The notes under the pieces: generated by a model | Seen by the model: only the letters and a program-made list of their open reading frames with translations | Database searches by the model: none | Told to the model about the DNA's origin: nothing | Shown here: positions 1 to 64,000 of the stretch, piece by piece | Position numbering within the stretch: position 1 is the first letter of the stretch | Layout: the number at the start of each line of letters is the position of its first letter | DNA from: Fimbriosthenelais zetlandica | Taxonomy: Eukaryota | NCBI GenBank assembly: GCA_977030845.1 | Contig: OZ365111.1 | Coordinates: forward strand, 51,274,001 to 51,338,000 | DNA: 64,000 bases | Direction of reading: 5' to 3' | Position numbers and translations under genes: made by a program

Positions 1-2
1 TG

Positions 3-3000
3 TCCCAGTACACCACCTGGTACACCTTCTCCACCATTCAAACACAGCAAACTGAGGATAAAAACGTCAAACCAGCCGACCTCCTCTTTGACAACTATCT
101 CAATCTCATCCTACCCTCCGCGTCCTCTCATCAGATCCAGTACGACGGCCGGAAAATCAGGAACAGTATTGTATTAAGGCGCTGGGAGAACCTCATTGGT
201 CTCACTAAAAACTTTACAATTTTGACCTTAAAGATAAGGGATGGGTATCATATTGTAGGCCCCCTGCCAGGGTATGAGGCGTTTGGGGCTCATTTATATG
301 GGTTTAAGTTCCAGGAAGCATACGGCATGCCGCTAGGTCAGAAACATAAAGAAAACCTGATCCACGAGTGTCAGCCCACACTCATGTTTGATGGCGATCA
401 GTTTGATAATGACTGTGACGGACGATTTGACGAGGAAATACTGAACGGTGTAGATGATGATAATGATAACTTAATAGATGAAGACGTGCAGTATATACCA
501 ACAACTGCCTCGCCTTATGGTTCAACAGTCCCATCCACAGACAGACAATATTCACGTCCCTTTAGAACAACACAACAATGGGGCGGCGGCGGCAATAATA
601 ATGGTAATGGACATAACAGTGGTGAAGTGACTGACAGTACTGGTAATCCAGTGACTGCTGACAGAGGCAGAGATGTGACAGCTACTACAGGTTATACCTC
701 AGGAGATGACACCAGCCTCAGCATGTTCACCAGCGTTCCTGACGTCAATGATGACGTCACCAGCAGGTTAGGAACTGCCGTCACACCTGACCCAAACACT
801 GCACAAACAGTGGACCTGGGGACTGCCACCTACCCTATGATAACACACGTCATGACTGACAGTACGTCTCATTTGTGCCCTGGCCAGTTAAGTGATTGTA
901 GCATTGATGTTATTATCTCAGACAATGAGACAGCCATCATGTGGAGCGACCTGGTCAGCAGTGAGTACCATAACACGTCTCTGGGTGTCTACTGGCTCGG
1001 TACATTCTGGCTTTATGATAATTCACAATGGCATCAACACCAGGGCCTGGGTGAACTCTTACATCATTTAAATCAAACGTTCTGTCTATTAATACATGAG
1101 GAGATGTGGTGTAGATCAGACTCAGTATGGTCTGTTCTCTTCACCATCGCTCACACACCAAATCTAAAGGAGGACTTTCAAAATGAAACAATCAAGATTG
1201 TCTCTGAAGGAGTTATGTCTGTGTGGGATGGATCTAGCATAAAAGACAGTACTGGCAACTCTGTGATTCAACTCCTCGCTCTGGTGAGGGAATGGGTGAA
1301 TCTGAACAAGGGGGAACGTTTAGCACTTTTGTGGAACAATCATTTATGGTTTTGGGGAGCCAACTCTTACCACAACAGTATAGACAAGACTTTGAAATCT
1401 AACCTAACCATGTTTTATAAAGGCAATGCTTGGACCTGGAATGGACACACATGGGTCCTTGATGCTAACAGTACATTGATGTTAGATGCAGATACATGGG
1501 GGGTTTTCTGGGGCGGGGTTTTGTGGACATGGAATGGAACACACTGGGAGAAATTAGCCCTAGATCCTGATGGTAATAATCAGCTACCTCCAGCAAATGT
1601 GGTCCTTCTATGGAAGCAAAGAGGCTGGTCTATCACGAGGCCCAGAGACGGTCTCCAGGAGGTCTTTGATGGTGATTTCCCATATGGACTTGAAGGAGCG
1701 GAAAGCCCGGGAGTAGCCATCAATGGTACGGTATGGATACTGGGCTCTGATGGACTTTGGTCATCTTTAGATCCACAAAAAGATCCAGAAGATCATCTCT
1801 TTGATCCTTCCCTGGGGTTATCCTGGGGGAAATCCTTCTGGATTTATAATGAAACTCTCATGAGATGGCTGAGGAGTGGTGAACATGAGGCGAGGTTTTT
1901 AAATTATCAGCTTGGTTCATATAAACCGGGGATTCTCTTTAATGAAGTGTACCACTCATGGTCTGGTGACAAGTGGGGAGTTAAATTCTCAAAAAACGAG
2001 TCACAGAAGAGACGTGAGAAGAGGGAGATCGGATACAGTTCTGTGGTCAGTCTCTGGTGGAGAGATGAAGCATGGAAGCTGTCAGAATCTGTATGGTCAA
2101 CAACGGAGACCCTGATGGAAGCTACAGGTAGCAACATGAGCGATGTTGGTAAAATTGTGATATCAGTTGATGGACATGTTTGGATTTATAACGGTACAGA
2201 ATGGGGAATAACTGAGGGAAACTCCCCAGGGATCTGGTCACAGCTCCCGCTGGGAGCGATCTACGACCATCAGTCATGGTCGTGGAATAACGGATCACTG
2301 AATCACCAGGAGGACGGGATCAGGGGGTTAAAGGGTGGTCAGGGTAGGGTAGGTGGGGGAGAGATGGCCATAGTGAAGGATGGAAGGCTCTGGGTGTTCA
2401 ATAATACAGGCTGGTCAGATCCAATCAGTATAACAAACCCTTCAACATCACTACAAGCAACAGTCAAAGTACTCAATAATCAAACTCTGTGGAAATTGAA
2501 TGAGAATGGTTCATGGAGTATTGAAAGTGGAAGGGTGGTAACCCCGGATCATGGTCAAATTCACAAGCCAGCATTGATAGTCAACGATACTCTTTGGATT
2601 CTAGATGGATTGAATCCAAAACCTTTAAGTTTCACATTATTCCCGACCATGGAACTCCCGGGTATTTCTATAGTTTGGGATCAGACATTGTGGCTATTTT
2701 CAGATCAGGACATGTGGGAAAATGCACTGATCTCCAGAGATGATCTGGAACTGTTTCCTGAGAAATCAGTTGTTGTATCTAACAGTATTTGGTCACTGGT
2801 TGGCCCTAGGATTGTTCAAAAAGATGTAAATATACACCTTGAAACAGGTGATCATTCTGTTCAGGGTGTAAAGGTGTATTACCATACTAAATGCCATGCT
2901 TGGATTGTAGATCAATTTCAGGACATGGAACAATGCCTCACACCAAAGGAGGTAAGACAAACCGGTGAAAACTTAGTTGTGATAATCAAAGACATTAAAT

Positions 3001-5588
3001 GGTTGTTTAATGATTCAAGTTGGAATATAATGAACATAACAGTTGGTGGAGAACACCAGTGGGTGTATGATACTGGGGCTGTGTTAAACAACACTGTCTG
3101 GGTGTGGAATGGAACTCATTGGTTCAGCATTCAACCAGGAATGGACCTCCCTAATCTACCAGCGGGTGGTTCCCCGTATGTTCTATTCAGACGAGGATAT
3201 TTCTGGGTGTGGAATGGCACAGAATGGATCAGGAAATCTAACCTCGACGGTGTTCAGCATCCAGGAATGAACGGGGAACCCGTCCTGGAAATAGGTTTAG
3301 GAGGGTCAACTTGGATTTGGAACAGTACAGATATTATACCCAAATCTGATGGGAAACAGACCATGTTTGGGAATGGGACATTGGAGATCAGAACTGACCA
3401 TAATGGGACCACATGGCTCTGTAATCTAACCGGTTGCTGGGTCACAGATATAGAAAGACCCACTGATGTCACCACTGAAAAACCAAATACATTTCCTGGT
3501 GGATTTGAAGGCGGTAAAATCAGGAACCAAACTTTCTGGATCTGGAATGGCACTGATTGGGTTAAGAGCAATGATTGGACAGGGCCGGAGCCAGGGAGTG
3601 GTGGACCAGTGACCATCTATGTGGATGGGAAGGTATGGACATTGGATGGGGAGACATGGGTGGAGGAATCCGACGATTCAGACCACCCTGGAGCTCAAAA
3701 ACCACCTAATATAGACAGAACAGATGTGACAACAACAGAGAAATATGATGAGAACACGATACCTACTGGAGTCTCTGTTAACTGGAACGGTACTGTCTGG
3801 GTGTGGGATGGGGAACACTGGGTTTCTGGGAACAGAACCCTGCCATCAGGGGAAGTACCAGGAGGGGGTGACGGGGGAGGAGGGGTGGAGGTGAAGGTTA
3901 ATGGTATAACATGGGTATGGGACGGGTCTACCTGGGTACAGGTAGATGATACAGGTACAACAGTGATGGGTGTATCATCAACTATCTCAGGTGTGTCTAA
4001 TGGTATCACATCATCTACTGATGTCACTGAGGTACCCAATACAAGACATACTTCATCCATACAGGCCTCAACACCTTCAGGAACTTATTCAAGTTCAAAG
4101 GGCAGTATTCTAACTACAAAAGATATTTTAGTCACAGGAGTATTTGATTCTTCATCAGTGACTTCAGGGTATAGGGATGAATACAGTAGTACTGGTCCTA
4201 ACACTGGTGGTACTTCAACAAACCATCTCCAGGGAAGCACTGCTGTGGAAAGTGAAGGAACCACAGTGAATATTAATGTTGAATCATCAACATTATCCTC
4301 ATCAACTAAAGTAGATGTGATGTATACAATAGTGGGTATTACCCCTAAACCAGGGACAAGACGACCAGGTGGCAAAGAACCTGACACTGGTAGATCTAGT
4401 GAGGCTGCAGAAGCTTCTAAAACCATCATAATCGTCGTAGTTATATTTATATTCGTTATTTTGATCTTTATTCTCGTCGTTGTTTTATGTTATTGTGCAA
4501 AGCGTCGCCGACGGAAAAGAGCGCGACAGAAAGTGAATCCGTCGGTGGCGACGAGTGCGGTGCCTCGTCCCTCGTCTCAATACCAGCATCCACCAGCCAT
4601 CCACGCCACTAGCTCCCTGTGTCATGAGTCGTCCCTGATGAACCTGTCTAACTCATTTACCGCATCCACCTCTAGCTGTACCTCACTGACCCAGGCCAGT
4701 ACCTGTACACGAGGCGGGAGACGCTCACCCCGCGTCTCACAGGCGCCACCTATAGACTTACCTGATCTCATTATTAGTCTACCACCAGGTAAACATGTAC
4801 ATCTTAAATCACCACGACTCTCACCAGATCCTCTTACTCTTAGATCACTTACTCTTAAAACACCCACGCTCCCCGATCCGCTAAACTTTAACTCTTAAAA
4901 AACCCACGCTCCCCGATCCGCTACACTTTAACTCTTAAAGTTAGATCACTGACGCTACCGGATCCCCTACACTTTAACTCTTAAATCAGCACGACTCTCC
5001 CCCATCCCCCTACTTTAACTCTTAAATCATATGCTCTCCACCATCCCTCAACTATAACTCTTAAATCATCTTGACGCTATCTCCTCCATCCCCCCCCCAA
5101 TTTAACACTTAAAACACCACGACTCTCACTCTTAAATCACTACATGACTCTCTTCGATCACGACACCCACTCTCTTTAAGCCTTCATTAAAGCAAAGATT
5201 AAAGCCAGAATACACTGACCCCAGATAGTGAACCACCTATATCATCCCGAGCGGAAATTCAAGTTAATATATACAGGAATTCATATGTAAGTTAATATGT
5301 TATATTGATATGTCAAATGGCCTTTAAAATGATATTTTTATTTGTAAGAATTTGATTTGGGGGATTCTGAGGTCAATGATATAATTCGTCCAAAGCTCAA
5401 ATGATGAATCATTCGGTTATAACTGTGAAGGACCATGATCTCTCAATAGTGAGAAACTATAACTCAATATACGAATTTGCTTTTGGAAAGTCTGGCATAG
5501 CTACATTTAGTCAACTTGGCACAAAATCTTCACTGTATAAATCTGTACATCGTTTTTGTATTTTGTAGGTCATGGTTTTATGCCTTAG
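3..5588 (+). CDS. 5'-partial large single-pass membrane glycoprotein: end of IgGFc-binding-like (FCGBP N-terminal type) domain, acidic DNDCDG motif, Trp-rich repeats, furin site, Ser/Thr stalk, TM
   Basis: The frame is open from base 3 (SQYTTWYTF...NYLNLIL...DG...W...GYHIV...AFGAHLYGFKFQEAYGMPLG), which matches my recollection of the C-terminal part of the IgGFc-binding domain, so TTG 222 is not the start. DNDCDGRFDEE..NGVDDDNDNLIDED lies at ~387-486, W-x-(W/Y/F/L)-N/D-G-x-x-W repeats at ~1430-3940, RREKR at 2010-2024, and a hydrophobic TM at ~4422-4498 followed by KRRRRKRARQK. The unspliced ORF ends at 4898 inside a satellite. A donor CCAG|GTAAAC after 4788 and an acceptor TTTTGTAG| before 5569 give the in-frame ending GHGFMP* (stop 5586-5588). 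Confidence 0.75.
4800..5180. repeat. degenerate ~45-bp tandem repeat (ACTTTAACTCTTAAA...core)
   Basis: ACTTTAACTCTTAAA(T/A)CA..CACG..CTC..C.ATCC recurs about 8 times and overlaps the end of the unspliced ORF. Confidence 0.75.
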
Positions 5589-6434
5589 GTAGTGTTTTAC
5601 TATTGTCTCAGTATCTACATTTCCTCTCCCGCCTCAGGCAGGTGTACTCTTCACTATTCTTAACCTTGATCACCACCCAGAGGGACAGCTTGAAAAATTA
5701 GAGGGTGGGCCACCTAATGTAAATTATACGTCTTAAAAGATCAAATGTGATCCCAGGTACCGAACATGTAATATATACTCATCAGGGAAACTTTGTACAC
5801 ACCTATTTTCTGATCCTTTTCAAATTGTTGTTTCTAATAAAACTGTTTGAACCTCGTACTTGGTTTTTCCTGCAGTATTCTCTCCATAATCCTCGTATTA
5901 GTAAATAATTAATTAATTGACACCTTGCGATTGGTCGTAATTTAGGACGCAGTATTCTTACCATAAAGCAGCATGCGGCATTAATTCCATTAGGCATCAT
6001 GGAGAGTCAAACGTAATGTTAAACCATCCAGATAGTTATCCACCTGATGTTGCGTAATTTAAAACATTAAGGTTAATTCCAGAATAAAAAGCAATTTAAG
6101 AGTATAACGACCATGTGAACCAGAATATGCTTTTATCTGTAGGTAAAATTCTCATTATTTTTCTGTAAAATTCAAGATTATAAGTATCTTTTACAATAAG
6201 ATTTCACCAGTTAATTAAATGCCTTACATTAATCAGGCATATTGTACTTGGTTTTTAGTTTGGTTACATTCGGCCTTCCATAGTTCCGCTAAAATTCCAC
6301 TTCTGTGCAGAAAGCTGGACCAACAAAGGAATTCATTCTCCTACTCATATGGAAGATATATATATATTCTTCTCCCTCTGGGTGGAAGCGGCCTATATAG
6401 CATAGGGTGTCATACTACAAACGGGGCATAGAAG

Positions 6435-6467
6435 GGAGAGAGAGAGGGAGAGAGAGAGCGAGAGAGG
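6435..6467. repeat. imperfect (GA)n microsatellite
   Basis: ggagagagagagggagagagagagcgagagagg. Confidence 0.8.
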
Positions 6468-6630
6468 CAGGAGGCATTGCACCTAGAGCCTTCAGCAGTT
6501 GAGGCCAAGCCAAACAACATCAATATCGTGGTGTATGAAATGTCAAAGCTAATCAGGAGCAGAACGCGCTCCCACCAGCTACTGCTTAAATAATCAGACA
6601 TCGCCGGTAGATGATTGGTTTAATTTTAGC

Positions 6631-8329
6631 TTAAAGATCACCAGGACTTGTAACTAGTGAGAGGAGGAGGAGGCAGTAGTGAGGGATGAGGGAGTGGAGT
6701 CTGGTACATCCAGACGCTGGGGGAGTTTTTGAGGTGTAACACTGTATCACTGTAAGTCTACTGTAAGGCAGGTGGCATACATCCAGCACTGTAAGTGAAT
6801 GGCACCAATCATCAACCCTAGCCACATCCACCACTAGCACAGGACGGCTGGTCACATTTCCCGGACTGAGGGGAAACAAGAGGGACTCAAAACTCAAGGC
6901 AGCAGTTCTACAACAGGCACGTACTTTACTTAGTCATTCATTATTTAAGCTTAACCCACTTATTTTGATCAAGTATACAATTCTACCCCTTTTTCACATT
7001 TATTCTTTTAAGGAGTCTTATAACTTATTATAAATAGTTTTATTGTTAAGTGCTTTATAGTATTACTTTTTATTTATTCATTCAATAATTAAATCATTTA
7101 ATTTATTTCATTAAAAAAATAATTTATTATAATATCCATAATTATGTCTACTGGGAAACAGGAAGTTTTTTGTAAGAAAAATGGGATGATAATTATAACT
7201 TATCTGCCAGTTCAATCGCAGTATGAGTCAGTGCGTGAAAAGCTAGTGAATTTATACATTATATTTATCAGCGAGTCAGATCAAGCGCGGACAACTCTCC
7301 TCACAAAAATGTTCACACAGAAACGGCATAATATTCCCATACAGCATATTAGTGGAGATTTAATAGCAAATGTCACTGGGGATAATTCAGTGACATATGG
7401 CATTTGCATTAAATATTTAGTTCGCTCTACAGTGGCCTCTCACATTACAGCCATCTCACTAATGCGGCCATCTCACTTTTATGGTCATTAGATATTCAGG
7501 ACCAGATAGTTTAACACCACTAATACATATACATGTATCACTAAATCAGTTATGGTAAGATCCAAATGTAACACCACTGAGACATACTCACTAAACCGAC
7601 CATCTCACTATGTTTTAACTCTACTGGGACATATTCAATAAAGCGACCATCACACTGTGTGACCACTAAAATCTAAACGGACGGAACCAAATGTTTTAAC
7701 ACCACTAGGGCTCACTAAAACGACCATCTCACAATATAACCACAATAAATGGTCAGATCCAACTGTATTATCCCAACTAAGATCTGATATGCATCCAGTA
7801 AATGGTAAATGTTTTAAAAACACTAAGACATACTCACTAAAGCGACCATCTCACCTAGTAATACTGATACAGATCATTTTTACGCCCACAGTACGACCAC
7901 TAAATGGTCAGATTCGAATGTTAAAACCACTATAGCGACCATCACCACTATTAGTACCTCAGTGTGGTCGCATTAATGGGAATTTACTGTAAGTGTTAAT
8001 ATAGTGACCATCATCACCATCAGTACTTCAGTGTGGTCGCATTAACGGGACTTTACTGTACGTTTTAATATAGCGATCATCACCACCATTAGTACCTCGG
8101 GAGTTTACTTTAAGTTTGGTCGCATTAGCGGGATTTTACTGTAAGTATAAAATGGAGTAAAGTGAAGAATGTTTGTGTTTGACACGTCTAAGATGACATC
8201 ATCTGCTCGTGATGTCACATGATGTCACATTAAAGGACATACCAGGATGTTCAGCAGGCGGCAATCTGCCAAGTCGTGGGTAAAAGTCACACCACACCCA
8301 CGGTTATATATCCTCCCCGAGATCCCTCC
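6631..8329 (-). CDS. possible exons of an unassigned Cys-containing extracellular (perhaps GPI-anchored) protein
   Basis: Candidate terminal exon 6631-6907 (TTGTAG acceptor; ...DDWCHSLTVLDVCHLPY...C...SGC...HYCLLLLSLV..*) and candidate internal exon 8243-8329 (TTTAG|EGSRGRIYNRGCGVTFTHDLADCRLLNIL|GTATGT). The two phases do not join directly, so the model is incomplete. Confidence 0.3.
7430..8141. mobile_element. Tc1/mariner-pogo-like MITE (TA-CAGT...ACTG-TA)
   Basis: Left end TA|CAGTGGCCTCTC...CTCACTAATGCGGCCATC; right end TGGTCGCATTAGCGGGATTTTACTG|TA; internal GCGACCATC/CACTAAATGGTC repeats; a related copy lies at 13572-13751. Confidence 0.6.
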
Positions 8330-8420
8330 TAAACTGAAACCTTTAGTCTAAGCTAAAACCTTTACTCTAAACTGAAACTTTACTCTAAGCTGAAACCTTT
8401 ACTCTAAGCTGGAACCTTCA
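8330..8420. repeat. ~21-bp tandem repeat (CTAAGCTGAAACCTTTACT-like), ~4-5 units
   Basis: taaactgaaacctttagtctaagctaaaaccttttactctaaactgaaactttactctaagctgaaacctttactctaagctggaacc. Confidence 0.7.
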
Positions 8421-9224
8421 ATATAAGTGGAACTGATTCCCTGATAATAACGCCTTTAATGTCAATACAGCGTTGTTAGTTGGGCCTTAGAGCAAGGTTG
8501 GGCTGATTTTCGTGGCAGATGACACTTTACAATCTTGATTAAATGTGCCGTTTTAAGGAGTTAAAGTTGAAAAGAATGTGTTATCTTCCTGAGATGGGTG
8601 GATTAACAACTATAGGTATAGTATATTAGCCTATACTATATAGCTATATTATTAGGCTTAATTCTATCTTGAGTAAAATGTACTCTATGATTCTGTACTA
8701 GATGGTCGGGGCTGAGACACATTAGGAAAAGTGGTTGTTCCAAGAGGGACAAAGATAAGCGTCCATTTATTAAGCTTGGCGGGGGAGGGGTGTTGGAATA
8801 TGGCGGGGGTCGGGGTGGGGTAGGGGGGGGGGGAGTTAAATAGTTGAGGATGTGGTATGTAGGTCAGTGTGTCAGAGACTGGCCCACTCACGGACCTAGT
8901 TGACACTATTTTGACCCTATTTGCTCTGATGACACGAGTGTAGGTTTTAGGGTGAGAGGGCACGAGTTCACCCGTTATTCCGCGGGGGACTTGGACATAT
9001 GTTATGGCAGGTCAAATGTATTGGGAAATGATGTAATGGGAGTCACACACTCATGAATGGGAAGCTTTGTTTAACAGCGCCTGTTGGGGGCCCATTACCG
9101 AGGCCAGTAATGAGTTTATAGGTGTGGATATTGGGCGTATATAATTATACTGGACCAAGAGTAATCCATATATTACTAATTAGTCGTGTCAATGTATCGA
9201 TTGTATTACAGATCAATTTGCCAT

Positions 9225-9490
9225 AGTACTCATTTGCCTCTCTAATTGCTCGAGTAATCATTTGCCAATCTAATGGTGAAAATACACACTTGCTTCTCTC
9301 ATTTCTCGAGTACTCATTTGCTTCCCTAATTTCTTGGGTACTCATTGGTCTTATTCATTTGCTTGGGTAGTCATTTGCCTCTCTAATTACTCGAGAACTC
9401 ATTTGCCTCTCTAAATTGTCGAATACTCATTTGACTCTCTAAATTGTCGAGTACTCATTTGACTCTCTAATTGATTGAGTATTCATTTCC
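9225..9490. repeat. ~28-bp degenerate minisatellite (GAGTACTCATTTGCCTCTCTAATT..TC)
   Basis: TACTCATTTG(C/A)CTCTCTAA(A)TT recurs about 8 times. Confidence 0.75.
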
Positions 9491-9557
9491 ATCCCTGCAT
9501 ATTTGGTGAATTCAGTGAGGTATTCATTTCTGTTTATAGCTAACGTTTTGTGAGTAA

Positions 9558-9790
9558 AGCGCCTTCTACACTATACCGATTTATGATCTGATCAGATTAA
9601 AATCTGACATGCAAGATCTGCCCACAAATCGCATCAGATCTGACATGCACAGATCTATGACAGAATCATCCCAATCTTGATCTTATCTTCATACACATTA
9701 CGCCGATTTTTAATCTTACTTCAATTTGGTCTGATGAGACCGTTAAGATCATGAAATCGCACACCAGATCGGTGTAGTGTAGAAGGCGCT
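9558..9790. mobile_element. PIF/Harbinger-type MITE, 233 bp
   Basis: 23-bp TIRs with one mismatch (AGCGCCTTCTACACTATACCGAT / ATCGGTGTAGTGTAGAAGGCGCT), flanked on both sides by TAA (9555-9557, 9791-9793); no coding capacity. Confidence 0.8.
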
Positions 9791-11254
9791 TAAGTGAGCA
9801 TGCTACGGAGTGAGCATACTTAATGCTATAGTAGTGAGAGTTGCTCGTTCATGGACCATTAACCTCGGTAATTGTGACCGAGCAGCATTCATGTTCATTG
9901 AGTCAATAATATGTGCCCGGTCAGGTCTCTAGACTTCATTAGTCCGGCAAAGCTTGACCATTTGACCACTGGTGTTTATAATACAGTGACCTTCGTATCA
10001 GACACCACTGACCAGTGCATGGTGCGTTTCAAAAGAGAGTGACGCTAATAAATCGTAACTTGATGTGCCATAGCCTGGCCTATATCGTAAATCGTAAATC
10101 GTTTTTTTGTTTTAAATCTGATGTGATGAAAACCTACATCTATTACTGTAGAGATCATCCAAATTAAAAAAATAAATAAAAAAAGCTCAGCTATTGACAC
10201 GGGCCTCAACGTTTGTCCTCATTAGTTCTAAGAAATGCTCTATAACAAATAATTCTGTTTGAACCAAGATAACAAAAAGCCCACACAAGTAAAAGTTTAT
10301 AAATCACGAGATCCTGCTGATGTGAGGCATGTAATTAGATACAAGTGACAGCGTGCCAGTCAACCTCAGCCACAATAGGACAAAACTCCAGGTTTTAAAT
10401 CAGAACTTAACCAATACAAATATGAAGGAAAAAATAGTTTTCTGATCATTAGGCCACAAGAGAATAGATAAATCACAGAATAAAATGCCCCAAAAAAAGT
10501 CTGGAAATAGATAATTTGATTTGAGACAAAAGACTGGCATCAGTGAGAATGTTCAACAAGTATACATGGAGTACACGTTATAGACTTGCGCAAGTCTTTA
10601 ATTCGTTTATTTTGTTAAATCTAACTAATCAATGACGTTCCAGGCGTGGGTTTGGAGGCGGGATTGTCTGTGAGAGGGACGAGTGCTCGTCTATATACAG
10701 TAGTAACTACATGCGGCTTATCTCATTCACTCCGCGCCTCCACCACATTAGACAGGATACATTCCTGGCCTCGGGGAAATGAAATTGAGTGTCCTCCTGA
10801 GTAAACACACTACCCCTACCAGCCTATATATAGTCTCAACTCAATGAGCCGGTGTGTTTACTAACCAATATAGGCCAGGCTATGGCACATCAAATGGAAA
10901 CATAAAAAAAACAGTTTGATTACTGGTCAGGTGAAATTATAGAAAAAAACGGAGACAAAATGAAGAAAAATATCACCACCATGGGGAAACAAGCTGTTGG
11001 CTATAGGTACTTCTGTTAGTAATAGGCAGCAATGATTATTTAACCCCATTAAACAATGATTATTTGAAGGAAAAACATATGGTGAAATATAGCATGCAGT
11101 ATAAATTGATATAAATAGGGCAGCCCTTCCACATAGTTCCACTTCAGTCATAGTTGAGACCATTGTGTAAGTTTTCACTTGATTTATAATAATAACCCCG
11201 TGTTATTTTATAATAATAACCCCGTGTTATTTTTCCATATTGCAGGGATCAGAG

Positions 11255-12304
11255 ATGAATGCCTCGAGGACCGTGTCTATTCTCATGGTTGCCATGGTAA
11301 CCACATTGCTGTTTGCACCCAATATAAAGATGGCGGGCGCGTGCATGGGTTGCCAGGATTACTTCGATAAGCTACAGAACCGGACCGAGGGCAGCTGCCG
11401 GTGTATTTATTACGAGGTCTACTCTAAAGATCACCCTCAAGTGATAGCTGACTGTAATAATCTACGGCAGGTCCCCGACTTCCAGGCCATTTGTAACATG
11501 ACTCATGTTTACACAGTCAACTTACAGAATAACCGCATACAGAGAATTAATCAGAACGCTTTTAGAGCGCTTCAGATATCAGACGCTGTGCTGGAGTGGG
11601 CTGGGGCTAATCCTGAGCTGATTCTACTACAGAATGAGATAGACTTCATCCACATTGAGGCCTTCAAGGGCGGCATGGAGGCCAAGTTATCACTGCTTGA
11701 TCTGAGGTATAATAAACTCACACTCATCCCGGACGCCATCTTTACCCTCGTCAACCTCACTAAGTTGTACTTAAGAAACAATCTCATCGAGTCAGCCCAT
11801 GGTGAGCCCAGACTCAGCAAACTGACAGTACTAGACTTGACAGCTAATAAACTGTCACATTTCCCTGAGACGATATGTCACTTCCCCAGCCTGGGGTACC
11901 TCTATCTAGATGGGAACCCCATCACACAGGACCTGTCTACCTATCTACCAGCTCTCTCACAGTGTGACCAGCTCAAAGAGCTCACATGGCCGGAACCGGA
12001 AGTGACGTGTGAGCAGTCGGCGTTGGAGCTGTACGCTAACACGTCTACGTGTAAGATCCTCGTGGTACGTCACGGTAACAATCACAGGGTCATGTGTAAC
12101 TCACAGAGCAGCGAGCAGCTCAGGGGGGTCGCCTTTGAGTGGGCTCTGCTTAATGAACTTGCCAAAGTATGTTCAGATATATCAGGAGCTACTCTAACCA
12201 CAGCCACATGGGTGCCAGTCCTACTTGCCAGTCTTTTATTCTTCATATTTGCTAAGCCTTTCTCTGCATTTGGCTATGTTTCCACAAGGGAAATCACATA
12301 TTAA
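11255..12304 (+). CDS. secreted/GPI- or membrane-anchored leucine-rich repeat protein (single coding exon)
   Basis: N-terminal hydrophobic signal, Cys-rich cap (C.C...DC..L..VP), several LxxLxLxxNxI/L repeats, C-terminal hydrophobic tail; acceptor TTGCAG| ending at 11245 precedes ATG 11255. Confidence 0.85.
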   Translation: MNASRTVSILMVAMVTTLLFAPNIKMAGACMGCQDYFDKLQNRTEGSCRCIYYEVYSKDHPQVIADCNNLRQVPDFQAICNMTHVYTVNLQNNRIQRINQNAFRALQISDAVLEWAGANPELILLQNEIDFIHIEAFKGGMEAKLSLLDLRYNKLTLIPDAIFTLVNLTKLYLRNNLIESAHGEPRLSKLTVLDLTANKLSHFPETICHFPSLGYLYLDGNPITQDLSTYLPALSQCDQLKELTWPEPEVTCEQSALELYANTSTCKILVVRHGNNHRVMCNSQSSEQLRGVAFEWALLNELAKVCSDISGATLTTATWVPVLLASLLFFIFAKPFSAFGYVSTREITY

Positions 12305-13571
12305 AACATTTAGGGCGTTGGGGGAGGGGGGGGGGGGGGGGATTACAATCAACTGTAAGCATTATTTCTGACATTTATGGACTCAACTAGTCCCAGAGAG
12401 AATGGGATCAAAAAACATGATGAAATGGAAAATGTTCCCATTTTGACACGGATTTTGACACGGCCAAAATCATGTAATGGTTTTACATCTTGCATGCCTC
12501 TACACCAAACTTCCGCATGACGACGCCCTTTACTATGACATGCTTGACGGAGCATATATTATGACATGCGAGCTAAACGTTACCTGGGCTTTAAGAAATT
12601 ATTATGATCGAGTGGATCAGAGACTCAAGACTTGCCACAATTTAGGATTTGTCTAAATTCTCTGTCAAATTCAATTTTTCTCTAACCAATATGATACCAA
12701 AAATCTTTAAATCAAACGAACTCCGACCCCTCTACAGTCGTCATTTCCGCCCATTCTATTAATTATTTTATCAGTTATACAGGGTTACACAAAAAGGGGT
12801 GGGGTGGAGTTATTCCAAAAAATCCAAACATTTTTCCTTTACAAATCAATCAATTCCGTCAATCACCAATTCCCTGGCCATGAAGACATCATTTACCCAG
12901 CAAAGGTCGTGATAAACCCCTGGGAAAATATCCAGGTGGGCCATTATTTATAGAACAGGGAGGTTTTATTAATAAAATTACAATACCTGGTTGCTTCCCG
13001 ATTAGTTACACAATTTAAAACATCCCCAAGACTTAGCTTCAGGTTAACCTCAATGAATAGAACTAAAAATTCTAATTCTACCCGTCTTCCTTACTTGGCA
13101 CCTTCACATGGGTAATTCCCCAAAAGAATGCAAATTTAAACACTCTGAAATGCAAGTAAGAGTAGCCTATCTACAAAGGGGCCAATGTATGACAATCAGG
13201 CATGTCACTCCTGTACTATTCCATAATTTCCCCTATTTTCCCATGGCATTGAATTTTCCGTATTTTCCCATGGCATTGAATTTCCTTGAAGTTTCCCTGA
13301 CCTTGAATTTCCCCAAATTTTTCCTTGAATTTCCCTGACCAGTGACCGTCTCTATAACTATAGATCTCCTATTTCCCTTTCTAATCTATAAGGAATCACA
13401 TTTCTTACCAAGTCCATTTTACTTTAATTTAATGTTAAACGAGTATAAATTGATATGAATGAAAAAATGATTGGAGTATTTACAGAGAAACTCTGTGATG
13501 ACATGTCACAACAAAATGGACTACAAAGCCGTTAAGGTCACAAACAAAGTAGAAGTAAATAGAGTGAGATG

Positions 13572-13751
13572 CAGTGGTTCTCATGAAAACGGAAATCTCA
13601 CTAAAGCGACCATGTGACCACTAAATGGTCAGTTCAAACCGAGAACCATACTTTAACACCACTACGACAATCTTACTTAAGCGACCATCTCCCTATGTGA
13701 CCACTAAATCATGGTCATTCCCATGATGGTCGCAATAGTGGGAATCCACTG
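13572..13751. mobile_element. short copy of the same pogo-like MITE family as 7430-8141
   Basis: CAGTGGTTCTC...CTCACTAAAGCGACCATGTGACCACTAAATGGTCAG...GATGGTCGCAATAGTGGGAATCCACTG|TA. Confidence 0.55.
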
Positions 13752-14005
13752 TAGGAATACCGGACTCATAAACCGACGTAAACTAACGTGGATGACTGTA
13801 TTGACTAACAGAGAACTTCACGCGCAAGAAAGCCTGACATAATCAAAAACGGAAGCATGCATCGGGTGATACGAGAAATAAAAGAACTGTGAACATCCAA
13901 TGTGAAAAATATCTTAAAAACTAAAGTCTTATTTATTATGTAACATTTAACAAACGGAAAAATGTAACGAGAAAGAAGATAAAATTCTAAATACTATGTA
14001 ATTAT

Positions 14006-15391
14006 TCAGTGTTGGTGTTTCTTCTTTTTCTTCGTCTTCTTTTTGGGCTCGTTGGTGGGGGTGTCAAGGCGCCGCTTGGTACTACTGGATGCAGCTTGTA
14101 CTTCACTGTTAGAAGCCTCAGGCTCGTCTTCTGTTGAAAAAAAAGAGTTGAAAATTACAGAAAACCCAATTAGCCTACAATACATTTAATTGATAATAAA
14201 ACTTTGCCAAACAGTAAAATATAAGGCTATAATGTGCGGGAGCTGAGCTCAGGAGGTTAGAACCCAACTAGAAATAAAGTTATGAACTGGGAAGAAAAAA
14301 ACCCAGATAAATGTTTTTATAATGTAGAGTGTTAATTTTAGGCTGTACCTGGGTTGGGTTTTTTGTGCGCCTGCTGCCACAAGGCGTTCCGTACGAAGCG
14401 CTTCGCTGCGTCTCTGTTTACGTTTGGTTTCCGCGCTTTGTCTTCAATCTTCTGCTGAACCTCCTTAATTCTGTCCATATATCGCCTTACCCGGTCCTAA
14501 AGTATCACAAAAAATACATTAAAAATAAATATCATTAAAAATACATAATCAAGAAATTTATATTTACAGATTGTAATTCAAACATCATGTTTCTTTCACC
14601 TCAAGCCTTGCATGCTGATAAAACCTAGGTCTATAAATTCTAAATTCACCCAAATTTTAGTCTAACTCACCAATTCGCGTTTGACACCATGTTCTTTCGG
14701 ATTCTCTCCTTTACAGTTTAAGTACACTGAAAAAAATACAGCAAAATATTATAAATAGGAAATAAAAGTAAATAAATCACTATATTTTCTTGTATTAATT
14801 CTTTTATCAATATCATCTGGATCAGTCCATCCTTTCAAAATTTAGGCCTAAATATAATTTATTATCAATTTACAATAAATTAGAAAATTTTCATTAATAA
14901 ACTACATGTCGGCCTACAATAAATTAGTAGTCTACTCACTCCAAAACATCGAGTTGACGGCATAAACCCCTAGAAGATCAAGCCGAGCCTTGTCCAATGA
15001 CGAGAGCTGCAAAAAAAATTTAAATAAATATGAAATGAATGAATGATGCTTACACTTGAATGGACTTTACAAGAACGATTCAAAGGCTAAAAGCTGGGAG
15101 AGTAGCTTGGTTCCCGCCTATACATTCATTGTATAGATGGCGCTAGGGGATACACTGTAGATTGAGGAACAAGGCCTCAGCATTATAGGTATTGGAGAAA
15201 AGCTCTATTATCGCCCAGCTAAAAGTTAAACACTTCTCCCAGTCTAACCCCATGTCCTAATCGTTTACCTTTTCGTGTATTTGTGAGAGCGGCGTCCCGT
15301 GAAGCGCCTGCATGACATTATCCACTTTAGCCAGCGATTCGTCAAACGCTGTAAGCCTTTCGCTTAACTCACTGGGAAAGTTTTCATCCAT
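14006..15391 (-). CDS. C1D: nuclear nucleic acid-binding protein C1D (Rrp47/Sas10 domain exosome cofactor)
   Basis: Exons 15269-15391, 14940-15006, 14671-14726, 14349-14496 and 14006-14130 have canonical GT-AG and consistent phases. Translation MDENFPSELSERLTAFDESLAKVDNVM...LDKARLDLLGVYAVNSMFWMYLNCKGENPKEHGVKRELDRVRRYMDRIKE...DAAKRFVRNALW matches the C1D signature (AY.LNSMFW.YL..QG.NPKEH.VK.EL.R...YM...A.RFV.NALW); Lys-rich tail. Confidence 0.95.
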
Positions 15392-16182
15392 GCTTCTTTC
15401 TCAACTGGCCACTTCCGGTAGAGCTCATCCTAAAATATGGAACTTACAAGAGGCTTACGGTCAACACAGAAGAGATTTTGCTTTGGATTCAACAACTTTT
15501 ACAGATAATTCCGAGATCTTATTTGAAGAACAGTCGACCTATTGTTTTACGGTGAATAAGTAAGTTTTTGTCTGTATCAGCGTTAGAGTGTCTTTCCGGT
15601 TACCACTTCATCGTTTTGACTTTTTGCAAACACCAGTCACCGGAAGTGCCCAGAAATCTTGAAGGTAGGAAGTTGACAATGTTTATTTTCATGTTTTCTC
15701 GACAATATATTCATTTCTGCTGCTGTCATATGGCTAAACTAATTGATATATAGATGATCTTGACTTATGAAACAAATTCGTAGTGATTACAGGCTGATTT
15801 TACACTTAAACGAGTGATAAACATTCGGTGAGCGATAATATGAGTAATTACAGGCTCTGGTATCGAAGGTGTCCGGCCAGAGTTCTATCCCTTGTCACTG
15901 TACCACCCAAGCGACATGACAAGGTACCACCCCCCTTGCCAGATTACGACTACACTTACCTGAGTGTTTTTATCATTGCCATTGAGTTTCTATTTAAAGA
16001 TTTTGCCAAATTTTGGTATTTAGAAAATGGAAGAGAGCCTTTTGCTAAAGGAAAATTAGGTGATATTTAATTTTTATGACAGCAAGTGATGTTGTAAAGG
16101 AAAGATAAATTATTGGACAGATGTTTTAATGTTCTTGAAATGTGATGAATTCTCAACCTATTTCTGAACTTCCTTTTGCCAG
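15392..16182. promoter_or_regulatory. probable bidirectional promoter/5' UTR region of C1D and the zinc-finger gene
   Basis: Head-to-head genes with ATGs 830 bp apart; ETS-type CCGGAAG(T) motifs at ~15410 (ACTTCCGG), ~15593 (TTCCGG) and ~15640 (CCGGAAGTG). Confidence 0.5.
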
Positions 16183-16220
16183 GTGAAAACGCAGTCCTAA
16201 GGTTGATGTGATCAGCCAAT

Positions 16221-19200
16221 ATGAGTGTTCGCAGGAGACGTCGCAAGGTATCTCTACCAGTTGAGGTGAATGTTGGCGGGGGTTCTGTGGATACCAGCCT
16301 GACCCCATCACGTCCTAAACGAACTAAATGCACCTCTATCTACAGACAATCTCCTCACGACGGCAATAAAGCGGACCGTCTTCACAAGAGATCAAAACCA
16401 GCAGCGAAAATACCCTCCAAAAATCAGATACAACAGTCAGTGTCTTTAGAAGAGGTCTCCAAAGATGCTGAAAGTGAACATGAAAATTTGGAAGGAGGGA
16501 ACTCTGTGACAGTTTTGTCGGCAAGAGGTGTTAGAACGGAACAAAATGATGTGGAAACGCGGGAGAATTTAGTAGTGAGTCATAAAGCGAACAAATCAGA
16601 TGAACGTGCTAACACAGAGACTCAGAAAAAGTCACCAAATAACACAGAAATGAATGACAATGTGTCCTCATCAGAAGAAAATCGTGTACTGCGAGGAGAC
16701 AAATCCTGCCCTGTTGAAAACGGTACTGAAAATTCATCAACGAAAGAATCCGACTCCCTTGAAAGAAATGAGGCTGAGATTTCCACCAAGACATCTCCCC
16801 GAACTGCCAGAGTTTCTAAAGTTAAAAAGAGCGCCAATATAGAAAGTGGTAAAGTGGAGAAGGAGAGGAAAACAGACCTAAATGAGGCCAAGATTAATAA
16901 AAGTACAGAGAAAGATAAAACCTGTCCTTACTGTGACTTTGTTTACAGCTCTCCGCGACATTTAACTCCCCATCTGAAAGACGCGCACAAATCACTGATT
17001 AAAACGACAGGCGACAAACTGTCGTCATATAAATGTCTGCACTGCGAGCAGTGGTGTACGAGACCCAGGAAAATCCTACAACATATGCAGAACTACCACC
17101 CAGAACAGTTCACGCGGGCTGACCTGGTGAAGACTCACACGTATACCTGTACACAGACAGACTGTACCATGAGCTTCACCAGTCCTCTCAGGCTCACTCA
17201 ACATTTAGCTAGAGATCATAAAATACACATTAAAATAGAGAAGCGGAGAGTGTATGACAAGGCTGAGTTAGAGCGGCGGGGGGCGAGGGTGGCGGCGGGG
17301 GAGGAGGTGATGTGGGGGCGGAAAGGCAGACGTAAAGCCTCTACATTATCAACAAAATTCCATAAGTAAGTCATTTTCTCATTAAAAACACATATACTAT
17401 TTGGGAAAAGGTGTTCACCATAATATGGAGGCGTTCACTATTGAAGGATGACTGTATACGACACCTCAAGAACTGGGAACTGCCTACAAATCTTAACTAT
17501 CTGATACATTTTTAGGCAGTTTCTATTTATCAAGAAGTAGAAATTCTTCTTTTATTATGCTTTTATAAACTGTTTTTATTGTATAATGAGATTACGTTTT
17601 CTGATAAGGAATATTTTATGAGGAATGAGTCGATCATTTTTGACCATGATTAATTGTGATTTTTTTGTTTGATTGTGATTTTTGTGTGTGATTTTTGTGA
17701 TATTTTAGGAGCTCCCGGATCAAGGACTGTCATGCCTCATGTTGGAGTGTGGCTGCTAGCAGGGGACAGTACAACTGTGGTTACTGTAAGAAAACATTCT
17801 CATATCACTCTGTATGTGTGGGACATGAGGCAGGACATGAGACCACCAAACAACAACTCAACAAAGGTTAGTCCTTACACAATATTCATCAAGTCTAACC
17901 AATCATGAGTACGATTGTACGATTTAAAAGTCAAAATTGTCAAGTGTGTATTCTTAAAAAAGCTTACTACCGGTATATTGATTTTTGTATGAATCTGTTA
18001 ATAAACGTATTTTCTAATGAAATTTAATAAATATTCTCATGGAATATTGTGTTTTTCATATATGAAAGGTAGCGAGTGTGAGGAAGAATTCACCGATTCT
18101 GTTATACTCTCTGAGCATATCACAGAAGTTCACAAGGAGAAGGAGAAGCGGGTGAACAACAAGTGTGAGCAGTGTGGGAAGGTGTTCACTTCACCCTGGT
18201 ACGTGAAGAAACACGTGGACGTGGTTCACCACAAACACGCCCGGTATACGTGTAAGATCTGTGGACGTAGCTTCAGATACCGCGGGAGTTTGACGCACCA
18301 TAACGTGTCACGTCACGGCTCGGGGGTCAGCAGACAGTACGTGTGTAATACGTGTGGATGCGTGTTAAAATCACGGCTAGGTTTAGTCATACACACACGT
18401 AGACACACAGGGATCAAACCGTACACGTGTCTGTTCTGTAACCGCTGTTTCACGACTGGGACTCATTTAAAGGATCATCAGAGAATTCACACGGGTGAGA
18501 GGCCTCATACGTGCCCGGTATGTCACACAACCTTCACCAACCCGGGCTCCCTCTACAACCATCTCTACAAGTACGCCGTACATGGACCTCTACCCAAAGT
18601 ACGCAAAAACGACGGCGGCGTCAGTCAGACGGACTTTGATGACGCCGTCAAGGAGCTAGGGGGCACTGGGGGGTTAAAAAGGGGCGCGGTGGGGGCGAGG
18701 AAGAGGGGTAAAAGGCCGGGTAAGAATGAGGGGGGTGGTGGGAATGTGGGGTTGGATACCCTGGCTCAGGTGGCGGGGATGGTGAACGGTTTACTGAGTC
18801 AAAACGAGGAGAGCGGGGAGTTAATCAGTGAACATGGTGACTTGATCGCTTTAAGAGATAACCCGTTAGTTAATCAGATACAGATAGTGACTGTAGAGAG
18901 TGGTGTAGATAACGCCCATATTAACCTCCCAGACGGCCACCAGGTGGTCTTAATTATACCGGCCAACGGTGGCAGCACTGTACCCCCACAAGGTACAGTA
19001 CTGGACGGGGTGGACGGGGGTGGGGGTGAGGGGGTGAGCTACATACAGTTAGACATGAATGATAGTGAACATGCCATGAATGACGACGCCAGTGGTGATT
19101 CCCAAAGACAGGAGATGATAGGGACAGAGGAGCTGTTCAATGGGACAGAACAAGGGACAGGAAAACCAGAAACTGTACATGTAGAACAAAGTGATATACG

Positions 19201-19921
19201 GATGGACATACAAAATATGGTCGCGGAATCTGAGATGGAAATTGAAAGAGAAACTGAAAGTTGTGAAACACAAAATATGGATGAAACTGTTCTTGTTGAG
19301 GGAACGGAGAATGTGGTCGACCAAACAGTGTTGACAAAGGATAATGTCGACACTGTGATCTACGAGACAACCCAGCATGACAACACTGTGCTGCTGACTG
19401 AAATAGAAAACGTCATTCAAAATAAAGATTTACAAGTGGAAACGATAGACACTGAGGCTGAGATTGGTGTCCCAATAGAAACACAAAATGTGGACAAAGA
19501 AATTGTTTTGCCTTTAGAAATCAGGAATGTTAGTGAAACTGTTACACCAGCTGGTGAAACTGTTATACCAGTTGGTGAAACTGTTATAGGCCCACCAGTT
19601 GGTGAAACTGTTATAGGCCCACCAGTTGGTGAAACTGTTATAGGCACACCAGTTGGTGAAACTGTTATACCAGTTGAGAGAGTTACCGATACTGTTATAG
19701 AAACAATAGAAACAGAGACAGTTTTACCTGTTGAAGTAGTCGCCGGTGCTGTTGAGGAGATCGTCTTACCAGTAGAGACAGAGTCTGATGTTGATGAAAC
19801 TGTTGTACATCTGGAGACAGGAAATCTGAATCTGACTGTTGAACCAGTGGACCCACAAAATGTAGTTACAGAAAATATTGAATTTGTTCTTACGGCTTCT
19901 AATGATCATATAAGCTGCTAA
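16221..19921 (+). CDS. C2H2 zinc-finger protein (~1,050 aa, ~9-10 fingers, acidic C-terminal region)
   Basis: Exons 16221-17365, 17709-17866 and 18069-19921 join in frame; CxxC...HxxxH fingers with TGIKPY/TGERPH linkers; in-frame stop at 16209 upstream of the ATG; basic N-terminus (RRRRRK). Confidence 0.85.
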
Positions 19922-20790
19922 AAAAACTAGAATATATTTCAAGATATAGACCTGCAAAGATTATTATGCCATGAAGGCACCAATGAATGAAATTTAATAA
20001 AATCTAAAGCACTTGACTGGTTTACGACATTAATCTACATTTTATTTTTAAACTTCTTGACTGTGGCAGTTTAAAATGTATGGTCGGCTAGAATTTCGCC
20101 ACTTTTTATGCTACGTTTCCCCTCCCTAGAGTTTGACATTTAACATAAAATTGCTTTTTAATGTCATTACATGCTTTAATGCTCAGTGAAATCTAACAAG
20201 CTTTAGGCTACAGACCGACATATTGGGCCTTTTCCGGGTCGTCATTGGGGCAAATAGAGCTTAAGCCAAATAGACATAATTATGCAGTAAAATTTTACCA
20301 TTTATTTCCAGCCATAAATTTTACCCTTGCCACTCGTTTTCTAATATTTCAGTTCTTTTCAGACATCTCTTATTTCACCAAATAGGAATTAAACATTTCA
20401 AGAGCTATATTTTTCGTATGTCCAGCCTTTCAAACATAGCTTCTTCCGAATAAATGTATTGCCGTTATCAACTATTTCCAGACAGGCCTCTAAAGGCTAA
20501 AAAGGTCATTATACTTCCAAATTGTAGCATTTTGTCAGATCAAGATCAAGGCATCACATTAGATTTCTTTGGGTTTATTAATTTCACCATAACACTGAAT
20601 CTCACGATTCCCTTTAACAGGTTAATAGGCCTTCAACATTGGTAGTCCGTTAACGATTCACAACATTGGTAGTCCGTTAACAATTCAACAAGCAGTCCCT
20701 TAACAATTCAATGAGCGTAGTCCATTAACAATCTGTATACATGTCCATGTATATTAATAGAGGGTCATCATCAGATCATCACAGGGTCAG

Positions 20791-23700
20791 CTAGTAAGTG
20801 AAAGGCAGGTCCATCAGGCCTACTGTATGGAGGGTCTTGATGTAAGCTTCAGCAATTCTCAGCTTCAGAATACCAACAGGTATGTTGGACACGGGTACAA
20901 AGTGTGCGCCAATACTGCAAGATGAACAATGACAGTTTGTAAAGTCAATGTAAAAGTAAAACGCTAGCAAAATCAAATTCCATTTCAAAACAGATTTTTC
21001 GATCCTTACCCAGATTCCAGAGCCTCGATGAAGGCAGGTGCTGCCAGGATAGCTTTAACAGGGGTGGCGTCCAATCCAGCGGCAGGTACTAAAAGCAAAA
21101 AAAAATACATTAAACCAGAGTCATCAAGTTAAAAAAACAATCTTTAAAACTTACTTTAATGTTTTACTCACCGATTCCAACGGCTTTGCTGGTGATGATT
21201 GCTTTAACCACATGGTCAAACACGGGTAGGATGTCTCCAGCTGTCACCATCGTTGTTGTGCTGCCCGACAGTACATCAGCCAGTCTAAATGACAAAAACA
21301 ATCTACGTCTTAGCCTAAATGAAATAGCATAAGCCATGTTCCCATAAATTTTCTAAAGGCACAAGTTGAAAAGGTACATACACGTCAGCGTATTTGGCGC
21401 GGATGTTTGTGTAGATCGGATTCTCTAAGAAGACTTCAGGTGCAATGGGTGCACCAAAGGCACCAATACCAGCAGCAATGGGTGCACCAAAGGCACCAAT
21501 GTGGTTACTGAAAGGTCCAAGGCCACCAATGGGAGAACCAAAACCTCCAATACTAGCAGTTGGGTTAGCAACTGTGCCGAAGGGCATGCCATAAGGTCCA
21601 GCAGCCAGGGGAATGCCATAACCAGCCGCTATGTGGTTGCCAAAAGCACCTAGTCCACCAGCAGTAACAGGCCATGCACGGATTCCTGCTGCAGGATGGC
21701 CGAACGCAGTGAAGGGACCAATTCCAGCAGCCAGGGGAATGCCAGCAGCAATGGGGTTACCGAAATAACCCATACCAGGAGCAATGGGTTCACCAAAAGC
21801 ACCAATACCAGCAGCCAAGGGATTGCCGAAAGTACCAGCACCAAGGGGGACGCCAAAGGCAGCACCAATTCCAGCAGCAATCGGGTTGCCCAACGATCCA
21901 AATCCTCCGATAGCTCCACAAACACCGGTGGTTACACAAGGCATTGCCATGTGCAATACTGAAAAGATCGTCATAATTTTTAAAATCTAAGTCCTTTAAA
22001 AAATATTGGAAATCCCCAATGTATCAAAAAAGTCATATTCTCACCCAGTTGGCTGGCGAACCATGCTCGTACTGCGGCCATGTTTTCCATCTTGGCGATC
22101 GGTGAGAGGGCAACACGAAGCTCATTAGCCAGCACTGCAAACGGTGTGGTCAGTAGTCCTTCAATGGGAGCAATGGCGGCCATGTTGGATGCACCAATCA
22201 TCTTACCAAGCCAAGATTTCAGCACAGACGGTCCAAAGGCTGCCTCGATCCTTGCAGGTAGCTCCACTAGTATCGCTTTCTCCCACACTTTGTAAGCCAT
22301 TGGTTCGGCTCCACAGATCGCTACTTCCTTCTTGATCACCGTCATGATCTTAGCTTTCATTACAGGCAAGATGGACGCCATTGTTGCCGTTCTCCAGTCA
22401 GCTGGGATGATCTCCTTCACTACAGTCACATCTGTCGTAGTACAAGGTTAAGATATTCTAAGCAATCTCTCAGCTTTCAAACATGTTCAGTCTTTAGAAT
22501 ATTAAGCCATTACCCAAAGAGTTAAGAAAAGTCAACCTACCAGACACAGACGCTATGTGGGCAGCAATGGCCGCCTGTTCACGTTCAAACAGTGAAGTAA
22601 CTGCTGTCACAATCTCAGCCTCAGTGACAGTCTTGGTCTTGGCAGCGCTGGTCAGGGCGTAGTGAAGTACACTGGCGACAGAGGCCTTAGCCTTGATGAA
22701 GTGCACATTGACGGCACCAGGCAGCAATGCTACAAGAAGAATGCATGCAATTACATTACTTTTATCATAAGGCAACATTGAATTATGTTGGCCACAGTTG
22801 GTTTCATCTAGTATGAAATAAAGTGCAATGGTCGTGCCATACCTGCAGCGAATTTGGCGGCCACACCCTTGATGCAAGTTGCTGGGACAGCCGGTTCAAT
22901 TTCCTCAAACAGAGGACCGATCATTTGGGCGATTACTGCAGGGTGGATGCGAGCTAGTGGTTCAAATCCAGTTAAAGCATGGCCTGCCAGGATGGCTGCA
23001 ACTGCTGGGTCTGCAATTTAAATAAATACCACAACATCTGGTCTCTTATGTAGACTCTAAAATGCGGTTAGGATAACACAAATACAACTTACCATAGATT
23101 GGTGCTACACCTGCACCGGAAGCTCCCATCAGTCCCCACGCATGCGCCATAGCCATGATGGGTTTGATACTGACGATGTCCGCTGCAATGTCCATCTTTA
23201 AAGCCTTGACCACTCCACCACAAGCTCCAACCACAGGGGCGATCATAGCTACAACCTGCAAGATAGGCTACCTCAATTACTCTACCATTCAATAGCCACT
23301 ATCATATGTCAAGTGTCAGCCCAGCCTGGCTAAAAGTTCAAGAAATTCCTATCCCTTTACCTTAGCCCTTTGAGCAACCGGAATAGCAGAAGCCAAGTCC
23401 ATTGCGACTATGTTGGGAATTGCCGTGGCAAACCTGCCGAACAATTTAAACATGTATACATCAACTTAATGTAAACTAAGTATGATAATCTATTGCAATA
23501 ATCTAAATCTCAAACTGAAGTCGCTAGGCTTAGTTTGCATAATATCAGAAATTTAACCAACCTGTTCTCAATTTGAACAATGGTAGCATGAACAGCAGAT
23601 GTCAGTACTTTAGCGTCCATGGCACAGATGCTGCCAGAATCCACCTTGGCGACGATATGGTTGAAGGCATCCACGATAGCGGGACCAGTCAGGGCTCCCT

Positions 23701-25791
23701 CACGTTCTAACGTGGCCAGAGATCGCACCACCATCCAAGATACCTTCTTTACGATGGCCAGGGCTACAAACAAGCAAACAGGGTTTATTATTAAAAGGAT
23801 TTAAACATTTACATCAAGACATTAGATCCATCATTAGGTCATATTTTTTACCTTCAACAGCATCTTCTGGAAGCAATTCTTCTTGCATCAAATCTTGGAA
23901 GATAATGGGTTCATCAAGCACGGATACGTCTACACCAGGGAGCGCCATTTTGATTGCCTTCATATGTACAATGGCGACAGTCTTCAGTAGGGCTAAAAAG
24001 ATAATTCAGTTTCAGAAACTGTCCAAGTTATAATGTTTTGTGCAATCAGGAATTTGCAGGCATTGTCAATCTTACCAGCATGATAGACGGCCTTCATCTG
24101 AGCCGAACACGCGTGGGTGGCATGCGGGAAGCTGAGGACTGAAGCTCCAAAGGCTGGTACATGCAATCCTGCGATTGCACCGGCAGAAAGTGGGGCGCCA
24201 AAACTAGCAGCATAACCAGGAGCAATACCAGCAAGACCAGCAGCAGAGACAAGGCCAGGAGCGATTCTTGCGATACCAGGGACGATACCAGCATCAACGG
24301 GGCCGACAAAGCTAGGAGCGATGCCAGCAATGGCTGGAGCAGCCATTCCTACTCCAAATACTGCAGCGGGATCAGCCCGGACAACGTGCACTGCAAGAAA
24401 GTTACATCTCACTCTAGAAACCGCTACACCCAAAACTAGTTGATAAAGCTTATGGCTTGCCTAGCGTCAATTAAGACTTACCGATATGATGGATGAAGGC
24501 AGCGATGGGCAGACCACGCGGCAGAGCGAGAGCGATATGATCAGCGTTGGCGACGATGGCATGAATGATGAAATGAATGGTCTTAACGATGTCCTGGGTT
24601 ACGACAGGGGCAAGGCTAGCGTCCGTTACGATTGTCTCTACAGCTGATGTGATTTTAGCGAAGGCTGGAGCTCCAACAATCATTCCATGTTCCCTGGAAC
24701 ATTTTCAGGTCAGGTCATTCTGACAATGTTGAAATTGCCTCAACAAAGAGCCTTAAAGTTGATTTCTCATTACAACATTTCAAGGCACGATCTAGGCATC
24801 AGGTTGTGCATCCATCGACAATTAAATTACTAATAGTTTTAAATTACTAATACTCACATGGCAACCAAAGCGTCCATTTTCTCCACGAAGGCCCACAGTT
24901 GTTTCTCAGAGATCATCTCGCTACAGGGAGCGGAAGCCAAGGCGGCCATGACAGTTTTGAAGTGGGTGATGACGTCATTTCCCATGACAAGTCCTGGTTT
25001 AGTTACAGCCATCTTCACAAAGTCATCAAGACCTGCACCAATACCGGAAATGCCTGGAAAAGATTGGAAAGATTGAATTGCAGCATTGTAAACCTTCGTG
25101 AAAGTTTTAAAAACGCATCTCAATATGATCAGATAAAAGACTTACCTTTGATGATAGCGGGGTACTCAGCCAGGGTACTGACGGGCGTGAAGTAACCACC
25201 CACAATGTCATTGATGACATCACCAACAATGGCTTCAGTTTCAGACGGTATGAAAGCCAGAGACCTGAGAGCCATACCACGGATCACAGCCGAGCTCACC
25301 ACCGTGTTAGGCTTCATTAATCCTGAAATAATTACAAACCGATGAGAACAATGCTAATACAAGCAAGTCTAGTTGTATGCTGTAAATATAAAGCAGTCAC
25401 ATCTGACAAACTTATCCAAGAATTAGTCAACAACAGACGCAAGCAGCAGAATGGAAGAGAAATTCTCACCAAAAGCAATAGTGAATTTGGCGCGTTGAGG
25501 GCAGGTCATTCGGGCGGCGGTCGTCTTCCATACATCCTGTAGAGTAGCGGCTATCTGGCCGACCTCAGCCTCGGTCATGTCCACTACAGCCTTAGTGGAC
25601 ATCTCCCGCACGCCAAACACGGCGCCACTTTCTGTAAGACAAGACGAAAGTCAGTTAAAGTGGACTATCAGTCAAGTTTCTGTGGAGAATTTGAACACAT
25701 TTAATGAAATTAAATTGGAAATAAAATATGAAAACTTACCGACGCCATAGGCGACGAGTAAGGCGAGGCAGAGAGGTAGACAGCGCCACAT
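20791..25791 (-). CDS. unassigned secreted modular helical/elastin-like-linker protein, copy 1 (17 exons, 1,109 aa; most divergent copy)
   Basis: Signal peptide MWRCLPLCLALLVAYGV. Exons 25740-25791, 25470-25631, 25146-25322, 24858-25053, 24482-24693, 24076-24390, 23852-23992, 23562-23763, 23361-23433, 23093-23255, 22843-23010, 22541-22729, 22045-22431, 21382-21958, 21172-21284, 21010-21088 and 20791-20914 all have GT-AG, matching phases and sum to 3,330 nt; introns 82-164 nt; AATAAA at 20574-20579 (minus). Confidence 0.85.
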
Positions 25792-25869
25792 GTTGAGATG
25801 TAGAAGTCGTGGATGTATGTAGAATGGTTGCTCTGAACGAGCAGTGACCAGAGCTGGTCATCTCACGCC

Positions 25870-25876
25870 TTTTATA
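25870..25876 (-). promoter_or_regulatory. TATA box of copy 1 (TATAAAA) with Inr-like TCACT 31 nt downstream
   Basis: Minus strand GGGAGTATAAAAGGCG; TCACT centred at 25845; ATG 79 nt from the box's gene-side end. Confidence 0.75.
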
Positions 25877-26287
25877 CTCCCACAGGTCCACACAGAATCC
25901 CAAACCACGGACCAGGATCAAAGGTCACATATAGGGGGGTAGGTAGGTGACAATTAGCTGGACAGTACACTGGACTGAAGCCCTCAACATGTGGGCCATC
26001 TCAACACATTTATTATCTTAAATTGATGAAAAGATTGGGGTGTTTATTGGTTTTAATTTGCAGGATTTTGTCATGAATGGAGAATTTAACAAAGGGCGGC
26101 CTCCCACTGAGTATGGAAGGGTCCATTGTCAAAAGGCTGGTCACTCTCGACACATTCTTGGAGTCAATCTCGACCTGCCAAGCTTGAAACCCGTTCTACA
26201 AGTTCCCGGCTATATTGCTAGATATATTGCTGGAATATTGTTAGATTGCCTGTTACTCGAGGGTTGCCTGTTGCTCATTGGCCAGCG

Positions 26288-26371
26288 GTCAGGATGGCCG
26301 AGCGGTCTAAGGCGCTGCGTTCAGGTCGCAGTCCACTTCTGTGGGCGTGGGTTCGAATCCCACTTCTGACA
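26288..26371 (+). tRNA. tRNA-Leu(CAG), array A no.1
   Basis: 84-nt GTCAGGATGGCCGAGCGGTCTAAGGCGCTGCGTTCAGGTCGCAGTCCACTTCTGTGGGCGTGGGTTCGAATCCCACTTCTGACA; class-II cloverleaf with variable arm; A and B boxes; followed by an oligo-dT terminator. Confidence 0.97.
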
Positions 26372-26456
26372 TTTTTTTTCACCCATGTGAGTGTATGACT
26401 TGTCTTGTTTTCAATTAGTTTGTACTCGAGGGTTGGCTATTGTTCATAGATCAGCG

Positions 26457-26540
26457 GTCAGGATGGCCGAGCGGTCTAAGGCGCTGCGTTCAGGTCGCAG
26501 TCCACTTCTGTGGGCGTGGGTTCGAATCCCACTTCTGACA
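26457..26540 (+). tRNA. tRNA-Leu(CAG), array A no.2
   Basis: Identical 84-mer; TTTTT downstream. Confidence 0.97.
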
Positions 26541-26627
26541 AGTCTTTTTCCACCCATTTGATGTTATGCATTGTCTTGATTTCAATTAGTTTGTACTAGA
26601 GGGTTGCCTGTTGCTCATTGGCCAGCG

Positions 26628-26711
26628 GTCAGGATGGCCGAGCGGTCTAAGGCGCTGCGTTCAGGTCGCAGTCCACTTCTGTGGGCGTGGGTTCGAATCC
26701 CACTTCTGACA
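26628..26711 (+). tRNA. tRNA-Leu(CAG), array A no.3
   Basis: Identical 84-mer. Confidence 0.97.
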
Positions 26712-26793
26712 GGTGTTTTTCCACCCATTTGAGAGTATGCCTTGTCTTGTTTTCAATTGTACTCGAGGGTTGGCTGTAGCTCTTTGTCTACCA

Positions 26794-26877
26794 GTCAGGA
26801 TGGCCGAGCGGTCTAAGGCGCTGCGTTCAGGTCGCAGTCCACTTCTGTGGGCGTGGGTTCGAATCCCACTTCTGACA
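26794..26877 (+). tRNA. tRNA-Leu(CAG), array A no.4
   Basis: Identical 84-mer. Confidence 0.97.
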
Positions 26878-27087
26878 TATATTTTTCCACCCATTTGAGA
26901 GTATGTTTGTTTTCAATTAGTTTGTTTTTCCTAGTTTCTGAGGGTTTGGATGACTTCTATTAACTGGGGTCAAAGAAAAAATGTTTAAAAAGCAAATTCC
27001 AATATTTCCTTGTTGTCAGAGTTTTTGAGTTCTTGCAAATTTACATCTGTAGTGTTGTGTGTGACAGTTATCATTGACAATCTAGAG

Positions 27088-27140
27088 ATAAAAGATTCGC
27101 CTGGCATCTGTGAAACTTTAGGGTTCGATTCCTGGTCTGG
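27088..27140 (+). pseudogene. degenerate tRNA-derived (Ala-like/SINE-head-like) remnant, spacer A
   Basis: CGCCTGGCAT...GGGTTCGATTCC retains a B-box and an Ala-like anticodon loop; the cloverleaf is not intact. Confidence 0.4.
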
Positions 27141-27855
27141 CAACTACATTTCACTGTGACCTGGGCCTCATTATTTTATTGTTTTAACATTATGAACATT
27201 AGTGTACCACATTATGAACATTACTGTATCACATTTTAAAATCGCCACAGCATAGTGATGATTTCCCATATCTTTTCAGTGATAACTTTAAAAGTGACAT
27301 GCATGATGGCATGACCTTTCCATCAATTACGATGGCCACCATTAATTTGAGACGGTGGGAATCACGTTGCCTCTTAAATGACGATTTTTAAAACCAGTTC
27401 TATATGTAGTGGCACCTTATTCAATAAGAGAAGTGTAATAATTATACTACTATAGGCTATACGTCAAAGTCCATACTCCGACACCTTAATGGACTTCGAT
27501 TAGAGTGAACTATTAGAGATGGTTTCGCCAAGTATAAACCATTTATCTTTGGCAATTTACTCCAGTAAGCGTCCTTTAAATCACGCAAATATATGTTATA
27601 CGAATATATTTAATCGGCTGCCATTTCACTATTAAATAACTAATATTGTATAGGAGATATAACGGCCCATTGAAAATCTGTAGCCCTTTGTCAAATCAAG
27701 ATGGAGGCATTAAATTTGATTGCATGCTTTCAGTTTATTAAATCCACCATAAGTCAACTAACAAATTCCTCTAACAGGCTAATAGGTGCTGTCATGAAGC
27801 GTAGTCCGTTAACAGTCTGTATACACGAGGTCCATGTATAGTGGTCATCACAGGG

Positions 27856-30800
27856 TCAGCTGGTAAATGAAGGCATGTCAGTCAGGCCGACTGTATGGAG
27901 GGTCGCGATGTAAGCTTCAGCAATTCTCAGCTTCAGAATACCAACAGGTATGTTGGACACGGGTACAAAGTGTGCTCCAATACTGCAAGATGAACAATGA
28001 CAGTTTGAACAAAGTCAATGTAAAGCAAAACGCTAGCAAAAAATCAAATTCCTTTTCAAAAATGAATATTTTCGATGCTTACCCAGATTCCAGAGCCTCG
28101 ATGAAGGCAGGTGCTGCCAGGATAGATTCAACAGGGGTGGCGTCTAATCCAGAAGAAGGTACTAAAATATAAAATATTACATTATACCATAGTCCATCAT
28201 TCAGCCATTTAATTAAGTAAAAATAGCACAGATGGTTCTAGTTCAAGTATTTAATCTTACCGATTCCAACAGCTTTGCTGGTGATGATGGCTTTAACCAC
28301 ATGGTCAAACACTGGTAGGATGTCTGCAGCTGTCACCATCTTGGTCGTGCTACCCACCATTACATTAGCTAGTCTGAAAGGTAAAAATATTATCAAGCCA
28401 CGTCTTACATGCCATTCTACTAGGTTCCCCAGATACCTCCCAGATATATTTATAAGGTTCTTACACGTCTGCGTATTTACTGCGGATGCTTGTGTAGATT
28501 GAATTCTTCAAGAAGACTTCAGGTGCAATGGGTGCACCAAAGGCACCAATACCAGCAGCAATGTGGTTACTGATCAGTCCAAGGCCACCAATGGGAGAAC
28601 CAAAACCTCCAATACCAGCAAGTGGGCTAGCATATGCGCCGTAGGGCATGCCATAAGGTCCAGCAGCCATGGGAATGCCAGCAGTAATGGGACTACCATA
28701 AACTCCAACTCCAGCAGCAATTGGGTTACCATAAGCTCCAACTCCAGCAGCAATTGGGTTACCAAAAGCACCAACTCCAGCAGCAATGGGGTTACCAAAA
28801 GCGTCTATTCCCATACCAACAGTCAGGGGATTGACAGAAGCAGCCATGAGGGGGTTACCGACAGCAGCAATGGGGTTACTCATAGTACCAACTGCAGCAG
28901 CTAGGGGATTGCCAAATGCGTCAATTCCAGCAGCGTCAATTCCAGCAGCAGGAATGCCTGCAACGAGGGTCTTTCCAAAAGCAGCCGCGAGGGGGCTACC
29001 AAAAGCACCAAGACCAGCAGCGATGGGGTTACCAATAGCGTTCATTCCAATACCAGCAGCCAGGGGATGGCCAAGAGCAGCCGCAACGGGGAGGCCAAAG
29101 GCAGCACCAATTCCAGCAGCCAGGGGGTGAGCTAAGGCTCCAATTCCAGCAGCTATAGGGATTCCAGCAGCAATGGGACTGCCATAAGGTCCAATAGCTC
29201 CAATAGCTCCACAAGCTCCGGTGGCTACACAGGGCATTGTCATGTGCATAACTGAAAAGATTATCATATTTAAAATAGGTTTTTAAACATTTGGACATTC
29301 AGACTAAATTTTTTAGCTTTTAAATTCTCACCCAGTTGGCTGGCGAACCATGCTCGTACTGCGGCCATGTTTTCCATCTTGGCGATCGGTGAGAGGGCAA
29401 CACGAAGCTCATTAGCCAGCACTGCAAACGGTGTGGTCAGAAGTCCTTCAATGGGAGCAATGGCGGCCATGTTGGATGCACCAACGATCTTACCAAGCCA
29501 AGACTTTAGCACAGATGGTCCAAAGGCTGCCTCGATCCTTGCAGGTAATTCCACCAGTAGAGTCTTCACTGAAGCTTTGTAAGCCATTGGTTCAGCTCCA
29601 CAGATCGCTACTTCCTTCTTGATCACTGTCATGATCTTAGCTTTCATTACAGGCAAGATGGACGCCATTGTCGCCGTTCTCCAGTCAGCTGGGATGATCT
29701 CCTTGATGGCCTTCACTACAGTCACATCTGATAAATCAAGGTTCAGACATAACCAATTTATCATATTTTCACTTTACCATAGGAAACTTTGGGCTTTGGC
29801 CCAATTTGGCAACACTAAAGCCAAGCCATTTGTGTTGTATTGAAACACAAGCTACCAGCCTATGACAACTTACCAGCCACAGATGCTATGTGGGCCGCAA
29901 TGGCCGCCTGTTCACGTTCAAACAGTGAAGTAACTGCTGTCACAATCTCAGCCTCAGTGACAGTCTTAGTCTTGACAGCGCTGGTCATGGCGTAGTGAAG
30001 TACACTGGCGACAGAGGCCTTAGCCTTGATGAAGTGGGCATTGACGGCACCAGGCAGCAATGCTACAATTACAAAAATAACATTCCAAATGCATGTAGCA
30101 ATGCAATCATTACGCTTAAGCTACAGAATACGGACCATTCCATAGCAGGTGAAATCCATTGCCATACCTGCAGCGAATTTGGCGGCGACACCCTTGATGC
30201 AAACTGCTGGGACAGCTGCTTCTATTTCCTTAACCAGGGGCACGATCATTTGGGCGATTACTGCAGGGTGGATGCGAGCTAGTGGTTCAAATCCAGTCAA
30301 AGCATGGGCTGCCAGGATGGCTGCAACTGAGGGGTCTGCAATTGATATTAATACCAACAATATGTATTAGGTCCAACCATATATTAGGTCCATTTTATAG
30401 ACACTGAAGAGTCTTTAAGATAGCACCAATACAACTTACCATAGATTGGTGCTACACCTGCACCGGAAGCTCCCATCAGTCCCCACGCATGCGCCATAGC
30501 CATGATGGGTTTGATACTGACGATGTCCGCTGCAATGTCCATCTCCAAAGCCTCGATCACTCCACCACAAGCTCCAACAACAGGGGCGATCATAGCTACA
30601 ACCTGTAAGAAAAGTATTGCCTCAATTACTCTACAATTCAATAGCCACCATCCTTTTATCACTCCCTTATGTGTTAAGTTGAACAAGTTTAGTAAATTCA
30701 TTTCAGTTACCTTGGTCTTTTCAGCAACAGGCATTACAGATGCCAGGTCCCTTGCGATCATGTTTGGTATTCCAACAGCAAACCTTTTAAAGAAACAAGG

Positions 30801-33513
30801 CGAGTACAATTGAAGGTATATCAGGCTAATCAACTTAATAGATTCCGACTACCTAATGGCAAGTCCCCACTTTTGAATCTAAAATATTTTATACCAACCC
30901 GTTCTCAATCTTGACAATGGTAGCATGAACAGCCGACGTCAGTACTTTAGCATCCATGGCACAGATGCTGCCAGAATCCACCTTGGTGACGATATGGTTG
31001 AAGGCATCCACGATAGCGGGACCAGTCAGGGCTCCCTCACGTTCTAACGTGGCCAGAGATCGCACCACCATCCAAGACACCTTCTTTACGATGGCCAGGG
31101 CTGCAAATAAAACATGGTTTATTAATACAGCCACGTAGGTATATTATATCCTAGCTTGAAATATATTCAAGACAAGTCCACAACATTTGTTACCTTCGAC
31201 AGCGTCTTCTGCGACAAGTTCCTGTTTGATCAAATCTTGGAAGAAGGCAGGTTCAGCAAGCGCCGATAGGTCTACACTTGGGAGCGCCATTTTGATGGCC
31301 TTGGTATGAACAATGGTGATGGTCTTCAGTAGTGCTGAAAGATCGAACAACTCAGATAAGAAATCTACATACAAATGTCCGGAACTAACATTAAGTCAAA
31401 ATTGACATTCAATAATAATTTGCAGGCATTGTTAATCTTACCAGCATGATAGACAGCCTTCATCTGAGCCGAGCAGGCGTGGGTGGCAGGCGGGAAGCTG
31501 AGGACTGAAGCTCCAAAGCCAGGAACAGGGAATCCAGGGGCAATTCCAGCGATACCAGGGGCAATTCCAGCGATACCAGGGGCAATTCCAGCGATACCAG
31601 GGGCAATTCCAGCGATACCAGGGGCAATTCCAGCGATACCAGGGGCAATTCCACCGATACCAGGGGCAATTCCACCGATACCAGGGGCAATTCCACCGAT
31701 ACCAGGGGCAATTCCACCGATACCAGGGGCAATTCCACCGATACCAGGGGCAATTCCACCGATACCAGGGGCAATTCCACCGATACCAGGGGCAATTCCA
31801 GCAAGACCGGGGGCAGCGATACCACCAAGACCAGCAGCAAGTGGGGCAGCAATACCAGACGCAACACCAGGGGCAATTCCAGCTTCAGGCATAAAGGCTC
31901 CCATGCCAGCAATACCAGGAGCGATGCCAGCAATGGCCGGCGCAGCAATACCAGGGGCTATTCCAGGAAGACTAGCAGTAGCGGCAATTCCAGCTAGAGG
32001 GGCAGCAATACCAGGCGCAATTCCAGCTAGAGGGGCAGCTATACCAGGAGCGATGCCAGCAATGATTGGGGCAGCAATACCAGACATACCAGCTCCATAT
32101 ACTGCAGCAGTATCAGCCCGGACAACGTGCACTGCAAGAAAATTACCATCTCACTAGCAAATTAAAGCCAAAAATATTATCAAGTGCAACATTTTATTAA
32201 TCTTGTTCCGAGCTCAGCTTCTAACCAGGCAAAATGACTTACCGATATGATGGATGAAGGCAGCGATGGGCAGACCACGCGGCAGAGCGAGAGCGATATG
32301 ATCAGCGTTGGCGACGATGGCATGAATGATGAAATGAATGGTCTTAACGATGTCCTGGGTTACGACAGGGGCAAGGCTAGCGTCCGTTACGATGGTCTCT
32401 ACAGCGGATGTAATTTTAGCTACGGCTGGAGCGCCAACAATCATTCCAGGTCCCCTGAAACATTCATTACAGAACACTGAATTTTATGCTTTTATCTAAA
32501 GCCGACTGTTTAAATCTGATATAGCAGAATCCATCAAATTTTGAGCCAGATGAGCAATTCTAAGGCAATTAGAAATTAACCAAATTCATTAACTCACATG
32601 GCGACCACAGCGTCCATGTTCTCCACGAAGGCCCACAGTTGTTTCTCAGAGATCATCTCGCTACATGGAGCGGAAGCCAAGGCGGCCATGACAGTTTTGA
32701 AATGAGCGATGACGTCATTTCCCATGACGAGTCCTGGTTTACTTACAGCCATCTTCACAAAGTCATCAAGTCCTGCACCAATACCGGAAATGCCTGGAAA
32801 AGATCATCGAAATGCAGCATTGTAAACCTTGCTGGAAGTTTAAATATCAATTCAGTCACATCTCAATAAGATCAGATCCACAATTTACCTTTGATCATAG
32901 CGGGGTACTCAGCCAGGGTACTGACGGGCGTGAAGTAACCACCCACAATGTCATTGATCACATCACCAACAATGGCTTCAGTGTCAGACGGTATGAAAGC
33001 CAGAGACCTGAGAGCCATACCACGGATCACAGCCGAGCTCACCACCGTGTTAGGCTTCATTAATCCTGAAATAATTACAAACTGATTAGAACAAGTAAAC
33101 TAATCAAGATATAGGCCATTTACGTGTCAAAAACAGATCCAGTAGAAGAGGAATTTGGAAGGTTATGCGCTGTAGACGAATAGAGAAATTCTCACCAAAA
33201 GCAAGAGTGAATTTGGCGCGTTGAGGGCAGGTCATTCCGGCGGCGGTCGTCCTCCATACATCCTGTAGAGTAGCGGCTATCTGGCCGACCTCAGCCTCGG
33301 TCATGTCCACTACAGCCTTAGTGGACATCTCCCGCACGCCAAAGAAGGCGCGACTTTCTGTAAGACAAGACGACTCAGTTAAAAAGTAGACAATCGGTCA
33401 AGTTTGCGTGGAGAATTTCAAATTTAATGAAATTAAATCGAAATTAAATATGAAAACTTACCGACGCCATAGGCGACAAGTAAGGCGAGGCAGAGAGGTA
33501 GACAGCGCCACAT
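27856..33513 (-). CDS. same family, copy 2 (~1,310 aa)
   Basis: Same exon series and splice sites as copy 1; exon 6 = 690 nt with (IGGIAPG)7(IAGIAPG)5; exon 14 = 787 nt; ends ...TDMPSFTS*. Confidence 0.85.
31534..31806. repeat. 21-bp coding minisatellite (I[G/A]GIAPG x12 plus a flanking unit) in copy 2 exon 6
   Basis: CCAGGGGCAATTCCA(G/C)CGATA: 5 GCG-type then 7 CCG-type units on the + strand. Confidence 0.95.
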
Positions 33514-33591
33514 GTTGAGATGTAGAAGTCGTGGATGTATGTAGAATGGTTGCTCTGAACGAGCAGTGACCACAGCTGGTGATCTCACGCC

Positions 33592-33598
33592 TTTTATA
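33592..33598 (-). promoter_or_regulatory. TATA box of copy 2
   Basis: Identical motif and identical 79-nt offset from the ATG. Confidence 0.75.
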
Positions 33599-34010
33599 CT
33601 CCCACAGGTCCCCACAGAATCCCAAACCACGGACCAGGATCAAAGGTCACATATAGGGGGGGTAGGTAGGTGACAATTAGGTGGACAATACACTGGATTG
33701 AAGCCCTCAACGTGTGGGCCATCTCAACACATTTATTATCTTAAAATGATGAAAAGATTTGTGTGTTTATTGGTTTTAATTTGTGAGATTTTGTCGGAAA
33801 TCTAAAATTTAACACAGGGCGGCCTCCCACTGAGTATGGAAGGGTCCATTGTCAAAAGGCTGGTCACTCTCGACATATTCTTGGAGTCAATCTCGACCTG
33901 CTAAGCTTGAAACCCGTTCTACAAGTTCCGGGCTATATTGCTAGATACATTGCTGGAATATTGTTAGATTGCCTGTTAACCGAGGCTTGGCTGTTGCTCA
34001 TAGGTCAGCA

Positions 34011-34094
34011 GTCAGGATGGCCGAGCGGTCTAAGGCGCTGCGTTCAGGTCGCAGTCCACTTCTGTGGGCGTGGGTTCGAATCCCACTTCTGACA
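34011..34094 (+). tRNA. tRNA-Leu(CAG), array B no.1
   Basis: Identical 84-mer. Confidence 0.97.
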
Positions 34095-34180
34095 TATTTT
34101 TTTCACCCATGTGAGGGTATGCCTTGTCTTGATTTCAATTAGTTTGTACTCGAGGGTTGGCTGTTGCTCCTAGACCAGCA

Positions 34181-34264
34181 GTCAGGATGGCCGAGCGGTC
34201 TAAGGCGCTGCGTTCAGGTCGCAGTCCACTTCTGTGGGCGTGGGTTCGAATCCCACTTCTGACA
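34181..34264 (+). tRNA. tRNA-Leu(CAG), array B no.2
   Basis: Identical 84-mer. Confidence 0.97.
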
Positions 34265-34350
34265 TATTTTTTTCACCCATGTGAGGGTATGCCTTGTCTT
34301 GTTTTCAATTAGTTTGTACTCGAGGGTTGGCTGTTGCTCCTAGACCACCA

Positions 34351-34434
34351 GTCAGGATGGCCGAGTGGTCTAAGGCGCTGCGTTCAGGTCGCAGTCCACT
34401 TATGTGGGCGTGGGTTCGAATCCCACTTCTGACA
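34351..34434 (+). tRNA. tRNA-Leu(CAG), array B no.3 (loop variants)
   Basis: D-loop C>T and variable-loop C>A; stems intact. Confidence 0.92.
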
Positions 34435-34521
34435 AGTCTTTTCCCACCCATTTGATGGTATGCCTTGTATTGTTTTCAATTAGTTTGTACTCGAGGGTTG
34501 GCTGTTGCTCTTTTTTCAACA

Positions 34522-34605
34522 GTCAGGATGGCCGAGCGGTCTAAGGCGCTGCGTTCAGGTCTCAGTCCACTTCTGTGGGCGTGGGTTCGAATCCCACTTC
34601 TGACA
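34522..34605 (+). tRNA. tRNA-Leu(CAG), array B no.4 (anticodon-stem mismatch)
   Basis: CGCAG>CTCAG in the 3' anticodon stem; possibly impaired. Confidence 0.8.
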
Positions 34606-34692
34606 AGTCTTTTCCCACCCATTCGATGGTATGCCTTGTATTGTTTTCAATTAGTTTGTACTCGAGGGTTGGCTGTTGCTCTTTTTTCAACA

Positions 34693-34776
34693 GTCAGGAT
34701 GGCCGAGCGGTCTAAGGCGCTGCGTTCAGGTCGCAGTCCACTTCTGTGGGCGTGGGTTCGAATCCCACTTCTGACA
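34693..34776 (+). tRNA. tRNA-Leu(CAG), array B no.5
   Basis: Identical 84-mer. Confidence 0.97.
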
Positions 34777-34863
34777 AGTCTTTTTCCACCCATTTGATGG
34801 TATGCCTTGTATTGTTTTCAATTAGTTTGTACTCGAGGGTTGGCTGTTGCTCTTTTTTCAACA

Positions 34864-34947
34864 GTCAGGATGGCCGAGTGGTCTAAGGCGCTGCGTTCAG
34901 GTCGCAGTCCACTTCTGTGGGCGTGAGTTCGAATCCCACTTCTGACA
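34864..34947 (+). tRNA. tRNA-Leu(CAG), array B no.6 (T-stem mismatch)
   Basis: D-loop C>T plus GTGGG>GTGAG (A.C mismatch in the T stem). Confidence 0.8.
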
Positions 34948-35035
34948 TATTTTTTTCATCCATTTGAGGATATATGCCTTGTCTTGTTTTCAATTAGTTT
35001 GTACTCGAGGGTTGGCTGTTGCTCCTAGACCAGCA

Positions 35036-35119
35036 GTCAGGATGGCCGAGCGGTCTAAGGCGCTGCGTTCAGGTCGCAGTCCACTTCTGTGGGCGTGGGT
35101 TCGAATCCCACTTCTGACA
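35036..35119 (+). tRNA. tRNA-Leu(CAG), array B no.7
   Basis: Identical 84-mer. Confidence 0.97.
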
Positions 35120-35206
35120 AGTCTTTTTCCACCCATTTGATGGTATGCCTTGTATTGTTTTCAATTAGTTTGTACTCGAGGGTTGGCTGTTGCTCTTTTT
35201 TCAACA

Positions 35207-35290
35207 GTCAGGATGGCCGAGTGGTCTAAGGCGCTGCGTTCAGGTCGCAGTCCACTTCTGTGGGCGTGAGTTCGAATCCCACTTCTGACA
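35207..35290 (+). tRNA. tRNA-Leu(CAG), array B no.8 (T-stem mismatch)
   Basis: Same two variants as no.6. Confidence 0.8.
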
Positions 35291-35378
35291 TATTTTTTTC
35301 ATCCATTTGAGGATATATGCCTTGTCTTGTTTTCAATTAGTTTGTACTCGAGGGTTGGCTGTTGCTCTTTTTTCAACA

Positions 35379-35462
35379 GTCAGGATGGCCGAGCGGCCTA
35401 AGGCGCTGCGTTCAGGTCGCAGTCCACTTCTGTGGGCGTGGGTTCGAATCCCACTTCTGACA
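35379..35462 (+). tRNA. tRNA-Leu(CAG), array B no.9
   Basis: D-loop T>C only. Confidence 0.93.
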
Positions 35463-35898
35463 TATTTTTTTCACCCATTTGAGGATATGCCTTGTATTGT
35501 TTTCAATTAGTTTGTATTGCCTATTTTCTGACGGTCATTCTGAACGATTGGACACATATTACCAGGGCCAAGCTTATTAACCCTTTCGCGGCGAACAATG
35601 CCTCAATGCATTCCCGTGCAGAGGGCGAGCAATGCATTAATGCATCATGAGCTCTTTTTGATCAATTTAGAGTGGGGAATTTGCTAGATTTTGGTGAAAA
35701 TTTGGTTTCAATATTCCAATTAGAAGCCGAGATATGGACTTTCGAATTCGGTAATGTCCATTTGTTTTCAGAAATATTGATTTCCCTAAAGTACAATATT
35801 TATATAGGAAACGTTTAAAAATACAATTCCAATATTGCAGACCCGTAGCATGGCAATTTCCTTGTTGTTCAGTCATTGAAAATCCTGATGATCTAGGA

Positions 35899-35950
35899 AT
35901 AGAAGACTCGCCTGGCATCTGTGAAACTTTAGGGTTCGATTCCCAGTCGG
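35899..35950 (+). pseudogene. degenerate tRNA-derived remnant, spacer B
   Basis: TAGAAGACTCGCCTGGCATCTGTGAAACTTTAGGGTTCGATTCCCAGT. Confidence 0.4.
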
Positions 35951-36635
35951 ACAACTCGCATTTCACTGTGACCTTGGCCTCATTATTTTATTGTTTGGAC
36001 ATTATGAACATCAGTGTACCACATTTTAAATCTCCACTGCATAGTTTTGATTTTACCTATATATATTTTAGGTGATAAGTGACAAGCATGATGGCATGAC
36101 CTTTCCATCAATTACCCTGGCTACCATTAATTTGTTGTAAGATTTTCACGGACAGTGGAAATCACGATGCCTCTTAAATAACGATTTTTAAAACCAGTAT
36201 ATGCAGTGATTAATTAGTCTTTATATTGGGTGTTAGGCTAACATAGGGAGAAGTCTCTCACCTTAATGGACTTTAATTAGAGGAAACAACTATAAGAGAT
36301 GGTTTCGTTAAATATAAGCCATTTAGCTTTGTTCATTTGCTCGAGTAAGCGTCCTTTAAATAATTGCGCATCTTTATGTTGTGTTATTAATATATTTAAT
36401 CGGCATTTCACTTTTAAATAACTAATATTTTATACGAGATATAACGGCCCATTGAAAATCTGTTGCTTTGTCAAATCAAGATGGAGGCATTAAATTTGAT
36501 TGTATGCTTTCAGTTTATTAAATCCACCATAAGTCAACTAACAGATTCCTCTAACAGGCTAATAGGTGCTGTCATGAAGCGTAGTCCGTTAACAGTCTGT
36601 ATACACGAGGTCCATGTATAGTGGTCATCACAGGG

Positions 36636-39600
36636 TCAGCTGGTAAATGAAGGCATGTCAGTCAGGCCGACTGTATGGAGGGTCGCGATGTAAGCTTCAG
36701 CAATTCTCAGCTTCAGAATACCAACAGGTATGTTGGACACGGGTACAAAGTGTGCGCCAATACTGCAAGAGAAAGATTACATTAGTCGCTATACAAGACA
36801 AGAAATTCTAATGTCGCTTTTAGACCTTGGGATGCAAGACTAGGAACCCTCAGTATTAAAATTAAAATTCCATTTCAAATACAATTTGATTCTTACCCAC
36901 ATTCCAGAGCCTCGATGAAGGCAGGTGCCGACAGGATAGATTCAACAGGGGTGGCGTCCAATCCAGAGGCAGGTACTAAAAGCAAAATTACATTATGTAT
37001 ATAGTCCATCGTTCAGCTGTTTCAGTACCTTAAACTAACCAGAGATGGTTCTAGTTCAAGTATTCAGTATCTTACCGATTCCAATGGTTTTGCTGGTAAT
37101 GATGGCTTTAACCACATGGTCAAACACTGGTAGGATGTCTGAGGCTGTCACCATCTTGGTCGTGCTACCATACATTACATTAGCCAATCTGAAAATGTTA
37201 AAACATTATCAAGCCACGTCTTACATGCCATAATACTAGGTTCCCCAGATAACTCCAAGATATATTTATAAGATTTAAATATTCTTACACGTCTGCGTAT
37301 TTACTGCGGATGCTTGTGTAGATTGAATTCTTCAAGAACACTTGAGGTGCAATGTGTGCACCAATACCAGCAGCAATGGGGTTACTGATCAGTCCTAGCC
37401 CACCAATGGGAGAACCAAAACCTCCAATACCAGCAAGTGGGCTAGCATATGCGCCGTAGGGCATGCCGTAAGGTCCAGCAGCCATGGGAATGCCAGCGGT
37501 AATGGGACTACCAAAAGCTCCAACTCCAACAGCAATGGGGTTACCAAAAGCACCAACTCCAGCAGCAATGGGGTTACCAAAAGCACCAACTCCAGCAGCA
37601 ATGGGACTACCGAAAGCGTCTATTCCCATACCAACAGTTAGGGGATTGAGAGAAGCAGCCGCGAGGGGGTTACCGACAGCACCAAATCCTGCAGCAATGG
37701 AGTTGCCAATAGTACCAACTGCAGCAGCTAGGGGATTGCCAAATGCGTCAATTCCAGCAGCAGGAATGCCAGCAACGAGGGGCGTTCCAAAAGCACCAAA
37801 ACCAGCAGCGATGGGGTTACCAATAGCGTTCATTCCAATACCAGCAGCCAGGGGATTGCCAAGTGCAGCCGCAACGGGGAGGCCAAAGGCAGCACCAATT
37901 CCAGAAGCAATAGGGATTCCAGCAGCAATGGGATTGCCATAAGGTCCCATTGCTCCAATAGCTCCACAAGCACCGGTGGCTACACAAGGCATTGTCATGT
38001 GCATTACTGAAAAGATTATCATCATTTTTAAATAAAGTTTTAACATTAGGAAATTCAGACTCAATGTTATTAACTTTTAAATTCTCACCCAGTTGACTGG
38101 CGAACCATGCTCGTACTGCGGCCATGTTTTCCATCTTGGCGATCGGTGAGAGGGCAACACGAAGCTCATTAGCCAGCACTGCAAACGGTGTGGTCAGTAG
38201 TCCTTCAATGGGAGCAATGGCGGCCATGTTGGATGCACCAATGATCTTACCAAGCCAAGACTTCAGCACAGATGGTCCAAAGGCTGCCTCGATCCTTGCA
38301 GGTAGCTCTACTAGTATCGCTTTCTCCCACGCTTTGTAAGCCATTGGTTCAGCTCCACAGATCGCTACTTCCTTCTTGATCACCGTCATGATCTTAGCTT
38401 TCATTACGGGCAAGATGGACGCCATTGTCGCCGTTCTCCAGTCAGCTGGGATAATCTCCTTGATGGCCTTCACTACAGTCACATCTGTAATAAATCAAGT
38501 TTCAGACCCGACTAATATATTTTCAGCTTACCATATAAATATGTGCTTAGGCCCAATTTGACAAAACTAAAGCCAAGCCATTTGTGTTGTATTGAAACAC
38601 AAGCTACCAGCCTATGACAACTTACCAGTCACGGACGCTATGTGGGCAGCAATGGCCGCCTGTTCACGTTCAAACAGTGAAGTAACTCCTGTCACAATCT
38701 CAGCCTCAGTGACAGTCTTGGTCTTGACAGCGCTGGTCATGGCGTATTGAAGTACACTGGCGACAGAGGCCTCAGCCTTGATGAAGTGGGCATTGACGGC
38801 ACCAGGCAGCAAAGCTACAAGCACAAAAATCAAATTCCAAATGCATGTAGCAATGCAGTCATTACGGTTCTAGCCACAGAATATGGCCCATTCCATTCGA
38901 GGTGAAATCTATTGCATACCTGCAGCGAATTTGGCGGCCACACCCTTGATGCAAACTGCTGGGACCGCTGCTTCTATTTCCTTAACCAGGGGCACGATCA
39001 TTTGGGCGATTACTGCAGGGTGGATGCGAGCTAGTGGTTCAAATCCAGTCAAAGCATGGCCTGCCAGGATAGCTGCAACTGCTGGGTCTGCAATTGACAT
39101 CAATACCAACAATTATGCCATATATTCGGCCATTTTATATACACTAAAGCTTCTATAAGACAAATCGAACTAGTCTTACCATAGATTGGTGCTACACCTG
39201 CACCGGAAGCTCCCATCAGTCCCCACGCATGCGCCATAGCCATGATGGGTTTGATACTGACGATGTCCGCTGCAATGTCCATCTTCAAAGCCTCGACCAC
39301 TCCACCACAAGCTCCAACCACTGGGGCGATCATAGCTACAACCTGTAGGATAAACATTGCCTCAATTACTCTACCATTCAATAGCCACCATCAGTCCCTT
39401 CTGTGTTAAGTTGAACAAGTTCATTAAATTCATTTCAGTTACCTTGGCCTTTTCAGCAACAGGCATTACGGATGCCAGGTCCCGTGCGATCATGTTTGGT
39501 ATTCCAACAGCGAACCTTTTAAGAAACAAGGCGAGTACAACTGAAGGGATATCAGGCTAATCAACTTAATAGATTCCGACTATCTATAATCAAACTCTGG

Positions 39601-42350
39601 CAAGTCCCCACTTTTGAATCTAAACTAAATATTTTTATACCAACCCGTTCTCAATCTTGACAATGGTAGCATGAACAGCAGACGTCAGTGCTTTAGCATC
39701 CATGGCACAGATGCTGCCAGAGTCCACCTTGGTGACGATATGGTTGAAGGCATCCACGATAGCGGGACCAGTCAGGGCTCCCTCACGTTCTAACGTGGCC
39801 AGAGATCGCACCACCATCCAAGATACCTTCTTTACGATGGCCAGGGCTGCAAACAAAACAAATTAAAACGGATTTCAACGTAAGGTATAATAAAATCTAG
39901 CTCTTCATATTCAAGACAAGCCCACGACATTTTGTTACCTTCGACAGCGTTTTCTGCAACAAGTTCCTGTTGGATCAAATCTTGGAAGAAGGCAGGTTCA
40001 GCAAGCGCTGCTAGGTCTACACTTGGGAGCGCCATTTTGATGGCCTTCGTATGAACAATGGTGATAGTCTTCAGTAGGGCTGAAAGATCAAACAACTCTG
40101 ATAATAAATCTACATACAAATGTGCCGAACTAACATTAAGTTAGATTAACAATGCCTGCAAATCAATTTTGATGGCACCAATGTTCAATCTTACCAGCAT
40201 TGTAAACAGCCTTCATCTGAGCCGAGCAGGCGTGGGTGGCAGGCGGGAAGCTGACGACTGAAGCACCAAAGCCAGGTACAGGCAATCCAGGGGCAATACC
40301 AGCCAAACCAGCAGCAGAGATACCAGGGGCAATACCAGCCAAACCAGCAGCAGAGATACCAGGGGCAGCGATACCAGGGGCAATACCAGCCATACCACCA
40401 AGACCAGGGGCAATTCCAGGAGTAGCGATACCAGCAAGACCAGCAGCAGAGATACCAGGGGCTATTCCAGCCAGACCAGGGGCAGCGATACCAGGGACAA
40501 TTCCAGCCAGACCAGGGGCAGCGATACCAGGGACAATTCCAGCAAGACCAGGGGCAGCGATACCAGGGACAATTCCACCAAGACCAGCAGCAAGTGGGGC
40601 AGCAATACCAGATGCAACACCAGGGGCGATTCCAGCAATTCCAGCTTCAGGCATAGAGGCTCCCATGCCAGCAAAACCGGGGGCAATTCCAGCTAGAGGG
40701 GTAGCAATACCAGGAGCGATGCCAGCAATGGCCGGGGCAGCAATACCAGCGGCAATTCCAGCAAGACCAGCAGTAGCGGCAATTCCAGCTTCAGGCATAG
40801 AGGCTGCCATACCAGCAATACCGGGTGCAATTCCAGCTAGTGGAGAAGCAATACCAGGAGCGATGCCAGCAGCAATACCAGGAGCGATACCAGCAATCGC
40901 CGGGGCAGCAATACCAGACATACCAGCTCCATATACTGCAGCAGTATCAGCCCGGACAACATGCACTGCAAGAAAATTACCATCTCACTTGTAAAGTAAA
41001 GACAAAACTATAAAGTCCAACCATTTGATTAATCTCGTTCCGAGCTCATCTTCTATCCAGGCAACTAAGACTTACCGATGTGATGGATGAAGGCAGCGAT
41101 GGGCAGACCACGCGGCAGAGCGAGAGCGATATGATCAGCGTTGGAGACGATGGCATGAATGATGAAATGAATGGTCTTAACGATGTCCTGGGTTACGACA
41201 GGGGCAAGGCTAGCGTCCGTTACGATTGTCTCTACAGCTGATGTAATTTTAGCTACGGCTGGAGCGCCAACAATCCTTCCATGTTCCCTGAAACATTCGT
41301 TACAAAATACTCTGGATTTTTTGCTTTTATCTCAAGCTAACCCTAGGAGCTAGGCACAGAAGGACTGGACCAGAATTTGATGGCCGTAGATTGGCTTTTG
41401 AATCCGACATAAGCCATTAGAGATTTACCAAATTCAGCTACTCACATGGCTACAACAGCGTCCATTTTCTCCACGAAGTCCCACAGTTCTTCCTCAGAGA
41501 TCATCTCGCTACAGGGAGCGGACGCCACGGCGGCCATGACAGTTTTGAAGTGGGCGATGACGTCATTTCCCATGACGAGTCCTGGTCTAGTTACAGCCAT
41601 CTTCACAAAGTCATCAAGTCCTGCACCAATACCGGAAATGCCTGAAAAAAAAAAAAATCATAAAATGCAGTATTGTAATCCTTTGGAGGTTTCCAACAAA
41701 TCTCCATAAGATCAGAGCCACGATTTACCTTTGATCATAGCGGGGTACTCAGCCAGGGTACTGACGGGCGTGAAGTAACCACCCACAATGTCATTGATGA
41801 CATCACCAACAATGGCTTCAGTTTGAGACGGTATGAAAGCCAGAGACCTGAGAGCCATACCACGGATCACAGCCGAGCTCACCACCGAGTTAGGCTTCAT
41901 TAATCCTGAAATAATTACAAACTGATTAGTACAAGTAAAATAAGCAAGATAAAGGCCATTTACAGTTTCAAAACAGATCCAGTAGAAGAGTTATTTAAAA
42001 GCTATGCACTGTAGAGGAATACAGAAATTCTCACCAAAAGCAATCGTGAATTTGGCGCGTTGAGGGCAGGTCATTCCGGCGGCGGTCGTCCTCCATACAT
42101 CCTGTAGAGTAGCGGCTATCTGGCCGACCTCAGCCTCGGTCATGTCCACTACAGCCTTAGTGGACATCTCCCGCACGCCAAACACGGCGCGACTTTCTGT
42201 AAGTCAAGACAAGTCAGTTAAAGTGGACTGTCAATTTTCTGTGGCGAATTTGAACAAATTTAATGGAATTAAATTGGAAATAAAATATGAAAACTTACCG
42301 ACGCCATAGGCGACGAGTAAGGCGAGGCAGAGAGGTAGACAGCGCCACAT
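36636..42350 (-). CDS. same family, copy 3 (~1,310 aa)
   Basis: Same exon series; exon 6 = 771 nt, exon 14 = 718 nt; no frame disruption seen. Confidence 0.85.
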
Positions 42351-42428
42351 GTTGAGATGTAGAAGTCGTGGATGTATGTAGAATGGTTGCTCTGAACGAG
42401 CAGTGACCAGAGCTGGTCATCTCACGCC

Positions 42429-42435
42429 TTTTATA
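42429..42435 (-). promoter_or_regulatory. TATA box of copy 3
   Basis: Identical motif and offset. Confidence 0.75.
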
Positions 42436-42845
42436 CTCCCACAGGTCCACACAGAATCCCAAACCACGGACCAGGATCAAAGGTCACATATAGGGGGGTA
42501 GGTAGGTGACAATTAGGTGGACAATACACTGGACTGAAGCCCTCAACATGTGGCCATCTCAACACATTTATTATCTTAAATTGATGAAAAGATTGGAGTG
42601 TTTATTGGTTTTAATTTGCGCGATTTTGTCATGAATGGAGAATTTAGCAAAGGGCGGCCTCCCACTGAGTATGGAAGGGTCCATTGTCAAAAGGCTGGTC
42701 ACTCTTGACATAGTCTTGGAGTCAATCTCGACCTGCCAAGCTTGAAACCCGTTCTACAAGTTCCCGGCTATATTGCTAGATATATTGCTGGAATATTGTT
42801 AGATTGCCTGTTACTCGAGGGTTGCCTGTTGATGATAGGCCAGCA

Positions 42846-42929
42846 GTCAGGATGGCCGAGCGGTCTAAGGCGCTGCGTTCAGGTCGCAGTCCACTTCTGT
42901 GGGCGTGGGTTCGAATCCCACTTCTGACA
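42846..42929 (+). tRNA. tRNA-Leu(CAG), array C no.1
   Basis: Identical 84-mer. Confidence 0.97.
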
Positions 42930-43016
42930 AGTCTTTTTCCACCCATTTGAGGATATGCCTTGTCTTATTTTCAATTAGTTTGTACTCGAGGGTTGCCTGT
43001 TGATGATAGGCCAGCA

Positions 43017-43100
43017 GTCAGGATGGCCGAGCGGTCTAAGGCGCTGCGTTCAGGTCGCAGTCCACTTCTGTGGGCGTGGGTTCGAATCCCACTTCTGACA
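43017..43100 (+). tRNA. tRNA-Leu(CAG), array C no.2
   Basis: Identical 84-mer. Confidence 0.97.
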
Positions 43101-43187
43101 TATCTTTTTACACCCATTTGAAAGTATGCCTTGTATTGTTTTCAATTAGTTTGTACTCGAGGGTTGGCTGTTGCTCTTTTCTCAACA

Positions 43188-43271
43188 GTCAGGATGGCCG
43201 AGCGGTCTAAGGCGCTGCGTTCAGGTCGCAGTCCACTTCTGTGGGCGTGGGTTCGAATCCCACTTCTGACA
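43188..43271 (+). tRNA. tRNA-Leu(CAG), array C no.3
   Basis: Identical 84-mer. Confidence 0.97.
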
Positions 43272-43706
43272 TATTTTTCCTCCCATTTGAGGGTATGCCT
43301 TGTATTGTTTTCAATTCGTACGTACTGCCTATTTTCTGACGGTCATTCTGAACCATTGGACACCTATTACCAGGGCCAAGCTTATTAACCCTTTCGCGGC
43401 GAACAATGCCTCAATGCATTCCCGTGCAGAGGGCGAGCAATGCATTAATACATTATGAGCCCTTTTTGATCAATTTAGAGTGGGGAATTTGCTAGATTTT
43501 GGTGAAAATTTGGTTTCAATATTCCAATTAGAAGCCGAGATATGGACTTTCGAATTCGGTAATGTCCATTTGTTTTCCGAAATATTGATTTCCCTAAAGT
43601 ACAATATTTATATAGGAAACGTTTAAAAATACAATTCCAATATTGCAGACCAGTAGCATGGCAATTTCCTTGTTGTTCAGGCATTGAAAATCCTGATGAT
43701 CTAGGA

Positions 43707-43760
43707 ATAGAAGACTCGCCTGGCATCTGTGAAACTTTAGGGTTCGATTCCCAGTCTGAC
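43707..43760 (+). pseudogene. degenerate tRNA-derived remnant, spacer C
   Basis: Same sequence as in spacer B. Confidence 0.4.
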
Positions 43761-44473
43761 AACTCGCATTTCACTGACCTTGGCCTCATTATTTTATTGT
43801 TTGAACATTATGAACATCAGTGTACCACATTTTAAAACGTCACTGCATAGTAATGATTTTCCATATCTTTCCAGTGATAACTTTAAAAGTGACAGGATTG
43901 CATTACCTTTCCATCAATTACCCTGGCCAACATTAATTTTATCTATAATTTTCACTAACCGTTATTTAAGAGGCAGCGCGATTCCCACTTTTTTAAAAAC
44001 AATGTCCCAGTATATGCGGCGGCGCCTTATACAATTAGAGAAGAAAAGGAAATAACTCTTTATATTGGGAGTTAGGCTATACGGAAAGGTCCATTGTCGG
44101 ATTCACTAATGGACTTTGGCTTACTATCCTATCTTATAGTTTTTTTACTACCAAATATAAGCCAATTAGCTTTGCAATTTGCTCGAGTAAGCGTCCTTTA
44201 AATAATCGCCTATCTAGATGTTAAACGAATATATTTAGTCGGCTGCCATTTCACTTTTAAATAACTAATACGAGATACAACTGCCAATTTAAAATCTGTA
44301 TCCCTTTGTCAAATCAAGATGGAGGCATTAAATTTGATTGTACGCTTTCAGTTTATTAAATCCACCATAAGTCAACTAACAGATTCCTCTAACAGGCTAA
44401 TAGGTGCTGTCATGAAGCGTAGTCCGTTAACAGTCTGTATACACGAGGTCCATGTATAGTGGTCATCACAGGG

Positions 44474-47400
44474 TCAGCTGGTAAATGAAGGCATGTCAGT
44501 CAGGCCGACTGTATGGAGGGTCGCGATGTAAGCTTCAGCAATTCTCAGCTTCAGAATCCCAACAGGTATGTTGGACACGGGTACAAAGTGTGCGCCAATA
44601 CTGCAAGAGACAGATAACAGTCGCTATACCAGAAACATATTGTCATGCAACATTTAGACCATGGGATGCAAGCCAAGACACCCTCATGGTTAATTTCAAA
44701 TACTTCATTTCGATCCTTACCCAGATTCCAGAGCCTCGATGAAGGCAGGTGCTGCCAGGATAGATTCAACAGGGGTGGCTTCCAATCCTGCGACAGGTAC
44801 TAAAAGCCAAATTACATTATGTATATAGTCCATCATTCAGCTGTTTTAGTAAGTTAGACTAACCAGAGACGGTTCTAGTTCAAGTATTCAGTCTCTTACC
44901 GATTCCAACGGCTTTGCTGGTGATGATGGCTTTAACCACGTGGTCAAACACGGGTAGGATGTCTGAGGCCGCCACCATCTTGGTCGTGCTACCATACATT
45001 ACATTAGCCAGTCTGAAAAGGCAAAACAATATCAAGCCACGTCTTACATGCCATAATACAAGGTACCCCAGATATATCCCAGATATATTTATAAGGTTCT
45101 TACATGTCTGCGTATTTACTGCGGATGCTTGTGTAGATTGAATTCTTCAAGAAGACTTCAGGTGCAATGTGTGCACCAATACCAGCAGCAATGGGGTTAC
45201 TGATCAGTCCAAGGCCACCAATGGGAGAACCAAAACCTCCAATACCAGCAAGTGGGCTAGCATATGCGCCGTAGGGCATGCCATATGGTCCAGCAGCCAT
45301 GGGAATGCCAGCGGTAATGGGACTACCAAAAGCACCCACTCCAGCAGCAATGGGGTTACCAAAAGCACCCACTCCAGCAGCAATGGGGTTACCAAAAGCA
45401 CCCACTCCAGCAGCAATGGGGTTACCAAAAGCACCCACTCCAGCAGCAATGGGGTTACCAAAAGCACCCACTCCAGCAGCAATGGGGTTACCAAAAGCAC
45501 CCACTCCAGCAGCAATGGGGTTACCAAAAGCACCCACTCCAGCAGCAATGGGGTTACCAAAAGCACCCACTCCAGCAGCAATGGGGTTACCAAAAGCACC
45601 CACTCCAGCAGCAATGGGGTTACCAAAAGCACCCACTCCAGCAGCAATGGGGTTACCAAAAGCACCCACTCCAGCAGCAATGGGGTTACCAATAGTACCA
45701 ATTGCAGCAGCTAGGGGATTGCCAAATGTGTCAATTCCAGCAGCAGGAATGCCAGCAACGAGGGGCGTTCCAAAAGCACCAAAACCAGCAGCGATGGGGT
45801 TACCAATAGCGTTGATTCCAATACCAGCGGCCAGGGGATGGCCAAGAGCAGCCGCAACGGGGAGGCCAAAAGCAGCACCAATTCCAGAAGCAATAGGGAT
45901 TCCAGCAGCAATGGGATTGCCATAAGGTCCCATTGCTCCAATAGCTCCAATAGCTCCACAAGCACCGGTGGCTACGCAAGGCATTGTCATGTGCATTACT
46001 GAAAAGATTATAATCATTTTAAAATAAAGTTTAAACATTAGGACATTCAGACTAAATTTTTTAAATTTCAAAAAATCTCACCCAGTTGGCTGGCGAACCA
46101 TGCTCGTACTGCGGCCATGTTTTCCATCTTGGCGATCGGTGAGAGGGCAACACGAAGCTCATTAGCCAGCACTGCAAACGGTGTGGTCAGTAGTCCTTCA
46201 ATGGGAGCAAAGGCGGCCATGTTGGCTGCACCAATGATCTTACCAAGCCAAGACTTCAGCACAGATGGTCCAAAGGCTGCCTCGATCCTTGCAGGTAGCT
46301 CTACTAGTATCGCTTTCTCCCACGCTTTGTAAGCCATTGGTTCAGCTCCACAGATGGCTACTTCCTTCTTGATCACCGTCATGATCTTAGCTTTCATTAC
46401 GGGCAAGATGGACGCCATTGTCGCTGTTCTCCAGTCAGCTGGGATAATCTCCTTGATGGCCTTCACTACAGTCACATCTGTAATAAATCAAGTTTCAGAC
46501 CCGACTAATATATTTTCAGCTTACCATATAAATATGTGCTTAGGCCCAATTTGACAAAACTAAAGCCAAGCCATTTGTGTTGTATTGAAACACAAGCTAC
46601 CAGCCTATGACAACTTACCAGTCACGGACGCTATGTGGGCAGCAATGGCCGCCTGTTCACGTTCAAACAGTGAAGTAACTGCTGTCACAATCTCAGCCTC
46701 AGTGACAGTCTTGGTCTTGACAGCGCTGGTCATGGCGTATTGAAGTACACTGGCGACAGAGGCCTCAGCCTTGATGAAGTGGGCATTGACGGCACCAGGC
46801 AGCAAAGCTACAAGCACAAAAATCAAATTCCAAATGCATGTAGCAATGCAGTCATTACGGTTCTAGCCACAGAATATGGCCCATTCCATTCGAGGTGAAA
46901 TCTATTGCATACCTGCAGCGAATTTGGCTGCCACACCCTTGATGCAAACTGCTGGGACCCCTGCTTCTATTTCCTTAACCAGGGGCACGATCATTTGGGC
47001 GATTACTGCAGGGTGGATGCGAGCTAGTGGTTCAAATCCAGTCAAAGCATGGCCTGCCAAGATGGCTGCAACTGCTGGGTCTGCAATTGACATCAATACC
47101 AACAATTATGCCATATATTCGGCCCTTTTATATACACTAAAGCTTCTATAAGACAAATCGAACTTGTCTTACCATAGATTGGTGCTACACCTGCACCGGA
47201 AGCTCCCATCAGTCCCCACGCATGCGCCATAGCCATGATGGGTTTGATACTGAGGATGTCCTCTGCAATGTCCATCTTCAAAGCCTCGACCACTCCACCA
47301 CAAGCTCCAACCACTGGGGCGATCATAGCTACAACCTGTAGGATAAACATTGCCTCAATTACTCTACCATTCAATAGCCACCATCAGTCCCTTCTGTGTT

Positions 47401-50352
47401 AAGTTGAACAAGTTCATTAAATTCCTTTCAGTTACCTTGGCCTTTTCAGCAACAGGCATTACAGATGCCAGGTCCCGTGCGATCATGTTTGGTATTCCAA
47501 CAGCAAACCTATTAAAGAAACAAGGCGAGTACAACTGAAGGGATATCAGGCTAATCAACTTAATAGATTCCGACTATCTATAATCAAACTCTGGCAAGTC
47601 CCCACTTTTGAATCTAAACTAAATATTTTTATACCAACCCGTTCTCAATCTTGACAATGGTAGCATGAACAGCAGACGTCAGTGCTTTAGCATCCATGGC
47701 ACAGATGCTGCCAGAATCCACCTTGGTGACGATATGGTTGAAGGCATCCACGATAGCGGGACCAGTCAGGGCACCTTCACGTTCTAACGTGGCCAGAGAT
47801 CGCACCACCATCCAAGACACCTTCTTTACGATGGCCAGGGCTGCACACAAAACAAATTAAAACGGATTTCAACACAAGGTATAATAAAATCTAGCTCTTC
47901 ATATTCAAGACAAGCCCACGACATTTGTTACCTTCGACAGCGTTTTCTGCAACAAGTTCCTGTTGGATCAAATCTTGGAAGAAGGCAGGTTCAGCAAGCG
48001 CTGCTAGGTCTACACTTGGGAGCGCCATTTTGATGGCCTTCGTATGAACAATGGTGATAGTCTTCAGTAGGGCTGAAAGATCAAACAACTCTGAAAATAA
48101 ATCTACATACAAATGTGCCTAACTAACATTAAGTTAGATTGAACATTGGTGCCATCAAAATTGATTTGCAGGCATTGTTAATCTTACCAGCATTGTAAAC
48201 AGCCTTCATCTGAGCCGAGCAGGCGTGGGTGGCAGGCGGGAAGCTGACGACTGAAGCACCAAAGCCAGGTACAGGCAATCCAGGGGCAATACCAGCCAAA
48301 CCAGCAGCAGAGATACCAGGGGCAATACCAGCCAAACCAGCAGCAGAGATACCAGGGGCAATACCAGCCAGACCAGGGGCAATACCAGCCAGACCAGGGG
48401 CAGCGATACCAGGGGCAATACCAGCCATACCACCAAGACCAGGGGCAATTCCAGGAGTAGCGATACCAGCAAGACCAGCAGCAGAGATACCAGGGGCTAT
48501 TCCAGCCAGACCAGGGGCAGCGATACCAGGGACAATTCCAGCAAGACCAGGGGCAGCGATACCAGGGACAATTCCACCAAGACCAGCAGCAAGTGGGGCA
48601 GCAATACCAGATGCAACACCAGGGGCGATTCCAGCAATTCCAGCTTCAGGCATAGAGGCTCCCATGCCAGCAAAACCGGGGGCAATTCCAGCTAGAGGGG
48701 TAGCAATACCAGGAGCGATGCCAGCAATGGCCGGGGCAGCAATACCAGCGGCAATTCCAGCAAGACCAGCAGTAGCGGCAATTCCAGCTTCAGGCATAGA
48801 GGCTGCCATACCAGCAATACCGGGTGCAATTCCAGCTAGTGGAGAAGCAATACCAGGAGCGATGCCAGCAGCAATACCAGGAGCGATACCAGCAATCGCC
48901 GGGGCAGCAATACCAGACATACCAGCTCCATATACTGCAGCAGTATCAGCCCGGACAACATGCACTGCAAGAAAATTACCATCTCACTTGTAAAGTAAAG
49001 ACAAAACTATAAAGTCCAACCATTTGATTAATCTCGTTCCGAGCTCATCTTCTATCCAGGCAACTAAGACTTACCGATATGATGGATGAAGGCAGCGATG
49101 GGCAGACCACGCGGCAGAGCGAGAGCGATATGATCAGCGTTGGCGACGATGGCATGAATGATGAAATGAATTGTCTTAACGATGTCTTGGGTTACGACAG
49201 GGGCAAGGCTAGCGTCCGTTACGATGGTCTCTACAGCTGATGTGATTTTAGCGACGGCTGGAGCTCCAACAATCATTCCATGTTCCCTGTAACATTCATT
49301 AAAAAATACTCTGGATTTTTTTGCTTTTATCTCAAGCTAACCGTATGAGCTAGGCACAGAAAGACTCGACCAGAATTTGATGGCCGTAGGCTTTTGTATC
49401 CGACATAAGCCATTAGAGATTTACCAAATTCAGCTACTTACATGGCTACAACAGCGTCCATTTTCTCCACGAAGGCCCACAGTTCTTCCTCAGAGATCAT
49501 CTCGCTACAGGGAGCGGACGCCACGGCGGCCATGACAGTTTTGAAGTGGGCGATGACGTCATTTCCCATGACGAGTCCTGGTTTAGTTACAGCCATCTTC
49601 ACAAAGTCATCAAGTCCTGCGCCAATACCGGAAATGCCTGGAAAAGATCATTGAATTGCAGCATAGTAAACCTCCGTGAAAGTTTTAATAACGCGTCTCA
49701 ATATGATCAGATAAAAGACTTACCTTTGATGATAGCGGGGTACTCAGCCAGGGTACTGACGGGCGTGAAGTAACCACCCACAATGTCATTGATGACATCA
49801 CCAACAATGGCTTCAGTTTCAGACGGTATGAAAGCCAGAGACCTGAGAGCCATACCACGGATCACAGCCGAGCTCACCACCGTGTTAGGCTTCATTAATC
49901 CTGAAATAATTACAAACTGATTAGTACAAGTAAAATAAGCAAAATATAGGCCATTTACGGGTCCAAAATAGACCCAGTAGCACCGACATTTAGAGGTAAA
50001 GTCTTTTGTACCCAGCCATTTACGAATAGAAGAATTCTCACCAAAAGCAATAGTGAATTTGGCGCGTTGAGGGCAGGTCATTCCGGCGGCGGTCGTCCTC
50101 CATACATCCTGTAGAGTAGCGGCTATCTGGCCGACCTCAGCCTCGGTCATGTCCACTATAGCCTTAGTGGACATCTCCCGCACGCCAAACACGGCACGAC
50201 TTTCTGTAAGTCAACACAAAAGTCAGTTAAAGTGGAATTTCTGTGGAGAATTTGAACAACTTTAATGAAATTAAGTTGGAAATAAACTATAAAAACTTAC
50301 CGACGCCATAGGCGACGAGTAAGGCGAGGCAGAGAGGTAGACAGCGCCACAT
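44474..50352 (-). CDS. same family, copy 4 (~1,370 aa)
   Basis: Same exon series; exon 6 = 777 nt, exon 14 = 895 nt with (GNPIAAGVGAF)11. Confidence 0.85.
45328..45690. repeat. 33-bp coding minisatellite x11 (GNPIAAGVGAF) in copy 4 exon 14
   Basis: 11 perfect AAAAGCACCCACTCCAGCAGCAATGGGGTTACC units. Confidence 0.95.
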
Positions 50353-50430
50353 GTTGAGATGTAGAAGTCGTGGATGTATGTAGAATGGTTGCTCTGAACG
50401 AGCAGTGACCAGAGCTGGTCATCTCACGCC

Positions 50431-50437
50431 TTTTATA
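50431..50437 (-). promoter_or_regulatory. TATA box of copy 4
   Basis: Identical motif and offset. Confidence 0.75.
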
Positions 50438-50848
50438 CTCCCACAGGTCCACACAGAATCCCAAACCACGGACCAGGATCAAAGGTCACATACAGGGGGG
50501 TAGGTAGGTGACGATTAGCTGGACAATACACTGGACTGAAGCCCTCAACATGTGGGCCATCTCAACACATTTATTATCTTAAATTGATGAAAAGATTTGG
50601 GTGTGTATTGGTTTTAATTTGTGAGATTTTGACGGAAATTTGGAATTTAACAAAGGGCGGCCTCACACTGAGTATGGAAGGGTCCATTGTCAAAAGGCTG
50701 GTCACTCTCGACACATTCTTGGAGTCAATCTCGACCTGCCAAGCTTGAAACCCGTTCTACAAGTTCCCGGCTATATTGCTAGATATATTGCTGTAATATT
50801 GTTAGATTGCCTGTTACTCGAGGGTTGGCTGTAGCTCATAGACCAGCG

Positions 50849-50932
50849 GTCAGGATGGTCGAGCGGTCTAAAGCGCTGCGTTCAGGTCGCAGTCCACTTC
50901 TGTGGGCGTGGGTTCGAATCCCACTTCTGACA
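50849..50932 (+). tRNA. tRNA-Leu(CAG), array D no.1 (D-stem disrupted, possible pseudogene)
   Basis: GGCCG>GGTCG and TAAGG>TAAAG give U.G and C.A in the D stem; the changes are not compensatory. Confidence 0.7.
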
Positions 50933-51018
50933 TAATTTTTTCACCCATGTGAGTTCATGACTTGTCTTGTTTTCAATTAGTTTGTACTCGAGGGTTGGCT
51001 GTTATTCATATGCCAGCA

Positions 51019-51102
51019 GTCAGGATGGCCGAGCGGTCTAAGGCGCTGCGTTCAGGTCGCAGTCCACTTCTGTGGGCGTGGGTTCGAATCCCACTTCTGA
51101 CA
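51019..51102 (+). tRNA. tRNA-Leu(CAG), array D no.2
   Basis: Identical 84-mer. Confidence 0.97.
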
Positions 51103-51523
51103 TATCTTTTTCCGCCCATTTGAAGGAATACCTTGTCTTGTTTTCAATTAGTTTGTATTGCCTATTTTCTGAGGGTCATTCTGAACGATTGAACACCTAT
51201 TACCAGGGCCAGGCCTATCAACCCGTTCGCGGCGAACAATGCCTCAAGGCATTCCCGTGCAGAGGGCGAGCAATGCATTAATGCATCATGAACTATTTTC
51301 GACCAATTTAGAGTGGGGAATTTGCTATATTTTGGTGATAATTTTGTTTCAATATTCCAATTAGAAGCCGAGATATTGACTTTCGAATTCGGTAATGTCC
51401 AGAATGTTTTCAGAAATATTGATTTCCCGAAAGCACAATATTTATATAGGAAACGTTTAATACAATTCGAATACAGTAGTGTTCTGTGTTACAGTTATCA
51501 TTGGCAATCATGATGATCTAAAG

Positions 51524-51576
51524 ATAGAAGACTCGCCTGCCATCTGTGAAACTTTAGGTTCGATTCCAGGCCTGGC
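51524..51576 (+). pseudogene. degenerate tRNA-derived remnant, spacer D
   Basis: Variant copy with GGTTCGATTCC retained. Confidence 0.35.
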
Positions 51577-52280
51577 AACTCGCTTTTCACTGTGACCTGG
51601 GCCTCATTATTTTAACATTATGAACATTAGTGTACATTTTAAATCGCCACTGCATATATATAGTGATGATTTCACATATCTTTTCAGTGATAACTTTGAA
51701 AGTGACATGCACGATTACATGACCTGTCCACCAATTACCCTGGCTACCATTAATTTGTTCTAAGATTTTCAGAGACCGTGGGAATCACGCTACCTCTTAA
51801 ATAACGATTTTTAAAAACAAGGTCCCAATCTATATGCTGTGGCACCTAATTCAAGAATAGAAAAGGACTAGGGAAATTAACCTATAGCCTAACTCCCAAT
51901 ATAATTAAAGTCCATTTAACTGGATTACAGTTAATAAGAGATGGTTTCGCCAAATATAAGCCATTTAGTTTTGGCTATTTGCTCGAGTAAGCGTCCCTTA
52001 AATCACGCATTTATACATTGTGATAAGAATATATTTAATCGGCTGCCATTTCACTTTTAAATAACTAATATTGTATAGGAGATATAACGGCCCATTGAAA
52101 ATCTGGAGCCCTTTGTCAAATCAAGATGGAGGCATTAAATTTGATTGCATGCTTTCAGTTTATTAAATCCACCATAAGTCAACTAACAGATTCCTCTAAC
52201 AGGCTAATAGGTGCTGTCATGAAGCGTAGTCCGTTAACAGTCTGTATACACGAGGTCCATGTATAGTGGTCATCACAGGG

Positions 52281-55200
52281 TCAGCTGGTGAATGAAGGCA
52301 TGTCAGTCAGGCCGACTGTATGGAGGGTCGCGATGTAAGCTTCAGCAATTCTCAGCTTCAGAATACCAACAGGTATGTTGGTCACGGGTACAAAGTGTGC
52401 GCCAATACTGCAAGAGAAAGAAGACAGTCGCTATACCAGAAAAGAGATCGTCATGCAACTTTTAGACCATGGGATGCAAGCCAAGAAACCCTCATGGTTA
52501 ATTTCAAATACATCATTTCGATCCTTACCCAGATTCCAGAGCCTCGATGAAGGCAGGTGCTGACAGGATAGATTCAACAGGGGTGGCTTCCAATCCAGCG
52601 ACAGGTACTAAGAACGATACATTTCATTACATACAGTACAATATACCATAGTCCATCATTCAGCTGTTTCAGTACATTAAAAATAGTAACCAGAGATGGT
52701 TCTAGTTCAAGTATTCAGTCTCTTACCGATTCCAACGGCTTTGCTGGTGATGATGGCTTTAACCACGTGGTCAAACACTGGTAGGATGTCTGAGGCTGTC
52801 ACCATCTTGGTCGTACTACCCACCATTACATTAGCCAGTCTGAAAAAGGACAAAATCATCAAGCCACGTCTTACATGCCATAATACTAAGTTCCCCAGAT
52901 ACCTCCCAGATATATTTATAAGGTTCTTACACGTCTGCGTATTTACTGCGGATGCTTGTGTAGATTGAATTCTTCAAGAAGACTTCAGGTGCAATAGGTG
53001 CACCAAAGGCGCCAATACCAGCAGCAGCAACGGGGTTACTGATCAGTCCGAGGCCACCAATGGGAGAACCAAAACCTCCAATACCAGCCATTCGGTTAGC
53101 ATATGCACCGTAGGCCATGCCATAATGTCCAGCGGTAATGGGACTACCAAAAGCACCCACTCCAGCAGCAATGGGGTTACCAAAAGCACCCACTCCAGCA
53201 GCAATGGGGTTACCAAAAGCACCCACTCCAGCAGCAATGGGGTTACCAAAAGCACCAAGTCCAGCAGCAATGGGGTTACCAAAAGCACCAAGTCCAGCAG
53301 CAATGGGGTTACCAAAAGCACCCACTCCAGCAGCAATGGGGTTACCAAAAGCACCCACTCCAGCAGCAATGGGGTTACCAAAAGCACCCACTCCAGCAGC
53401 AATGGGGTTACCAAAAGCACCCACTCCAGCAGCAATGGGGTTACCAAAAGCACCAAGTCCAGCAGCAATGGGGTTACCAATAGTACCAATTGCAGCAGGT
53501 AGGGGATTGCCAAATGCGTCAATTCCAGCAGCAGGAATGCCAGCAACGAGGGGCGTTCCAAAAGCACCAAAACCAGCAGCGATGGGGTTACCAATAGCGT
53601 TCATTCCAATACCAGCAGCCAGGGGATTGCCAAGAGCAGCCGCAATGGGGAGGCCAAAGGCAGCACCAATTCCAGAAGCAATAGGGATTGCAGCAGCAAT
53701 GGGATTGCCATAAGGTCCCATTGCTCCAATAGCTCCACAAGCACCGGTGGCTACACAGGGCATCGTCATGTGCATTACTGAAAAGATTATCATCTTTATC
53801 ATCATCATCATAAAGTTTAACAGTTAATAACATTTAGTCTGAATTTCCTAATGTTTAAATTCTCACCCAGTTGGTTGGCGAACCATGCTCGTACTGCGGC
53901 CATGTTTTCCATCTTGGCGATCGGTGAGAGGGCAACACGAAGCTCATTAGCCAGCACTGCAAACGGTGTGGTCAGTAGTCCTTCAATGGGAGCAATGGCG
54001 GCCATGTTGGATGCACCAACGATCTTTCCAAGCCAAGACTTTAGCACAGATGGTCTAAAGGCTGTCTCGATCCTTGCAGGTAGCTCAACTAGTATAGCTT
54101 TCTCCCACGCTTTGTCAGCCATTGGTTCAGCTCCACAGATCGCTACTTCCTTCTTGATCACCGTCATGATCTTAGCTTTCATTACAGGCAAGATGGACGC
54201 CATTGTCGCCGTTCTCCAGTCTGCTGGGATAATCTCCTTGATGGCCTTCACTACAGTCACATCTATAATAAGTCACATCTGTAAAGTTTCAGACCCGACT
54301 AATATATTTTCAGCTTACCATATAAATATGTGCTTAGGCCCAATTTGACAAAACTAAAGCCAAGCCATTTGTGTTGTATGGAAACACAAGCTACCAGCCT
54401 ATGACAACTTACCAGTCACAGATGCTATATGGGCAGCAATGGTCGCCTGTTCACCTTCAAACAGTGAAGTAACTGCTGTCACAATCTCAGCCTCAGTGAC
54501 AGTCTTGGTCTTGACAGCGCTGGTCATGGCATAGTGAAGTACACTGGTGACAGAGGCCTTAGCCTTGATGAAGTGAACATTGACGGCACCAGGCAGCAAT
54601 GCTACAAGAACAAAAATAACATACCAAATGCATGTTGCAATGCAGGATTACCTTTCTAGCCACAGCTATGCTCCATTTCATAAACTAATAGGAAAACTCT
54701 TGTCATACCTGCAGCGAATTTGGCGGCGACGCCCTTGATGCAAACTGCTGGGACAGCCGCTTCTATTTCCTTAACCAGGGGCACGATCATTTGGGCGATT
54801 ACTGCAGGGTGGATGCGAGCTAGTGGTTCAAATCCAGTCAAAGCATGGCCTGCCAGGATAGCTGCAACTGCTGGGTCTGCAATTGACATCAGTACCAACA
54901 ATTATGCCATATATTTGGCCATTTCATAGACTCTAAAGCTTCTTTAAGAAAAATCGAACTAGTCTTACCATAGATTGGTGCTACACCTGCACCGGAAGCT
55001 CCCATCAGTCCCCACGCATGCGCCATAGCCATGATGGGTTTGATACTGACGATGTCCGCTGCAATGTCCATCTTTAAAGCCTCGACCACTCCACCACAAG
55101 CTCCAACCACAGGGGCGATCATAGCTACAACCTGTAAGATAGGGCACCTCAATTACTCTACCATTCAATAACGACCAGCATATTGTGAGCCCCATATGTG

Positions 55201-58088
55201 TTAAGTTTAACAAGTTCATTAAATTTATTTCAGTTACCTTGGCCTTTTCAGCAACAGGAATTACAGATGCCAGGTCGCTTGCGATCATGTTTGGTATTCC
55301 AACAGCAAACCTATTAAAAGAAACAACGTTACAATTTATCAGGCCAATTAAGTCAATAGAATCCGACTATTGAGACCAACTCAGTCCCCAATCAAACCTA
55401 AAATTAGTTATACGGACCAGTTCTCAATCTTGACAATGGTAGCATGAACAGCAGACGTCAGTGCTTTAGCATCCATGGCACAGATGCTGCCAGAGTCCAC
55501 CTTGGCGACGATATGGTTGAAGGCATCCACGATAGCGGGACCAGTCAGGGCTCCCTCACGTTCTAACGTGGCCAGAGATCGCACCACCATCCAAGACACC
55601 TTCTTTACGATGGCCAGGGCTGCAAATAAACATGGTTAATTAAAAAAGGTACAACACTCTCGCTTTAAATATTAAAAACAAGTCCATGACATTTGTTACC
55701 TTCGAAAGCGTCTTCTGCAACAAGTTCCTGTTGCATTAAATCTTGGAAGAAGGCAGGTTCAGCAAGCGCTGCTAGCTCTACACTTGGGAGCGCCATTTTG
55801 ATGGCCTTCGTATGAACAATGGTGATAGTCTTCAGTAGGGCTGAAAGATCGAACAACTCAGATAAGAAATCGACCTACAAATGTTTCGAACTAAACATTA
55901 AGTCAAAATGGACATTCAATAATTATTCGCAGGCATTGTTAATCTTACCAGCATGATAGACAGCCTTCATCTGAGCCGAGCAGGCGTGGGTGGCAGGCGG
56001 GAAGCTGAGGACTGAAGCTCCAAATCCAGGGGCAATTCCAGCGATACCAGGGGCAATTCCAGCGATACCAGGGGCAATTCCAGCGATACCAGGGGCAATT
56101 CCAGCGATACCAGGGGCAATTCCAGCGATACCAGGGGCAATTCCAGCGATACCAGGGGCAATTCCAGCGATACCAGGGGCAATTCCAGCGATACCAGGGG
56201 CAATTCCAGCGATACCAGGGGCAATTCCAGCGATACCAGGGGCAATTCCAGCGATACCAGGGGCAATTCCAGCGATACCAGGGGCAATTCCAGCGATACC
56301 AGGGGCAATTCCAGCGATACCAGGGGCAATTCCAGCGATACCAGGGGCAATTCCAGCGATACCAGGGGCAATTCCAGCGATACCAGGGGCAATTCCAGCA
56401 AGACCGGGGGCAGCGATACCAGGGGCAATACCAGCAAGACCAGCAGCAAGTGGGCCAGCAATACCAGACGCAACACCAGGGGCGATTGCAGCAATTCCAG
56501 CTTCAGGCATAGAGGCTCCCATGCCAGCAATACCGGGAGCGATGCCAGCAATGGCTGGGGCAGCAATACCCGGGGCAATTCCAGCTAGAGGGGCAGCAAT
56601 ACCAGGCGCAATTCCAGCTAGAGGGGCAGCAATACCAGCAGCGATGCCAGCAATTGCTGGGGCAGCAATACCAGACATACCAGCTCCATATACTGCAGCA
56701 GTATCAGCCCGGACAACGTGTACTGCAAGAAAATTACCATCTCTCTAGCAAAAGACAAAACTATAAAGTCCAACCATTTGATTAATCTTGTTCTGAGCTC
56801 AGCTTCTATCCAGGCAACCAAGACTTACCGATGTGATGGATGAAGGCAGCGATGGGCAGACCACGCGGCAGAGCGAGAGCGATATGATCAGCGTTGGCGA
56901 CGATGGCATGAATGATGAAATTAATGGTCTTAACGATGTCCTGGGTTACCACTGGTGCAAGGCTAGCGTCCGTTACGATGGTCTCTACAGCTGATGTGAT
57001 TTTAGCTACGGCTGGAGCTCCAACAATCATTCCATGTTCCCTGAAACATTCATAGAGTATTCCTGCGTTTACGCTTTTATCTAAAGCTAACCGTATGAGC
57101 TAGGCACAGAAAGACTGGACCAGAATTTGATGGCCGTAGATTGCCTTTTGTATCCGACATAAGCCATTAGAGATTTACCAAATTCAGCTACTTACATGGC
57201 GACCACAGCGTCCATTTTCTCCACGAAGGCCCACAGTTCTTCCTCAGAGATCATCTCGCTACAGGGAGCAGACGCCAAGGCGGCCATGACAGTTTTGAAG
57301 TGCGTGATGACGTCATTTCCCATGACGAGTCCTGGTTTAGTTACAGCCATCTTCACAAAGTCATCAAATCCTGCACCAATAGAGGAAATGCCTGGAAAAG
57401 ATCATCGAATTGTGAGGTTCCACGATGTTTTAAAAAATCTACATCTCCAAAAGATCAGAGCCACAATTTACCTTTGATCATGGCGGGGTACTCAGCCAGG
57501 GTACTGACGGGCGTGAAGTAACCACCCACAATGTCATTGATGACATCACCAACAATGGCTTCAGTTTGAGACGGTATGAAAGCCAGAGACCTGAGAGCCA
57601 TACCACGGATTACAGCCGAGCTCACCACCGTGTTAGGCTTCATTAATCCTGAAATAATTACAAACTGATTAGTACAAGTAAAATCATCAAGATATAGGCC
57701 ATTTACAGTTTCAAAACAGCTTTTAAATTCCTCTTCTACTGGATCTATGCACTGTAGAGGAATACAGAAATTCTCACCAAAAGCAATAGTGAATTTGGCG
57801 CGTTGAGGGCAGGTCATTCCGGCGGCGGTCGTCCTCCATACATCCTGTAGAGTAGCGGCTATCTGGCCGACCTCAGCCTCGGTCATGTCCAATACAGCCT
57901 TAGTGGACATCTCCCGCACGCCAAACAAGGCACGACTTTCTTTAAGTCGACACAAAAGTCAGTTAAAGTGGAATTTCTGTGGAGAATTTGAACAACTTTA
58001 ATGAAATTAAGTTGGAAATAAACTATAAAAACTTACCGACGCCATAGGCGACGAGTAAGGCGAGGCAGAGAGGTAGACAGCGCCACAT
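52281..58088 (-). CDS. same family, copy 5 (~1,355 aa)
   Basis: Same exon series; exon 6 = 774 nt with (IAGIAPG)17; exon 14 = 847 nt with 10 GNPIAAG(V/L)GAF units; the exon-8 donor is weaker (GTCCGT). Confidence 0.82.
53149..53478. repeat. 33-bp coding minisatellite x10 (GNPIAAG[V/L]GAF) in copy 5 exon 14
   Basis: 10 units in protein order L,V,V,V,V,L,L,V,V,V. Confidence 0.95.
56026..56403. repeat. 21-bp coding minisatellite x17 (IAGIAPG) plus a flanking unit in copy 5 exon 6
   Basis: 17 perfect CCAGGGGCAATTCCAGCGATA units. Confidence 0.95.
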
Positions 58089-58166
58089 GTTGAGATGTAG
58101 AAGTCGTGGATGTATGTAGAATGGTTGCTCTGAACGAGCAGTGACCAGAGCTGGTCATCTCACGCC

Positions 58167-58173
58167 TTTTATA
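58167..58173 (-). promoter_or_regulatory. TATA box of copy 5
   Basis: Identical motif and offset. Confidence 0.75.
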
Positions 58174-59330
58174 CTCCCACAGGTCCACACAGAATCCCAA
58201 ACCACGGACCAGGATCAAAGGTCACATATAGGGGGGTAGGTAGGTGACAATTAGCTGGACAGTACACTGGACTGAAGCCCTCAACATGTGGGCCATCTCA
58301 ACACATTTATTATCTTAAATGGTAAAAGATGGGTATTATTTTGGTATTTATTTGTTTGATTTTTATCAAAAAGGGGAATTTGTCAAAGTGCGGCCTCCCA
58401 CTGAGTATGGAAGGGTCCATTTTCAAAAGGCTGGTCACTCTTAATTGGCACATTGCCATTTTGAGAGTCCGTCTCGGTCAGCCAAGCGTGAAACCAGTTC
58501 TACAAGATCCAAGCTATATATATATTTTTTCGTTCAACTTTAATTTCACCGATTTATTATTTTACGCAAGCTTTATATTTTCTTTGCGCTTTCCGATCTC
58601 CAATTTTATCTGAACTTTGCTCATTTCAAAATAATTTATTAGGCCTACCGCACCGGAACCTAGAAGTTAGAATCAAGAAAATGTTGAGCGTTTCCTCGAT
58701 ATCATATATACTTCCTTCTATAGCCTACTTCCATGATTCAGTTTAATCTTCATAAATCAATGTGATTTCACTATAGAAAACATGCTGCAATCCAAAGGTG
58801 AACATACTGGAGTAATAACGTATAAATACAAGCATCTTGATGATATATTTTATTATTTTTCCAGCGACTGGAGTGAATACAACATGGTATGTTAAAGTTT
58901 ACTTAAACTTTGCAGCAGTACAGTCGTGGTGTATTGTCACTTCATTTCCTTATCGTAGGCCCTAATGTCAAGTACCGGTATAGGCTACCTGCTAATCTAG
59001 CCTGACATACCTTACCTATGTTTACCTGTATCTAGAGTCGTGATACATTGTTCTCTTCTGATATACCTTCCTACCAGACATGAATCTATATAGATGGTGT
59101 CTCACAAACATGGATTAAAATACATTCACTCTGAAACGTGAAAGTTTTCCTTAAAATCACAGAGACTATAATCATAGGACTTGACTCTGGACCTCATGGG
59201 ACGTCACAGATATAAGGGAACATTTCCCTGACTAGAACTGTACAGAGAATGATAACATAACATGGAACTAGAACAAGGATAGTTTTACTATCAAAACGAA
59301 ATCAAAAATCGATCCCCGGACTCTTACATA

Positions 59331-60494
59331 ATGAATGAATTACAGAGTTACCCGGAGAAATGCAACGCCACAGACTTTCTCTCCTACAAGGTTGGAATAG
59401 GAATAGAAGTGTTCTACGTTCCTCCTGTCATACTGGTAGGAATCGTGAGCAACCTGTTATCATTTTTCGCCATGTTGAACAAAAGCAGGAAGAATCCCAT
59501 CTGTGTGTATCTGTGTGCTATGGCGTTGAGCGACCTTGTGATGATTCTGATCGCTTTAGGAGGTTGGTTAGAGACTGTGGTAACGAACCCTCTCACAGTA
59601 CTACAATGTCAGGTGATGACGTACTTCTCACTGTTAGCCAGTAGCTCCAGCACCTTCCTACTGGTTATAGTGACAGCAGATAGATGTATCTTAGTTTGTT
59701 TAGCAGGGAGAATCTTCCCCCACAGAACACCCACCTTCTCTCTGTGGGTTTCTATCTGTATTGTGGTATTTGGATGTCTTTTAGCCATCCCGTCCACCAT
59801 CCACACGTCTCTCGTGGATAATCTGACGTGTGCCGGATGGACGGACGTGCCCAGTGAGGAGTTAGCTATTGCTATGGTTATACTGCTCGGCTTTGCTCCA
59901 TGTATCGCCATTTTCACCATGAATATCATCATTTGTAAAACAATAAGACATTCTAACAAACTGAGGCGGGACTACGGCGCAGACGAAGCCCCGGCTTTTG
60001 TTCTGGGAGAAGGAAAATGGAAGAGAAATCCCGAAGGAAGCCTGGCCAGTGTCGATACCAATAATTCTAAAAATGAAAACGCCCTTCAATCTCTCAATAA
60101 TATGTGCAGAAAGCTGTGTTTAAATTGCTGCAACGGAGAGGAGTCGAAAACAGAATATGTGGAGACAAAAGCTAGTCAGATTGAGAGGAACCAAGTGACT
60201 GTACTTTTAATTGTTTCATTTAAGTTTCTGTTACTAAGACTGCCCCAGTTTATTGTTTTTGGAGTGTTCGTGTTTATAGATATTAGACAAGGGACTAACC
60301 CGTCTATATGTGCTGATTATGTATTAATTTATCACATCACTAATAAACTGTACATCACAGACTGTGCCATTAACACCATGATCTGTTGCTGGCTCAGCGC
60401 CGACTTCAGAAAGACAGTTAATTCTATGGTTGACCAATGTTTAGAGAGGATCCGCTGCTGGCACAGGGGATCTCTCACCATCAACCAGTATTAA
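59331..60494 (+). CDS. rhodopsin-class (class A) GPCR, peptide-receptor-like orphan, intronless CDS
   Basis: Seven hydrophobic segments; TM1 G..SN, TM2 MALSD, TM3 Cys and DRC, ECL2 LTC, TM7 AINTMIC..S.DFRK. Confidence 0.9.
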   Translation: MNELQSYPEKCNATDFLSYKVGIGIEVFYVPPVILVGIVSNLLSFFAMLNKSRKNPICVYLCAMALSDLVMILIALGGWLETVVTNPLTVLQCQVMTYFSLLASSSSTFLLVIVTADRCILVCLAGRIFPHRTPTFSLWVSICIVVFGCLLAIPSTIHTSLVDNLTCAGWTDVPSEELAIAMVILLGFAPCIAIFTMNIIICKTIRHSNKLRRDYGADEAPAFVLGEGKWKRNPEGSLASVDTNNSKNENALQSLNNMCRKLCLNCCNGEESKTEYVETKASQIERNQVTVLLIVSFKFLLLRLPQFIVFGVFVFIDIRQGTNPSICADYVLIYHITNKLYITDCAINTMICCWLSADFRKTVNSMVDQCLERIRCWHRGSLTINQY

Positions 60495-61744
60495 TAATCA
60501 TATTTTATATATTTTATATCTGAATAATGTATTAATGAGCTATAAATAAAGTGCTTGGTACAAGGAGAATCACTTGTCAACCTTACTTTTCATTGCTCAG
60601 TTGGAAGAAATACTTTCCACTATTGAATTTTCAAAATAATTGCTTCCAAGATTCTTTTCACAGTAATGTCCTTGTGCATGTAATAAAGCACTATGTTTGC
60701 CATATCCGGATATATCCTGGCTAGGGTTGGGTTGGAGAACACAGCCTTACTTGTATCTCAGGAGAAACGTTGACATAAATACACACTGAAAAGATATACG
60801 TCTCAGACAACAACTGTATCATGAAAGAGTATAGAGGAGAACCCTAAATAACAATGTCATGTATGATTGGAAATCGAAACGAAATGAGTGTCAACTGTCA
60901 TGATAGGCGGATCCTACTATCTAGAAAAAATATTTCGTACTCATCATTGACATGTAGTTATTGTGGATGTTTTAAAACATACAAATCGATTCATATCATC
61001 CCAGATTTATGATGCGTATATTATCAACCTGGAATCTGTAATGAATACATGGTCTTGGTCACATCCATGTTATTTTTGCATGTCATTGCTAACATAATTT
61101 AGTATGTGTCAGTGCAATATTCATGAACAAAATTACCGCCATGGCCAAATTTCCAGGATCAATCATGGAGTGCATCAAGTAATATAGGGAGTGAAAGTAA
61201 TGGATTTTGGGAGAATGACTTGAAGAAAATCTAGGCTGATATTCATAGCTTTTTAAGGCCAAAGGTAAAAGCAATTAACACGGGTTATGGCCAACTGCGC
61301 AGATCACTTCCAAAAAAACCAAAGGTTTCTGATTTTATTTTATAAATTTGCCACATTTTTTAGAAACAGTCTAAAGAGCCCTTGGATCGAGGAACTATTT
61401 TGGCCTAACAATTTTGAGAATTGAAACAACACAAACGTTTAAATCAATAAAAGTTTTGCATCATTTTGGAATGTATGAGGACATAATAATATACCTGTAT
61501 AGTACATATAGTTATTGGAGGTAATCTGTTGGATCAATGGTGAAACAATACAATTACACGAGATATGGCTTATATACAGTATTGACCACGTGGAAAGTGT
61601 ATACGACCTGATAAAATCCACTCCCCTTCTATGATGCTTCAAAGTACCACGATACTGGATATGGACGGAATATTTACTATTTTCGGTGATATAAGAACAA
61701 GCTCTGCTCTGGATATACACTTCATTTGATTCATCACATTCACA

Positions 61745-62992
61745 ATGTTTCCTCCTAACACAACATGGCTGCCTATCATGGAAATAGAGGAGCTGGCTAA
61801 AGACTGTTGGACGTATAAAATAGGGATAGCCTTACATTACTTTTACCTTCCTATCATCGTACCTATTGGTATAGCCTTTAACTTCATGTCACTCTGGGTG
61901 ATGTTACAGCCCAGTAACAGGAGGATTTCATGTTGTATTTATTTGGCAGCTCTTTCAATCACAGATAACCTGGTCCTGTATTCAGCTGGACATTACTGGT
62001 TAACGTCTGTCGTCCTTGGTAAGATGACTGAGGATGAATGTAAGTATCTGGCCATCACCTTCCAGATGTTCACAGTAACCAGTACTTACCTCATTGTTGC
62101 CGTGACTGTTGACAGGTTCCTGGCTACTTGTTTCCCTGTTTCTACCTATGGTTGGCGGACAACAAAGAGGGCAATGATTGTCAGTGTTCTCGTCATTTTT
62201 CTCTGTATTCTTGCTAACATTCCCACCATATCAACAACGGAGATGGTAGACGAACTGACGTGCGTGGTTTTCGGCAACCCAGCAAAGGATTGGAAAGTAT
62301 TGTCTATAGTTGCAGCAATTTTATTCATGGTTGTGCCATTTTGTGCCATCTTTTCCATGAATATAGCCATTGCTTGTAAGTTCAAGAAGAGGGAAAATGC
62401 AAAGGCTAAGAAATACACGTACAGGGCACCAACGTCACGTGACGATAATGTAGCCAATCAGACACCAAGATCCCCACAACAAACCCAGACGGATAGTAAT
62501 ACCGGTGAAGATGAAACGGCTGACAATGTCTCACCAGTGGTGGGAAGATCATTGGAAGTGAGTATCAGCATTGAGGTGAAAGAGGATGATGGCGAGGATA
62601 CCGGATCCTCAACCGAGGTGTCACCAAGACGACGAGGCTCCCTGGTGGCCGTCCTTAAACGACTGAGATCAAGGTCAGCTTCTGACACAAGGTCACTGGA
62701 GAAACAGCTCATCAAAATGCTGCTAGCCGTGTCGTTTACATTCCTCATACTGACCCTCCCACAATATGTCCGTTATGTCACGTTCTCCTATGTTGATTAC
62801 ACACTTCACCCCACTGTTTATGCCACATACATTCTGATCGTGAACATTAGTAACAAGATGTACATCACAAACAGCGCTGTCAACTTCATACTCTACTGCG
62901 TCTCAGGCAGGAAGTTCAGGAAATTGATGGCATACATGCTCAAACAAAAGATTTGTTGTGTTCCAATCCTGTCTGCAGACAGGATTAATTAG
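61745..62992 (+). CDS. rhodopsin-class GPCR, FMRFamide/peptide-receptor-like orphan, intronless CDS
   Basis: TM1 G.AFN, TM2 ALSITD, TM3 DRF, ECL2 LTC, TM6 LLAVSFTF.ILTLP, TM7 TNSAVNFILYCVSGRKFRK; long ICL3 with RRRGS. Confidence 0.92.
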   Translation: MFPPNTTWLPIMEIEELAKDCWTYKIGIALHYFYLPIIVPIGIAFNFMSLWVMLQPSNRRISCCIYLAALSITDNLVLYSAGHYWLTSVVLGKMTEDECKYLAITFQMFTVTSTYLIVAVTVDRFLATCFPVSTYGWRTTKRAMIVSVLVIFLCILANIPTISTTEMVDELTCVVFGNPAKDWKVLSIVAAILFMVVPFCAIFSMNIAIACKFKKRENAKAKKYTYRAPTSRDDNVANQTPRSPQQTQTDSNTGEDETADNVSPVVGRSLEVSISIEVKEDDGEDTGSSTEVSPRRRGSLVAVLKRLRSRSASDTRSLEKQLIKMLLAVSFTFLILTLPQYVRYVTFSYVDYTLHPTVYATYILIVNISNKMYITNSAVNFILYCVSGRKFRKLMAYMLKQKICCVPILSADRIN

Positions 62993-64000
62993 TTGTGATT
63001 GTAAATAAAAGAGAGGAGAATCTCAGGGAATGATCACGTCAGACATTTATAAGATAACCCAGCTTATAGCCTGCTGCAACTTTTGTTTTGAACTAAGGAC
63101 AAATGCTATTTTGTTCAAATTGAAAAACGTGGTAAAAAATTAAATTGTACAAAGATTAATTGTATCAAAGATGTACAAGGTGATATTATTATTTAATACA
63201 TTTGACAATGGACATATATTGCATTATAGGGCAAGCAAAAGCTTACATAATGAATGATAAGGGTATTTAGAACTTTGATATTTAAAAATCAATATCTGTA
63301 TATATCCATTCTGTACATATCATTGATTAAGAAGTTTATTTATATGGAAAGTAAATACTAATATAAAAACGATAAGATATAGCAACTCACTTTAGACCAC
63401 TTAGATCATATTGGACTTTGTTACCTGACATTAACATTGACGATACATTAATGATCCAACTTAATATTGACGGCGATGATATGCAATAACTAATGGGCGA
63501 GTTAGTTCTCTCCCCCCATAGAGATAGGCTTATAGGAGTGACTGTAAATAGACGTTATCAGCATGGGGGATTCTAGCTCCATAGCTAGCAGTTATCTCTG
63601 AGGTAGGCGACAGGTGAGATTTGGCAATAATCAGTCCCTAAAATGACTCTTTTGATAAGATATAAATAATTGACACTGCTGGAAAGTGAACCAGAGAACA
63701 TCGTCAGTCGACCTTCCACCTATATATAGCCAGAGTGTCTTTTTCATAATGGAAATCATATCAAAATCAAGACAGGAATCATAGGAAACTTTATACCACA
63801 GCTTCAGAGAAGAGGGACGATGAACTCTATATTCCTTGATTAATGTGTCTGAGGGAGCTTTTTAACTGAAAGGGCTAAAGGTAAAGTGGCCCTGTAACGA
63901 CCAATCTCTATTAGAGCATAAGGCATTACTAATCTATAGGACCTACATGGAAACACTATAGATCCAATGTTCACGATTTATTCAAGAGTTCTCCAAGTGA

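Follow-up and report, generated by a model that had tools for sequence, protein, structure and literature searches.

Five tandem paralogues in Fimbriosthenelais zetlandica are predicted to encode secreted, hydrophobic multi-block proteins of an orphan family

What is encoded by a gene that stands five times in tandem and resembles no characterised family, and what might its products be used for? These questions arise from a 64,000-nucleotide stretch of the genome of Fimbriosthenelais zetlandica (assembly GCA_977030845.1, contig OZ365111.1, positions 51,274,001 to 51,338,000), in the following called the window. The first-pass annotation had proposed five complete 17-exon genes with undisrupted frames and ATG-to-ATG periods of 7722, 8837, 8002 and 7736 bp. 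The periods agree exactly with our results, and the spliced models of all copies bear out five complete genes with open frames. They form a fivefold direct repeat in the window sequence, with a period of 7.7-8.8 kb. Copy 4 was spliced by means of splice-site scoring and served as the reference, which was then projected onto the other four copies. All genes lie on the minus strand and comprise 17 exons each; from stop to ATG, with the higher number marking the ATG, the coding sequences occupy 20791..25791 (copy 1, predicted product of 1109 aa), 27856..33513 (copy 2, 1308 aa), 36636..42350 (copy 3, 1312 aa), 44474..50352 (copy 4, 1373 aa) and 52281..58088 (copy 5, 1356 aa). GT-AG borders were found in 80 of 80 introns (16 of 16 per copy, copy 1 included), and there is no in-frame stop in any of the five copies.

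The copies are true paralogues under purifying selection, with pairwise dS values of 0.05-0.15 and dN/dS ratios of 0.22-0.39. Their introns are 82-93% identical and diverge at about the synonymous rate. Copy 1 is the most divergent one, sharing 85-96% amino acid identity with the others outside the linkers. The type and number of repeats and the number of flanking tRNA genes also change from copy to copy, and since the differences extend to dS, introns, repeats and tRNA number, a trivial duplication by the assembly does not account for the array. The tRNA genes in question are tRNA-Leu(CAG) genes on the plus strand, which form four arrays between the copies (26288..51102) and are part of the duplicated unit: 26288-26877 (four genes), 34011-35462 (nine), 42846-43271 (three) and 50849-51102 (two). 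No evidence for a functional tie between them and the protein genes was found in the window sequence. A role in serving the codon demand of the array was rejected, because this demand concerns Ala, Gly and Ile; only about 6% of residues are Leu, which is encoded by CTG in 36% of cases. With respect to synteny, the LRR locus of a relative carries neither the array nor a zinc-finger homologue within 10 kb. For the neighbouring LRR and GPCR genes of the window, ENA/Logan relatives were observed at 56-59% identity, or a match of 24%.

The signals for expression are retained as well. The annotated TATA and Inr promoter was recovered for each gene: a TATAAAAG box is located 85 nt upstream of the ATG in all five copies, at 50430..50437 in copy 4 and, on the same strand and at the same offset, at 25869-25876, 33591-33598, 42428-42435 and 58166-58173 in copies 1, 2, 3 and 5, followed 31 nt further downstream by an Inr-like TCACTGC (6 of 7 positions). 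Upstream conservation among the copies extends over about 330-420 nt. Polyadenylation signals (AATAAA, minus strand) were found 211 nt past the stop in copy 1 (20574..20579) and 116 nt past the stop in each of copies 2 to 5 (27734-27739, 36514-36519, 44352-44357 and 52159-52164). The coordinate 20574, given earlier as the start of the locus, is this signal of copy 1. The array genes avoid the codons GGG, ATA and TTA; measured against a reference set of six neighbouring ORFs, GGG accounts for 3/170 codons compared to 69/272 (p = 5e-13) and ATA for 10/148 compared to 82/223 (p = 5e-12), and the bias is also seen in the non-repeat modules alone.

Several features point to export of the products. 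As had been claimed, the proteins start with a putative signal peptide and lack a transmembrane segment. The product of exon 1, MWRCLPLCLALLVAYG|V, contains one basic residue, a hydrophobic core of 11 residues, with Ala at position -3 and Gly at -1 (signal peptide and cleavage site were judged by eye). A Kyte-Doolittle scan found no charge-free 19-residue window whose mean attains 2.2. The intron after the signal-peptide exon is in phase 1, as are 11 of the 16 introns in total (P = 0.0016 against an expectation of 0.3). Phase-1 introns, including one in this position, are reportedly typical of extracellular modular proteins, an observation attributed to Patthy. The products contain no N-glycosylation sequon, and the C-terminus (...TDMPSFTS) carries neither a KDEL-type retention signal nor a hydrophobic GPI-like tail. 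The whole proteins are very hydrophobic, with GRAVY values of 0.74-0.85 in the five copies. Nine Cys residues of the mature protein are invariant across the copies, and a Tyr cluster, GPYGMPYGAY, is kept in copies 2 to 4; it reads GHYGMAYGAY in copy 5 and has Phe and Val at two positions in copy 1.

The proposed alternation of helical modules with two G/A/P/I-rich linkers is supported by hydrophobic periodicity, by a low-confidence all-helical model of exon 13 and by a coil model of linker 2. Three Ala/Val/Ile-rich amphipathic domains, N (about 249 aa), M (about 444 aa) and C (about 106 aa), show GRAVY values of 0.5-0.9, and the periodicity of N and M has its maximum at 90-100 degrees (z about 3). 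No other non-repeat exon is as long as exon 13 of copy 4 (46082..46477, minus strand; 131 full codons), which is 95-98% identical among copies and was used for homology searches and structure prediction. Modelled with AlphaFold together with the five paralogues, it gives six helices at a pLDDT of 55, a confidence that does not permit a fold search. An internal duplication of the modules was considered and found unsupported, with hhalign probabilities below 3%, Smith-Waterman z values of 0.8-2.7 and Cys residues out of register except for one weak pair.

The domains are separated by two nearly uncharged linkers of about 105-300 aa, in which 2-5% of the residues are charged compared to 12-17% in the modules, and Lys accounts for 0.4-1.1%. 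Linker 1 is encoded by exon 6 and linker 2 by exon 14 (minus strand), at 24076-24390 and 21382-21958 in copy 1, where both are short and degenerate, at 31442-32131 and 28465-29251 in copy 2, at 40195-40965 and 37289-38006 in copy 3, at 48188-48964 and 45104-45998 in copy 4, and at 55949-56722 and 52931-53777 in copy 5. The three motifs reported before, IAGIAPG, IGGIAPG and GNPIAAGVGAF, are all present. Linker 1 of copy 2 consists of (IGGIAPG)x7 followed by (IAGIAPG)x6, that of copy 3 of the 12-residue units GIAPGISAAGLA and GIVPGIAAPGLA, and that of copy 5 of (IAGIAPG)x18, which a 21-bp array (99% matches) encodes; linker 2 comprises (GNPIAAGVGAF)x11 in copy 4 and about nine 11-residue units in copy 5. 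Such arrays are specific for the copy and near-perfect (96-99% nucleotide matches), and the linker repeats are still expanding. AAP[AVIL] motifs occur two to six times per copy. For linker 2, AlphaFold predicts coil or disorder (pLDDT 28).

Are these linkers elastin-like, as had been suggested? This description stood only in part. They are hydrophobic, carry Pro-Gly and are nearly uncharged. However, PMC7061623 (citing Rauscher et al. 2006) divides elastomers from amyloid-prone sequences at a 2P+G value of 0.60, and the whole linkers of the five copies reach 0.32-0.50, which argues against a classical elastomer. Among the pure units, only IGGIAPG, the block of copy 2, passes this value (0.71); IAGIAPG is borderline (0.57), and GNPIAAGVGAF (0.45) and GIAPGISAAGLA (0.42) lie below. 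The hexapeptide VGVAPG is absent from all copies, and so are Lys cross-link motifs of the K-A(2,3)-K and poly-Ala-Lys (KA/KP) type. Like tropoelastin, the array proteins are very hydrophobic and predicted to be secreted, and Gly/Pro/aliphatic xAPG repeats almost without charge alternate with Ala-rich helical segments, the xAPG form being VGVAPG in elastin and IAGIAPG here. Unlike tropoelastin, they are dominated by Ile and Ala in place of Val and Gly, their helical parts are large Cys-bearing domains instead of short poly-Ala-Lys stretches, and the KA/KP motifs, the hexapeptide and a linker 2P+G of at least 0.60 are missing. No homology to tropoelastin was detected.

The earlier statement that the proteins match no known family held in the exon-level Pfam, protein-representative (exon 13), PDB and ESM Atlas searches. 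The 16 mature exons of copy 4, submitted singly to hmmscan against Pfam-A at E <= 1, returned only chance matches below the curated cut-offs; scanning exon by exon lowers the sensitivity, and homology spread over several short exons may escape. Among these exons there was no match to vitellogenin-N, DUF1943, vWD or apolipophorin, none to the N- and C-terminal spidroin families, and none to chitin_bind_4 (R&R) or another cuticle domain. No yolk or lipid-transfer family turned up in the PDB with exons 5, 8, 12 and 13 either. With exon 13 (131 aa) as query, phmmer found no protein at E <= 0.001 among 1.84 billion cluster representatives, a depth that applies to this exon only. In the ESM Atlas, exons 13 and 5 have only low-score neighbours (best scores 0.76 and 0.69), and their recognition values are well below the level attained by 91% of known-family proteins. 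The PDB sequence search with exons 5, 8 and 12 and with a profile of exon 13 gave no match; hemoglobin entries at E of about 0.04 were rejected, as they had no supporting stretch. In the literature, a search for the repeat motifs led to incidental GIAPG strings only. A word-index and HMMER search with linker exon 14 delivered two look-alikes, P0007 and P0008, low-complexity AFGNPI repeat proteins whose short FGNPI-type repeat is also seen in linker 2. The likeness is limited to this motif, whereas the flanks, the Asn/Gln/Thr/Asp-rich composition and the architecture are unrelated, and both were rejected as homologues in favour of convergent low complexity.

Other known systems resemble the array proteins in their general plan. 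The low-complexity cuticle proteins of arthropods are secreted, rich in Gly, Ala, Val and Ile and carry AAP(A/V) repeats, and short Ala-Ala-Pro-aliphatic motifs are common to both; the array proteins are much larger, have three helical domains and gave no R&R match in the exon scan. Our working analogue is the aciniform spidroin AcSp1, a secreted bulk protein, as is predicted here, with a beads-on-a-string layout of globular multi-helix Ala/Ser/Val/Ile-rich domains and disordered linkers; the linkers and terminal domains of AcSp1 drive its liquid-liquid phase separation and its assembly into fibres (PMC4481645, PMC12541454). The resemblance is one of architecture only: no sequence similarity was found, three distinct, non-repeated domains of 106-444 aa, predicted to be helical, take the place of repeated units of 200 aa, the linkers, nonpolar and tandem-repetitive, are much longer (105-300 aa), and the coding sequence is spread over 17 exons separated by short introns.

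Taking these results together, we see about an even chance that the array encodes a lineage-restricted, secreted and extremely hydrophobic multi-block protein which most likely would assemble by itself into part of an extracellular material such as a matrix, coat, fibre or cement. Its helical domains, folded and partly charged, might allow the protein to stay dispersed within the secretory pathway and could supply specific contacts and disulfide cross-links. The latter are proposed because the number of Cys residues, nine, is odd; since the products contain no Lys or His cross-linking motifs, the chemistry of cross-linking is a guess. After release, the disordered nonpolar linkers would associate via hydrophobic phase separation. 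As Pro and Gly in the linkers mostly stay below the elastomer threshold, they may in part turn to beta-rich, silk-like contacts and not remain purely rubber-like, and paralogues with different repeat blocks could yield materials of different compliance. Only tentatively do we propose an undescribed, lineage-restricted family forming an elastic or tough extracellular material, in which (I[A/G]GIAPG)n together with (GNPIAAGVGAF)n would represent an Ile-based xAPG analogue that arose separately from vertebrate elastin and from silks, the large hydrophobic, Cys-bearing helical domains would serve as nodes for solubilising and cross-linking, and five paralogues with different repeat blocks would tune the mechanics.

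The very hydrophobic modules, their amphipathic periodicity and the combination of a signal peptide with a lack of glycosylation sequons would also suit an exported protein that carries lipids or further hydrophobic ligands, or else one of the apolipoprotein or surfactant type that coats interfaces. In this reading, the amphipathic helices would enclose lipid or lie at the boundary between water and oil or air, and flexible spacers would be formed by the G/A/P/I segments. We consider this unlikely: no exon matches vitellogenin or other LLTPs, apolipophorin or another Pfam family, long, fast-expanding and perfect low-complexity arrays, like a fivefold gene array with TATA promoters, are rather what bulk structural proteins tend to have, and the nine invariant Cys residues suggest covalent networking. 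Still less credit is given to a protein kept in the cell or secretory pathway, either as matrix of granules or vesicles or associated with membranes through its hydrophobic helices. Its total hydrophobicity is indeed comparable to that of membrane proteins, but the hydropathy scan speaks against such a location, as do the C-terminus free of retention or anchoring signals and the 12-17% of charged residues in every module.

Finally, a young amplified locus of silent genes or incipient pseudogenes without real function, or a copy number inflated by the assembly, would fit with the lack of a homologue for exon 13 among the representatives searched. This we regard as very improbable in view of 17 exons with intact splice sites throughout, reading frames that stay open over 1109-1373 codons, promoter boxes that are identical and polyadenylation signals, all kept in five of five copies, and dN/dS of 0.22-0.39 at dS of up to 0.15; an inflated assembly is further opposed by copies that differ in repeats, introns and tRNA number.

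Judged from its sequence, the array preferred here as the source of a self-assembling extracellular component is a clear-cut instance of a functional orphan family, being intact, under purifying selection, codon-biased and devoid of a detected homologue. Invertebrate genomes often contain structural genes of this lineage-specific, low-complexity kind, and the case is therefore promising rather than exceptional. If the genes are expressed and their products exported, this array would encode an invertebrate biomaterial that has so far gone uncharacterised. In design it would lie between elastin and silk, with heptads and 11-residue units of Ile, Ala, Gly and Pro in near-perfect arrays that come close to the compositional boundary of elastomers and amyloids and are joined by very hydrophobic helical domains that are predicted to be folded. 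The five paralogues provide a natural series in which IGGIAPG, IAGIAPG and 12-residue units are directly comparable, and which can be used to test how Pro/Gly content and the substitution of Ile for Val influence coacervation temperature and beta-conversion.

A direct-repeat scan of the window detected five tandem units from ~20.5 to ~58.5 kb with a period of ~7.7-8.8 kb, and the minus strand, which is the coding one, holds the long A/G/I/V/P-rich open frames. The 17-exon model of copy 4 (44474-50352, 1373 aa; copies are numbered by rising coordinate) was built on unit 4 by scoring donors and acceptors from one open frame to the next. Its boundaries were projected onto copies 1 (20791-25791, 1109 aa), 2 (27856-33513, 1308 aa), 3 (36636-42350, 1312 aa) and 5 (52281-58088, 1356 aa), all likewise on the minus strand. 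The last two exons were set from a side-by-side comparison of the 3′ ends of all copies: exon 16 has the conserved acceptor TTTTAG/TACCT, and the last exon starts at TTGCAG/TATTGG and ends in DMPSFTS-stop. GT-AG borders were found for 80 of 80 introns across the five copies, with lengths of 83-155 nt in copy 4. The ATG spacings given in the first-pass annotation (7722, 8837, 8002 and 7736 bp) are reproduced exactly by the final models, and all checkable details of the five-copy array described there agree with the rebuilt genes. There are no N bases in the window, and since a C2H2 zinc-finger gene (16221-19921, plus strand) and a GPCR ORF (59331-60494, plus strand) border the array on either side, it holds all five copies whole. 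Intron 2, looked at in copy 4 alone (49901-50041, minus strand, 141 nt), preserves the reading frame and contains no stop codon; exon 2, intron 2 and exon 3 therefore form one 167-codon ORF, and retention of the intron would add 47 residues in frame. ORFs of 180-250 codons antisense or out of frame to the linker exons (45278-45925 and 48229-48993, plus strand, and equivalents) were rejected as tandem-repeat by-products.

On the strand opposite to the protein genes, tRNA-Leu(CAG) arrays with a 171-bp period lie upstream of copy 1 (26288-26877, four genes), copy 2 (34011-35462, nine genes), copy 3 (42846-43271, three genes) and copy 4 (50849-51102, two genes), 496-498 nt from the ATG of each protein gene to the nearest tRNA gene; copy 5 has none. 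Twelve of the 18 tRNA genes are identical and a run of 4-8 T follows each of the 18. A codon supply for the array protein is unlikely, because Leu makes up only ~6% of it; the arrays may have made unequal crossing-over more likely. Further features of the window lie on the plus strand. The bordering GPCR ORF (387 aa) is the first of two single-exon rhodopsin-type ORFs just past the array (the second at 61745-62992, 415 aa), and its best relative among 5.8 billion proteins is 24% identical. The C-terminal part of the zinc-finger gene contains a 27-bp tandem repeat (19529-19676) encoding PVGETVIG-like units. An uninterrupted ORF of 1558 codons (222-4898) appears to encode a receptor-like product that combines many Trp-containing W-x-W/NGT-x-W repeats with a stalk rich in Ser/Thr, a transmembrane stretch and a cytoplasmic tail of basic character. 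Close relatives of an LRR protein ORF (11240-12304, 354 aa) were found only in ENA and Logan assemblies (ERZ25767047, ERR14368248; 56-59% identity), followed by matches of 28%, which suggests a poorly sampled lineage; past the LRR gene itself, no synteny with the relative's locus was observed. The genes of the window point to an invertebrate animal.

A canonical TATA box, TATAAAAG, is kept at -85 from the ATG in all copies. An Inr-like element, TCACTGC, follows it by 31 nt in five of five, and the upstream sequence common to the copies spans ~330-420 nt. AATAAA follows the stop codon by 116 nt in copies 2-5 and by 211 nt in copy 1. Phase 1 was found for 11 of 16 introns (P = 0.0016; expected fraction 0.3), including the one directly after signal-peptide exon 1; the exon-shuffling literature describes both features as characteristic of modular proteins outside the cell. 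Relative to a small reference set, six other ORFs of the window, the array genes avoid GGG (3/170 Gly codons vs 69/272, p = 5e-13), ATA (10/148 vs 82/223, p = 5e-12) and likewise TTA and GCG. Restricting the comparison to the non-repeat domains leaves the bias in place for ATA (p = 1e-5), TTA (p = 7e-4) and GGG (p = 4e-3). Codon bias, conserved TATA box and phase-1 skew can be taken as indirect hints that the genes are highly expressed and their product extracellular.

Exon 1 encodes MWRCLPLCLALLVAYG followed by V after the presumed cleavage point; by eye, its basic n-region, 11-residue hydrophobic core and A-x-G ahead of the likely cut resemble a typical signal peptide. In copy 4, an N domain (residues 18-266, exons 2-5, 249 aa), linker 1 (267-525, exon 6, 259 aa), an M domain (526-969, exons 7-13, 444 aa), linker 2 (970-1267, exon 14, 298 aa) and a C domain (1268-1373, exons 15-17, 106 aa) follow. 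The protein consists of 21% Ala, 12% Gly, 11% Ile, 9% Val and 7% Pro, and charged residues account for 12-17% of the domains vs 2-5% of the linkers. The N-x-S/T sequon occurs in none of the five copies. The mature protein has nine Cys, each conserved without exception across the array. Linker 2 closes with a Tyr cluster that reads GPYGMPYGAY in copies 2-4 and GHYGMAYGAY in copy 5 and has Phe and Val at two positions in copy 1. The hydrophobic moment of the N and M domains peaks at 90-100 degrees (z 2.8-3.2 vs shuffles), as expected for amphipathic alpha-helices. An AlphaFold model of exon 13, the longest non-repeat exon, with five paralogues as input gave six helices and weakly supports a helical character, since its pLDDT is only 55. 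The model of linker 2 (pLDDT 28) has no secondary structure and would fit an intrinsically disordered segment better than a regular solenoid. Hidden internal modules of ~230 aa (copy 1 22045-25631 and equivalents) do not seem to be supported by comparison of the N, M1, M2 and C parts: hhalign probabilities stay below 3%, Smith-Waterman z is 0.8-2.7 vs shuffles, and the conserved Cys are not in register.

The repeat motifs named in the first-pass annotation (IAGIAPG, IGGIAPG, GNPIAAGVGAF) were all found. In copy 5, a 21-bp array (99% matches) encodes (IAGIAPG)x18; in copy 2, (IGGIAPG)x7 precedes (IAGIAPG)x6, and copies 3 and 4 have the 12-residue units GIAPGISAAGLA and GIVPGIAAPGLA. In linker 2, GNPIAAGVGAF is repeated 11 times in copy 4, about nine times in copy 5 and three times each in copies 2 and 3, and copy 1 has only degenerate forms. 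Type and number thus differ per copy: the repeat blocks turn over fast and independently of one another, in contrast to the conserved domains. A value of 2P+G of at least 0.60 separates elastomeric from amyloid-prone proteins (PMC7061623; principle PMC5703643). The linkers reach 0.32-0.50; of the repeat units taken by themselves, IGGIAPG alone (0.71) lies above the boundary, with values of 0.57 for IAGIAPG, 0.45 for the 11-residue unit and 0.42 for the 12-residue one. The description as elastin-like is thus accurate for hydrophobic, disordered, Pro-Gly-containing linkers. However, they fall below the boundary, where silk and amyloid lie, and VGVAPG is absent from all copies. Elastin's cross-link chemistry is missing too: no copy has the K-A(n)-K motif, and linker Lys content is 0.4-1.1%.

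Homology queries were single exons, with exon 13 alone searched at full depth. No exon reached a Pfam cut-off, PDB profile and sequence searches as well as the ESM Atlas returned nothing usable, and phmmer with exon 13 gave zero matches at E <= 0.001 among 1.84 billion cluster representatives; the species itself seems to be absent from the protein collection. Two matches from the linker search were discarded, as they have no more than an AFGNPI repeat in common with the array protein and are unrelated to it in all else. The proposal of a secreted beads-on-a-string protein of an unrecognised family is upheld by the signal peptide seen by eye, the alternation of domains and linkers and these searches. 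A role as gland-secreted structural material, as put forward in the first-pass annotation, is hypothetical.

We give about even chances to the best-supported reading, a lineage-restricted block-copolymer protein that is secreted and self-assembles. Its helical domains, folded, partly charged and Cys-bearing, would alternate with disordered nonpolar repeat segments; after secretion the linkers would drive hydrophobic association, and the domains would provide storage solubility, specific contacts and disulfide links. The analogy is aciniform spidroin, whose helical beads and disordered linkers jointly cause phase separation and the formation of fibres (PMC4481645, PMC12541454) and which the array protein may resemble in layout. 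Its composition argues for a material between elastin and silk, possibly in rubbery, silk-like or coat form.

Other explanations were weighed against this. The GRAVY of the whole protein is 0.74-0.85, unusually high for a secreted protein; a secreted protein binding lipids or interfaces, to be set against the two long repeat linkers, is unlikely. Retention by membranes or within the secretory pathway has the same hydrophobicity in its favour. Against it, no copy has a charge-free 19-residue window with a Kyte-Doolittle mean >= 2.2, and the C-terminus lacks both a hydrophobic tail and a signal of the KDEL type; we consider such retention very improbable. A silent or artefactual array is hardly credible, and part of the probability is assigned to none of these readings. 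Non-linker parts share 85-99% protein identity, with dS of 0.05-0.15 and dN/dS of 0.22-0.39 in all ten pairs (Nei-Gojobori), and introns are 82-93% identical, a divergence similar to that of synonymous sites. Since linker repeats and flanking tRNA genes also vary in number, and the repeats in type, this is the pattern expected for distinct paralogues under purifying selection, and unlike that of pseudogenes or assembly duplication.

As a block-copolymer protein, the product would be of a kind already known, the low-complexity structural proteins of invertebrates encoded in tandem arrays, and the sequence family is apparently new. Invertebrate genomes often encode orphan repetitive secreted proteins; the present locus is well defined and testable, and its copies form a ready set of naturally occurring repeat variants.

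What the first reader, a model, noticed from the sequence alone, without database searches (positions are those of the whole stretch)
22045..25631. Hidden internal repeat: three (plus a partial fourth) homologous ~230-aa modules marked by conserved Cys and intron positions
Seen in sequence (copy 1, also in the others): exons 2, 6 and 11 each end exactly 10 residues after a Cys at a phase-1 intron (CPQRAKFTIAF|GLMK, CSAQMKAVYHA|ALLK, CIKGVAAKFAA|ALLP). The next segments align as GLVMGNDVITHFKTVMAAL..C (exon 4), GALTGPAIVDAFNHIVAKV..C (exon 8), TATMASILPVMKAKIMTV..C (exon 13) and MVTAGDILPVFDHVVKAI (exon 15). Each full module later carries ASLAPVV, AMIAPVV or AAIAPIE, ends near AF/AW, and is followed by a G/A/P linker (long in exons 6 and 14, a vestigial GASGAGVAP in exon 10). 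Inference: an ancient exon-block duplication of one helical domain with a single internal disulfide.
Basis: partly seen in the sequence, partly recalled or inferred. Interest (0 to 1): 0.78.

Follow-up and report, generated by a model that had tools for sequence, protein, structure and literature searches.

The report
Secreted protein with triplicated helical module
A five-copy tandem animal gene encodes a secreted protein whose three ~240-residue helical domains share cysteine spacing and intron positions, which points to an old internal triplication, although their sequences no longer resemble each other and the family has no detectable relatives elsewhere.

Summary
The finding lies in a real minus-strand gene of 16-17 exons (ATG at 25791). 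It is the first of five tandem copies in the window. The gene encodes a signal peptide, three all-helical modules of about 240 aa, hydrophobic Gly/Ala/Pro linkers and a short tail.

Residue-level similarity between modules is not better than chance:
- pairwise Smith-Waterman z 0-2.1
- hhalign of family profiles, probability below 2%
- exon blocks at matching positions in different modules score no better than non-matching ones (p=0.37)

Gene structure does support a triplication:
- Each module has two invariant Cys.
- A phase-1 intron sits exactly 11 codons after Cys1 in all three modules.
- A phase-2 intron sits 21-22 codons after Cys2 in all three. For module 3 this intron survives only in at least 17 divergent paralogues elsewhere in the genome.
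- Monte Carlo for this pattern gives p about 2.5e-5.
- Modules 1 and 3 each span 244 profile columns, with Cys at 42/153 and 44/153.
- AlphaFold helix patterns of the last block agree between modules 1 and 3.

The fourth partial module is unsupported. The disulfide and whole-module folds could not be tested. The family has no Pfam, sequence or fold match. It is probably a lineage-restricted, elastomer-like extracellular protein. Interest is moderate.

The parts
21011..25791 (-). Gene copy 1, ATG to end of exon 16. An in-frame TAA directly follows exon 16. An alternative GT donor would splice to a further exon near 20914, so the 3' end is uncertain.
   Evidence: Exon model with AG/GT sites and continuous frame
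25740..25791 (-). Exon 1: hydrophobic signal peptide, phase-1 donor
   Evidence: Read directly from the translation; identical in all five copies
24482..25631 (-). Module 1 = exons 2-5 (162, 177, 196, 212 nt; phases 1-1, 1-1, 1-2, 2-1). Cys1 codon 25503-25501, Cys2 codon 24925-24923.
   Evidence: Both Cys invariant in 13 family members. Exon 5 folds as helices 8-23, 25-56, 63-69.
24161..24390 (-). Linker 1 (5' part of exon 6): Gly/Ala/Pro/Ile-rich. Expanded in copies 2-5 into GIAPGIA/GIAPGIG heptads (21-nt DNA period, up to 18 units).
23093..24160 (-). Module 2 = last ~28 codons of exon 6 plus exons 7-10 (141, 202, 73, 163 nt). Cys1 codon 24109-24107, Cys2 codon 23626-23624. Ends in the vestigial linker GASGAGVAP.
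22045..23010 (-). Module 3 = exons 11-13 (168, 189, 387 nt). Cys1 codon 22876-22874, Cys2 codon 22315-22313. The ancestral phase-2 intron site lies in the Arg codon 22252-22250; the intron is lost here and present in the paralogues.
   Evidence: Exon 13 folds as helices 17-41, 46-64, 67-78, 83-112, 117-127.
21382..21958 (-). Exon 14: a conserved CxxxxxC start, then linker 3 (Gly/Ala/Pro/Ile/Phe-rich). In copies 2-5 it is expanded into an 11-residue GAFGNPIAAGV repeat (33-nt period, up to 12.7 units).
21011..21284 (-). Homology to the modules is not supported.
28084..33513 (-). Gene copy 2, same exon order and phases
36901..42350 (-). Gene copy 3
44722..50352 (-). Gene copy 4
52530..58088 (-). 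Gene copy 5

Best explanation
The stretch is most of a gene for a secreted protein of about 1,070 residues. The protein is built from three tandem all-helical modules of about 240 residues. These arose by an ancient triplication of a four-exon block with phases 1-1, 1-1, 1-2 and 2-1. Each module keeps two invariant cysteines about 100-115 residues apart, which probably form one intradomain disulfide (inferred). Each also keeps the ancestral intron positions. The residues themselves have diverged beyond statistical recognition. The triplication predates the expansion of a family of at least 25 genes in this genome.

The modules are joined by hydrophobic, proline- and glycine-containing low-complexity linkers. 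In this five-gene tandem cluster the linkers have expanded into elastin-like repeats (GIAPGIA heptads and an 11-mer, GAFGNPIAAGV).

Proposed working (inferred, not shown): folded, disulfide-stapled helical bundles act as assembly or cross-linking knots, and the disordered hydrophobic linkers act as entropic springs or coacervating segments. The product would be an elastomer-like extracellular material protein of a lophotrochozoan, possibly annelid, animal.
For: - Gene model and five copies with intact frames and canonical splice sites. Ka/Ks of 0.20-0.36 between copies shows purifying selection.
- Intron A sits at Cys1+11 codons, phase 1, in all three modules. Intron B is phase 1 in all three. 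Intron C is phase 2 at Cys2+22, +21 and +21; for module 3 it is seen in at least 17 divergent paralogues.
- Monte Carlo p=2.5e-5 for the two Cys-intron triples.
- Both Cys are invariant in all members. Modules 1 and 3 each span 244 profile columns, with Cys at 42/153 and 44/153.
- Each exon of copy 1 finds its counterpart, in the same order, in seven fully covered divergent paralogues. About ten partly fetched ones agree over the exons covered. The architecture therefore predates the family expansion.
- AlphaFold shows an all-helical structure. Counted from intron C, the last block has helices at 8-23, 25-56 and 63-69 in module 1, against 7-18, 23-52 and 57-67 in module 3.
- Weak but consistently positive anchored profile scores appear for the long-helix region (z 1.05, 1.67, 1.91) and after Cys1 (z 1.74, 0.56, 2.29).
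- Linker repeats and composition. Hydrophobic P/G/M/F-rich linkers also occur in the paralogues.
Against: - No significant sequence or profile similarity between modules in any test.
- The intron-Cys statistic was defined after seeing the data. Phase 1 dominates this gene (11 of 16 introns), which makes phase agreement cheaper; the simulation kept the phase mix.
- Whole-module folds were not compared and the Cys-Cys distance was not measured.
- The helix-pattern agreement rests on two half- or quarter-domain models of pLDDT 70-77.
- No RNA or protein evidence: no sequencing runs were listed.
- The function is inferred from composition alone.
Confidence: 0.65

Rival explanations
1. The three helical regions are unrelated segments of one long helical secreted protein. 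The shared Cys-intron offsets, similar lengths and similar helix patterns are coincidence in a phase-1-biased, Ala/Val/Ile-rich gene.
For: All sequence tests are negative: SW z 0-2.1, hhalign probability below 2%, matching versus non-matching blocks p=0.37, Cys-anchored z at or below 0.1. Exon-level jackhmmer never crosses modules.
Against: The Monte Carlo probability of the two Cys-intron triples is 2.5e-5. In addition, modules 1 and 3 match in all four exon lengths to within 16 nt, in all phases and in both Cys columns. Helix boundaries in the last block are congruent.
Confidence: 0.2
2. The true repeat unit is smaller. Each exon-sized block of about 60 residues would be a helical-hairpin unit, so the protein is a string of about 12-14 such units, and the '240-aa module' is a higher-order grouping.
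For: MAFFT spontaneously aligns the two halves of exon 13 (13a and 13b) on each other, with a shared Trp and an ARVMA-like stretch. Adjacent blocks within a module give z of about 2.4-2.5. Exon sizes are similar (162-212 nt).
Against: z values of 2-3 are expected among 66 comparisons. Column shuffling also destroys helical periodicity, which inflates z for any pair of helices. The Cys occur once per two blocks, not once per block. The phases differ between blocks (1-1, 1-2, 2-1).
Confidence: 0.1
3. The modules are hydrophobic-ligand or lipid-binding helical bundles, so the protein is a carrier in the manner of apolipophorin-type or polyprotein lipid binders rather than a structural material.
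For: The helices are very hydrophobic, with Ala+Val+Ile at 36-40% and charged residues at only about 13%. The protein is secreted. The fold is a generic up-down helical bundle.
Against: There is no match to any lipid-binding family in Pfam, PDB or AFDB. The long elastin-like linkers, and their rapid expansion in an amplified gene cluster, fit a material protein better.
Confidence: 0.15

Closest known systems
Tropoelastin (vertebrate elastin precursor)
   Same: A secreted protein that alternates hydrophobic Pro/Gly-containing repeats with short helical domains. The GIAPGIA repeat resembles the elastin hexapeptide VGVAPG. Domains are encoded by separate exons that mostly split codons in the same phase, which makes duplication and expansion easy (elastin facts from my own knowledge, not tested here).
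   Different: There is no sequence homology: Pfam and all searches were blank. There are no Lys-Ala cross-linking domains. The folded parts here are large helical modules of about 240 aa with a Cys pair, not short KA helices.
Spider aciniform and tubuliform spidroins (about 200-aa helical repeat domains joined by Gly/Ser/Ala linkers)
   Same: Large tandem all-helical globular repeat units alternate with low-complexity linkers in a secreted material protein (own knowledge).
   Different: Spidroin repeats are nearly identical to each other and lie in giant single exons. Here the modules have no residual similarity, the gene has 16 introns, and no spidroin N- or C-terminal domain was detected.
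Abductin and other Gly/Met/Phe-rich invertebrate elastomers
   Same: The paralogues' linkers are Met/Ala/Pro/Gly/Phe-rich short repeats such as APAVMG and AFGAP. Their composition recalls molluscan abductin (own knowledge).
   Different: Abductin is a small protein that is nearly all repeat, without folded helical modules. No homology was tested or found.

Membership tests
Internal tandem domain repeat made by exon-block duplication | Equivalent intron positions and phases in each repeat | tested here: met
   Intron A at Cys1+11 (phase 1) in 3 of 3 modules. Intron B phase 1 in 3 of 3. Intron C at Cys2+21/22 (phase 2) in 3 of 3 when the paralogues are used for module 3. Monte Carlo p=2.5e-5.
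Internal tandem domain repeat made by exon-block duplication | Significant sequence or profile similarity between repeats | tested here: not met
   SW z 0-2.1. hhalign probability below 2%, P 0.025-0.28. Matching versus non-matching blocks p=0.37. Anchored scores at the null level.
Internal tandem domain repeat made by exon-block duplication | Same fold in each repeat | tested here: inconclusive
   Only the last block could be compared. Helices lie at 8-23/25-56/63-69 in module 1 and 7-18/23-52/57-67 in module 3, counted from intron C. Whole modules could not be folded because a spliced sequence has no reference.
Internal tandem domain repeat made by exon-block duplication | Conserved structural residues at equivalent positions (the Cys pair) | tested here: met
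   Both Cys have frequency 1.0 in every family member. They sit at columns 42/153 (module 1) and 44/153 (module 3), with spacing 101 in module 2.
Elastin-like elastomeric proteins | Tandem hydrophobic Pro/Gly-containing short repeats | tested here: met
   GIAPGIA/GIAPGIG heptads with a 21-nt period (13-18 units). A 33-nt period encoding GAFGNPIAAGV (about 12 units). Linker composition A29 G18 P11 and G26 A21 P11 I11.
Elastin-like elastomeric proteins | Lys-Ala cross-linking domains, or homology to tropoelastin | tested here: not met
   No KAAK-type segments are seen in the translation. Pfam gave no hit.
Elastin-like elastomeric proteins | Elastic recoil or coacervation of the protein | not testable with these tools
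   Needs recombinant protein.
Any curated protein family (Pfam) or solved fold | A profile or structural match above threshold | tested here: not met

The most novel reading that the evidence does not exclude
This would be an undescribed, lineage-restricted family of at least 25 genes for secreted elastomer-like material proteins. The proteins are built from a triplicated, disulfide-stapled all-alpha domain with no known fold relative. The domains alternate with fast-evolving elastin- or abductin-like hydrophobic repeats. Module 1 carries an invariant His cluster that might give metal-mediated cross-links. If so, it is a new class of invertebrate biomaterial protein.
Probability: 0.3. Interest if true: 0.6.

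Novelty: new variant of a known kind. Interest (0 to 1): 0.4.

Why it matters
If the triplication is real, this is a clean example of domain repeats whose history survives only in intron positions, cysteine spacing and helix architecture after all sequence signal has gone. Such a case is useful for calibrating repeat-detection methods.

The family also looks like an unstudied group of extracellular proteins that combine folded helical knots with elastin-like springs. It is amplified in tandem and has linker repeats that vary in length. That makes it a candidate source of new elastomeric biomaterial motifs in a lophotrochozoan. Neither point overturns current understanding.

Tried and rejected
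- **Pairwise module alignments.** Smith-Waterman with shuffles: not significant.
- **Exon-level jackhmmer** over the window plus 18 paralogue regions: it finds each exon's counterpart in other genes but never crosses modules.
- **hhalign of 13-21-sequence module profiles:** probability below 2%.
- **Block-level profile alignment,** matching versus non-matching blocks: no difference.
- **Cys-anchored ungapped profile scores:** at the null level. Only two sub-regions were weakly positive.
- **Semi-global profile alignment against circular shifts:** uninformative, because the scores collapse to end overlaps.
- **Search of 1.84 billion representative proteins** with the exon-13 profile: one hit, a bacterial Ig-repeat protein matched five times on a short stretch. 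I rejected it as spurious.
- **The search for homologous proteins** with the exon-13 and exon-5 family alignments: nothing.
- **ESM Atlas:** no usable hit.
- **Synteny in a related species.** A locus (L050), reached through the neighbouring GPCR, holds no homologue.
- **Sequencing runs** for RNA evidence: none was listed.
- **Literature search** for the repeat motifs: only unrelated epitope papers.
- **Second batch of paralogue flanks:** About ten paralogues are therefore only partly covered.
- **Whole-module folding and complex prediction:** left out. A spliced module has no reference, long letters may not be pasted, and no binding claim is made.
- **Nematode polyprotein lipid binders and spidroin terminal domains:** considered from memory only. 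No Pfam support.
Full report
**What is there.**
The finding lies on the minus strand, inside a multi-exon animal gene. I built the model from open frames and splice sites. The ATG is at 25791. Exon 1 (52 nt) encodes a hydrophobic signal peptide. Fifteen or sixteen further exons follow, with AG/GT borders throughout up to exon 15. The protein is about 1,070-1,085 residues.

- The finding's coordinates (22045-25631) run from exon 2 to exon 13.
- The window holds five tandem copies, about 8 kb apart, with ATGs at 25791, 33513, 42350, 50352 and 58088. All have the same exon order and phases.
- The helical exons are 90-98% identical between copies, with Ka/Ks of 0.20-0.36. These are constrained coding genes.
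- Neighbouring genes are rhodopsin-type GPCRs, C2H2 zinc-finger genes and an LRR gene. The closest named GPCR relatives are bivalve proteins at 25-39% identity, and unnamed ENA assemblies reach 47%.
- The host is therefore a metazoan, most likely a lophotrochozoan. I did not test that.

**The literal observation.**

- Exons 2, 6 and 11 each end 10 residues after a Cys, at a phase-1 intron.
- The quoted helix segments are present, as are the ASLAPVV, AMIAPVV and AAIAPIE motifs and the AF/AW ends.
- The long Gly/Ala/Pro linkers in exons 6 and 14 and the short GASGAGVAP in exon 10 are present.

**Is there sequence similarity between the modules? No.**

- For deeper profiles I searched the window's own genome (447 Mb). 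It holds a sixth close copy on contig C69 and at least 18 divergent paralogues on six chromosome-scale contigs. I fetched 10-kb stretches around them.
- Exon-by-exon jackhmmer finds every exon's counterpart in the paralogues, in the same order, but never jumps from one module to another.
- hhalign of the resulting module profiles (13, 13, 21 and 20 sequences) gives probabilities below 2% and P of 0.025-0.28.
- I cut the modules at their introns into four blocks, A to D. Blocks at matching positions in different modules score no better than non-matching blocks (Mann-Whitney p=0.37).
- Ungapped profile scores anchored on the conserved Cys are at or below the null (z -1.8 to +0.1).
- Two sub-regions are weakly positive: the 16 columns after Cys1, and the long helix plus last helix of block D (z about 1-2.3). 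I chose these windows after the fact, so they carry little weight.
- The Pro of AAIAPIE is specific to the window cluster. Paralogues have Gly or Ala at that column.

**Gene structure supports a triplication.**
Each module has exactly two Cys that are invariant in every family member.

| Feature | Module 1 | Module 2 | Module 3 |
|---|---|---|---|
| Intron A, split codon after Cys1 (phase 1) | +11 | +11 | +11 |
| Exon following intron A (nt), closed by phase-1 intron B | 177 | 141 | 189 |
| Intron C, split codon after Cys2 (phase 2) | +22 (AT\|G) | +21 (AG\|G, Arg) | +21 (AG\|G, Arg) |

- In the window copies and the C69 copy, exon 13 is one 387-nt exon. In all divergent paralogues it is split at that Arg codon. 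The window cluster has therefore lost this intron.
- In the ancestral structure each module is a four-exon block with phases 1-1, 1-1, 1-2 and 2-1. Lengths are 162/177/196/212 nt (module 1) and 168/189/about 180/about 207 nt (module 3). Module 2 is (end of exon 6)/141/202/73+163 nt.
- Modules 1 and 3 each occupy 244 profile columns, with Cys at 42/153 and 44/153.
- I ran a Monte Carlo that scatters the 16 introns at random, keeps the phase mix, and allows any offset within 40 codons of any of the nine mature Cys. Three Cys share one offset and phase in 0.55% of trials. That pattern plus a second triple (tolerance of one codon) occurs in 2.5e-5 of trials.
- The statistic was framed after seeing the data, but the margin is large.

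**Structure.**
Only uninterrupted coding DNA can be handed to the structure tool, so whole modules could not be folded. I did not paste spliced sequences.

- Exon 13 (blocks C+D of module 3, 128 aa) with a 34-row family alignment gives an all-helical model: pLDDT 69.8, pTM 0.53, helices 17-41, 46-64, 67-78, 83-112 and 117-127.
- Exon 5 (block D of module 1, 70 aa, 13 rows) gives pLDDT 76.7 and helices 8-23, 25-48/50-56 and 63-69.
- Counted from intron C, block D reads 8-23, 25-56, 63-69 in module 1 and 7-18, 23-52, 57-67 in module 3. Both show a medium helix, a helix of about 30 residues and a short aromatic helix. This is congruent but not decisive.

**Family and novelty.**

- Pfam gives nothing above cut-off on ten exons.
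- PDB profile searches give nothing.
- A HMMER search of 1.84 billion representative proteins gave one spurious bacterial repeat protein.
- Two alignment-based searches of the 5.8-billion-cluster collection gave nothing.
- The ESM Atlas gave nothing.
- A related species' locus next to the orthologous GPCR has no homologue.

With these tools the family is confined to this genome. This may partly reflect poor coverage of spliced eukaryotic proteins in the collections.

**Linkers and likely function.**

- Linker 1 (exon 6) is a GIAPGIA/GIAPGIG heptad array with a 21-nt period. It reaches 13-18 units in copies 2 and 5, and copies 3 and 4 carry longer composite units.
- Linker 3 (exon 14) is an 11-mer, GAFGNPIAAGV, with a 33-nt period and up to 12.7 units in copies 4 and 5. 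Copy 1 has the shortest arrays.
- Linker compositions are A29 G18 P11 and G26 A21 P11 I11 F8. The helical modules are Ala/Val/Ile-rich with few charges.
- The divergent paralogues also have hydrophobic Pro/Gly/Met/Phe-rich linkers, with other repeat motifs such as APAVMG, APEMAF and AFGAP. Low-complexity linkers are therefore ancestral, and each subfamily has evolved its own.

A signal peptide, the lack of any obvious membrane anchor, folded Cys-pair helical bundles, elastin-like hydrophobic PG repeats, tandem gene amplification and rapid change in repeat length together point to an extracellular elastomer-like material protein. The bundles would serve as assembly or cross-link nodes and the linkers as springs. 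This is inference from composition and architecture only. A hydrophobic-ligand carrier role is a weaker alternative.

**The 'partial fourth module'.**
Exons 15-16 are conserved across the family, but exon 15 has phases 2->1, whereas the block it was aligned with is 1->2. hhalign puts it in a different register at P=0.025. I treat it as a conserved C-terminal tail of unknown relationship.

**Verdict.**
The feature is real. The interpretation (ancient exon-block duplication of a helical, Cys-pair domain) is probably right, at about 0.65-0.75, but for reasons other than those given. The 'hidden' sequence repeat cannot be shown. Whole-module folding is the decisive missing step.

Noticed in passing
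window 26288-26877, 34011-35462, 42846-43271, 50849-51102 (+ strand): Arrays of 4, 9, 3 and 2 identical-type tRNA-Leu(CAG) genes with a 171-nt period sit in every spacer between the five gene copies. The ~8-kb tandem unit is therefore gene plus tRNA array. CTG is the commonest Leu codon in the genes (131 of 380), but no link was tested.
   Followed up: partly
window 24482-24693 (exon 5, module 1 block D) and its counterparts in other copies: An invariant or nearly invariant His/Asp cluster across 13 family members: H40, H44, N49-A50-D51, H52 and H68. H40 and H44 lie on one helix face in the model. It may be a metal site. It is absent from modules 2 and 3.
   Followed up: partly
window 22045-22431 and exon 13 of copies 2-5; loci L007-L030: The window cluster and the C69 copy have lost the phase-2 intron that splits exon 13 in all divergent paralogues. 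Copy 1 also lacks three residues (KAI) near the exon's start, and copies 2-5 use an acceptor 9 nt further upstream.
   Followed up: yes
L031 (G000:C69:1-10000): An unplaced 13-kb contig carries one and a half more near-identical copies of the gene. It is probably an unassembled part of the same tandem array.
   Followed up: partly
window 21900-21958 (start of exon 14) and paralogues: A conserved CxxxxxC motif (P-C-[AV]-x-x-G-[VA]-C-G) opens exon 14 in all family members examined. It adds two more conserved Cys, outside the modules.
   Followed up: no
window 21005-21015 and 20864-20914: The 3' end is ambiguous. An in-frame TAA directly follows exon 16. A GT donor one base earlier could instead splice to a conserved downstream exon, giving a GIGAHFVP... 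tail. The short frame conserved in all copies might equally be untranslated sequence.
   Followed up: partly
window exon 13 halves; alignment A2: MAFFT aligns the second half of exon 13 onto the first half, with a shared Trp and an ARVMA-like stretch. This hints at a smaller repeat of about 60 aa, but its statistics are weak (z about 2.5).
   Followed up: partly
window 59331-60494 and 61745-62992 (+); 16221-17369 and 18017-19921 (+); 11240-12304 (+): Two intronless rhodopsin-type GPCR genes, two C2H2 zinc-finger ORFs and an LRR ORF flank the cluster.
   Followed up: partly

What the first reader, a model, noticed from the sequence alone, without database searches (positions are those of the whole stretch)
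24076..56722. Two hypervariable linker exons expand independently in each paralogue while staying in frame
Seen in sequence: exon 6 is 315, 690, 771, 777 and 774 nt, and exon 14 is 577, 787, 718, 895 and 847 nt in copies 1-5; every difference is a multiple of 3. Different repeat types were amplified: (IGGIAPG)7(IAGIAPG)5 in copy 2, mixed GIAAPGLAG blocks in copies 3-4, (IAGIAPG)17 in copy 5; the 11-mer occurs ~3, ~3, 11 and 10 times in copies 2-5. Perfect DNA-level units point to very recent slippage. The flanking modules keep near-constant length. Inference: a combinatorial way to tune linker length and hydrophobicity (extensibility, phase-separation temperature) among co-secreted isoforms, analogous to spidroin or byssal collagen variation.
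Basis: partly seen in the sequence, partly recalled or inferred. Interest (0 to 1): 0.75.

Follow-up and report, generated by a model that had tools for sequence, protein, structure and literature searches.

The report
Orphan hydrophobic protein genes, variable repeats
A marine invertebrate carries five side-by-side intact genes for a very greasy secreted protein with no known relatives, and two of its 17 exons hold repeat runs that grow, shrink and are swapped between the copies without breaking the reading frame, as in silk and other material-protein genes.

Summary
On the minus strand lie five tandem 17-exon genes, each with its own TATA box, signal peptide, GT-AG introns and AATAAA, and an intact ORF of 1109-1373 aa. 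Exon 6 is 315/690/771/777/774 nt and exon 14 is 577/787/718/895/847 nt. The other 15 exons have the same length in all copies, except a 9-nt deletion in exon 13 of copy 1.

The named repeat types and perfect DNA units are present. All 42 alignment gaps in the two exons are multiples of 3, against 20 of 98 in introns.

"Independent" expansion is only partly right. The copies are mosaics made by gene conversion or unequal exchange. Exon-6 arrays pair as 3=4 and 2~5; exon-14 arrays pair as 4~5 and 2~3.

The proteins are orphans: no hit among 1.84 billion proteins for exon 13, and no Pfam family. They are extremely hydrophobic (GRAVY about +0.8). Both linkers are uncharged; exon 14 is predicted disordered.

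Adaptive "tuning" is unsupported: linker hydropathy is nearly constant, and exon-6 cores are 214-216 aa in three copies.

The gene family is new; the evolutionary behaviour is a known kind.

The parts
20791..25879 (-). Copy 1 gene, the divergent copy with short linkers. TATA at 25879, ATG at 25791, 17 exons, stop TAG ending at 20791, AATAAA at about 20578. Product 1109 aa.
27856..33601 (-). Copy 2 gene. TATA at 33601, ATG at 33513, stop at 27856. Product 1308 aa.
36636..42438 (-). Copy 3 gene. TATA at 42438, ATG at 42350, stop at 36636. Product 1312 aa.
44474..50440 (-). Copy 4 gene, used as the reference model. TATA at 50440, ATG at 50352, stop at 44474, AATAAA at about 44356. Product 1373 aa.
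52281..58176 (-). Copy 5 gene. TATA at 58176, ATG at 58088, stop at 52281. Product 1356 aa.
24076..24390 (-). Exon 6 of copy 1, 315 nt. No tandem array; degenerate G/A/P/I/V linker with a 62-aa core.
31442..32131 (-). Exon 6 of copy 2, 690 nt. (IGGIAPG)7(IAGIAPG)5; the 21-nt array lies at 31534-31815.
40195..40965 (-). Exon 6 of copy 3, 771 nt. 36-nt units encoding GIVPGIAAPGLA (3 copies) and GIAPGISAAGLA.
48188..48964 (-). Exon 6 of copy 4, 777 nt. Same array as copy 3, with 2-3 unit gains or losses.
55949..56722 (-). Exon 6 of copy 5, 774 nt. (IAGIAPG)17, with 16 identical 21-nt units at 56026-56412.
21382..21958 (-). Exon 14 of copy 1, 577 nt. Degenerate FG.P/GNPIAAG motifs with no clean array.
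28465..29251 (-). Exon 14 of copy 2, 787 nt. Three 33-nt units.
37289..38006 (-). Exon 14 of copy 3, 718 nt. Three 33-nt units.
45104..45998 (-). Exon 14 of copy 4, 895 nt. Ten identical 33-nt units encoding GAFGNPIAAGV, plus one variant unit; array at 45308-45726.
52931..53777 (-). Exon 14 of copy 5, 847 nt. Seven units identical to the copy 4 unit, plus two GGACTT variants and the terminal unit; array at 53128-53533.
46089..49079 (-). Tract, in copy 4 coordinates, where copies 3 and 4 are about 99-100% identical including introns. The flanks are 80-92% identical. This marks a recent conversion or exchange.
26288..26877 (+). Array of 4 tRNA-Leu(CAG) genes upstream of the copy 1 promoter, 171-bp period. 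It belongs to the duplicated unit.
34011..35462 (+). Array of 9 tRNA-Leu(CAG) genes upstream of the copy 2 promoter.
42846..43271 (+). Array of 3 tRNA-Leu(CAG) genes upstream of the copy 3 promoter.
50849..51102 (+). Array of 2 tRNA-Leu(CAG) genes upstream of the copy 4 promoter. Copy 5 has none.

Best explanation
The region holds a lineage-restricted cluster of five functional tandem genes. Each encodes a secreted, very hydrophobic 111-133 kDa block protein with this layout: signal peptide; helical module (exons 2-5); uncharged G/A/I/P linker 1 (exon 6); helical modules (exons 7-13); uncharged FG/NP-containing linker 2 (exon 14); short helical C-terminal module (exons 15-17).

Each linker sits inside one large exon and is a coding minisatellite with 21-, 33- or 36-nt units. 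Its length changes by replication slippage or unequal exchange of whole units. Whole arrays or parts of them are moved between paralogues by gene conversion or unequal crossover, so the copies are mosaics. Selection removes frame-breaking and composition-breaking variants.

The length differences themselves are most simply a by-product tolerated within bounds, not a designed combinatorial code.

Shown here: the gene models, the array anatomy, the mosaicism, the purifying selection and the lack of relatives.

Inferred: the product is an extracellular self-assembling material (matrix, fibre, coating or rubber-like network) in which the disordered hydrophobic linkers supply cohesion or extensibility, and the helical modules with their conserved Cys, His and Tyr supply assembly and cross-links.
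For: Gene reality:
- All five copies have a TATA box, an ATG, a hydrophobic signal peptide (MWRCLPLCLALLVAYG), 16 GT-AG introns at the same places, intact ORFs and an AATAAA about 118 nt after the stop.
- Non-repeat codons give dN/dS 0.22-0.39.
- Exons are 93-98% identical, introns 73-93%.

Frame and selection in the linkers:
- 42 of 42 gaps are multiples of 3, against 20 of 98 in introns.
- Differences concentrate at third codon positions, and dN/dS is about 0.3-0.45.

Recent unit turnover:
- 10 and 16 perfectly identical units in c4 exon 14 and c5 exon 6.
- c3 and c4 exon 6 show 1 substitution in 244 aligned codons but 2-3 unit indels.

Exchange between copies:
- Sliding-window identities switch partners along the gene.
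- Quartet informative sites give 89:7:5 for 34|25 in exons 4-13, but 1:11:3 in the promoter to exon 2 and 2:2:10 in exon 3.
- Chi-square p is 1.6e-20 on post-hoc segments. 0 of 10,000 order shuffles give as few pattern switches.
- Identical array units are shared by c2/c5 (exon 6) and by c4/c5 (exon 14).

Material-like properties:
- Mature GRAVY is +0.72 to +0.83. Linker cores carry 0-4 charged residues and are 22-28% G (18% in copy 1 exon 6), 20-32% A, 10-14% P and 11-24% I.
- AlphaFold gives no structure for exon 14 (pLDDT 28) and helices for exon 13 (pLDDT 51).
- Conserved Cys flank both linkers, and an HHIVH cluster precedes linker 1.

Orphan status:
- 0 hits among 1.84 billion representatives for exon 13.
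- No Pfam family for any exon tested and no PDB relative.
Against: - No RNA, protein or tissue evidence.
- The function rests on composition and architecture alone.
- 2P+G of the linker cores (0.40-0.57) is below that of classic elastin repeats (0.80 for GVPGV). As I recall the Rauscher et al. 2006 rule (not re-read here), it is also below the roughly 0.6 boundary for elastomers, so amyloid- or silk-like packing is equally possible.
- The helical modules are themselves unusually hydrophobic (GRAVY 0.6-0.9), which could point to lipid or membrane association instead.
- Exon-6 cores of 214, 216 and 216 aa in c3, c4 and c5 hint at selection on length, which pure drift does not predict.
- Array lengths come from a single assembly.
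Confidence: 0.6

Rival explanations
1. The five copies are co-secreted isoforms, and the differences in linker length and repeat type are adaptive. They would form a combinatorial set that tunes extensibility or phase-separation temperature of one material, like graded byssal preCols or spidroin paralogues.
For: - All five copies are intact and under purifying selection.
- The roughly 250-bp promoter regions are highly conserved, for example 246 of 250 between c1 and c4, which is compatible with shared regulation.
- Repeat types differ in G/P content: IGGIAPG has 2P+G of 0.71 against 0.42 for GIAPGISAAGLA.
- Exon-6 core GRAVY ranges from 1.27 to 1.43.
- The analogy to preCols and to clustered MaSp genes is real (PMC9999432; PMC9779670).
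Against: - There is no expression or co-localisation evidence.
- Exon-14 hydropathy is flat in c2-c5 (0.92-0.96).
- Exon-6 cores are nearly equal in length in three copies.
- Arrays are shared and exchanged between copies, which erodes stable isoform identities.
- Slippage alone explains length change in frame.
Confidence: 0.2
2. The protein is not a load-bearing material. It is a secreted lipid- or membrane-associated protein, such as a lipid carrier, surface film or hydrophobic coat, and the linkers are merely tolerant spacers.
For: - The whole mature protein is hydrophobic (GRAVY about +0.8).
- The helical modules score 0.6-0.9 with only about 17% charged residues.
- One segment, VVAMIAPVVGACGGVVEAL, reaches transmembrane-like hydropathy of 2.04.
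Against: - Only one transmembrane-like peak occurs in about 1370 aa.
- No Pfam lipid-binding family was hit.
- Long uncharged PG-containing disordered blocks are typical of self-assembling extracellular proteins (PMC5703643).
Confidence: 0.12
3. An artefact or dead locus. Either the array lengths are assembly errors, or the copies are unexpressed relics.
For: No read or RNA evidence could be obtained. The representative-protein library holds no relative of the exon-13 domain.
Against: - There are five intact ORFs of more than 1100 codons with 80 conserved splice sites.
- dN/dS is well below 1.
- Third-position bias occurs inside the arrays.
- Copies differ by 7-27% in introns, so they are not assembly duplicates.
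- Every array is in frame.
Confidence: 0.05

Closest known systems
Clustered major ampullate spidroin genes (MaSp cluster of Argiope; PMC9779670)
   Same: - Tandem cluster of paralogous secreted material-protein genes.
- Repeats are highly homogenised within a gene but differ between genes.
- There is evidence of intergenic gene conversion.
- Non-repetitive helical end modules.
   Different: - Repeats make up only about 35-40% of this protein, in two separate single exons, not more than 90%.
- There are 17 exons.
- No spidroin N- or C-terminal domain was hit in Pfam, which was tested by exon only.
- There is no poly-Ala or GPGXX.
- There is no sequence homology.
Mussel byssal preCols (PreCol-D, -P, -NG; review PMC9999432)
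   Same: A set of paralogues built as block copolymers that share a core and differ in low-complexity flanking blocks, including an elastin-like GXGPG type.
   Different: - There is no collagen Gly-X-Y core; the longest run is 6 triplets.
- There are no His-rich termini, only one HHIVH cluster.
- The linkers here are internal and flanked by helical modules.
- There is no homology.
Tropoelastin hydrophobic domains and elastin-like polypeptides (PMC5703643; PMC9999432)
   Same: Uncharged, hydrophobic, G/A/P-rich low-complexity blocks with recurrent PG. One block (exon 14) is predicted disordered; exon 6 was not modelled. Each block is encoded by its own exon.
   Different: - There are no alternating Lys-Ala cross-linking domains (no KAAK).
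- Ile replaces Val.
- P+G content is lower: 2P+G is 0.40-0.57 against 0.80 for GVPGV.
- There are only two blocks, and large folded modules lie between them.
Abductin (scallop hinge rubber; PMC9999432)
   Same: A short FG-containing Gly-rich repeat unit of about 10-11 residues (GGFGGMGGGX against GAFGNPIAAGV), a signal peptide, and an Ala-rich N-terminal part with Cys.
   Different: - Abductin is about 58% Gly and about 1% Pro, and is only 116 aa long.
- Linker 2 here is 22-27% Gly and 10-11% Pro, and is embedded in a protein of about 1300 aa.

Membership tests
Coding minisatellite (VNTR) exons in a tandem gene family evolving by slippage and gene conversion | Head-to-tail units whose length is a multiple of 3, with high identity within an array | tested here: met
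   TRF finds periods of 21, 33 and 36 nt at 88-100% matches. There are 10 and 16 identical units in two arrays.
Coding minisatellite (VNTR) exons in a tandem gene family evolving by slippage and gene conversion | Unit-number differences between otherwise near-identical copies | tested here: met
   c3 and c4 exon 6 show 1 substitution in 244 aligned codons but 2-3 unit indels.
Coding minisatellite (VNTR) exons in a tandem gene family evolving by slippage and gene conversion | Mosaic relationships along the gene (phylogenetic incongruence) | tested here: met
   0 of 10,000 shuffles give as few pattern switches.
Coding minisatellite (VNTR) exons in a tandem gene family evolving by slippage and gene conversion | Length polymorphism between individuals | not testable with these tools
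Elastin / tropoelastin | Alternating hydrophobic and Lys-rich (KAAK / KP) cross-linking domains | tested here: not met
   No KA(2-3)K motif in any copy. Linker cores hold 0-4 charged residues.
Elastin / tropoelastin | High combined Pro+Gly content of the hydrophobic domains | tested here: inconclusive
   2P+G is 0.40-0.57, against 0.80 for GVPGV. The principle is in PMC5703643; the numeric boundary is from memory.
Spidroins | Conserved spidroin N-terminal and C-terminal domains | tested here: inconclusive
   Pfam scans of exons 2-5, 7-8 and 10-14 found no family above cut-off. Exons 9 and 15-17 were too short to scan usefully, and the spliced protein could not be submitted.
Spidroins | Poly-Ala, GGX or GPGXX repeat motifs dominating the protein | tested here: not met
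   No A(5+) run and 0-1 GPG per copy. Repeats make up about 35-40% of the length.
Byssal preCols | Central collagen Gly-X-Y triple-helix domain | tested here: not met
   The longest G-X-Y run is 6 triplets.
Any described protein family (by homology) | Significant sequence match to a known family or solved structure | tested here: not met
   phmmer of exon 13 gave 0 hits among 1.84 billion representatives. Pfam gave nothing, PDB nothing and the Atlas nothing. An exon-14 search returned only two low-complexity look-alikes.

The most novel reading that the evidence does not exclude
These five genes may encode a previously undescribed, lineage-specific class of animal biomaterial protein. It would be an extremely hydrophobic secreted block copolymer in which two chemically different disordered linkers (a GIAPG type and an FGNP type) are held between helical, Cys/His-bearing modules. 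Linker length would be under stabilising selection (about 216 aa for linker 1) while the repeat type turns over, making it a natural experiment in sequence-independent length control of an elastomer or fibre.
Probability: 0.3. Interest if true: 0.65.

Novelty: new variant of a known kind. Interest (0 to 1): 0.42.

Why it matters
If the product is a real extracellular material, this is a new sequence family for biomaterials work. It would offer Ile-based, elastin-like 7-mers and an FG/NP 11-mer, both charge-free, in a 110-130 kDa helical scaffold.

The locus is also a compact, fully resolved example of how coding minisatellites and gene conversion between paralogues jointly shape a structural gene family. 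Three copies reach the same linker length with different repeats, which makes selection on length, rather than on sequence, directly testable.

As an evolutionary phenomenon it is not surprising. Silk, mucin and byssal genes behave the same way.

Tried and rejected
1. RNA or read evidence. The RNA-run search listed none.

2. Homology.
- phmmer of exon 13 against 1.84 billion representatives gave 0 hits.
- Pfam by exon returned only sub-threshold noise.
- PDB returned noise.
- ESM Atlas on exon 13 and exon 6 scored 0.74 or less.
- The search for homologous proteins on exon 14 returned two unrelated proteins that merely share AFGNP[ILM] repeats.
Full-length relatives were therefore searched only through exon 13.

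3. Structure. The exon-13 model is helical but has pLDDT 51, so no fold search was run. Exon 14 has pLDDT 28.

4. Literature. The motif strings GIAPG, IAGIAPG, GIAPGIA, GAFGNPI and AFGNP gave no relevant paper. A keyword search for hydrophobic worm structural proteins found none.

5. First gene model. Acceptors copied from copy 4 for exons 7 and 16 gave TG in other copies. I replaced them with the acceptors conserved in all five copies, TTTCAG|CCCTACTG and TTTTAG|TACCTG.

6. tRNA link. I considered that the tRNA-Leu(CAG) arrays supply the genes' codon demand and rejected it. Leu is only 6-7% of the protein, and the linkers are G/A/I/P.

7. Internal module homology, from another note on this window. 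hhalign gave probability below 3% and Smith-Waterman z scores were only 0.7-2.6, so it is not established.

Full report
WHAT IS THERE

The window holds five tandem repeats of a unit about 8 kb long. Tandem Repeats Finder shows arrays of period 21, 33 and 36 nt recurring once per unit, and 171-bp arrays between units. Read on the minus strand, the short-period arrays encode G/A/I/P-rich peptides.

I built a gene model for copy 4 directly from the sequence. It has a TATA box (GAGTATAAAAGG) at 50440 and an ATG at 50352, followed by a hydrophobic signal peptide (MWRCLPLCLALLVAYG). There are 17 exons, all with GT-AG introns of 80-165 nt. The stop is at 44474 and an AATAAA lies about 118 nt downstream.

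Transferring the boundaries to the other copies gave intact ORFs in all five: 1109, 1308, 1312, 1373 and 1356 aa for copies 1-5 (copy 1 lies at the lowest coordinates). Two acceptors had to be corrected to the ones conserved in all copies. Exon 7 starts at TTTCAG|CCCTACTG and is 141 nt. Exon 16 starts at TTTTAG|TACCTG and is 79 nt.

CHECK OF THE OBSERVATION

Exon 6 is 315, 690, 771, 777 and 774 nt in copies 1-5. Exon 14 is 577, 787, 718, 895 and 847 nt.

The other 15 exons have identical lengths in every copy. The only exceptions are a 9-nt deletion in exon 13 of copy 1 and a stop codon that lies 3 codons (9 nt) earlier in copy 1.

The repeat inventory is as described.
- Copy 2 has (IGGIAPG)7(IAGIAPG)5 and copy 5 has (IAGIAPG)17.
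- Copies 3 and 4 have 12-mer blocks GIVPGIAAPGLA and GIAPGISAAGLA.
- The 11-mer GAFGNPIAAGV occurs about 3, 3, 11 and 10 times in copies 2-5.
- DNA-level perfection is real. There are ten identical 33-nt units in copy 4 exon 14, and sixteen identical 21-nt units in copy 5 exon 6.

IS THE FRAME PRESERVATION MORE THAN CHANCE?

Partly it is automatic, because all unit lengths are multiples of 3. But in a plain nucleotide alignment of the whole units, all 42 gap events inside exons 6 and 14 are multiples of 3, and many are not whole units (3, 6, 9, 12, 15 nt). Only 20 of 98 gap events in the introns of the same genes are multiples of 3. The 2.45 kb of non-repeat exon columns carry a single 9-nt indel.

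Within the two repeat exons, substitutions between copies fall mostly on third codon positions, and dN/dS is about 0.3-0.45. Non-repeat codons give dN/dS of 0.22-0.39 with dS of 0.05-0.14.

So the modelled frame is the translated one, and all five copies are kept by selection.

NOT INDEPENDENT: THE COPIES ARE MOSAICS

Exons are 93-98% identical between copies and introns 73-93%, so the duplications are not very recent. Yet the closest relative of each copy changes along the gene.
- Copies 3 and 4 are 99-100% identical, introns included, from about 49079 to 46089 in copy 4 coordinates. They are only 80-92% identical on either side.
- In the exon-14 array, copy 4 is 97-98% identical to copy 5.
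- In the exon-6 array, copy 2 is 96% identical to copy 5.
- In exons 2-3 and the promoter, copy 1 is closest to copy 4 (246 of 250 promoter positions).

For the quartet of copies 2-5, parsimony-informative sites support different groupings in different regions. The counts below are for the patterns 34|25 : 45|23 : 35|24.

| Region | 34|25 | 45|23 | 35|24 |
|---|---|---|---|
| Promoter to exon 2 | 1 | 11 | 3 |
| Exon 3 | 2 | 2 | 10 |
| Exons 4-13 | 89 | 7 | 5 |
| Exons 14-17 | 9 | 13 | 3 |

None of 10,000 shuffles of site order gave as few pattern switches as observed: 43, against a shuffled mean of 79.

At the array level:
- Copies 2 and 5 share the identical 21-nt unit (4 versus 16 copies) and the same terminal variant. 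The IGGIAPG block of copy 2 is a one-nucleotide variant of that unit, amplified seven times.
- Copies 4 and 5 share the identical 33-nt unit with a GTG codon, where copies 2 and 3 have GTT. They also both lack a segment (…SLNPLTVGMGID…) present in copies 2 and 3.
- Copies 3 and 4 share one exon-6 array, with 1 substitution in 244 aligned codons, that already differs by two or three unit gains or losses.

The picture is unit slippage or unequal exchange within arrays, plus conversion or crossover between paralogues. This is what has been described for clustered spidroin genes (PMC9779670). Copy 1 has short, degenerate linkers without clean arrays. It may show the unexpanded state.

WHAT THE PROTEIN IS

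No relative was found.
- phmmer of the largest non-repeat exon (exon 13, 131 aa) against 1.84 billion representative proteins returned nothing at E of 0.001 or better.
- Exon-wise Pfam scans returned nothing above cut-off. PDB sequences and the ESM Atlas also returned nothing.
- A word-based search with exon 14 returned only two unrelated proteins that happen to carry AFGNP[ILM] repeats.
- The motif strings are absent from the searchable literature.

Earlier notes of this scan describe the genome as that of a marine invertebrate, probably a worm. I did not test that.

The mature proteins are 111-133 kDa with pI about 6.1-6.4 and GRAVY +0.72 to +0.83.
- The linker cores hold 0-4 charged residues. 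They are 22-28% Gly (18% in the exon-6 core of copy 1), 20-32% Ala, 10-14% Pro and 11-24% Ile.
- AlphaFold gives no secondary structure for exon 14 (pLDDT 28). It gives helices, at low confidence, for exon 13 (pLDDT 51).
- Conserved Cys lie right after linker 1 (…THAC…) and right before linker 2 (…MPCVATGAC…). An HHIVH cluster precedes linker 1.
- There is no collagen core, no KAAK cross-link motif, no poly-Ala and no GPGXX.

So this is not elastin, a spidroin or a preCol by any defining feature I could test.

HOW IT PROBABLY WORKS

Hydrophobic, uncharged, Pro/Gly-containing disordered blocks are the hallmark of self-assembling extracellular proteins such as elastin. Their disorder and hydration are maintained by combined Pro+Gly content (PMC5703643; review PMC9999432).

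Here 2P+G is 0.40-0.57 for the cores. Single units score 0.57 (IAGIAPG), 0.71 (IGGIAPG) and 0.45 (the 11-mer), against 0.80 for GVPGV. From my memory of Rauscher et al. 2006 (not re-read), this lies at or below the elastomer boundary. Cohesive, beta-prone or silk-like behaviour is therefore as plausible as rubber elasticity.

My best reading, by inference, is a secreted block copolymer for an extracellular material. The helical Cys/His/Tyr-bearing modules would act as assembly and cross-link nodes, and the two linkers as cohesive or extensible segments. A lipid- or surface-associated role is the main functional rival, because the helical modules are themselves very hydrophobic.

Combinatorial tuning among co-secreted isoforms is not excluded, but nothing supports it.
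- Expression is unknown.
- Exon-14 hydropathy is flat across copies 2-5 (0.92-0.96).
- Exon-6 cores are 214, 216 and 216 aa in copies 3, 4 and 5, although copy 5 uses a pure 7-mer array and copies 3 and 4 use mixed 12-mers. That coincidence points to a constraint on length rather than diversification. It is a single post-hoc observation.

LIMITS

- No read-level or RNA evidence was available.
- Splicing, expression and array lengths therefore rest on one assembly and on conservation among the five copies.
- The spliced full-length protein could not be submitted to the search or folding tools, so homology was tested exon by exon.

VERDICT

The VNTR exons, their recent turnover and the frame constraint hold. 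Independent expansion does not hold, and adaptive tuning is unsupported.
- The gene family is new and orphan. Its evolutionary behaviour is a known kind.

Noticed in passing
window 26288-26877, 34011-35462, 42846-43271, 50849-51102 (+ strand): Arrays of 4, 9, 3 and 2 tRNA-Leu(CAG) genes, with a 171-bp period and a T-run after each gene. They sit head-to-head about 400 bp upstream of the promoters of copies 1-4; copy 5 has none. 12 of the 18 genes are identical. The tRNA array is part of the duplicated unit and is itself copy-number variable. Leu is only 6-7% of the proteins, so codon supply does not explain the link.
   Followed up: partly
exon 6 cores of copies 3, 4 and 5 (40195-40965, 48188-48964, 55949-56722): Linker 1 cores are 214, 216 and 216 aa, although copy 5 uses a pure (IAGIAPG)17 array and copies 3 and 4 use mixed 12-mers. 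This may indicate stabilising selection on length, or it may be coincidence.
   Followed up: partly
exon 6 versus exon 14, all copies: Exon 6 is a symmetric phase 1-1 exon whose length is always a multiple of 3, so skipping it would keep the frame and give a product without linker 1. Exon 14 is always 1 mod 3, so skipping it alone would shift the frame.
   Followed up: no
48073-48090 and 40080-40097 (exon 7 acceptor); 44787-44799 (exon 16 acceptor of copy 4): Copies 3 and 4 have a second AG acceptor 18 nt upstream of the conserved exon-7 acceptor, and it is in frame (it would add ELFDLS). Copy 4 has a second AG 12 nt downstream of the conserved exon-16 acceptor. These are candidate alternative 3' splice sites.
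   Followed up: no
P0001 and P0002: The motif AFGNP[ILM] recurs as a tandem repeat in two unrelated proteins. One is a membrane-anchored protein with TDAFGNPIVQPQ repeats; the other is a JGI hypothetical protein with NGAFGNPI 8-mers. This may be a convergent short structural motif.
   Followed up: no
all five genes, non-repeat exons versus introns: Synonymous divergence (dS 0.05-0.14) is clearly lower than intron divergence (7-27% mismatches). This suggests conversion tracts centred on exons, or constraint on synonymous sites.
   Followed up: no
window 22045-25631 (note s1-181654 on this window): Another note claims three to four homologous modules of about 230 aa inside the protein. hhalign between modules gave probability below 3%, and Smith-Waterman scores were only z 0.7-2.6 above shuffles. 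Internal homology is not established.
   Followed up: partly
window 59331-60494 and 61745-62992 (+ strand): Two intronless ORFs of 387 and 415 aa have the look of rhodopsin-type GPCRs (seven hydrophobic segments, DRC / DRF after TM3). They lie just upstream of copy 5 and mark the end of the cluster.
   Followed up: no
window 11240-12304, 16221-17369, 18017-19921 (+ strand): An LRR membrane-protein ORF and two C2H2 zinc-finger ORFs flank the cluster on the other side. The second zinc-finger ORF has a 27-nt PVGETVIG repeat at 19529-19676.
   Followed up: no
exons 6 and 14, both strands: All other frames of the arrays, on both strands, are also open (for example PGAIPAI… on the + strand). Mechanical ORF lists therefore show many overlapping spurious ORFs here.
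   Followed up: yes

What the first reader, a model, noticed from the sequence alone, without database searches (positions are those of the whole stretch)
26288..51102. Arrays of tRNA-Leu(CAG) genes at a fixed distance upstream of each gene copy (4, 9, 3, 2, 0)
Seen in sequence: 18 tRNA-Leu(CAG) genes in ~170-bp units, each with a conserved TACT(C/A)GAGGGTTG 5' flank (TTAACCGAGGCTTG at the first unit of array B) and an oligo-dT terminator. They are transcribed away from the Pol II gene, and the first tRNA lies 412, 413, 411 and 412 bp from the TATA box of copies 1-4. Copy number changes independently of gene copy number, so there are two nested amplification scales. Established: tRNA genes and TFIIIC can act as chromatin barriers or insulators and as recombination-prone sites. 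Inference: the arrays may insulate or open each promoter, tune paralogue expression, or act as the homology that drives unequal crossover in the cluster.
Basis: partly seen in the sequence, partly recalled or inferred. Interest (0 to 1): 0.85.

Follow-up and report, generated by a model that had tools for sequence, protein, structure and literature searches.

The report
tRNA-Leu arrays between tandem gene copies
Eighteen apparently functional leucine tRNA genes sit in four short tandem arrays in the spacers between five copies of a secreted repeat-protein gene; their constant distance from each promoter comes from the spacer being copied with the gene, not from independent placement.

Summary
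There are 18 tRNA-Leu(CAG) genes on the + strand in arrays of 4, 9, 3 and 2, with a period of about 171 bp. The first tRNA lies 412, 413, 411 and 412 bp from the TATA box of copies 1-4. Copy 5 has none.

The fixed distance is shared ancestry. The TATA-to-tRNA interval is one homologous segment, 94-97% identical between copies. The spacer consists of 38 bp, the array and about 0.8-1.1 kb up to the next copy's AATAAA signal. It occurs only between copies, so there are five genes and four spacers. That is what recombination between paralogues produces.

The tRNAs look functional. Their bodies vary more than ten times less than their flanks, and 14 of 18 are canonical. First and last units are related across arrays, so the array was already multi-unit before the spacers multiplied. 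Only array B expanded recently.

Leu is 5-8% of the neighbouring protein and CTG is 26% of its Leu codons, so the tRNAs are not a local supply for that gene.

An insulator or read-through roadblock role is plausible but untested. A recombination role has only weak support. Scan notes report other single-isoacceptor tRNA arrays in this genome. My verdict is a new member of a known kind, of modest interest.

The parts
26254..26925 (+). Array A: 4 tRNA-Leu(CAG) genes (26288-26371, 26457-26540, 26628-26711, 26794-26877), all canonical
33981..35516 (+). Array B: 9 tRNA-Leu(CAG) genes (starts 34011, 34181, 34351, 34522, 34693, 34864, 35036, 35207, 35379). It contains recent duplicates (B6=B8, B3~B7, B4~B5). 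Variant bodies: B3, B4, B6, B8, B9
42812..43316 (+). Array C: 3 tRNA-Leu(CAG) genes (42846, 43017, 43188), all canonical. C1 and C2 share one leader type
50815..51157 (+). Array D: 2 tRNA-Leu(CAG) genes (50849, 51019). D1 has a D-stem mismatch (C12-A24) and a wobble (U11-G25)
20519..26215 (-). Gene copy 1 (the most divergent). AATAAA signal at 20574-20579, ATG at 25791, TATA at 25869-25876. Homology with the other copies runs 20519-26215
27674..33938 (-). Gene copy 2. AATAAA signal at 27734-27739, stop at 28461, ATG at 33513, TATA at 33591-33598
36454..42773 (-). Gene copy 3. AATAAA signal at 36514-36519, stop at 37285, ATG at 42350, TATA at 42428-42435
44292..50776 (-). Gene copy 4. AATAAA signal at 44352-44357, stop at 45100, ATG at 50352, TATA at 50430-50437
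52099..58519 (-). Gene copy 5. AATAAA signal at 52159-52164, stop at 52927, ATG at 58088, TATA at 58166-58173. Upstream homology to the other copies stops at 58519, and no tRNA follows
26216..26253 (+). 38-bp junction between the end of the gene-unit homology and the first tRNA unit. Same segment at 33939-33980, 42774-42811 and 50777-50814. Absent upstream of copy 5
26926..27673 (+). Post-array spacer A, homologous to 35517-36453, 43317-44291 and 51158-52098. Spacers B-D carry about 300 bp more than A. Each holds a B-box-like tRNA/SINE relic (27122, 35933, 43741, 51557)

Best explanation
These are working Pol III tRNA-Leu(CAG) genes. They lie in the intergenic spacer of a head-to-tail cluster of five paralogues, each encoding a secreted Ala/Gly/Ile/Pro-rich repeat protein.

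Proposed history:
1. A short multi-unit tRNA array, probably at least three units, already sat in the spacer between two early gene copies.
2. Non-allelic recombination or gene conversion between the paralogues then multiplied the gene together with the spacer. That yields five genes and four spacers and carries the array to the same place upstream of each internal promoter.
3. Within each spacer the 171-bp unit gained and lost copies by unequal exchange in register with the identical 84-nt tRNA body. This gives 4, 9, 3 and 2, with recent growth only in array B.
4. Purifying selection, perhaps helped by conversion, kept the tRNA bodies and a -34..-22 upstream block nearly invariant while the other flanking sequence diverged by 13-20%.

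Shown: the anatomy, the homology boundaries, the conservation contrast and the mosaic exchange. Inferred: the order of events, that the tRNAs are transcribed, and that any effect on the neighbouring promoters is incidental rather than selected.
For: - Genes and terminators: 18 tRNAs score above the gathering threshold and each has a T-run terminator. The B box GGTTCGAATCC is intact in 16 of 18.
- Conservation: 7 of 84 tRNA-body columns vary (pi 0.013) against 44 of 82 flank columns (pi 0.14-0.17), Fisher p = 1e-10. The -34..-22 block varies in 1.7% of cells against 19.3% for -21..-1.
- Inherited spacing: the TATA-to-tRNA interval is one homologous segment, 94-97% identical between copies 1-4.
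- Boundaries: copy 5 homology stops at 58519, equivalent to 26215 and 38 bp before the first unit. Copy 1 homology starts near 20519, equivalent to 27674 and just past the AATAAA signal. The spacer therefore exists only between copies.
- Spacer homology: the post-array spacers of all four junctions are homologous.
- Array history: first units group across arrays (A1 with D1), as do last units (A4, B9, C3). Flank divergence within arrays (12.7%) is close to that between arrays (16.4%), and only B has near-identical units.
- Exchange: mosaic identity among the copies shows frequent exchange.
- Context: scan notes report other single-isoacceptor tandem tRNA arrays in the same genome (not checked here).
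Against: - No expression, Pol III occupancy or population data could be obtained, so transcription of the tRNAs and neutrality towards the neighbours are both inferred.
- All four spacers kept at least one canonical tRNA and at least two units, even though about 30% divergence has accumulated in the oldest spacer. That could also reflect selection for a cis role.
- The right edge of the gene-unit homology coincides with the left edge of the array to within 38 bp. A purely passive model leaves that coincidence unexplained.
Confidence: 0.6

Rival explanations
1. Selected barrier or roadblock. Each array, bound by TFIIIC/TFIIIB/Pol III, separates the 3' end of paralogue n+1 from the promoter of paralogue n. 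It would block read-through Pol II, which meets the tRNA genes head-on, and the spread of enhancer or chromatin states, so that each copy is regulated on its own. Copy 5 is first in the direction of transcription and has no upstream paralogue, so it needs no array.
For: - Position: each array lies 857-1081 bp beyond the AATAAA signal of the upstream copy and 411-413 bp before the next TATA box.
- Orientation: the tRNAs are opposite to the Pol II genes.
- Retention: every spacer keeps at least one canonical tRNA with an intact B box, plus one further B-box-like relic.
- Precedent: Pol III complexes act as Pol II roadblocks in yeast (PMC5052057, PMC4228148). A Pol III-occupied MIR interferes with a mouse Pol II gene (PMC5358760). 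tDNAs with TFIIIC act as architectural or insulator sites (PMC4226948). A human tRNA VNTR has been proposed as a boundary (PMC4041453).
Against: - The pattern of an array in every spacer and none at copy 5 is exactly what passive co-duplication gives.
- Array size varies from 2 to 9 with no visible correlate.
- Copy 5 keeps the same promoter and an open reading chain without an array.
- Tandem tRNA arrays are reported elsewhere in this genome away from such clusters.
- From my own knowledge, active tRNA genes in yeast repress nearby Pol II promoters (tRNA-gene-mediated silencing), which argues against a promoter-opening role.
- No functional data exist.
Confidence: 0.2
2. Recombination substrate. 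The identical 84-nt tRNA bodies are the homology at which unequal crossover occurs between spacers. On this view they drove or still drive expansion and contraction of the gene cluster itself.
For: - The four arrays group differently on their two sides. The left flank (-420..-73) has 6 informative sites for A+C, 2 for A+D and none for A+B. The right flank (+1..+500) has 17 for B+C and none for the other two groupings. At least one exchange breakpoint therefore lies in or at the arrays.
- Arrays change size by whole units.
- The gene-unit homology ends within 38 bp of the array.
Against: - The cluster has n-1 arrays and ends in genes. Array-to-array crossover as the founding mechanism predicts arrays flanking the cluster.
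- The grouping switches at many other points in the 8-kb unit, so the arrays are not special.
- The paralogues offer 5-6 kb of homology against 0.3-1.5 kb for an array.
Confidence: 0.1
3. Cargo of a mobile element. The array would be the central tandem repeat of a Helentron-type non-autonomous element (HINE-like) that inserted once into the early spacer.
For: - The 171-bp monomer and 2-9 copies match the usual 160-180 bp monomers and short arrays of oyster Cg_HINE elements (PMC7492417).
- A scan note reports a HINE-like element carrying tRNA-Leu genes on the same chromosome (not checked).
- The spacer is absent from both outer flanks of the cluster.
Against: - No terminal or subterminal inverted repeats or end hairpin were found around array A.
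- All four arrays share one duplicated context, so at most one insertion happened.
- No empty-site match exists between the sequence right of copy 5 and the spacers.
- Both edges of the array resemble partial units, as expected for tandem duplication in place.
Confidence: 0.05
4. Local tRNA supply matched to the codon demand of the adjacent highly expressed structural gene.
For: The only support is the adjacency to a repeat-rich secreted protein gene.
Against: - Heuristic gene models give Leu at 5.4-8.0% of residues and CTG at 26% of Leu codons.
- The proteins are dominated by Ala, Gly, Ile, Val and Pro.
- tRNAs act in trans, so linkage brings no supply benefit.
Confidence: 0.02

Closest known systems
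Homogeneous tandem tRNA gene clusters of eukaryotes (survey: PMC2888827; Arabidopsis Cys, Ser/Tyr and other clusters: PMC10701932, PMC12308677)
   Same: Same-isoacceptor tRNA genes in one orientation, spaced under 1 kb, in short repeat units. Copy number changes by unequal exchange.
   Different: Here four small arrays are spread through a protein-coding tandem cluster, one per intergenic spacer, rather than forming one stand-alone block.
Human 1q23.3 tRNA VNTR (PMC4041453)
   Same: tRNA genes sit inside a repeat unit of about 7-8 kb with variable copy number. The tRNAs are conserved while the rest of the unit diverges. A boundary role has been proposed.
   Different: The human unit carries no protein-coding gene, holds several different tRNAs, and its boundary case rests on a CTCF site. 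Here the unit is a Pol II gene plus a nested array of a single tRNA species.
tDNA/TFIIIC insulators and Pol III roadblocks (PMC4226948, PMC5052057, PMC4228148, PMC5358760)
   Same: Intact A and B boxes lie between neighbouring Pol II units, oriented head-on to possible read-through.
   Different: Occupancy and barrier activity are not shown here. Membership is only a possibility.
Cg_HINE Helentron non-autonomous elements with central arrays of 160-180 bp (PMC7492417)
   Same: Monomer length (171 bp) and array size (2-9 copies).
   Different: The monomer is a complete tRNA gene. No HINE-type flanks or inverted repeats were found, and the four arrays are copies of one locus, not dispersed insertions.

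Membership tests
Nuclear tRNA gene with a type-2 Pol III promoter | Cloverleaf and sequence match the tRNA covariance model above the gathering score | tested here: met
   18 of 18 score 44.9-56.2 bits against a threshold of 29. ARAGORN calls Leu, anticodon CAG, with a long variable arm.
Nuclear tRNA gene with a type-2 Pol III promoter | Internal A box and B box | tested here: met
   The A-box region is TGGCCGAGCGG and the B box GGTTCGAATCC is exact in 16 of 18. B6 and B8 change the first G of the B box. D1 changes the A box.
Nuclear tRNA gene with a type-2 Pol III promoter | Oligo-T terminator just after the 3' end | tested here: met
   A run of 4-8 T starts 0-4 nt after every tRNA.
Nuclear tRNA gene with a type-2 Pol III promoter | Transcription by Pol III and a mature tRNA product | not testable with these tools
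   No sequencing run was listed for this locus. Constraint on the tRNA body is more than ten times that on the flanks, which is indirect support.
Homogeneous tandem tDNA cluster | Same isoacceptor, same orientation, neighbours under 1000 nt apart | tested here: met
   Spacing is 166-172 bp and all genes are on the + strand. Definition from PMC2888827.
tDNA insulator / barrier | TFIIIC-binding B boxes located between two separately regulated Pol II units | tested here: inconclusive
   The sequence and position requirements are present. Whether the flanking paralogues are regulated differently is unknown.
tDNA insulator / barrier | Demonstrated TFIIIC or Pol III occupancy and enhancer-blocking, barrier or roadblock activity | not testable with these tools
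   This needs ChIP or CUT&Tag, reporter assays or deletions.
HINE (Helentron non-autonomous element) | Central array of monomers of about 140-180 bp, usually 2-5 or more copies | tested here: met
   The monomer is 171 bp with 2-9 copies, matching the ranges in PMC7492417.
HINE (Helentron non-autonomous element) | Conserved left flank with subterminal inverted repeats and right flank with inverted repeats or stem-loops | tested here: not met
   The inverted-repeat scan of 26100-27900 found only two weak pairs unrelated to the array ends.
HINE (Helentron non-autonomous element) | Dispersed copies at unrelated sites with empty-site paralogues | tested here: inconclusive
   Within the window all four arrays share one duplicated context and there is no empty-site match. 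The rest of the genome could not be searched.
Tandem segmental duplication maintained by non-allelic exchange | Head-to-tail homologous units with mosaic identity between copies | tested here: met
   Five units are 65-100% identical in patches. The closest pair changes along the unit.

The most novel reading that the evidence does not exclude
The arrays are selected spacer devices. Head-on Pol III complexes between every pair of head-to-tail paralogues would stop read-through and regulatory cross-talk. This would let a rapidly amplifying structural-protein cluster keep each promoter independent, with array length as a tunable barrier strength. Copy 5 has no upstream paralogue and would need none.
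Probability: 0.15. Interest if true: 0.65.

Novelty: new member of a known kind. Interest (0 to 1): 0.3.

Why it matters
If the arrays are only passengers, the locus is still a clean natural example of three nested scales of tandem amplification: exonic minisatellites, 171-bp tRNA units and 8-kb gene units. It also shows selection holding tRNA genes constant inside a fast-churning cluster.

If the arrays act as barriers or roadblocks, this would be an animal case of tDNA arrays partitioning tandem paralogues. The locus offers built-in controls for testing that: array sizes of 2 to 9, and copy 5 with none.

Tried and rejected
- Expression and population evidence: two run searches (promoter plus array D; one exon) listed no run.
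- Identity of the neighbouring protein: no Pfam family, no useful Atlas lead, no hit in the word-indexed search, and none among 1.84 billion representatives with HMMER. I treat it as lineage-restricted.
- Cross-species synteny: the best relative of the flanking GPCR is 47% identical. Its 21-kb locus L001 has no tRNA and no homologue of the cluster gene. The other locus had no DNA. This is uninformative.
- Local tRNA supply: rejected on codon counts.
- HINE cargo: flanks tested and not found.
- D1's two substitutions: I first read them as compensatory. The covariance alignment shows a mismatch plus a wobble, so I retract that reading.
- Relic tRNA units upstream of copy 5 or left of copy 1: none found.
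- Gene models: mine are heuristic (GT-AG chain search) and differ between copies in some exons. They serve only for composition and open-frame checks.
Full report
**1. Observation**

ARAGORN finds exactly 18 tRNA genes in the 64-kb window. All are tRNA-Leu(CAG) on the + strand, in four groups of 4, 9, 3 and 2. All 18 pass the Rfam tRNA gathering score, at 44.9-56.2 bits against a threshold of 29.

Tandem Repeats Finder gives a 170-171-bp period for each group. Start-to-start spacing is 166-172 bp. Twelve tRNA bodies are identical and six carry one or two substitutions.

XhoI sites are in 16 of 18 units.

**2. The neighbouring gene**

On the minus strand there are five head-to-tail copies of a multi-exon gene. 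Each has an identical start (ATG at 25791, 33513, 42350, 50352, 58088), a signal-peptide-like first exon, and TATAAAAG 78-85 bp upstream of the ATG.

The TATA boxes end at 25876, 33598, 42435, 50437 and 58173.

A heuristic GT-AG chain search gives open reading chains of 891-1233 aa in all five copies. The proteins are rich in Ala (16-22%), Gly, Ile, Val and Pro, with GIAPG-type and GAFGNPIAAG-type repeats.

No Pfam family or detectable homologue was found. The named relatives of the flanking GPCR genes are all molluscan. Scan notes mention Lox4, so the genome is lophotrochozoan.

**3. Why the distance is fixed**

The interval from the TATA box to the first tRNA is one homologous segment in copies 1-4. 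It is 94-97% identical over -420..-73 and differs in length only by 1-bp indels. The constant spacing is inherited. It is not independent evidence for a spacing requirement.

**4. Where the homology ends**

- Copy 5 shares this upstream segment up to 58519, equivalent to 26215, and then diverges completely.
- In copies 1-4 the next 38 bp lead straight into the first tRNA unit.
- On the other side, homology between copy 1 and the other copies begins near 20519, equivalent to 27674. That is about 55 bp beyond a conserved AATAAA signal (minus strand) found at 20574, 27734, 36514, 44352 and 52159.

The paralogous unit is therefore essentially the transcription unit plus 346 bp of upstream sequence.

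Everything between units is shared by all four junctions and absent from both outer flanks of the cluster. This spacer consists of the 38 bp, the array, and 857-1081 bp running from the last tRNA to the next copy's AATAAA signal.

Five genes with four spacers is what results once two paralogues flank a spacer and further copies arise by exchange between the paralogues. A cluster founded by exchange between tRNA arrays would be flanked by arrays, and this one is not.

**5. History of the arrays**

In a flank-only comparison of the 18 units, first units are nearest each other across arrays (A1 and D1, 9% apart). Last units also group together (A4, B9, C3). The groups have only modest tree support.

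Mean flank divergence within arrays (12.7%) is close to that between arrays (16.4%). In A, C and D the units of one array differ by 15-20%. Only B contains near-identical units (B6 = B8; B3/B7 and B4/B5 at 2.5%), and B shows a two-unit higher-order period.

So the ancestral spacer already carried a multi-unit array. Most units are as old as the spacers. The count of nine in B reflects recent local expansion. The exonic 21-, 33- and 36-bp repeats, whose copy numbers differ between paralogues, add a third scale.

**6. Are the tRNAs functional?**

Seven of 84 tRNA-body columns vary (pi 0.013). In the flanks 44 of 82 columns vary (pi 0.14-0.17). Fisher p is 1e-10. The right-hand spacer of array A is only 64-72% identical to the others, yet all four tRNAs of array A are canonical.

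This contrast implies purifying selection or body-restricted homogenisation, either of which points to genes in use.

Four units carry a change that breaks a stem:
- B4: G41T in the anticodon stem.
- B6 and B8: G63A in the T stem and B box.
- D1: a C12-A24 mismatch plus a U11-G25 wobble, shown in the covariance alignment.

The -34..-22 block is almost as constant as the tRNA, at 1.7% minor-allele cells against 19.3% for -21..-1. It lies where TFIIIB sits on tRNA genes, so it is a candidate upstream promoter element. That is an inference.

**7. Exchange among copies**

Sliding-window identities are a mosaic:
- Copies 3 and 4 are 98-100% identical through mid-gene.
- Copies 4 and 5 are 96-98% identical in the last exon and adjacent 3' region.
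- Copies 2 and 5 are 96-97% identical in the GIAPG exon.
- Copies 1 and 3 are 98% identical from the promoter to the tRNA, although copy 1 is otherwise 61-98% identical to the others, mostly 65-85%.

Parsimony-informative sites for the four arrays favour A+C on the left flank (6 sites, against 2 for A+D and none for A+B). On the right flank all 17 favour B+C. At least one exchange breakpoint therefore falls in or at the arrays. The favoured grouping also changes at other positions in the unit, so the arrays are not uniquely recombinogenic.

**8. Rival readings**

- *Barrier or roadblock.* This fits the geometry. Each array lies between the AATAAA signal of the copy upstream in transcription and the next promoter. 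The tRNAs face any Pol II read-through head-on. Copy 5 has no upstream paralogue. Precedents exist (PMC5052057, PMC4228148, PMC5358760, PMC4226948, PMC4041453). But passive co-duplication predicts the same layout, and nothing here tests activity.
- *Local tRNA supply.* Rejected. Leu is 5.4-8.0% of the protein and CTG is 26% of Leu codons.
- *Mobile HINE-like origin.* The monomer size and array length suggest it (PMC7492417), as does a scan note. No HINE-type inverted repeats or empty site were found, and both array edges look like partial units.
- *Assembly artefact.* Unlikely, because the units carry distinct variants, but no reads were available to check.

**9. Comparison and verdict**

Same-isoacceptor tandem tRNA clusters are known in many eukaryotes (PMC2888827). 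A human tRNA repeat of similar unit size has been discussed as a boundary (PMC4041453). Scan notes list other tandem tRNA arrays in this genome, for example 17 tRNA-Gly(UCC) genes at about 161 bp (unchecked).

The particular feature here is that one small array sits in every spacer of a protein-coding tandem cluster, and co-duplication explains that. I rate it a new member of a known kind, with modest interest (0.3). The barrier reading is the one worth testing (probability about 0.15-0.2).

Noticed in passing
window 27674-27894 (also 36454-36674, 44292-44512, 52099-52319): A block of about 220 bp around the minus-strand AATAAA signal is 99-100% identical among copies 2-5, while the neighbouring spacer and 3' UTR are 63-90% identical. 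It may be a constrained 3'-end element or a conversion hot spot.
   Followed up: partly
window 31534-31815, 56026-56412, 45308-45726, 53128-53533, 40287-40587, 48280-48591: Coding minisatellites of 21, 33 and 36 bp (GIAPGIA-type and GAFGNPIAAGV-type repeats) differ strongly in copy number between paralogues, for example 3.8 against 12.7 copies of the 33-bp unit. This is a third scale of tandem amplification in the same locus.
   Followed up: partly
window 27122, 35933, 43741, 51557 (+ strand): Each post-array spacer holds a B-box-like GGTTCGATTCC motif within a tRNA-like or SINE-like remnant, in the same orientation as the tRNAs. It is not called as a tRNA. It could be an extra TFIIIC site.
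   Followed up: partly
window 35540-35890 (also about 43345-43700 and 51180-51480): About 300 bp present after arrays B, C and D is missing after array A. This is an insertion or deletion that includes a short palindrome. It may be a small transposable element.
   Followed up: no
window 25869-26030 and equivalents: The 150 bp upstream of the TATA box, and the region from TATA to ATG, are almost invariant in all five copies, including the otherwise divergent copy 1. This indicates promoter constraint or conversion.
   Followed up: partly
window 18017-19921, 59331-60494, 61745-62992: The cluster is flanked by a C2H2 zinc-finger gene with a 27-bp coding repeat at 19529-19676, and by two intronless rhodopsin-type GPCR genes. 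The nearer GPCR is transcribed divergently from copy 5.
   Followed up: partly
window 22494-23255 (copy 1): My heuristic model of copy 1 passes through a stretch that reads in a different frame from the other copies. Copy 1 may be partly degenerate, or the model may be wrong there.
   Followed up: no
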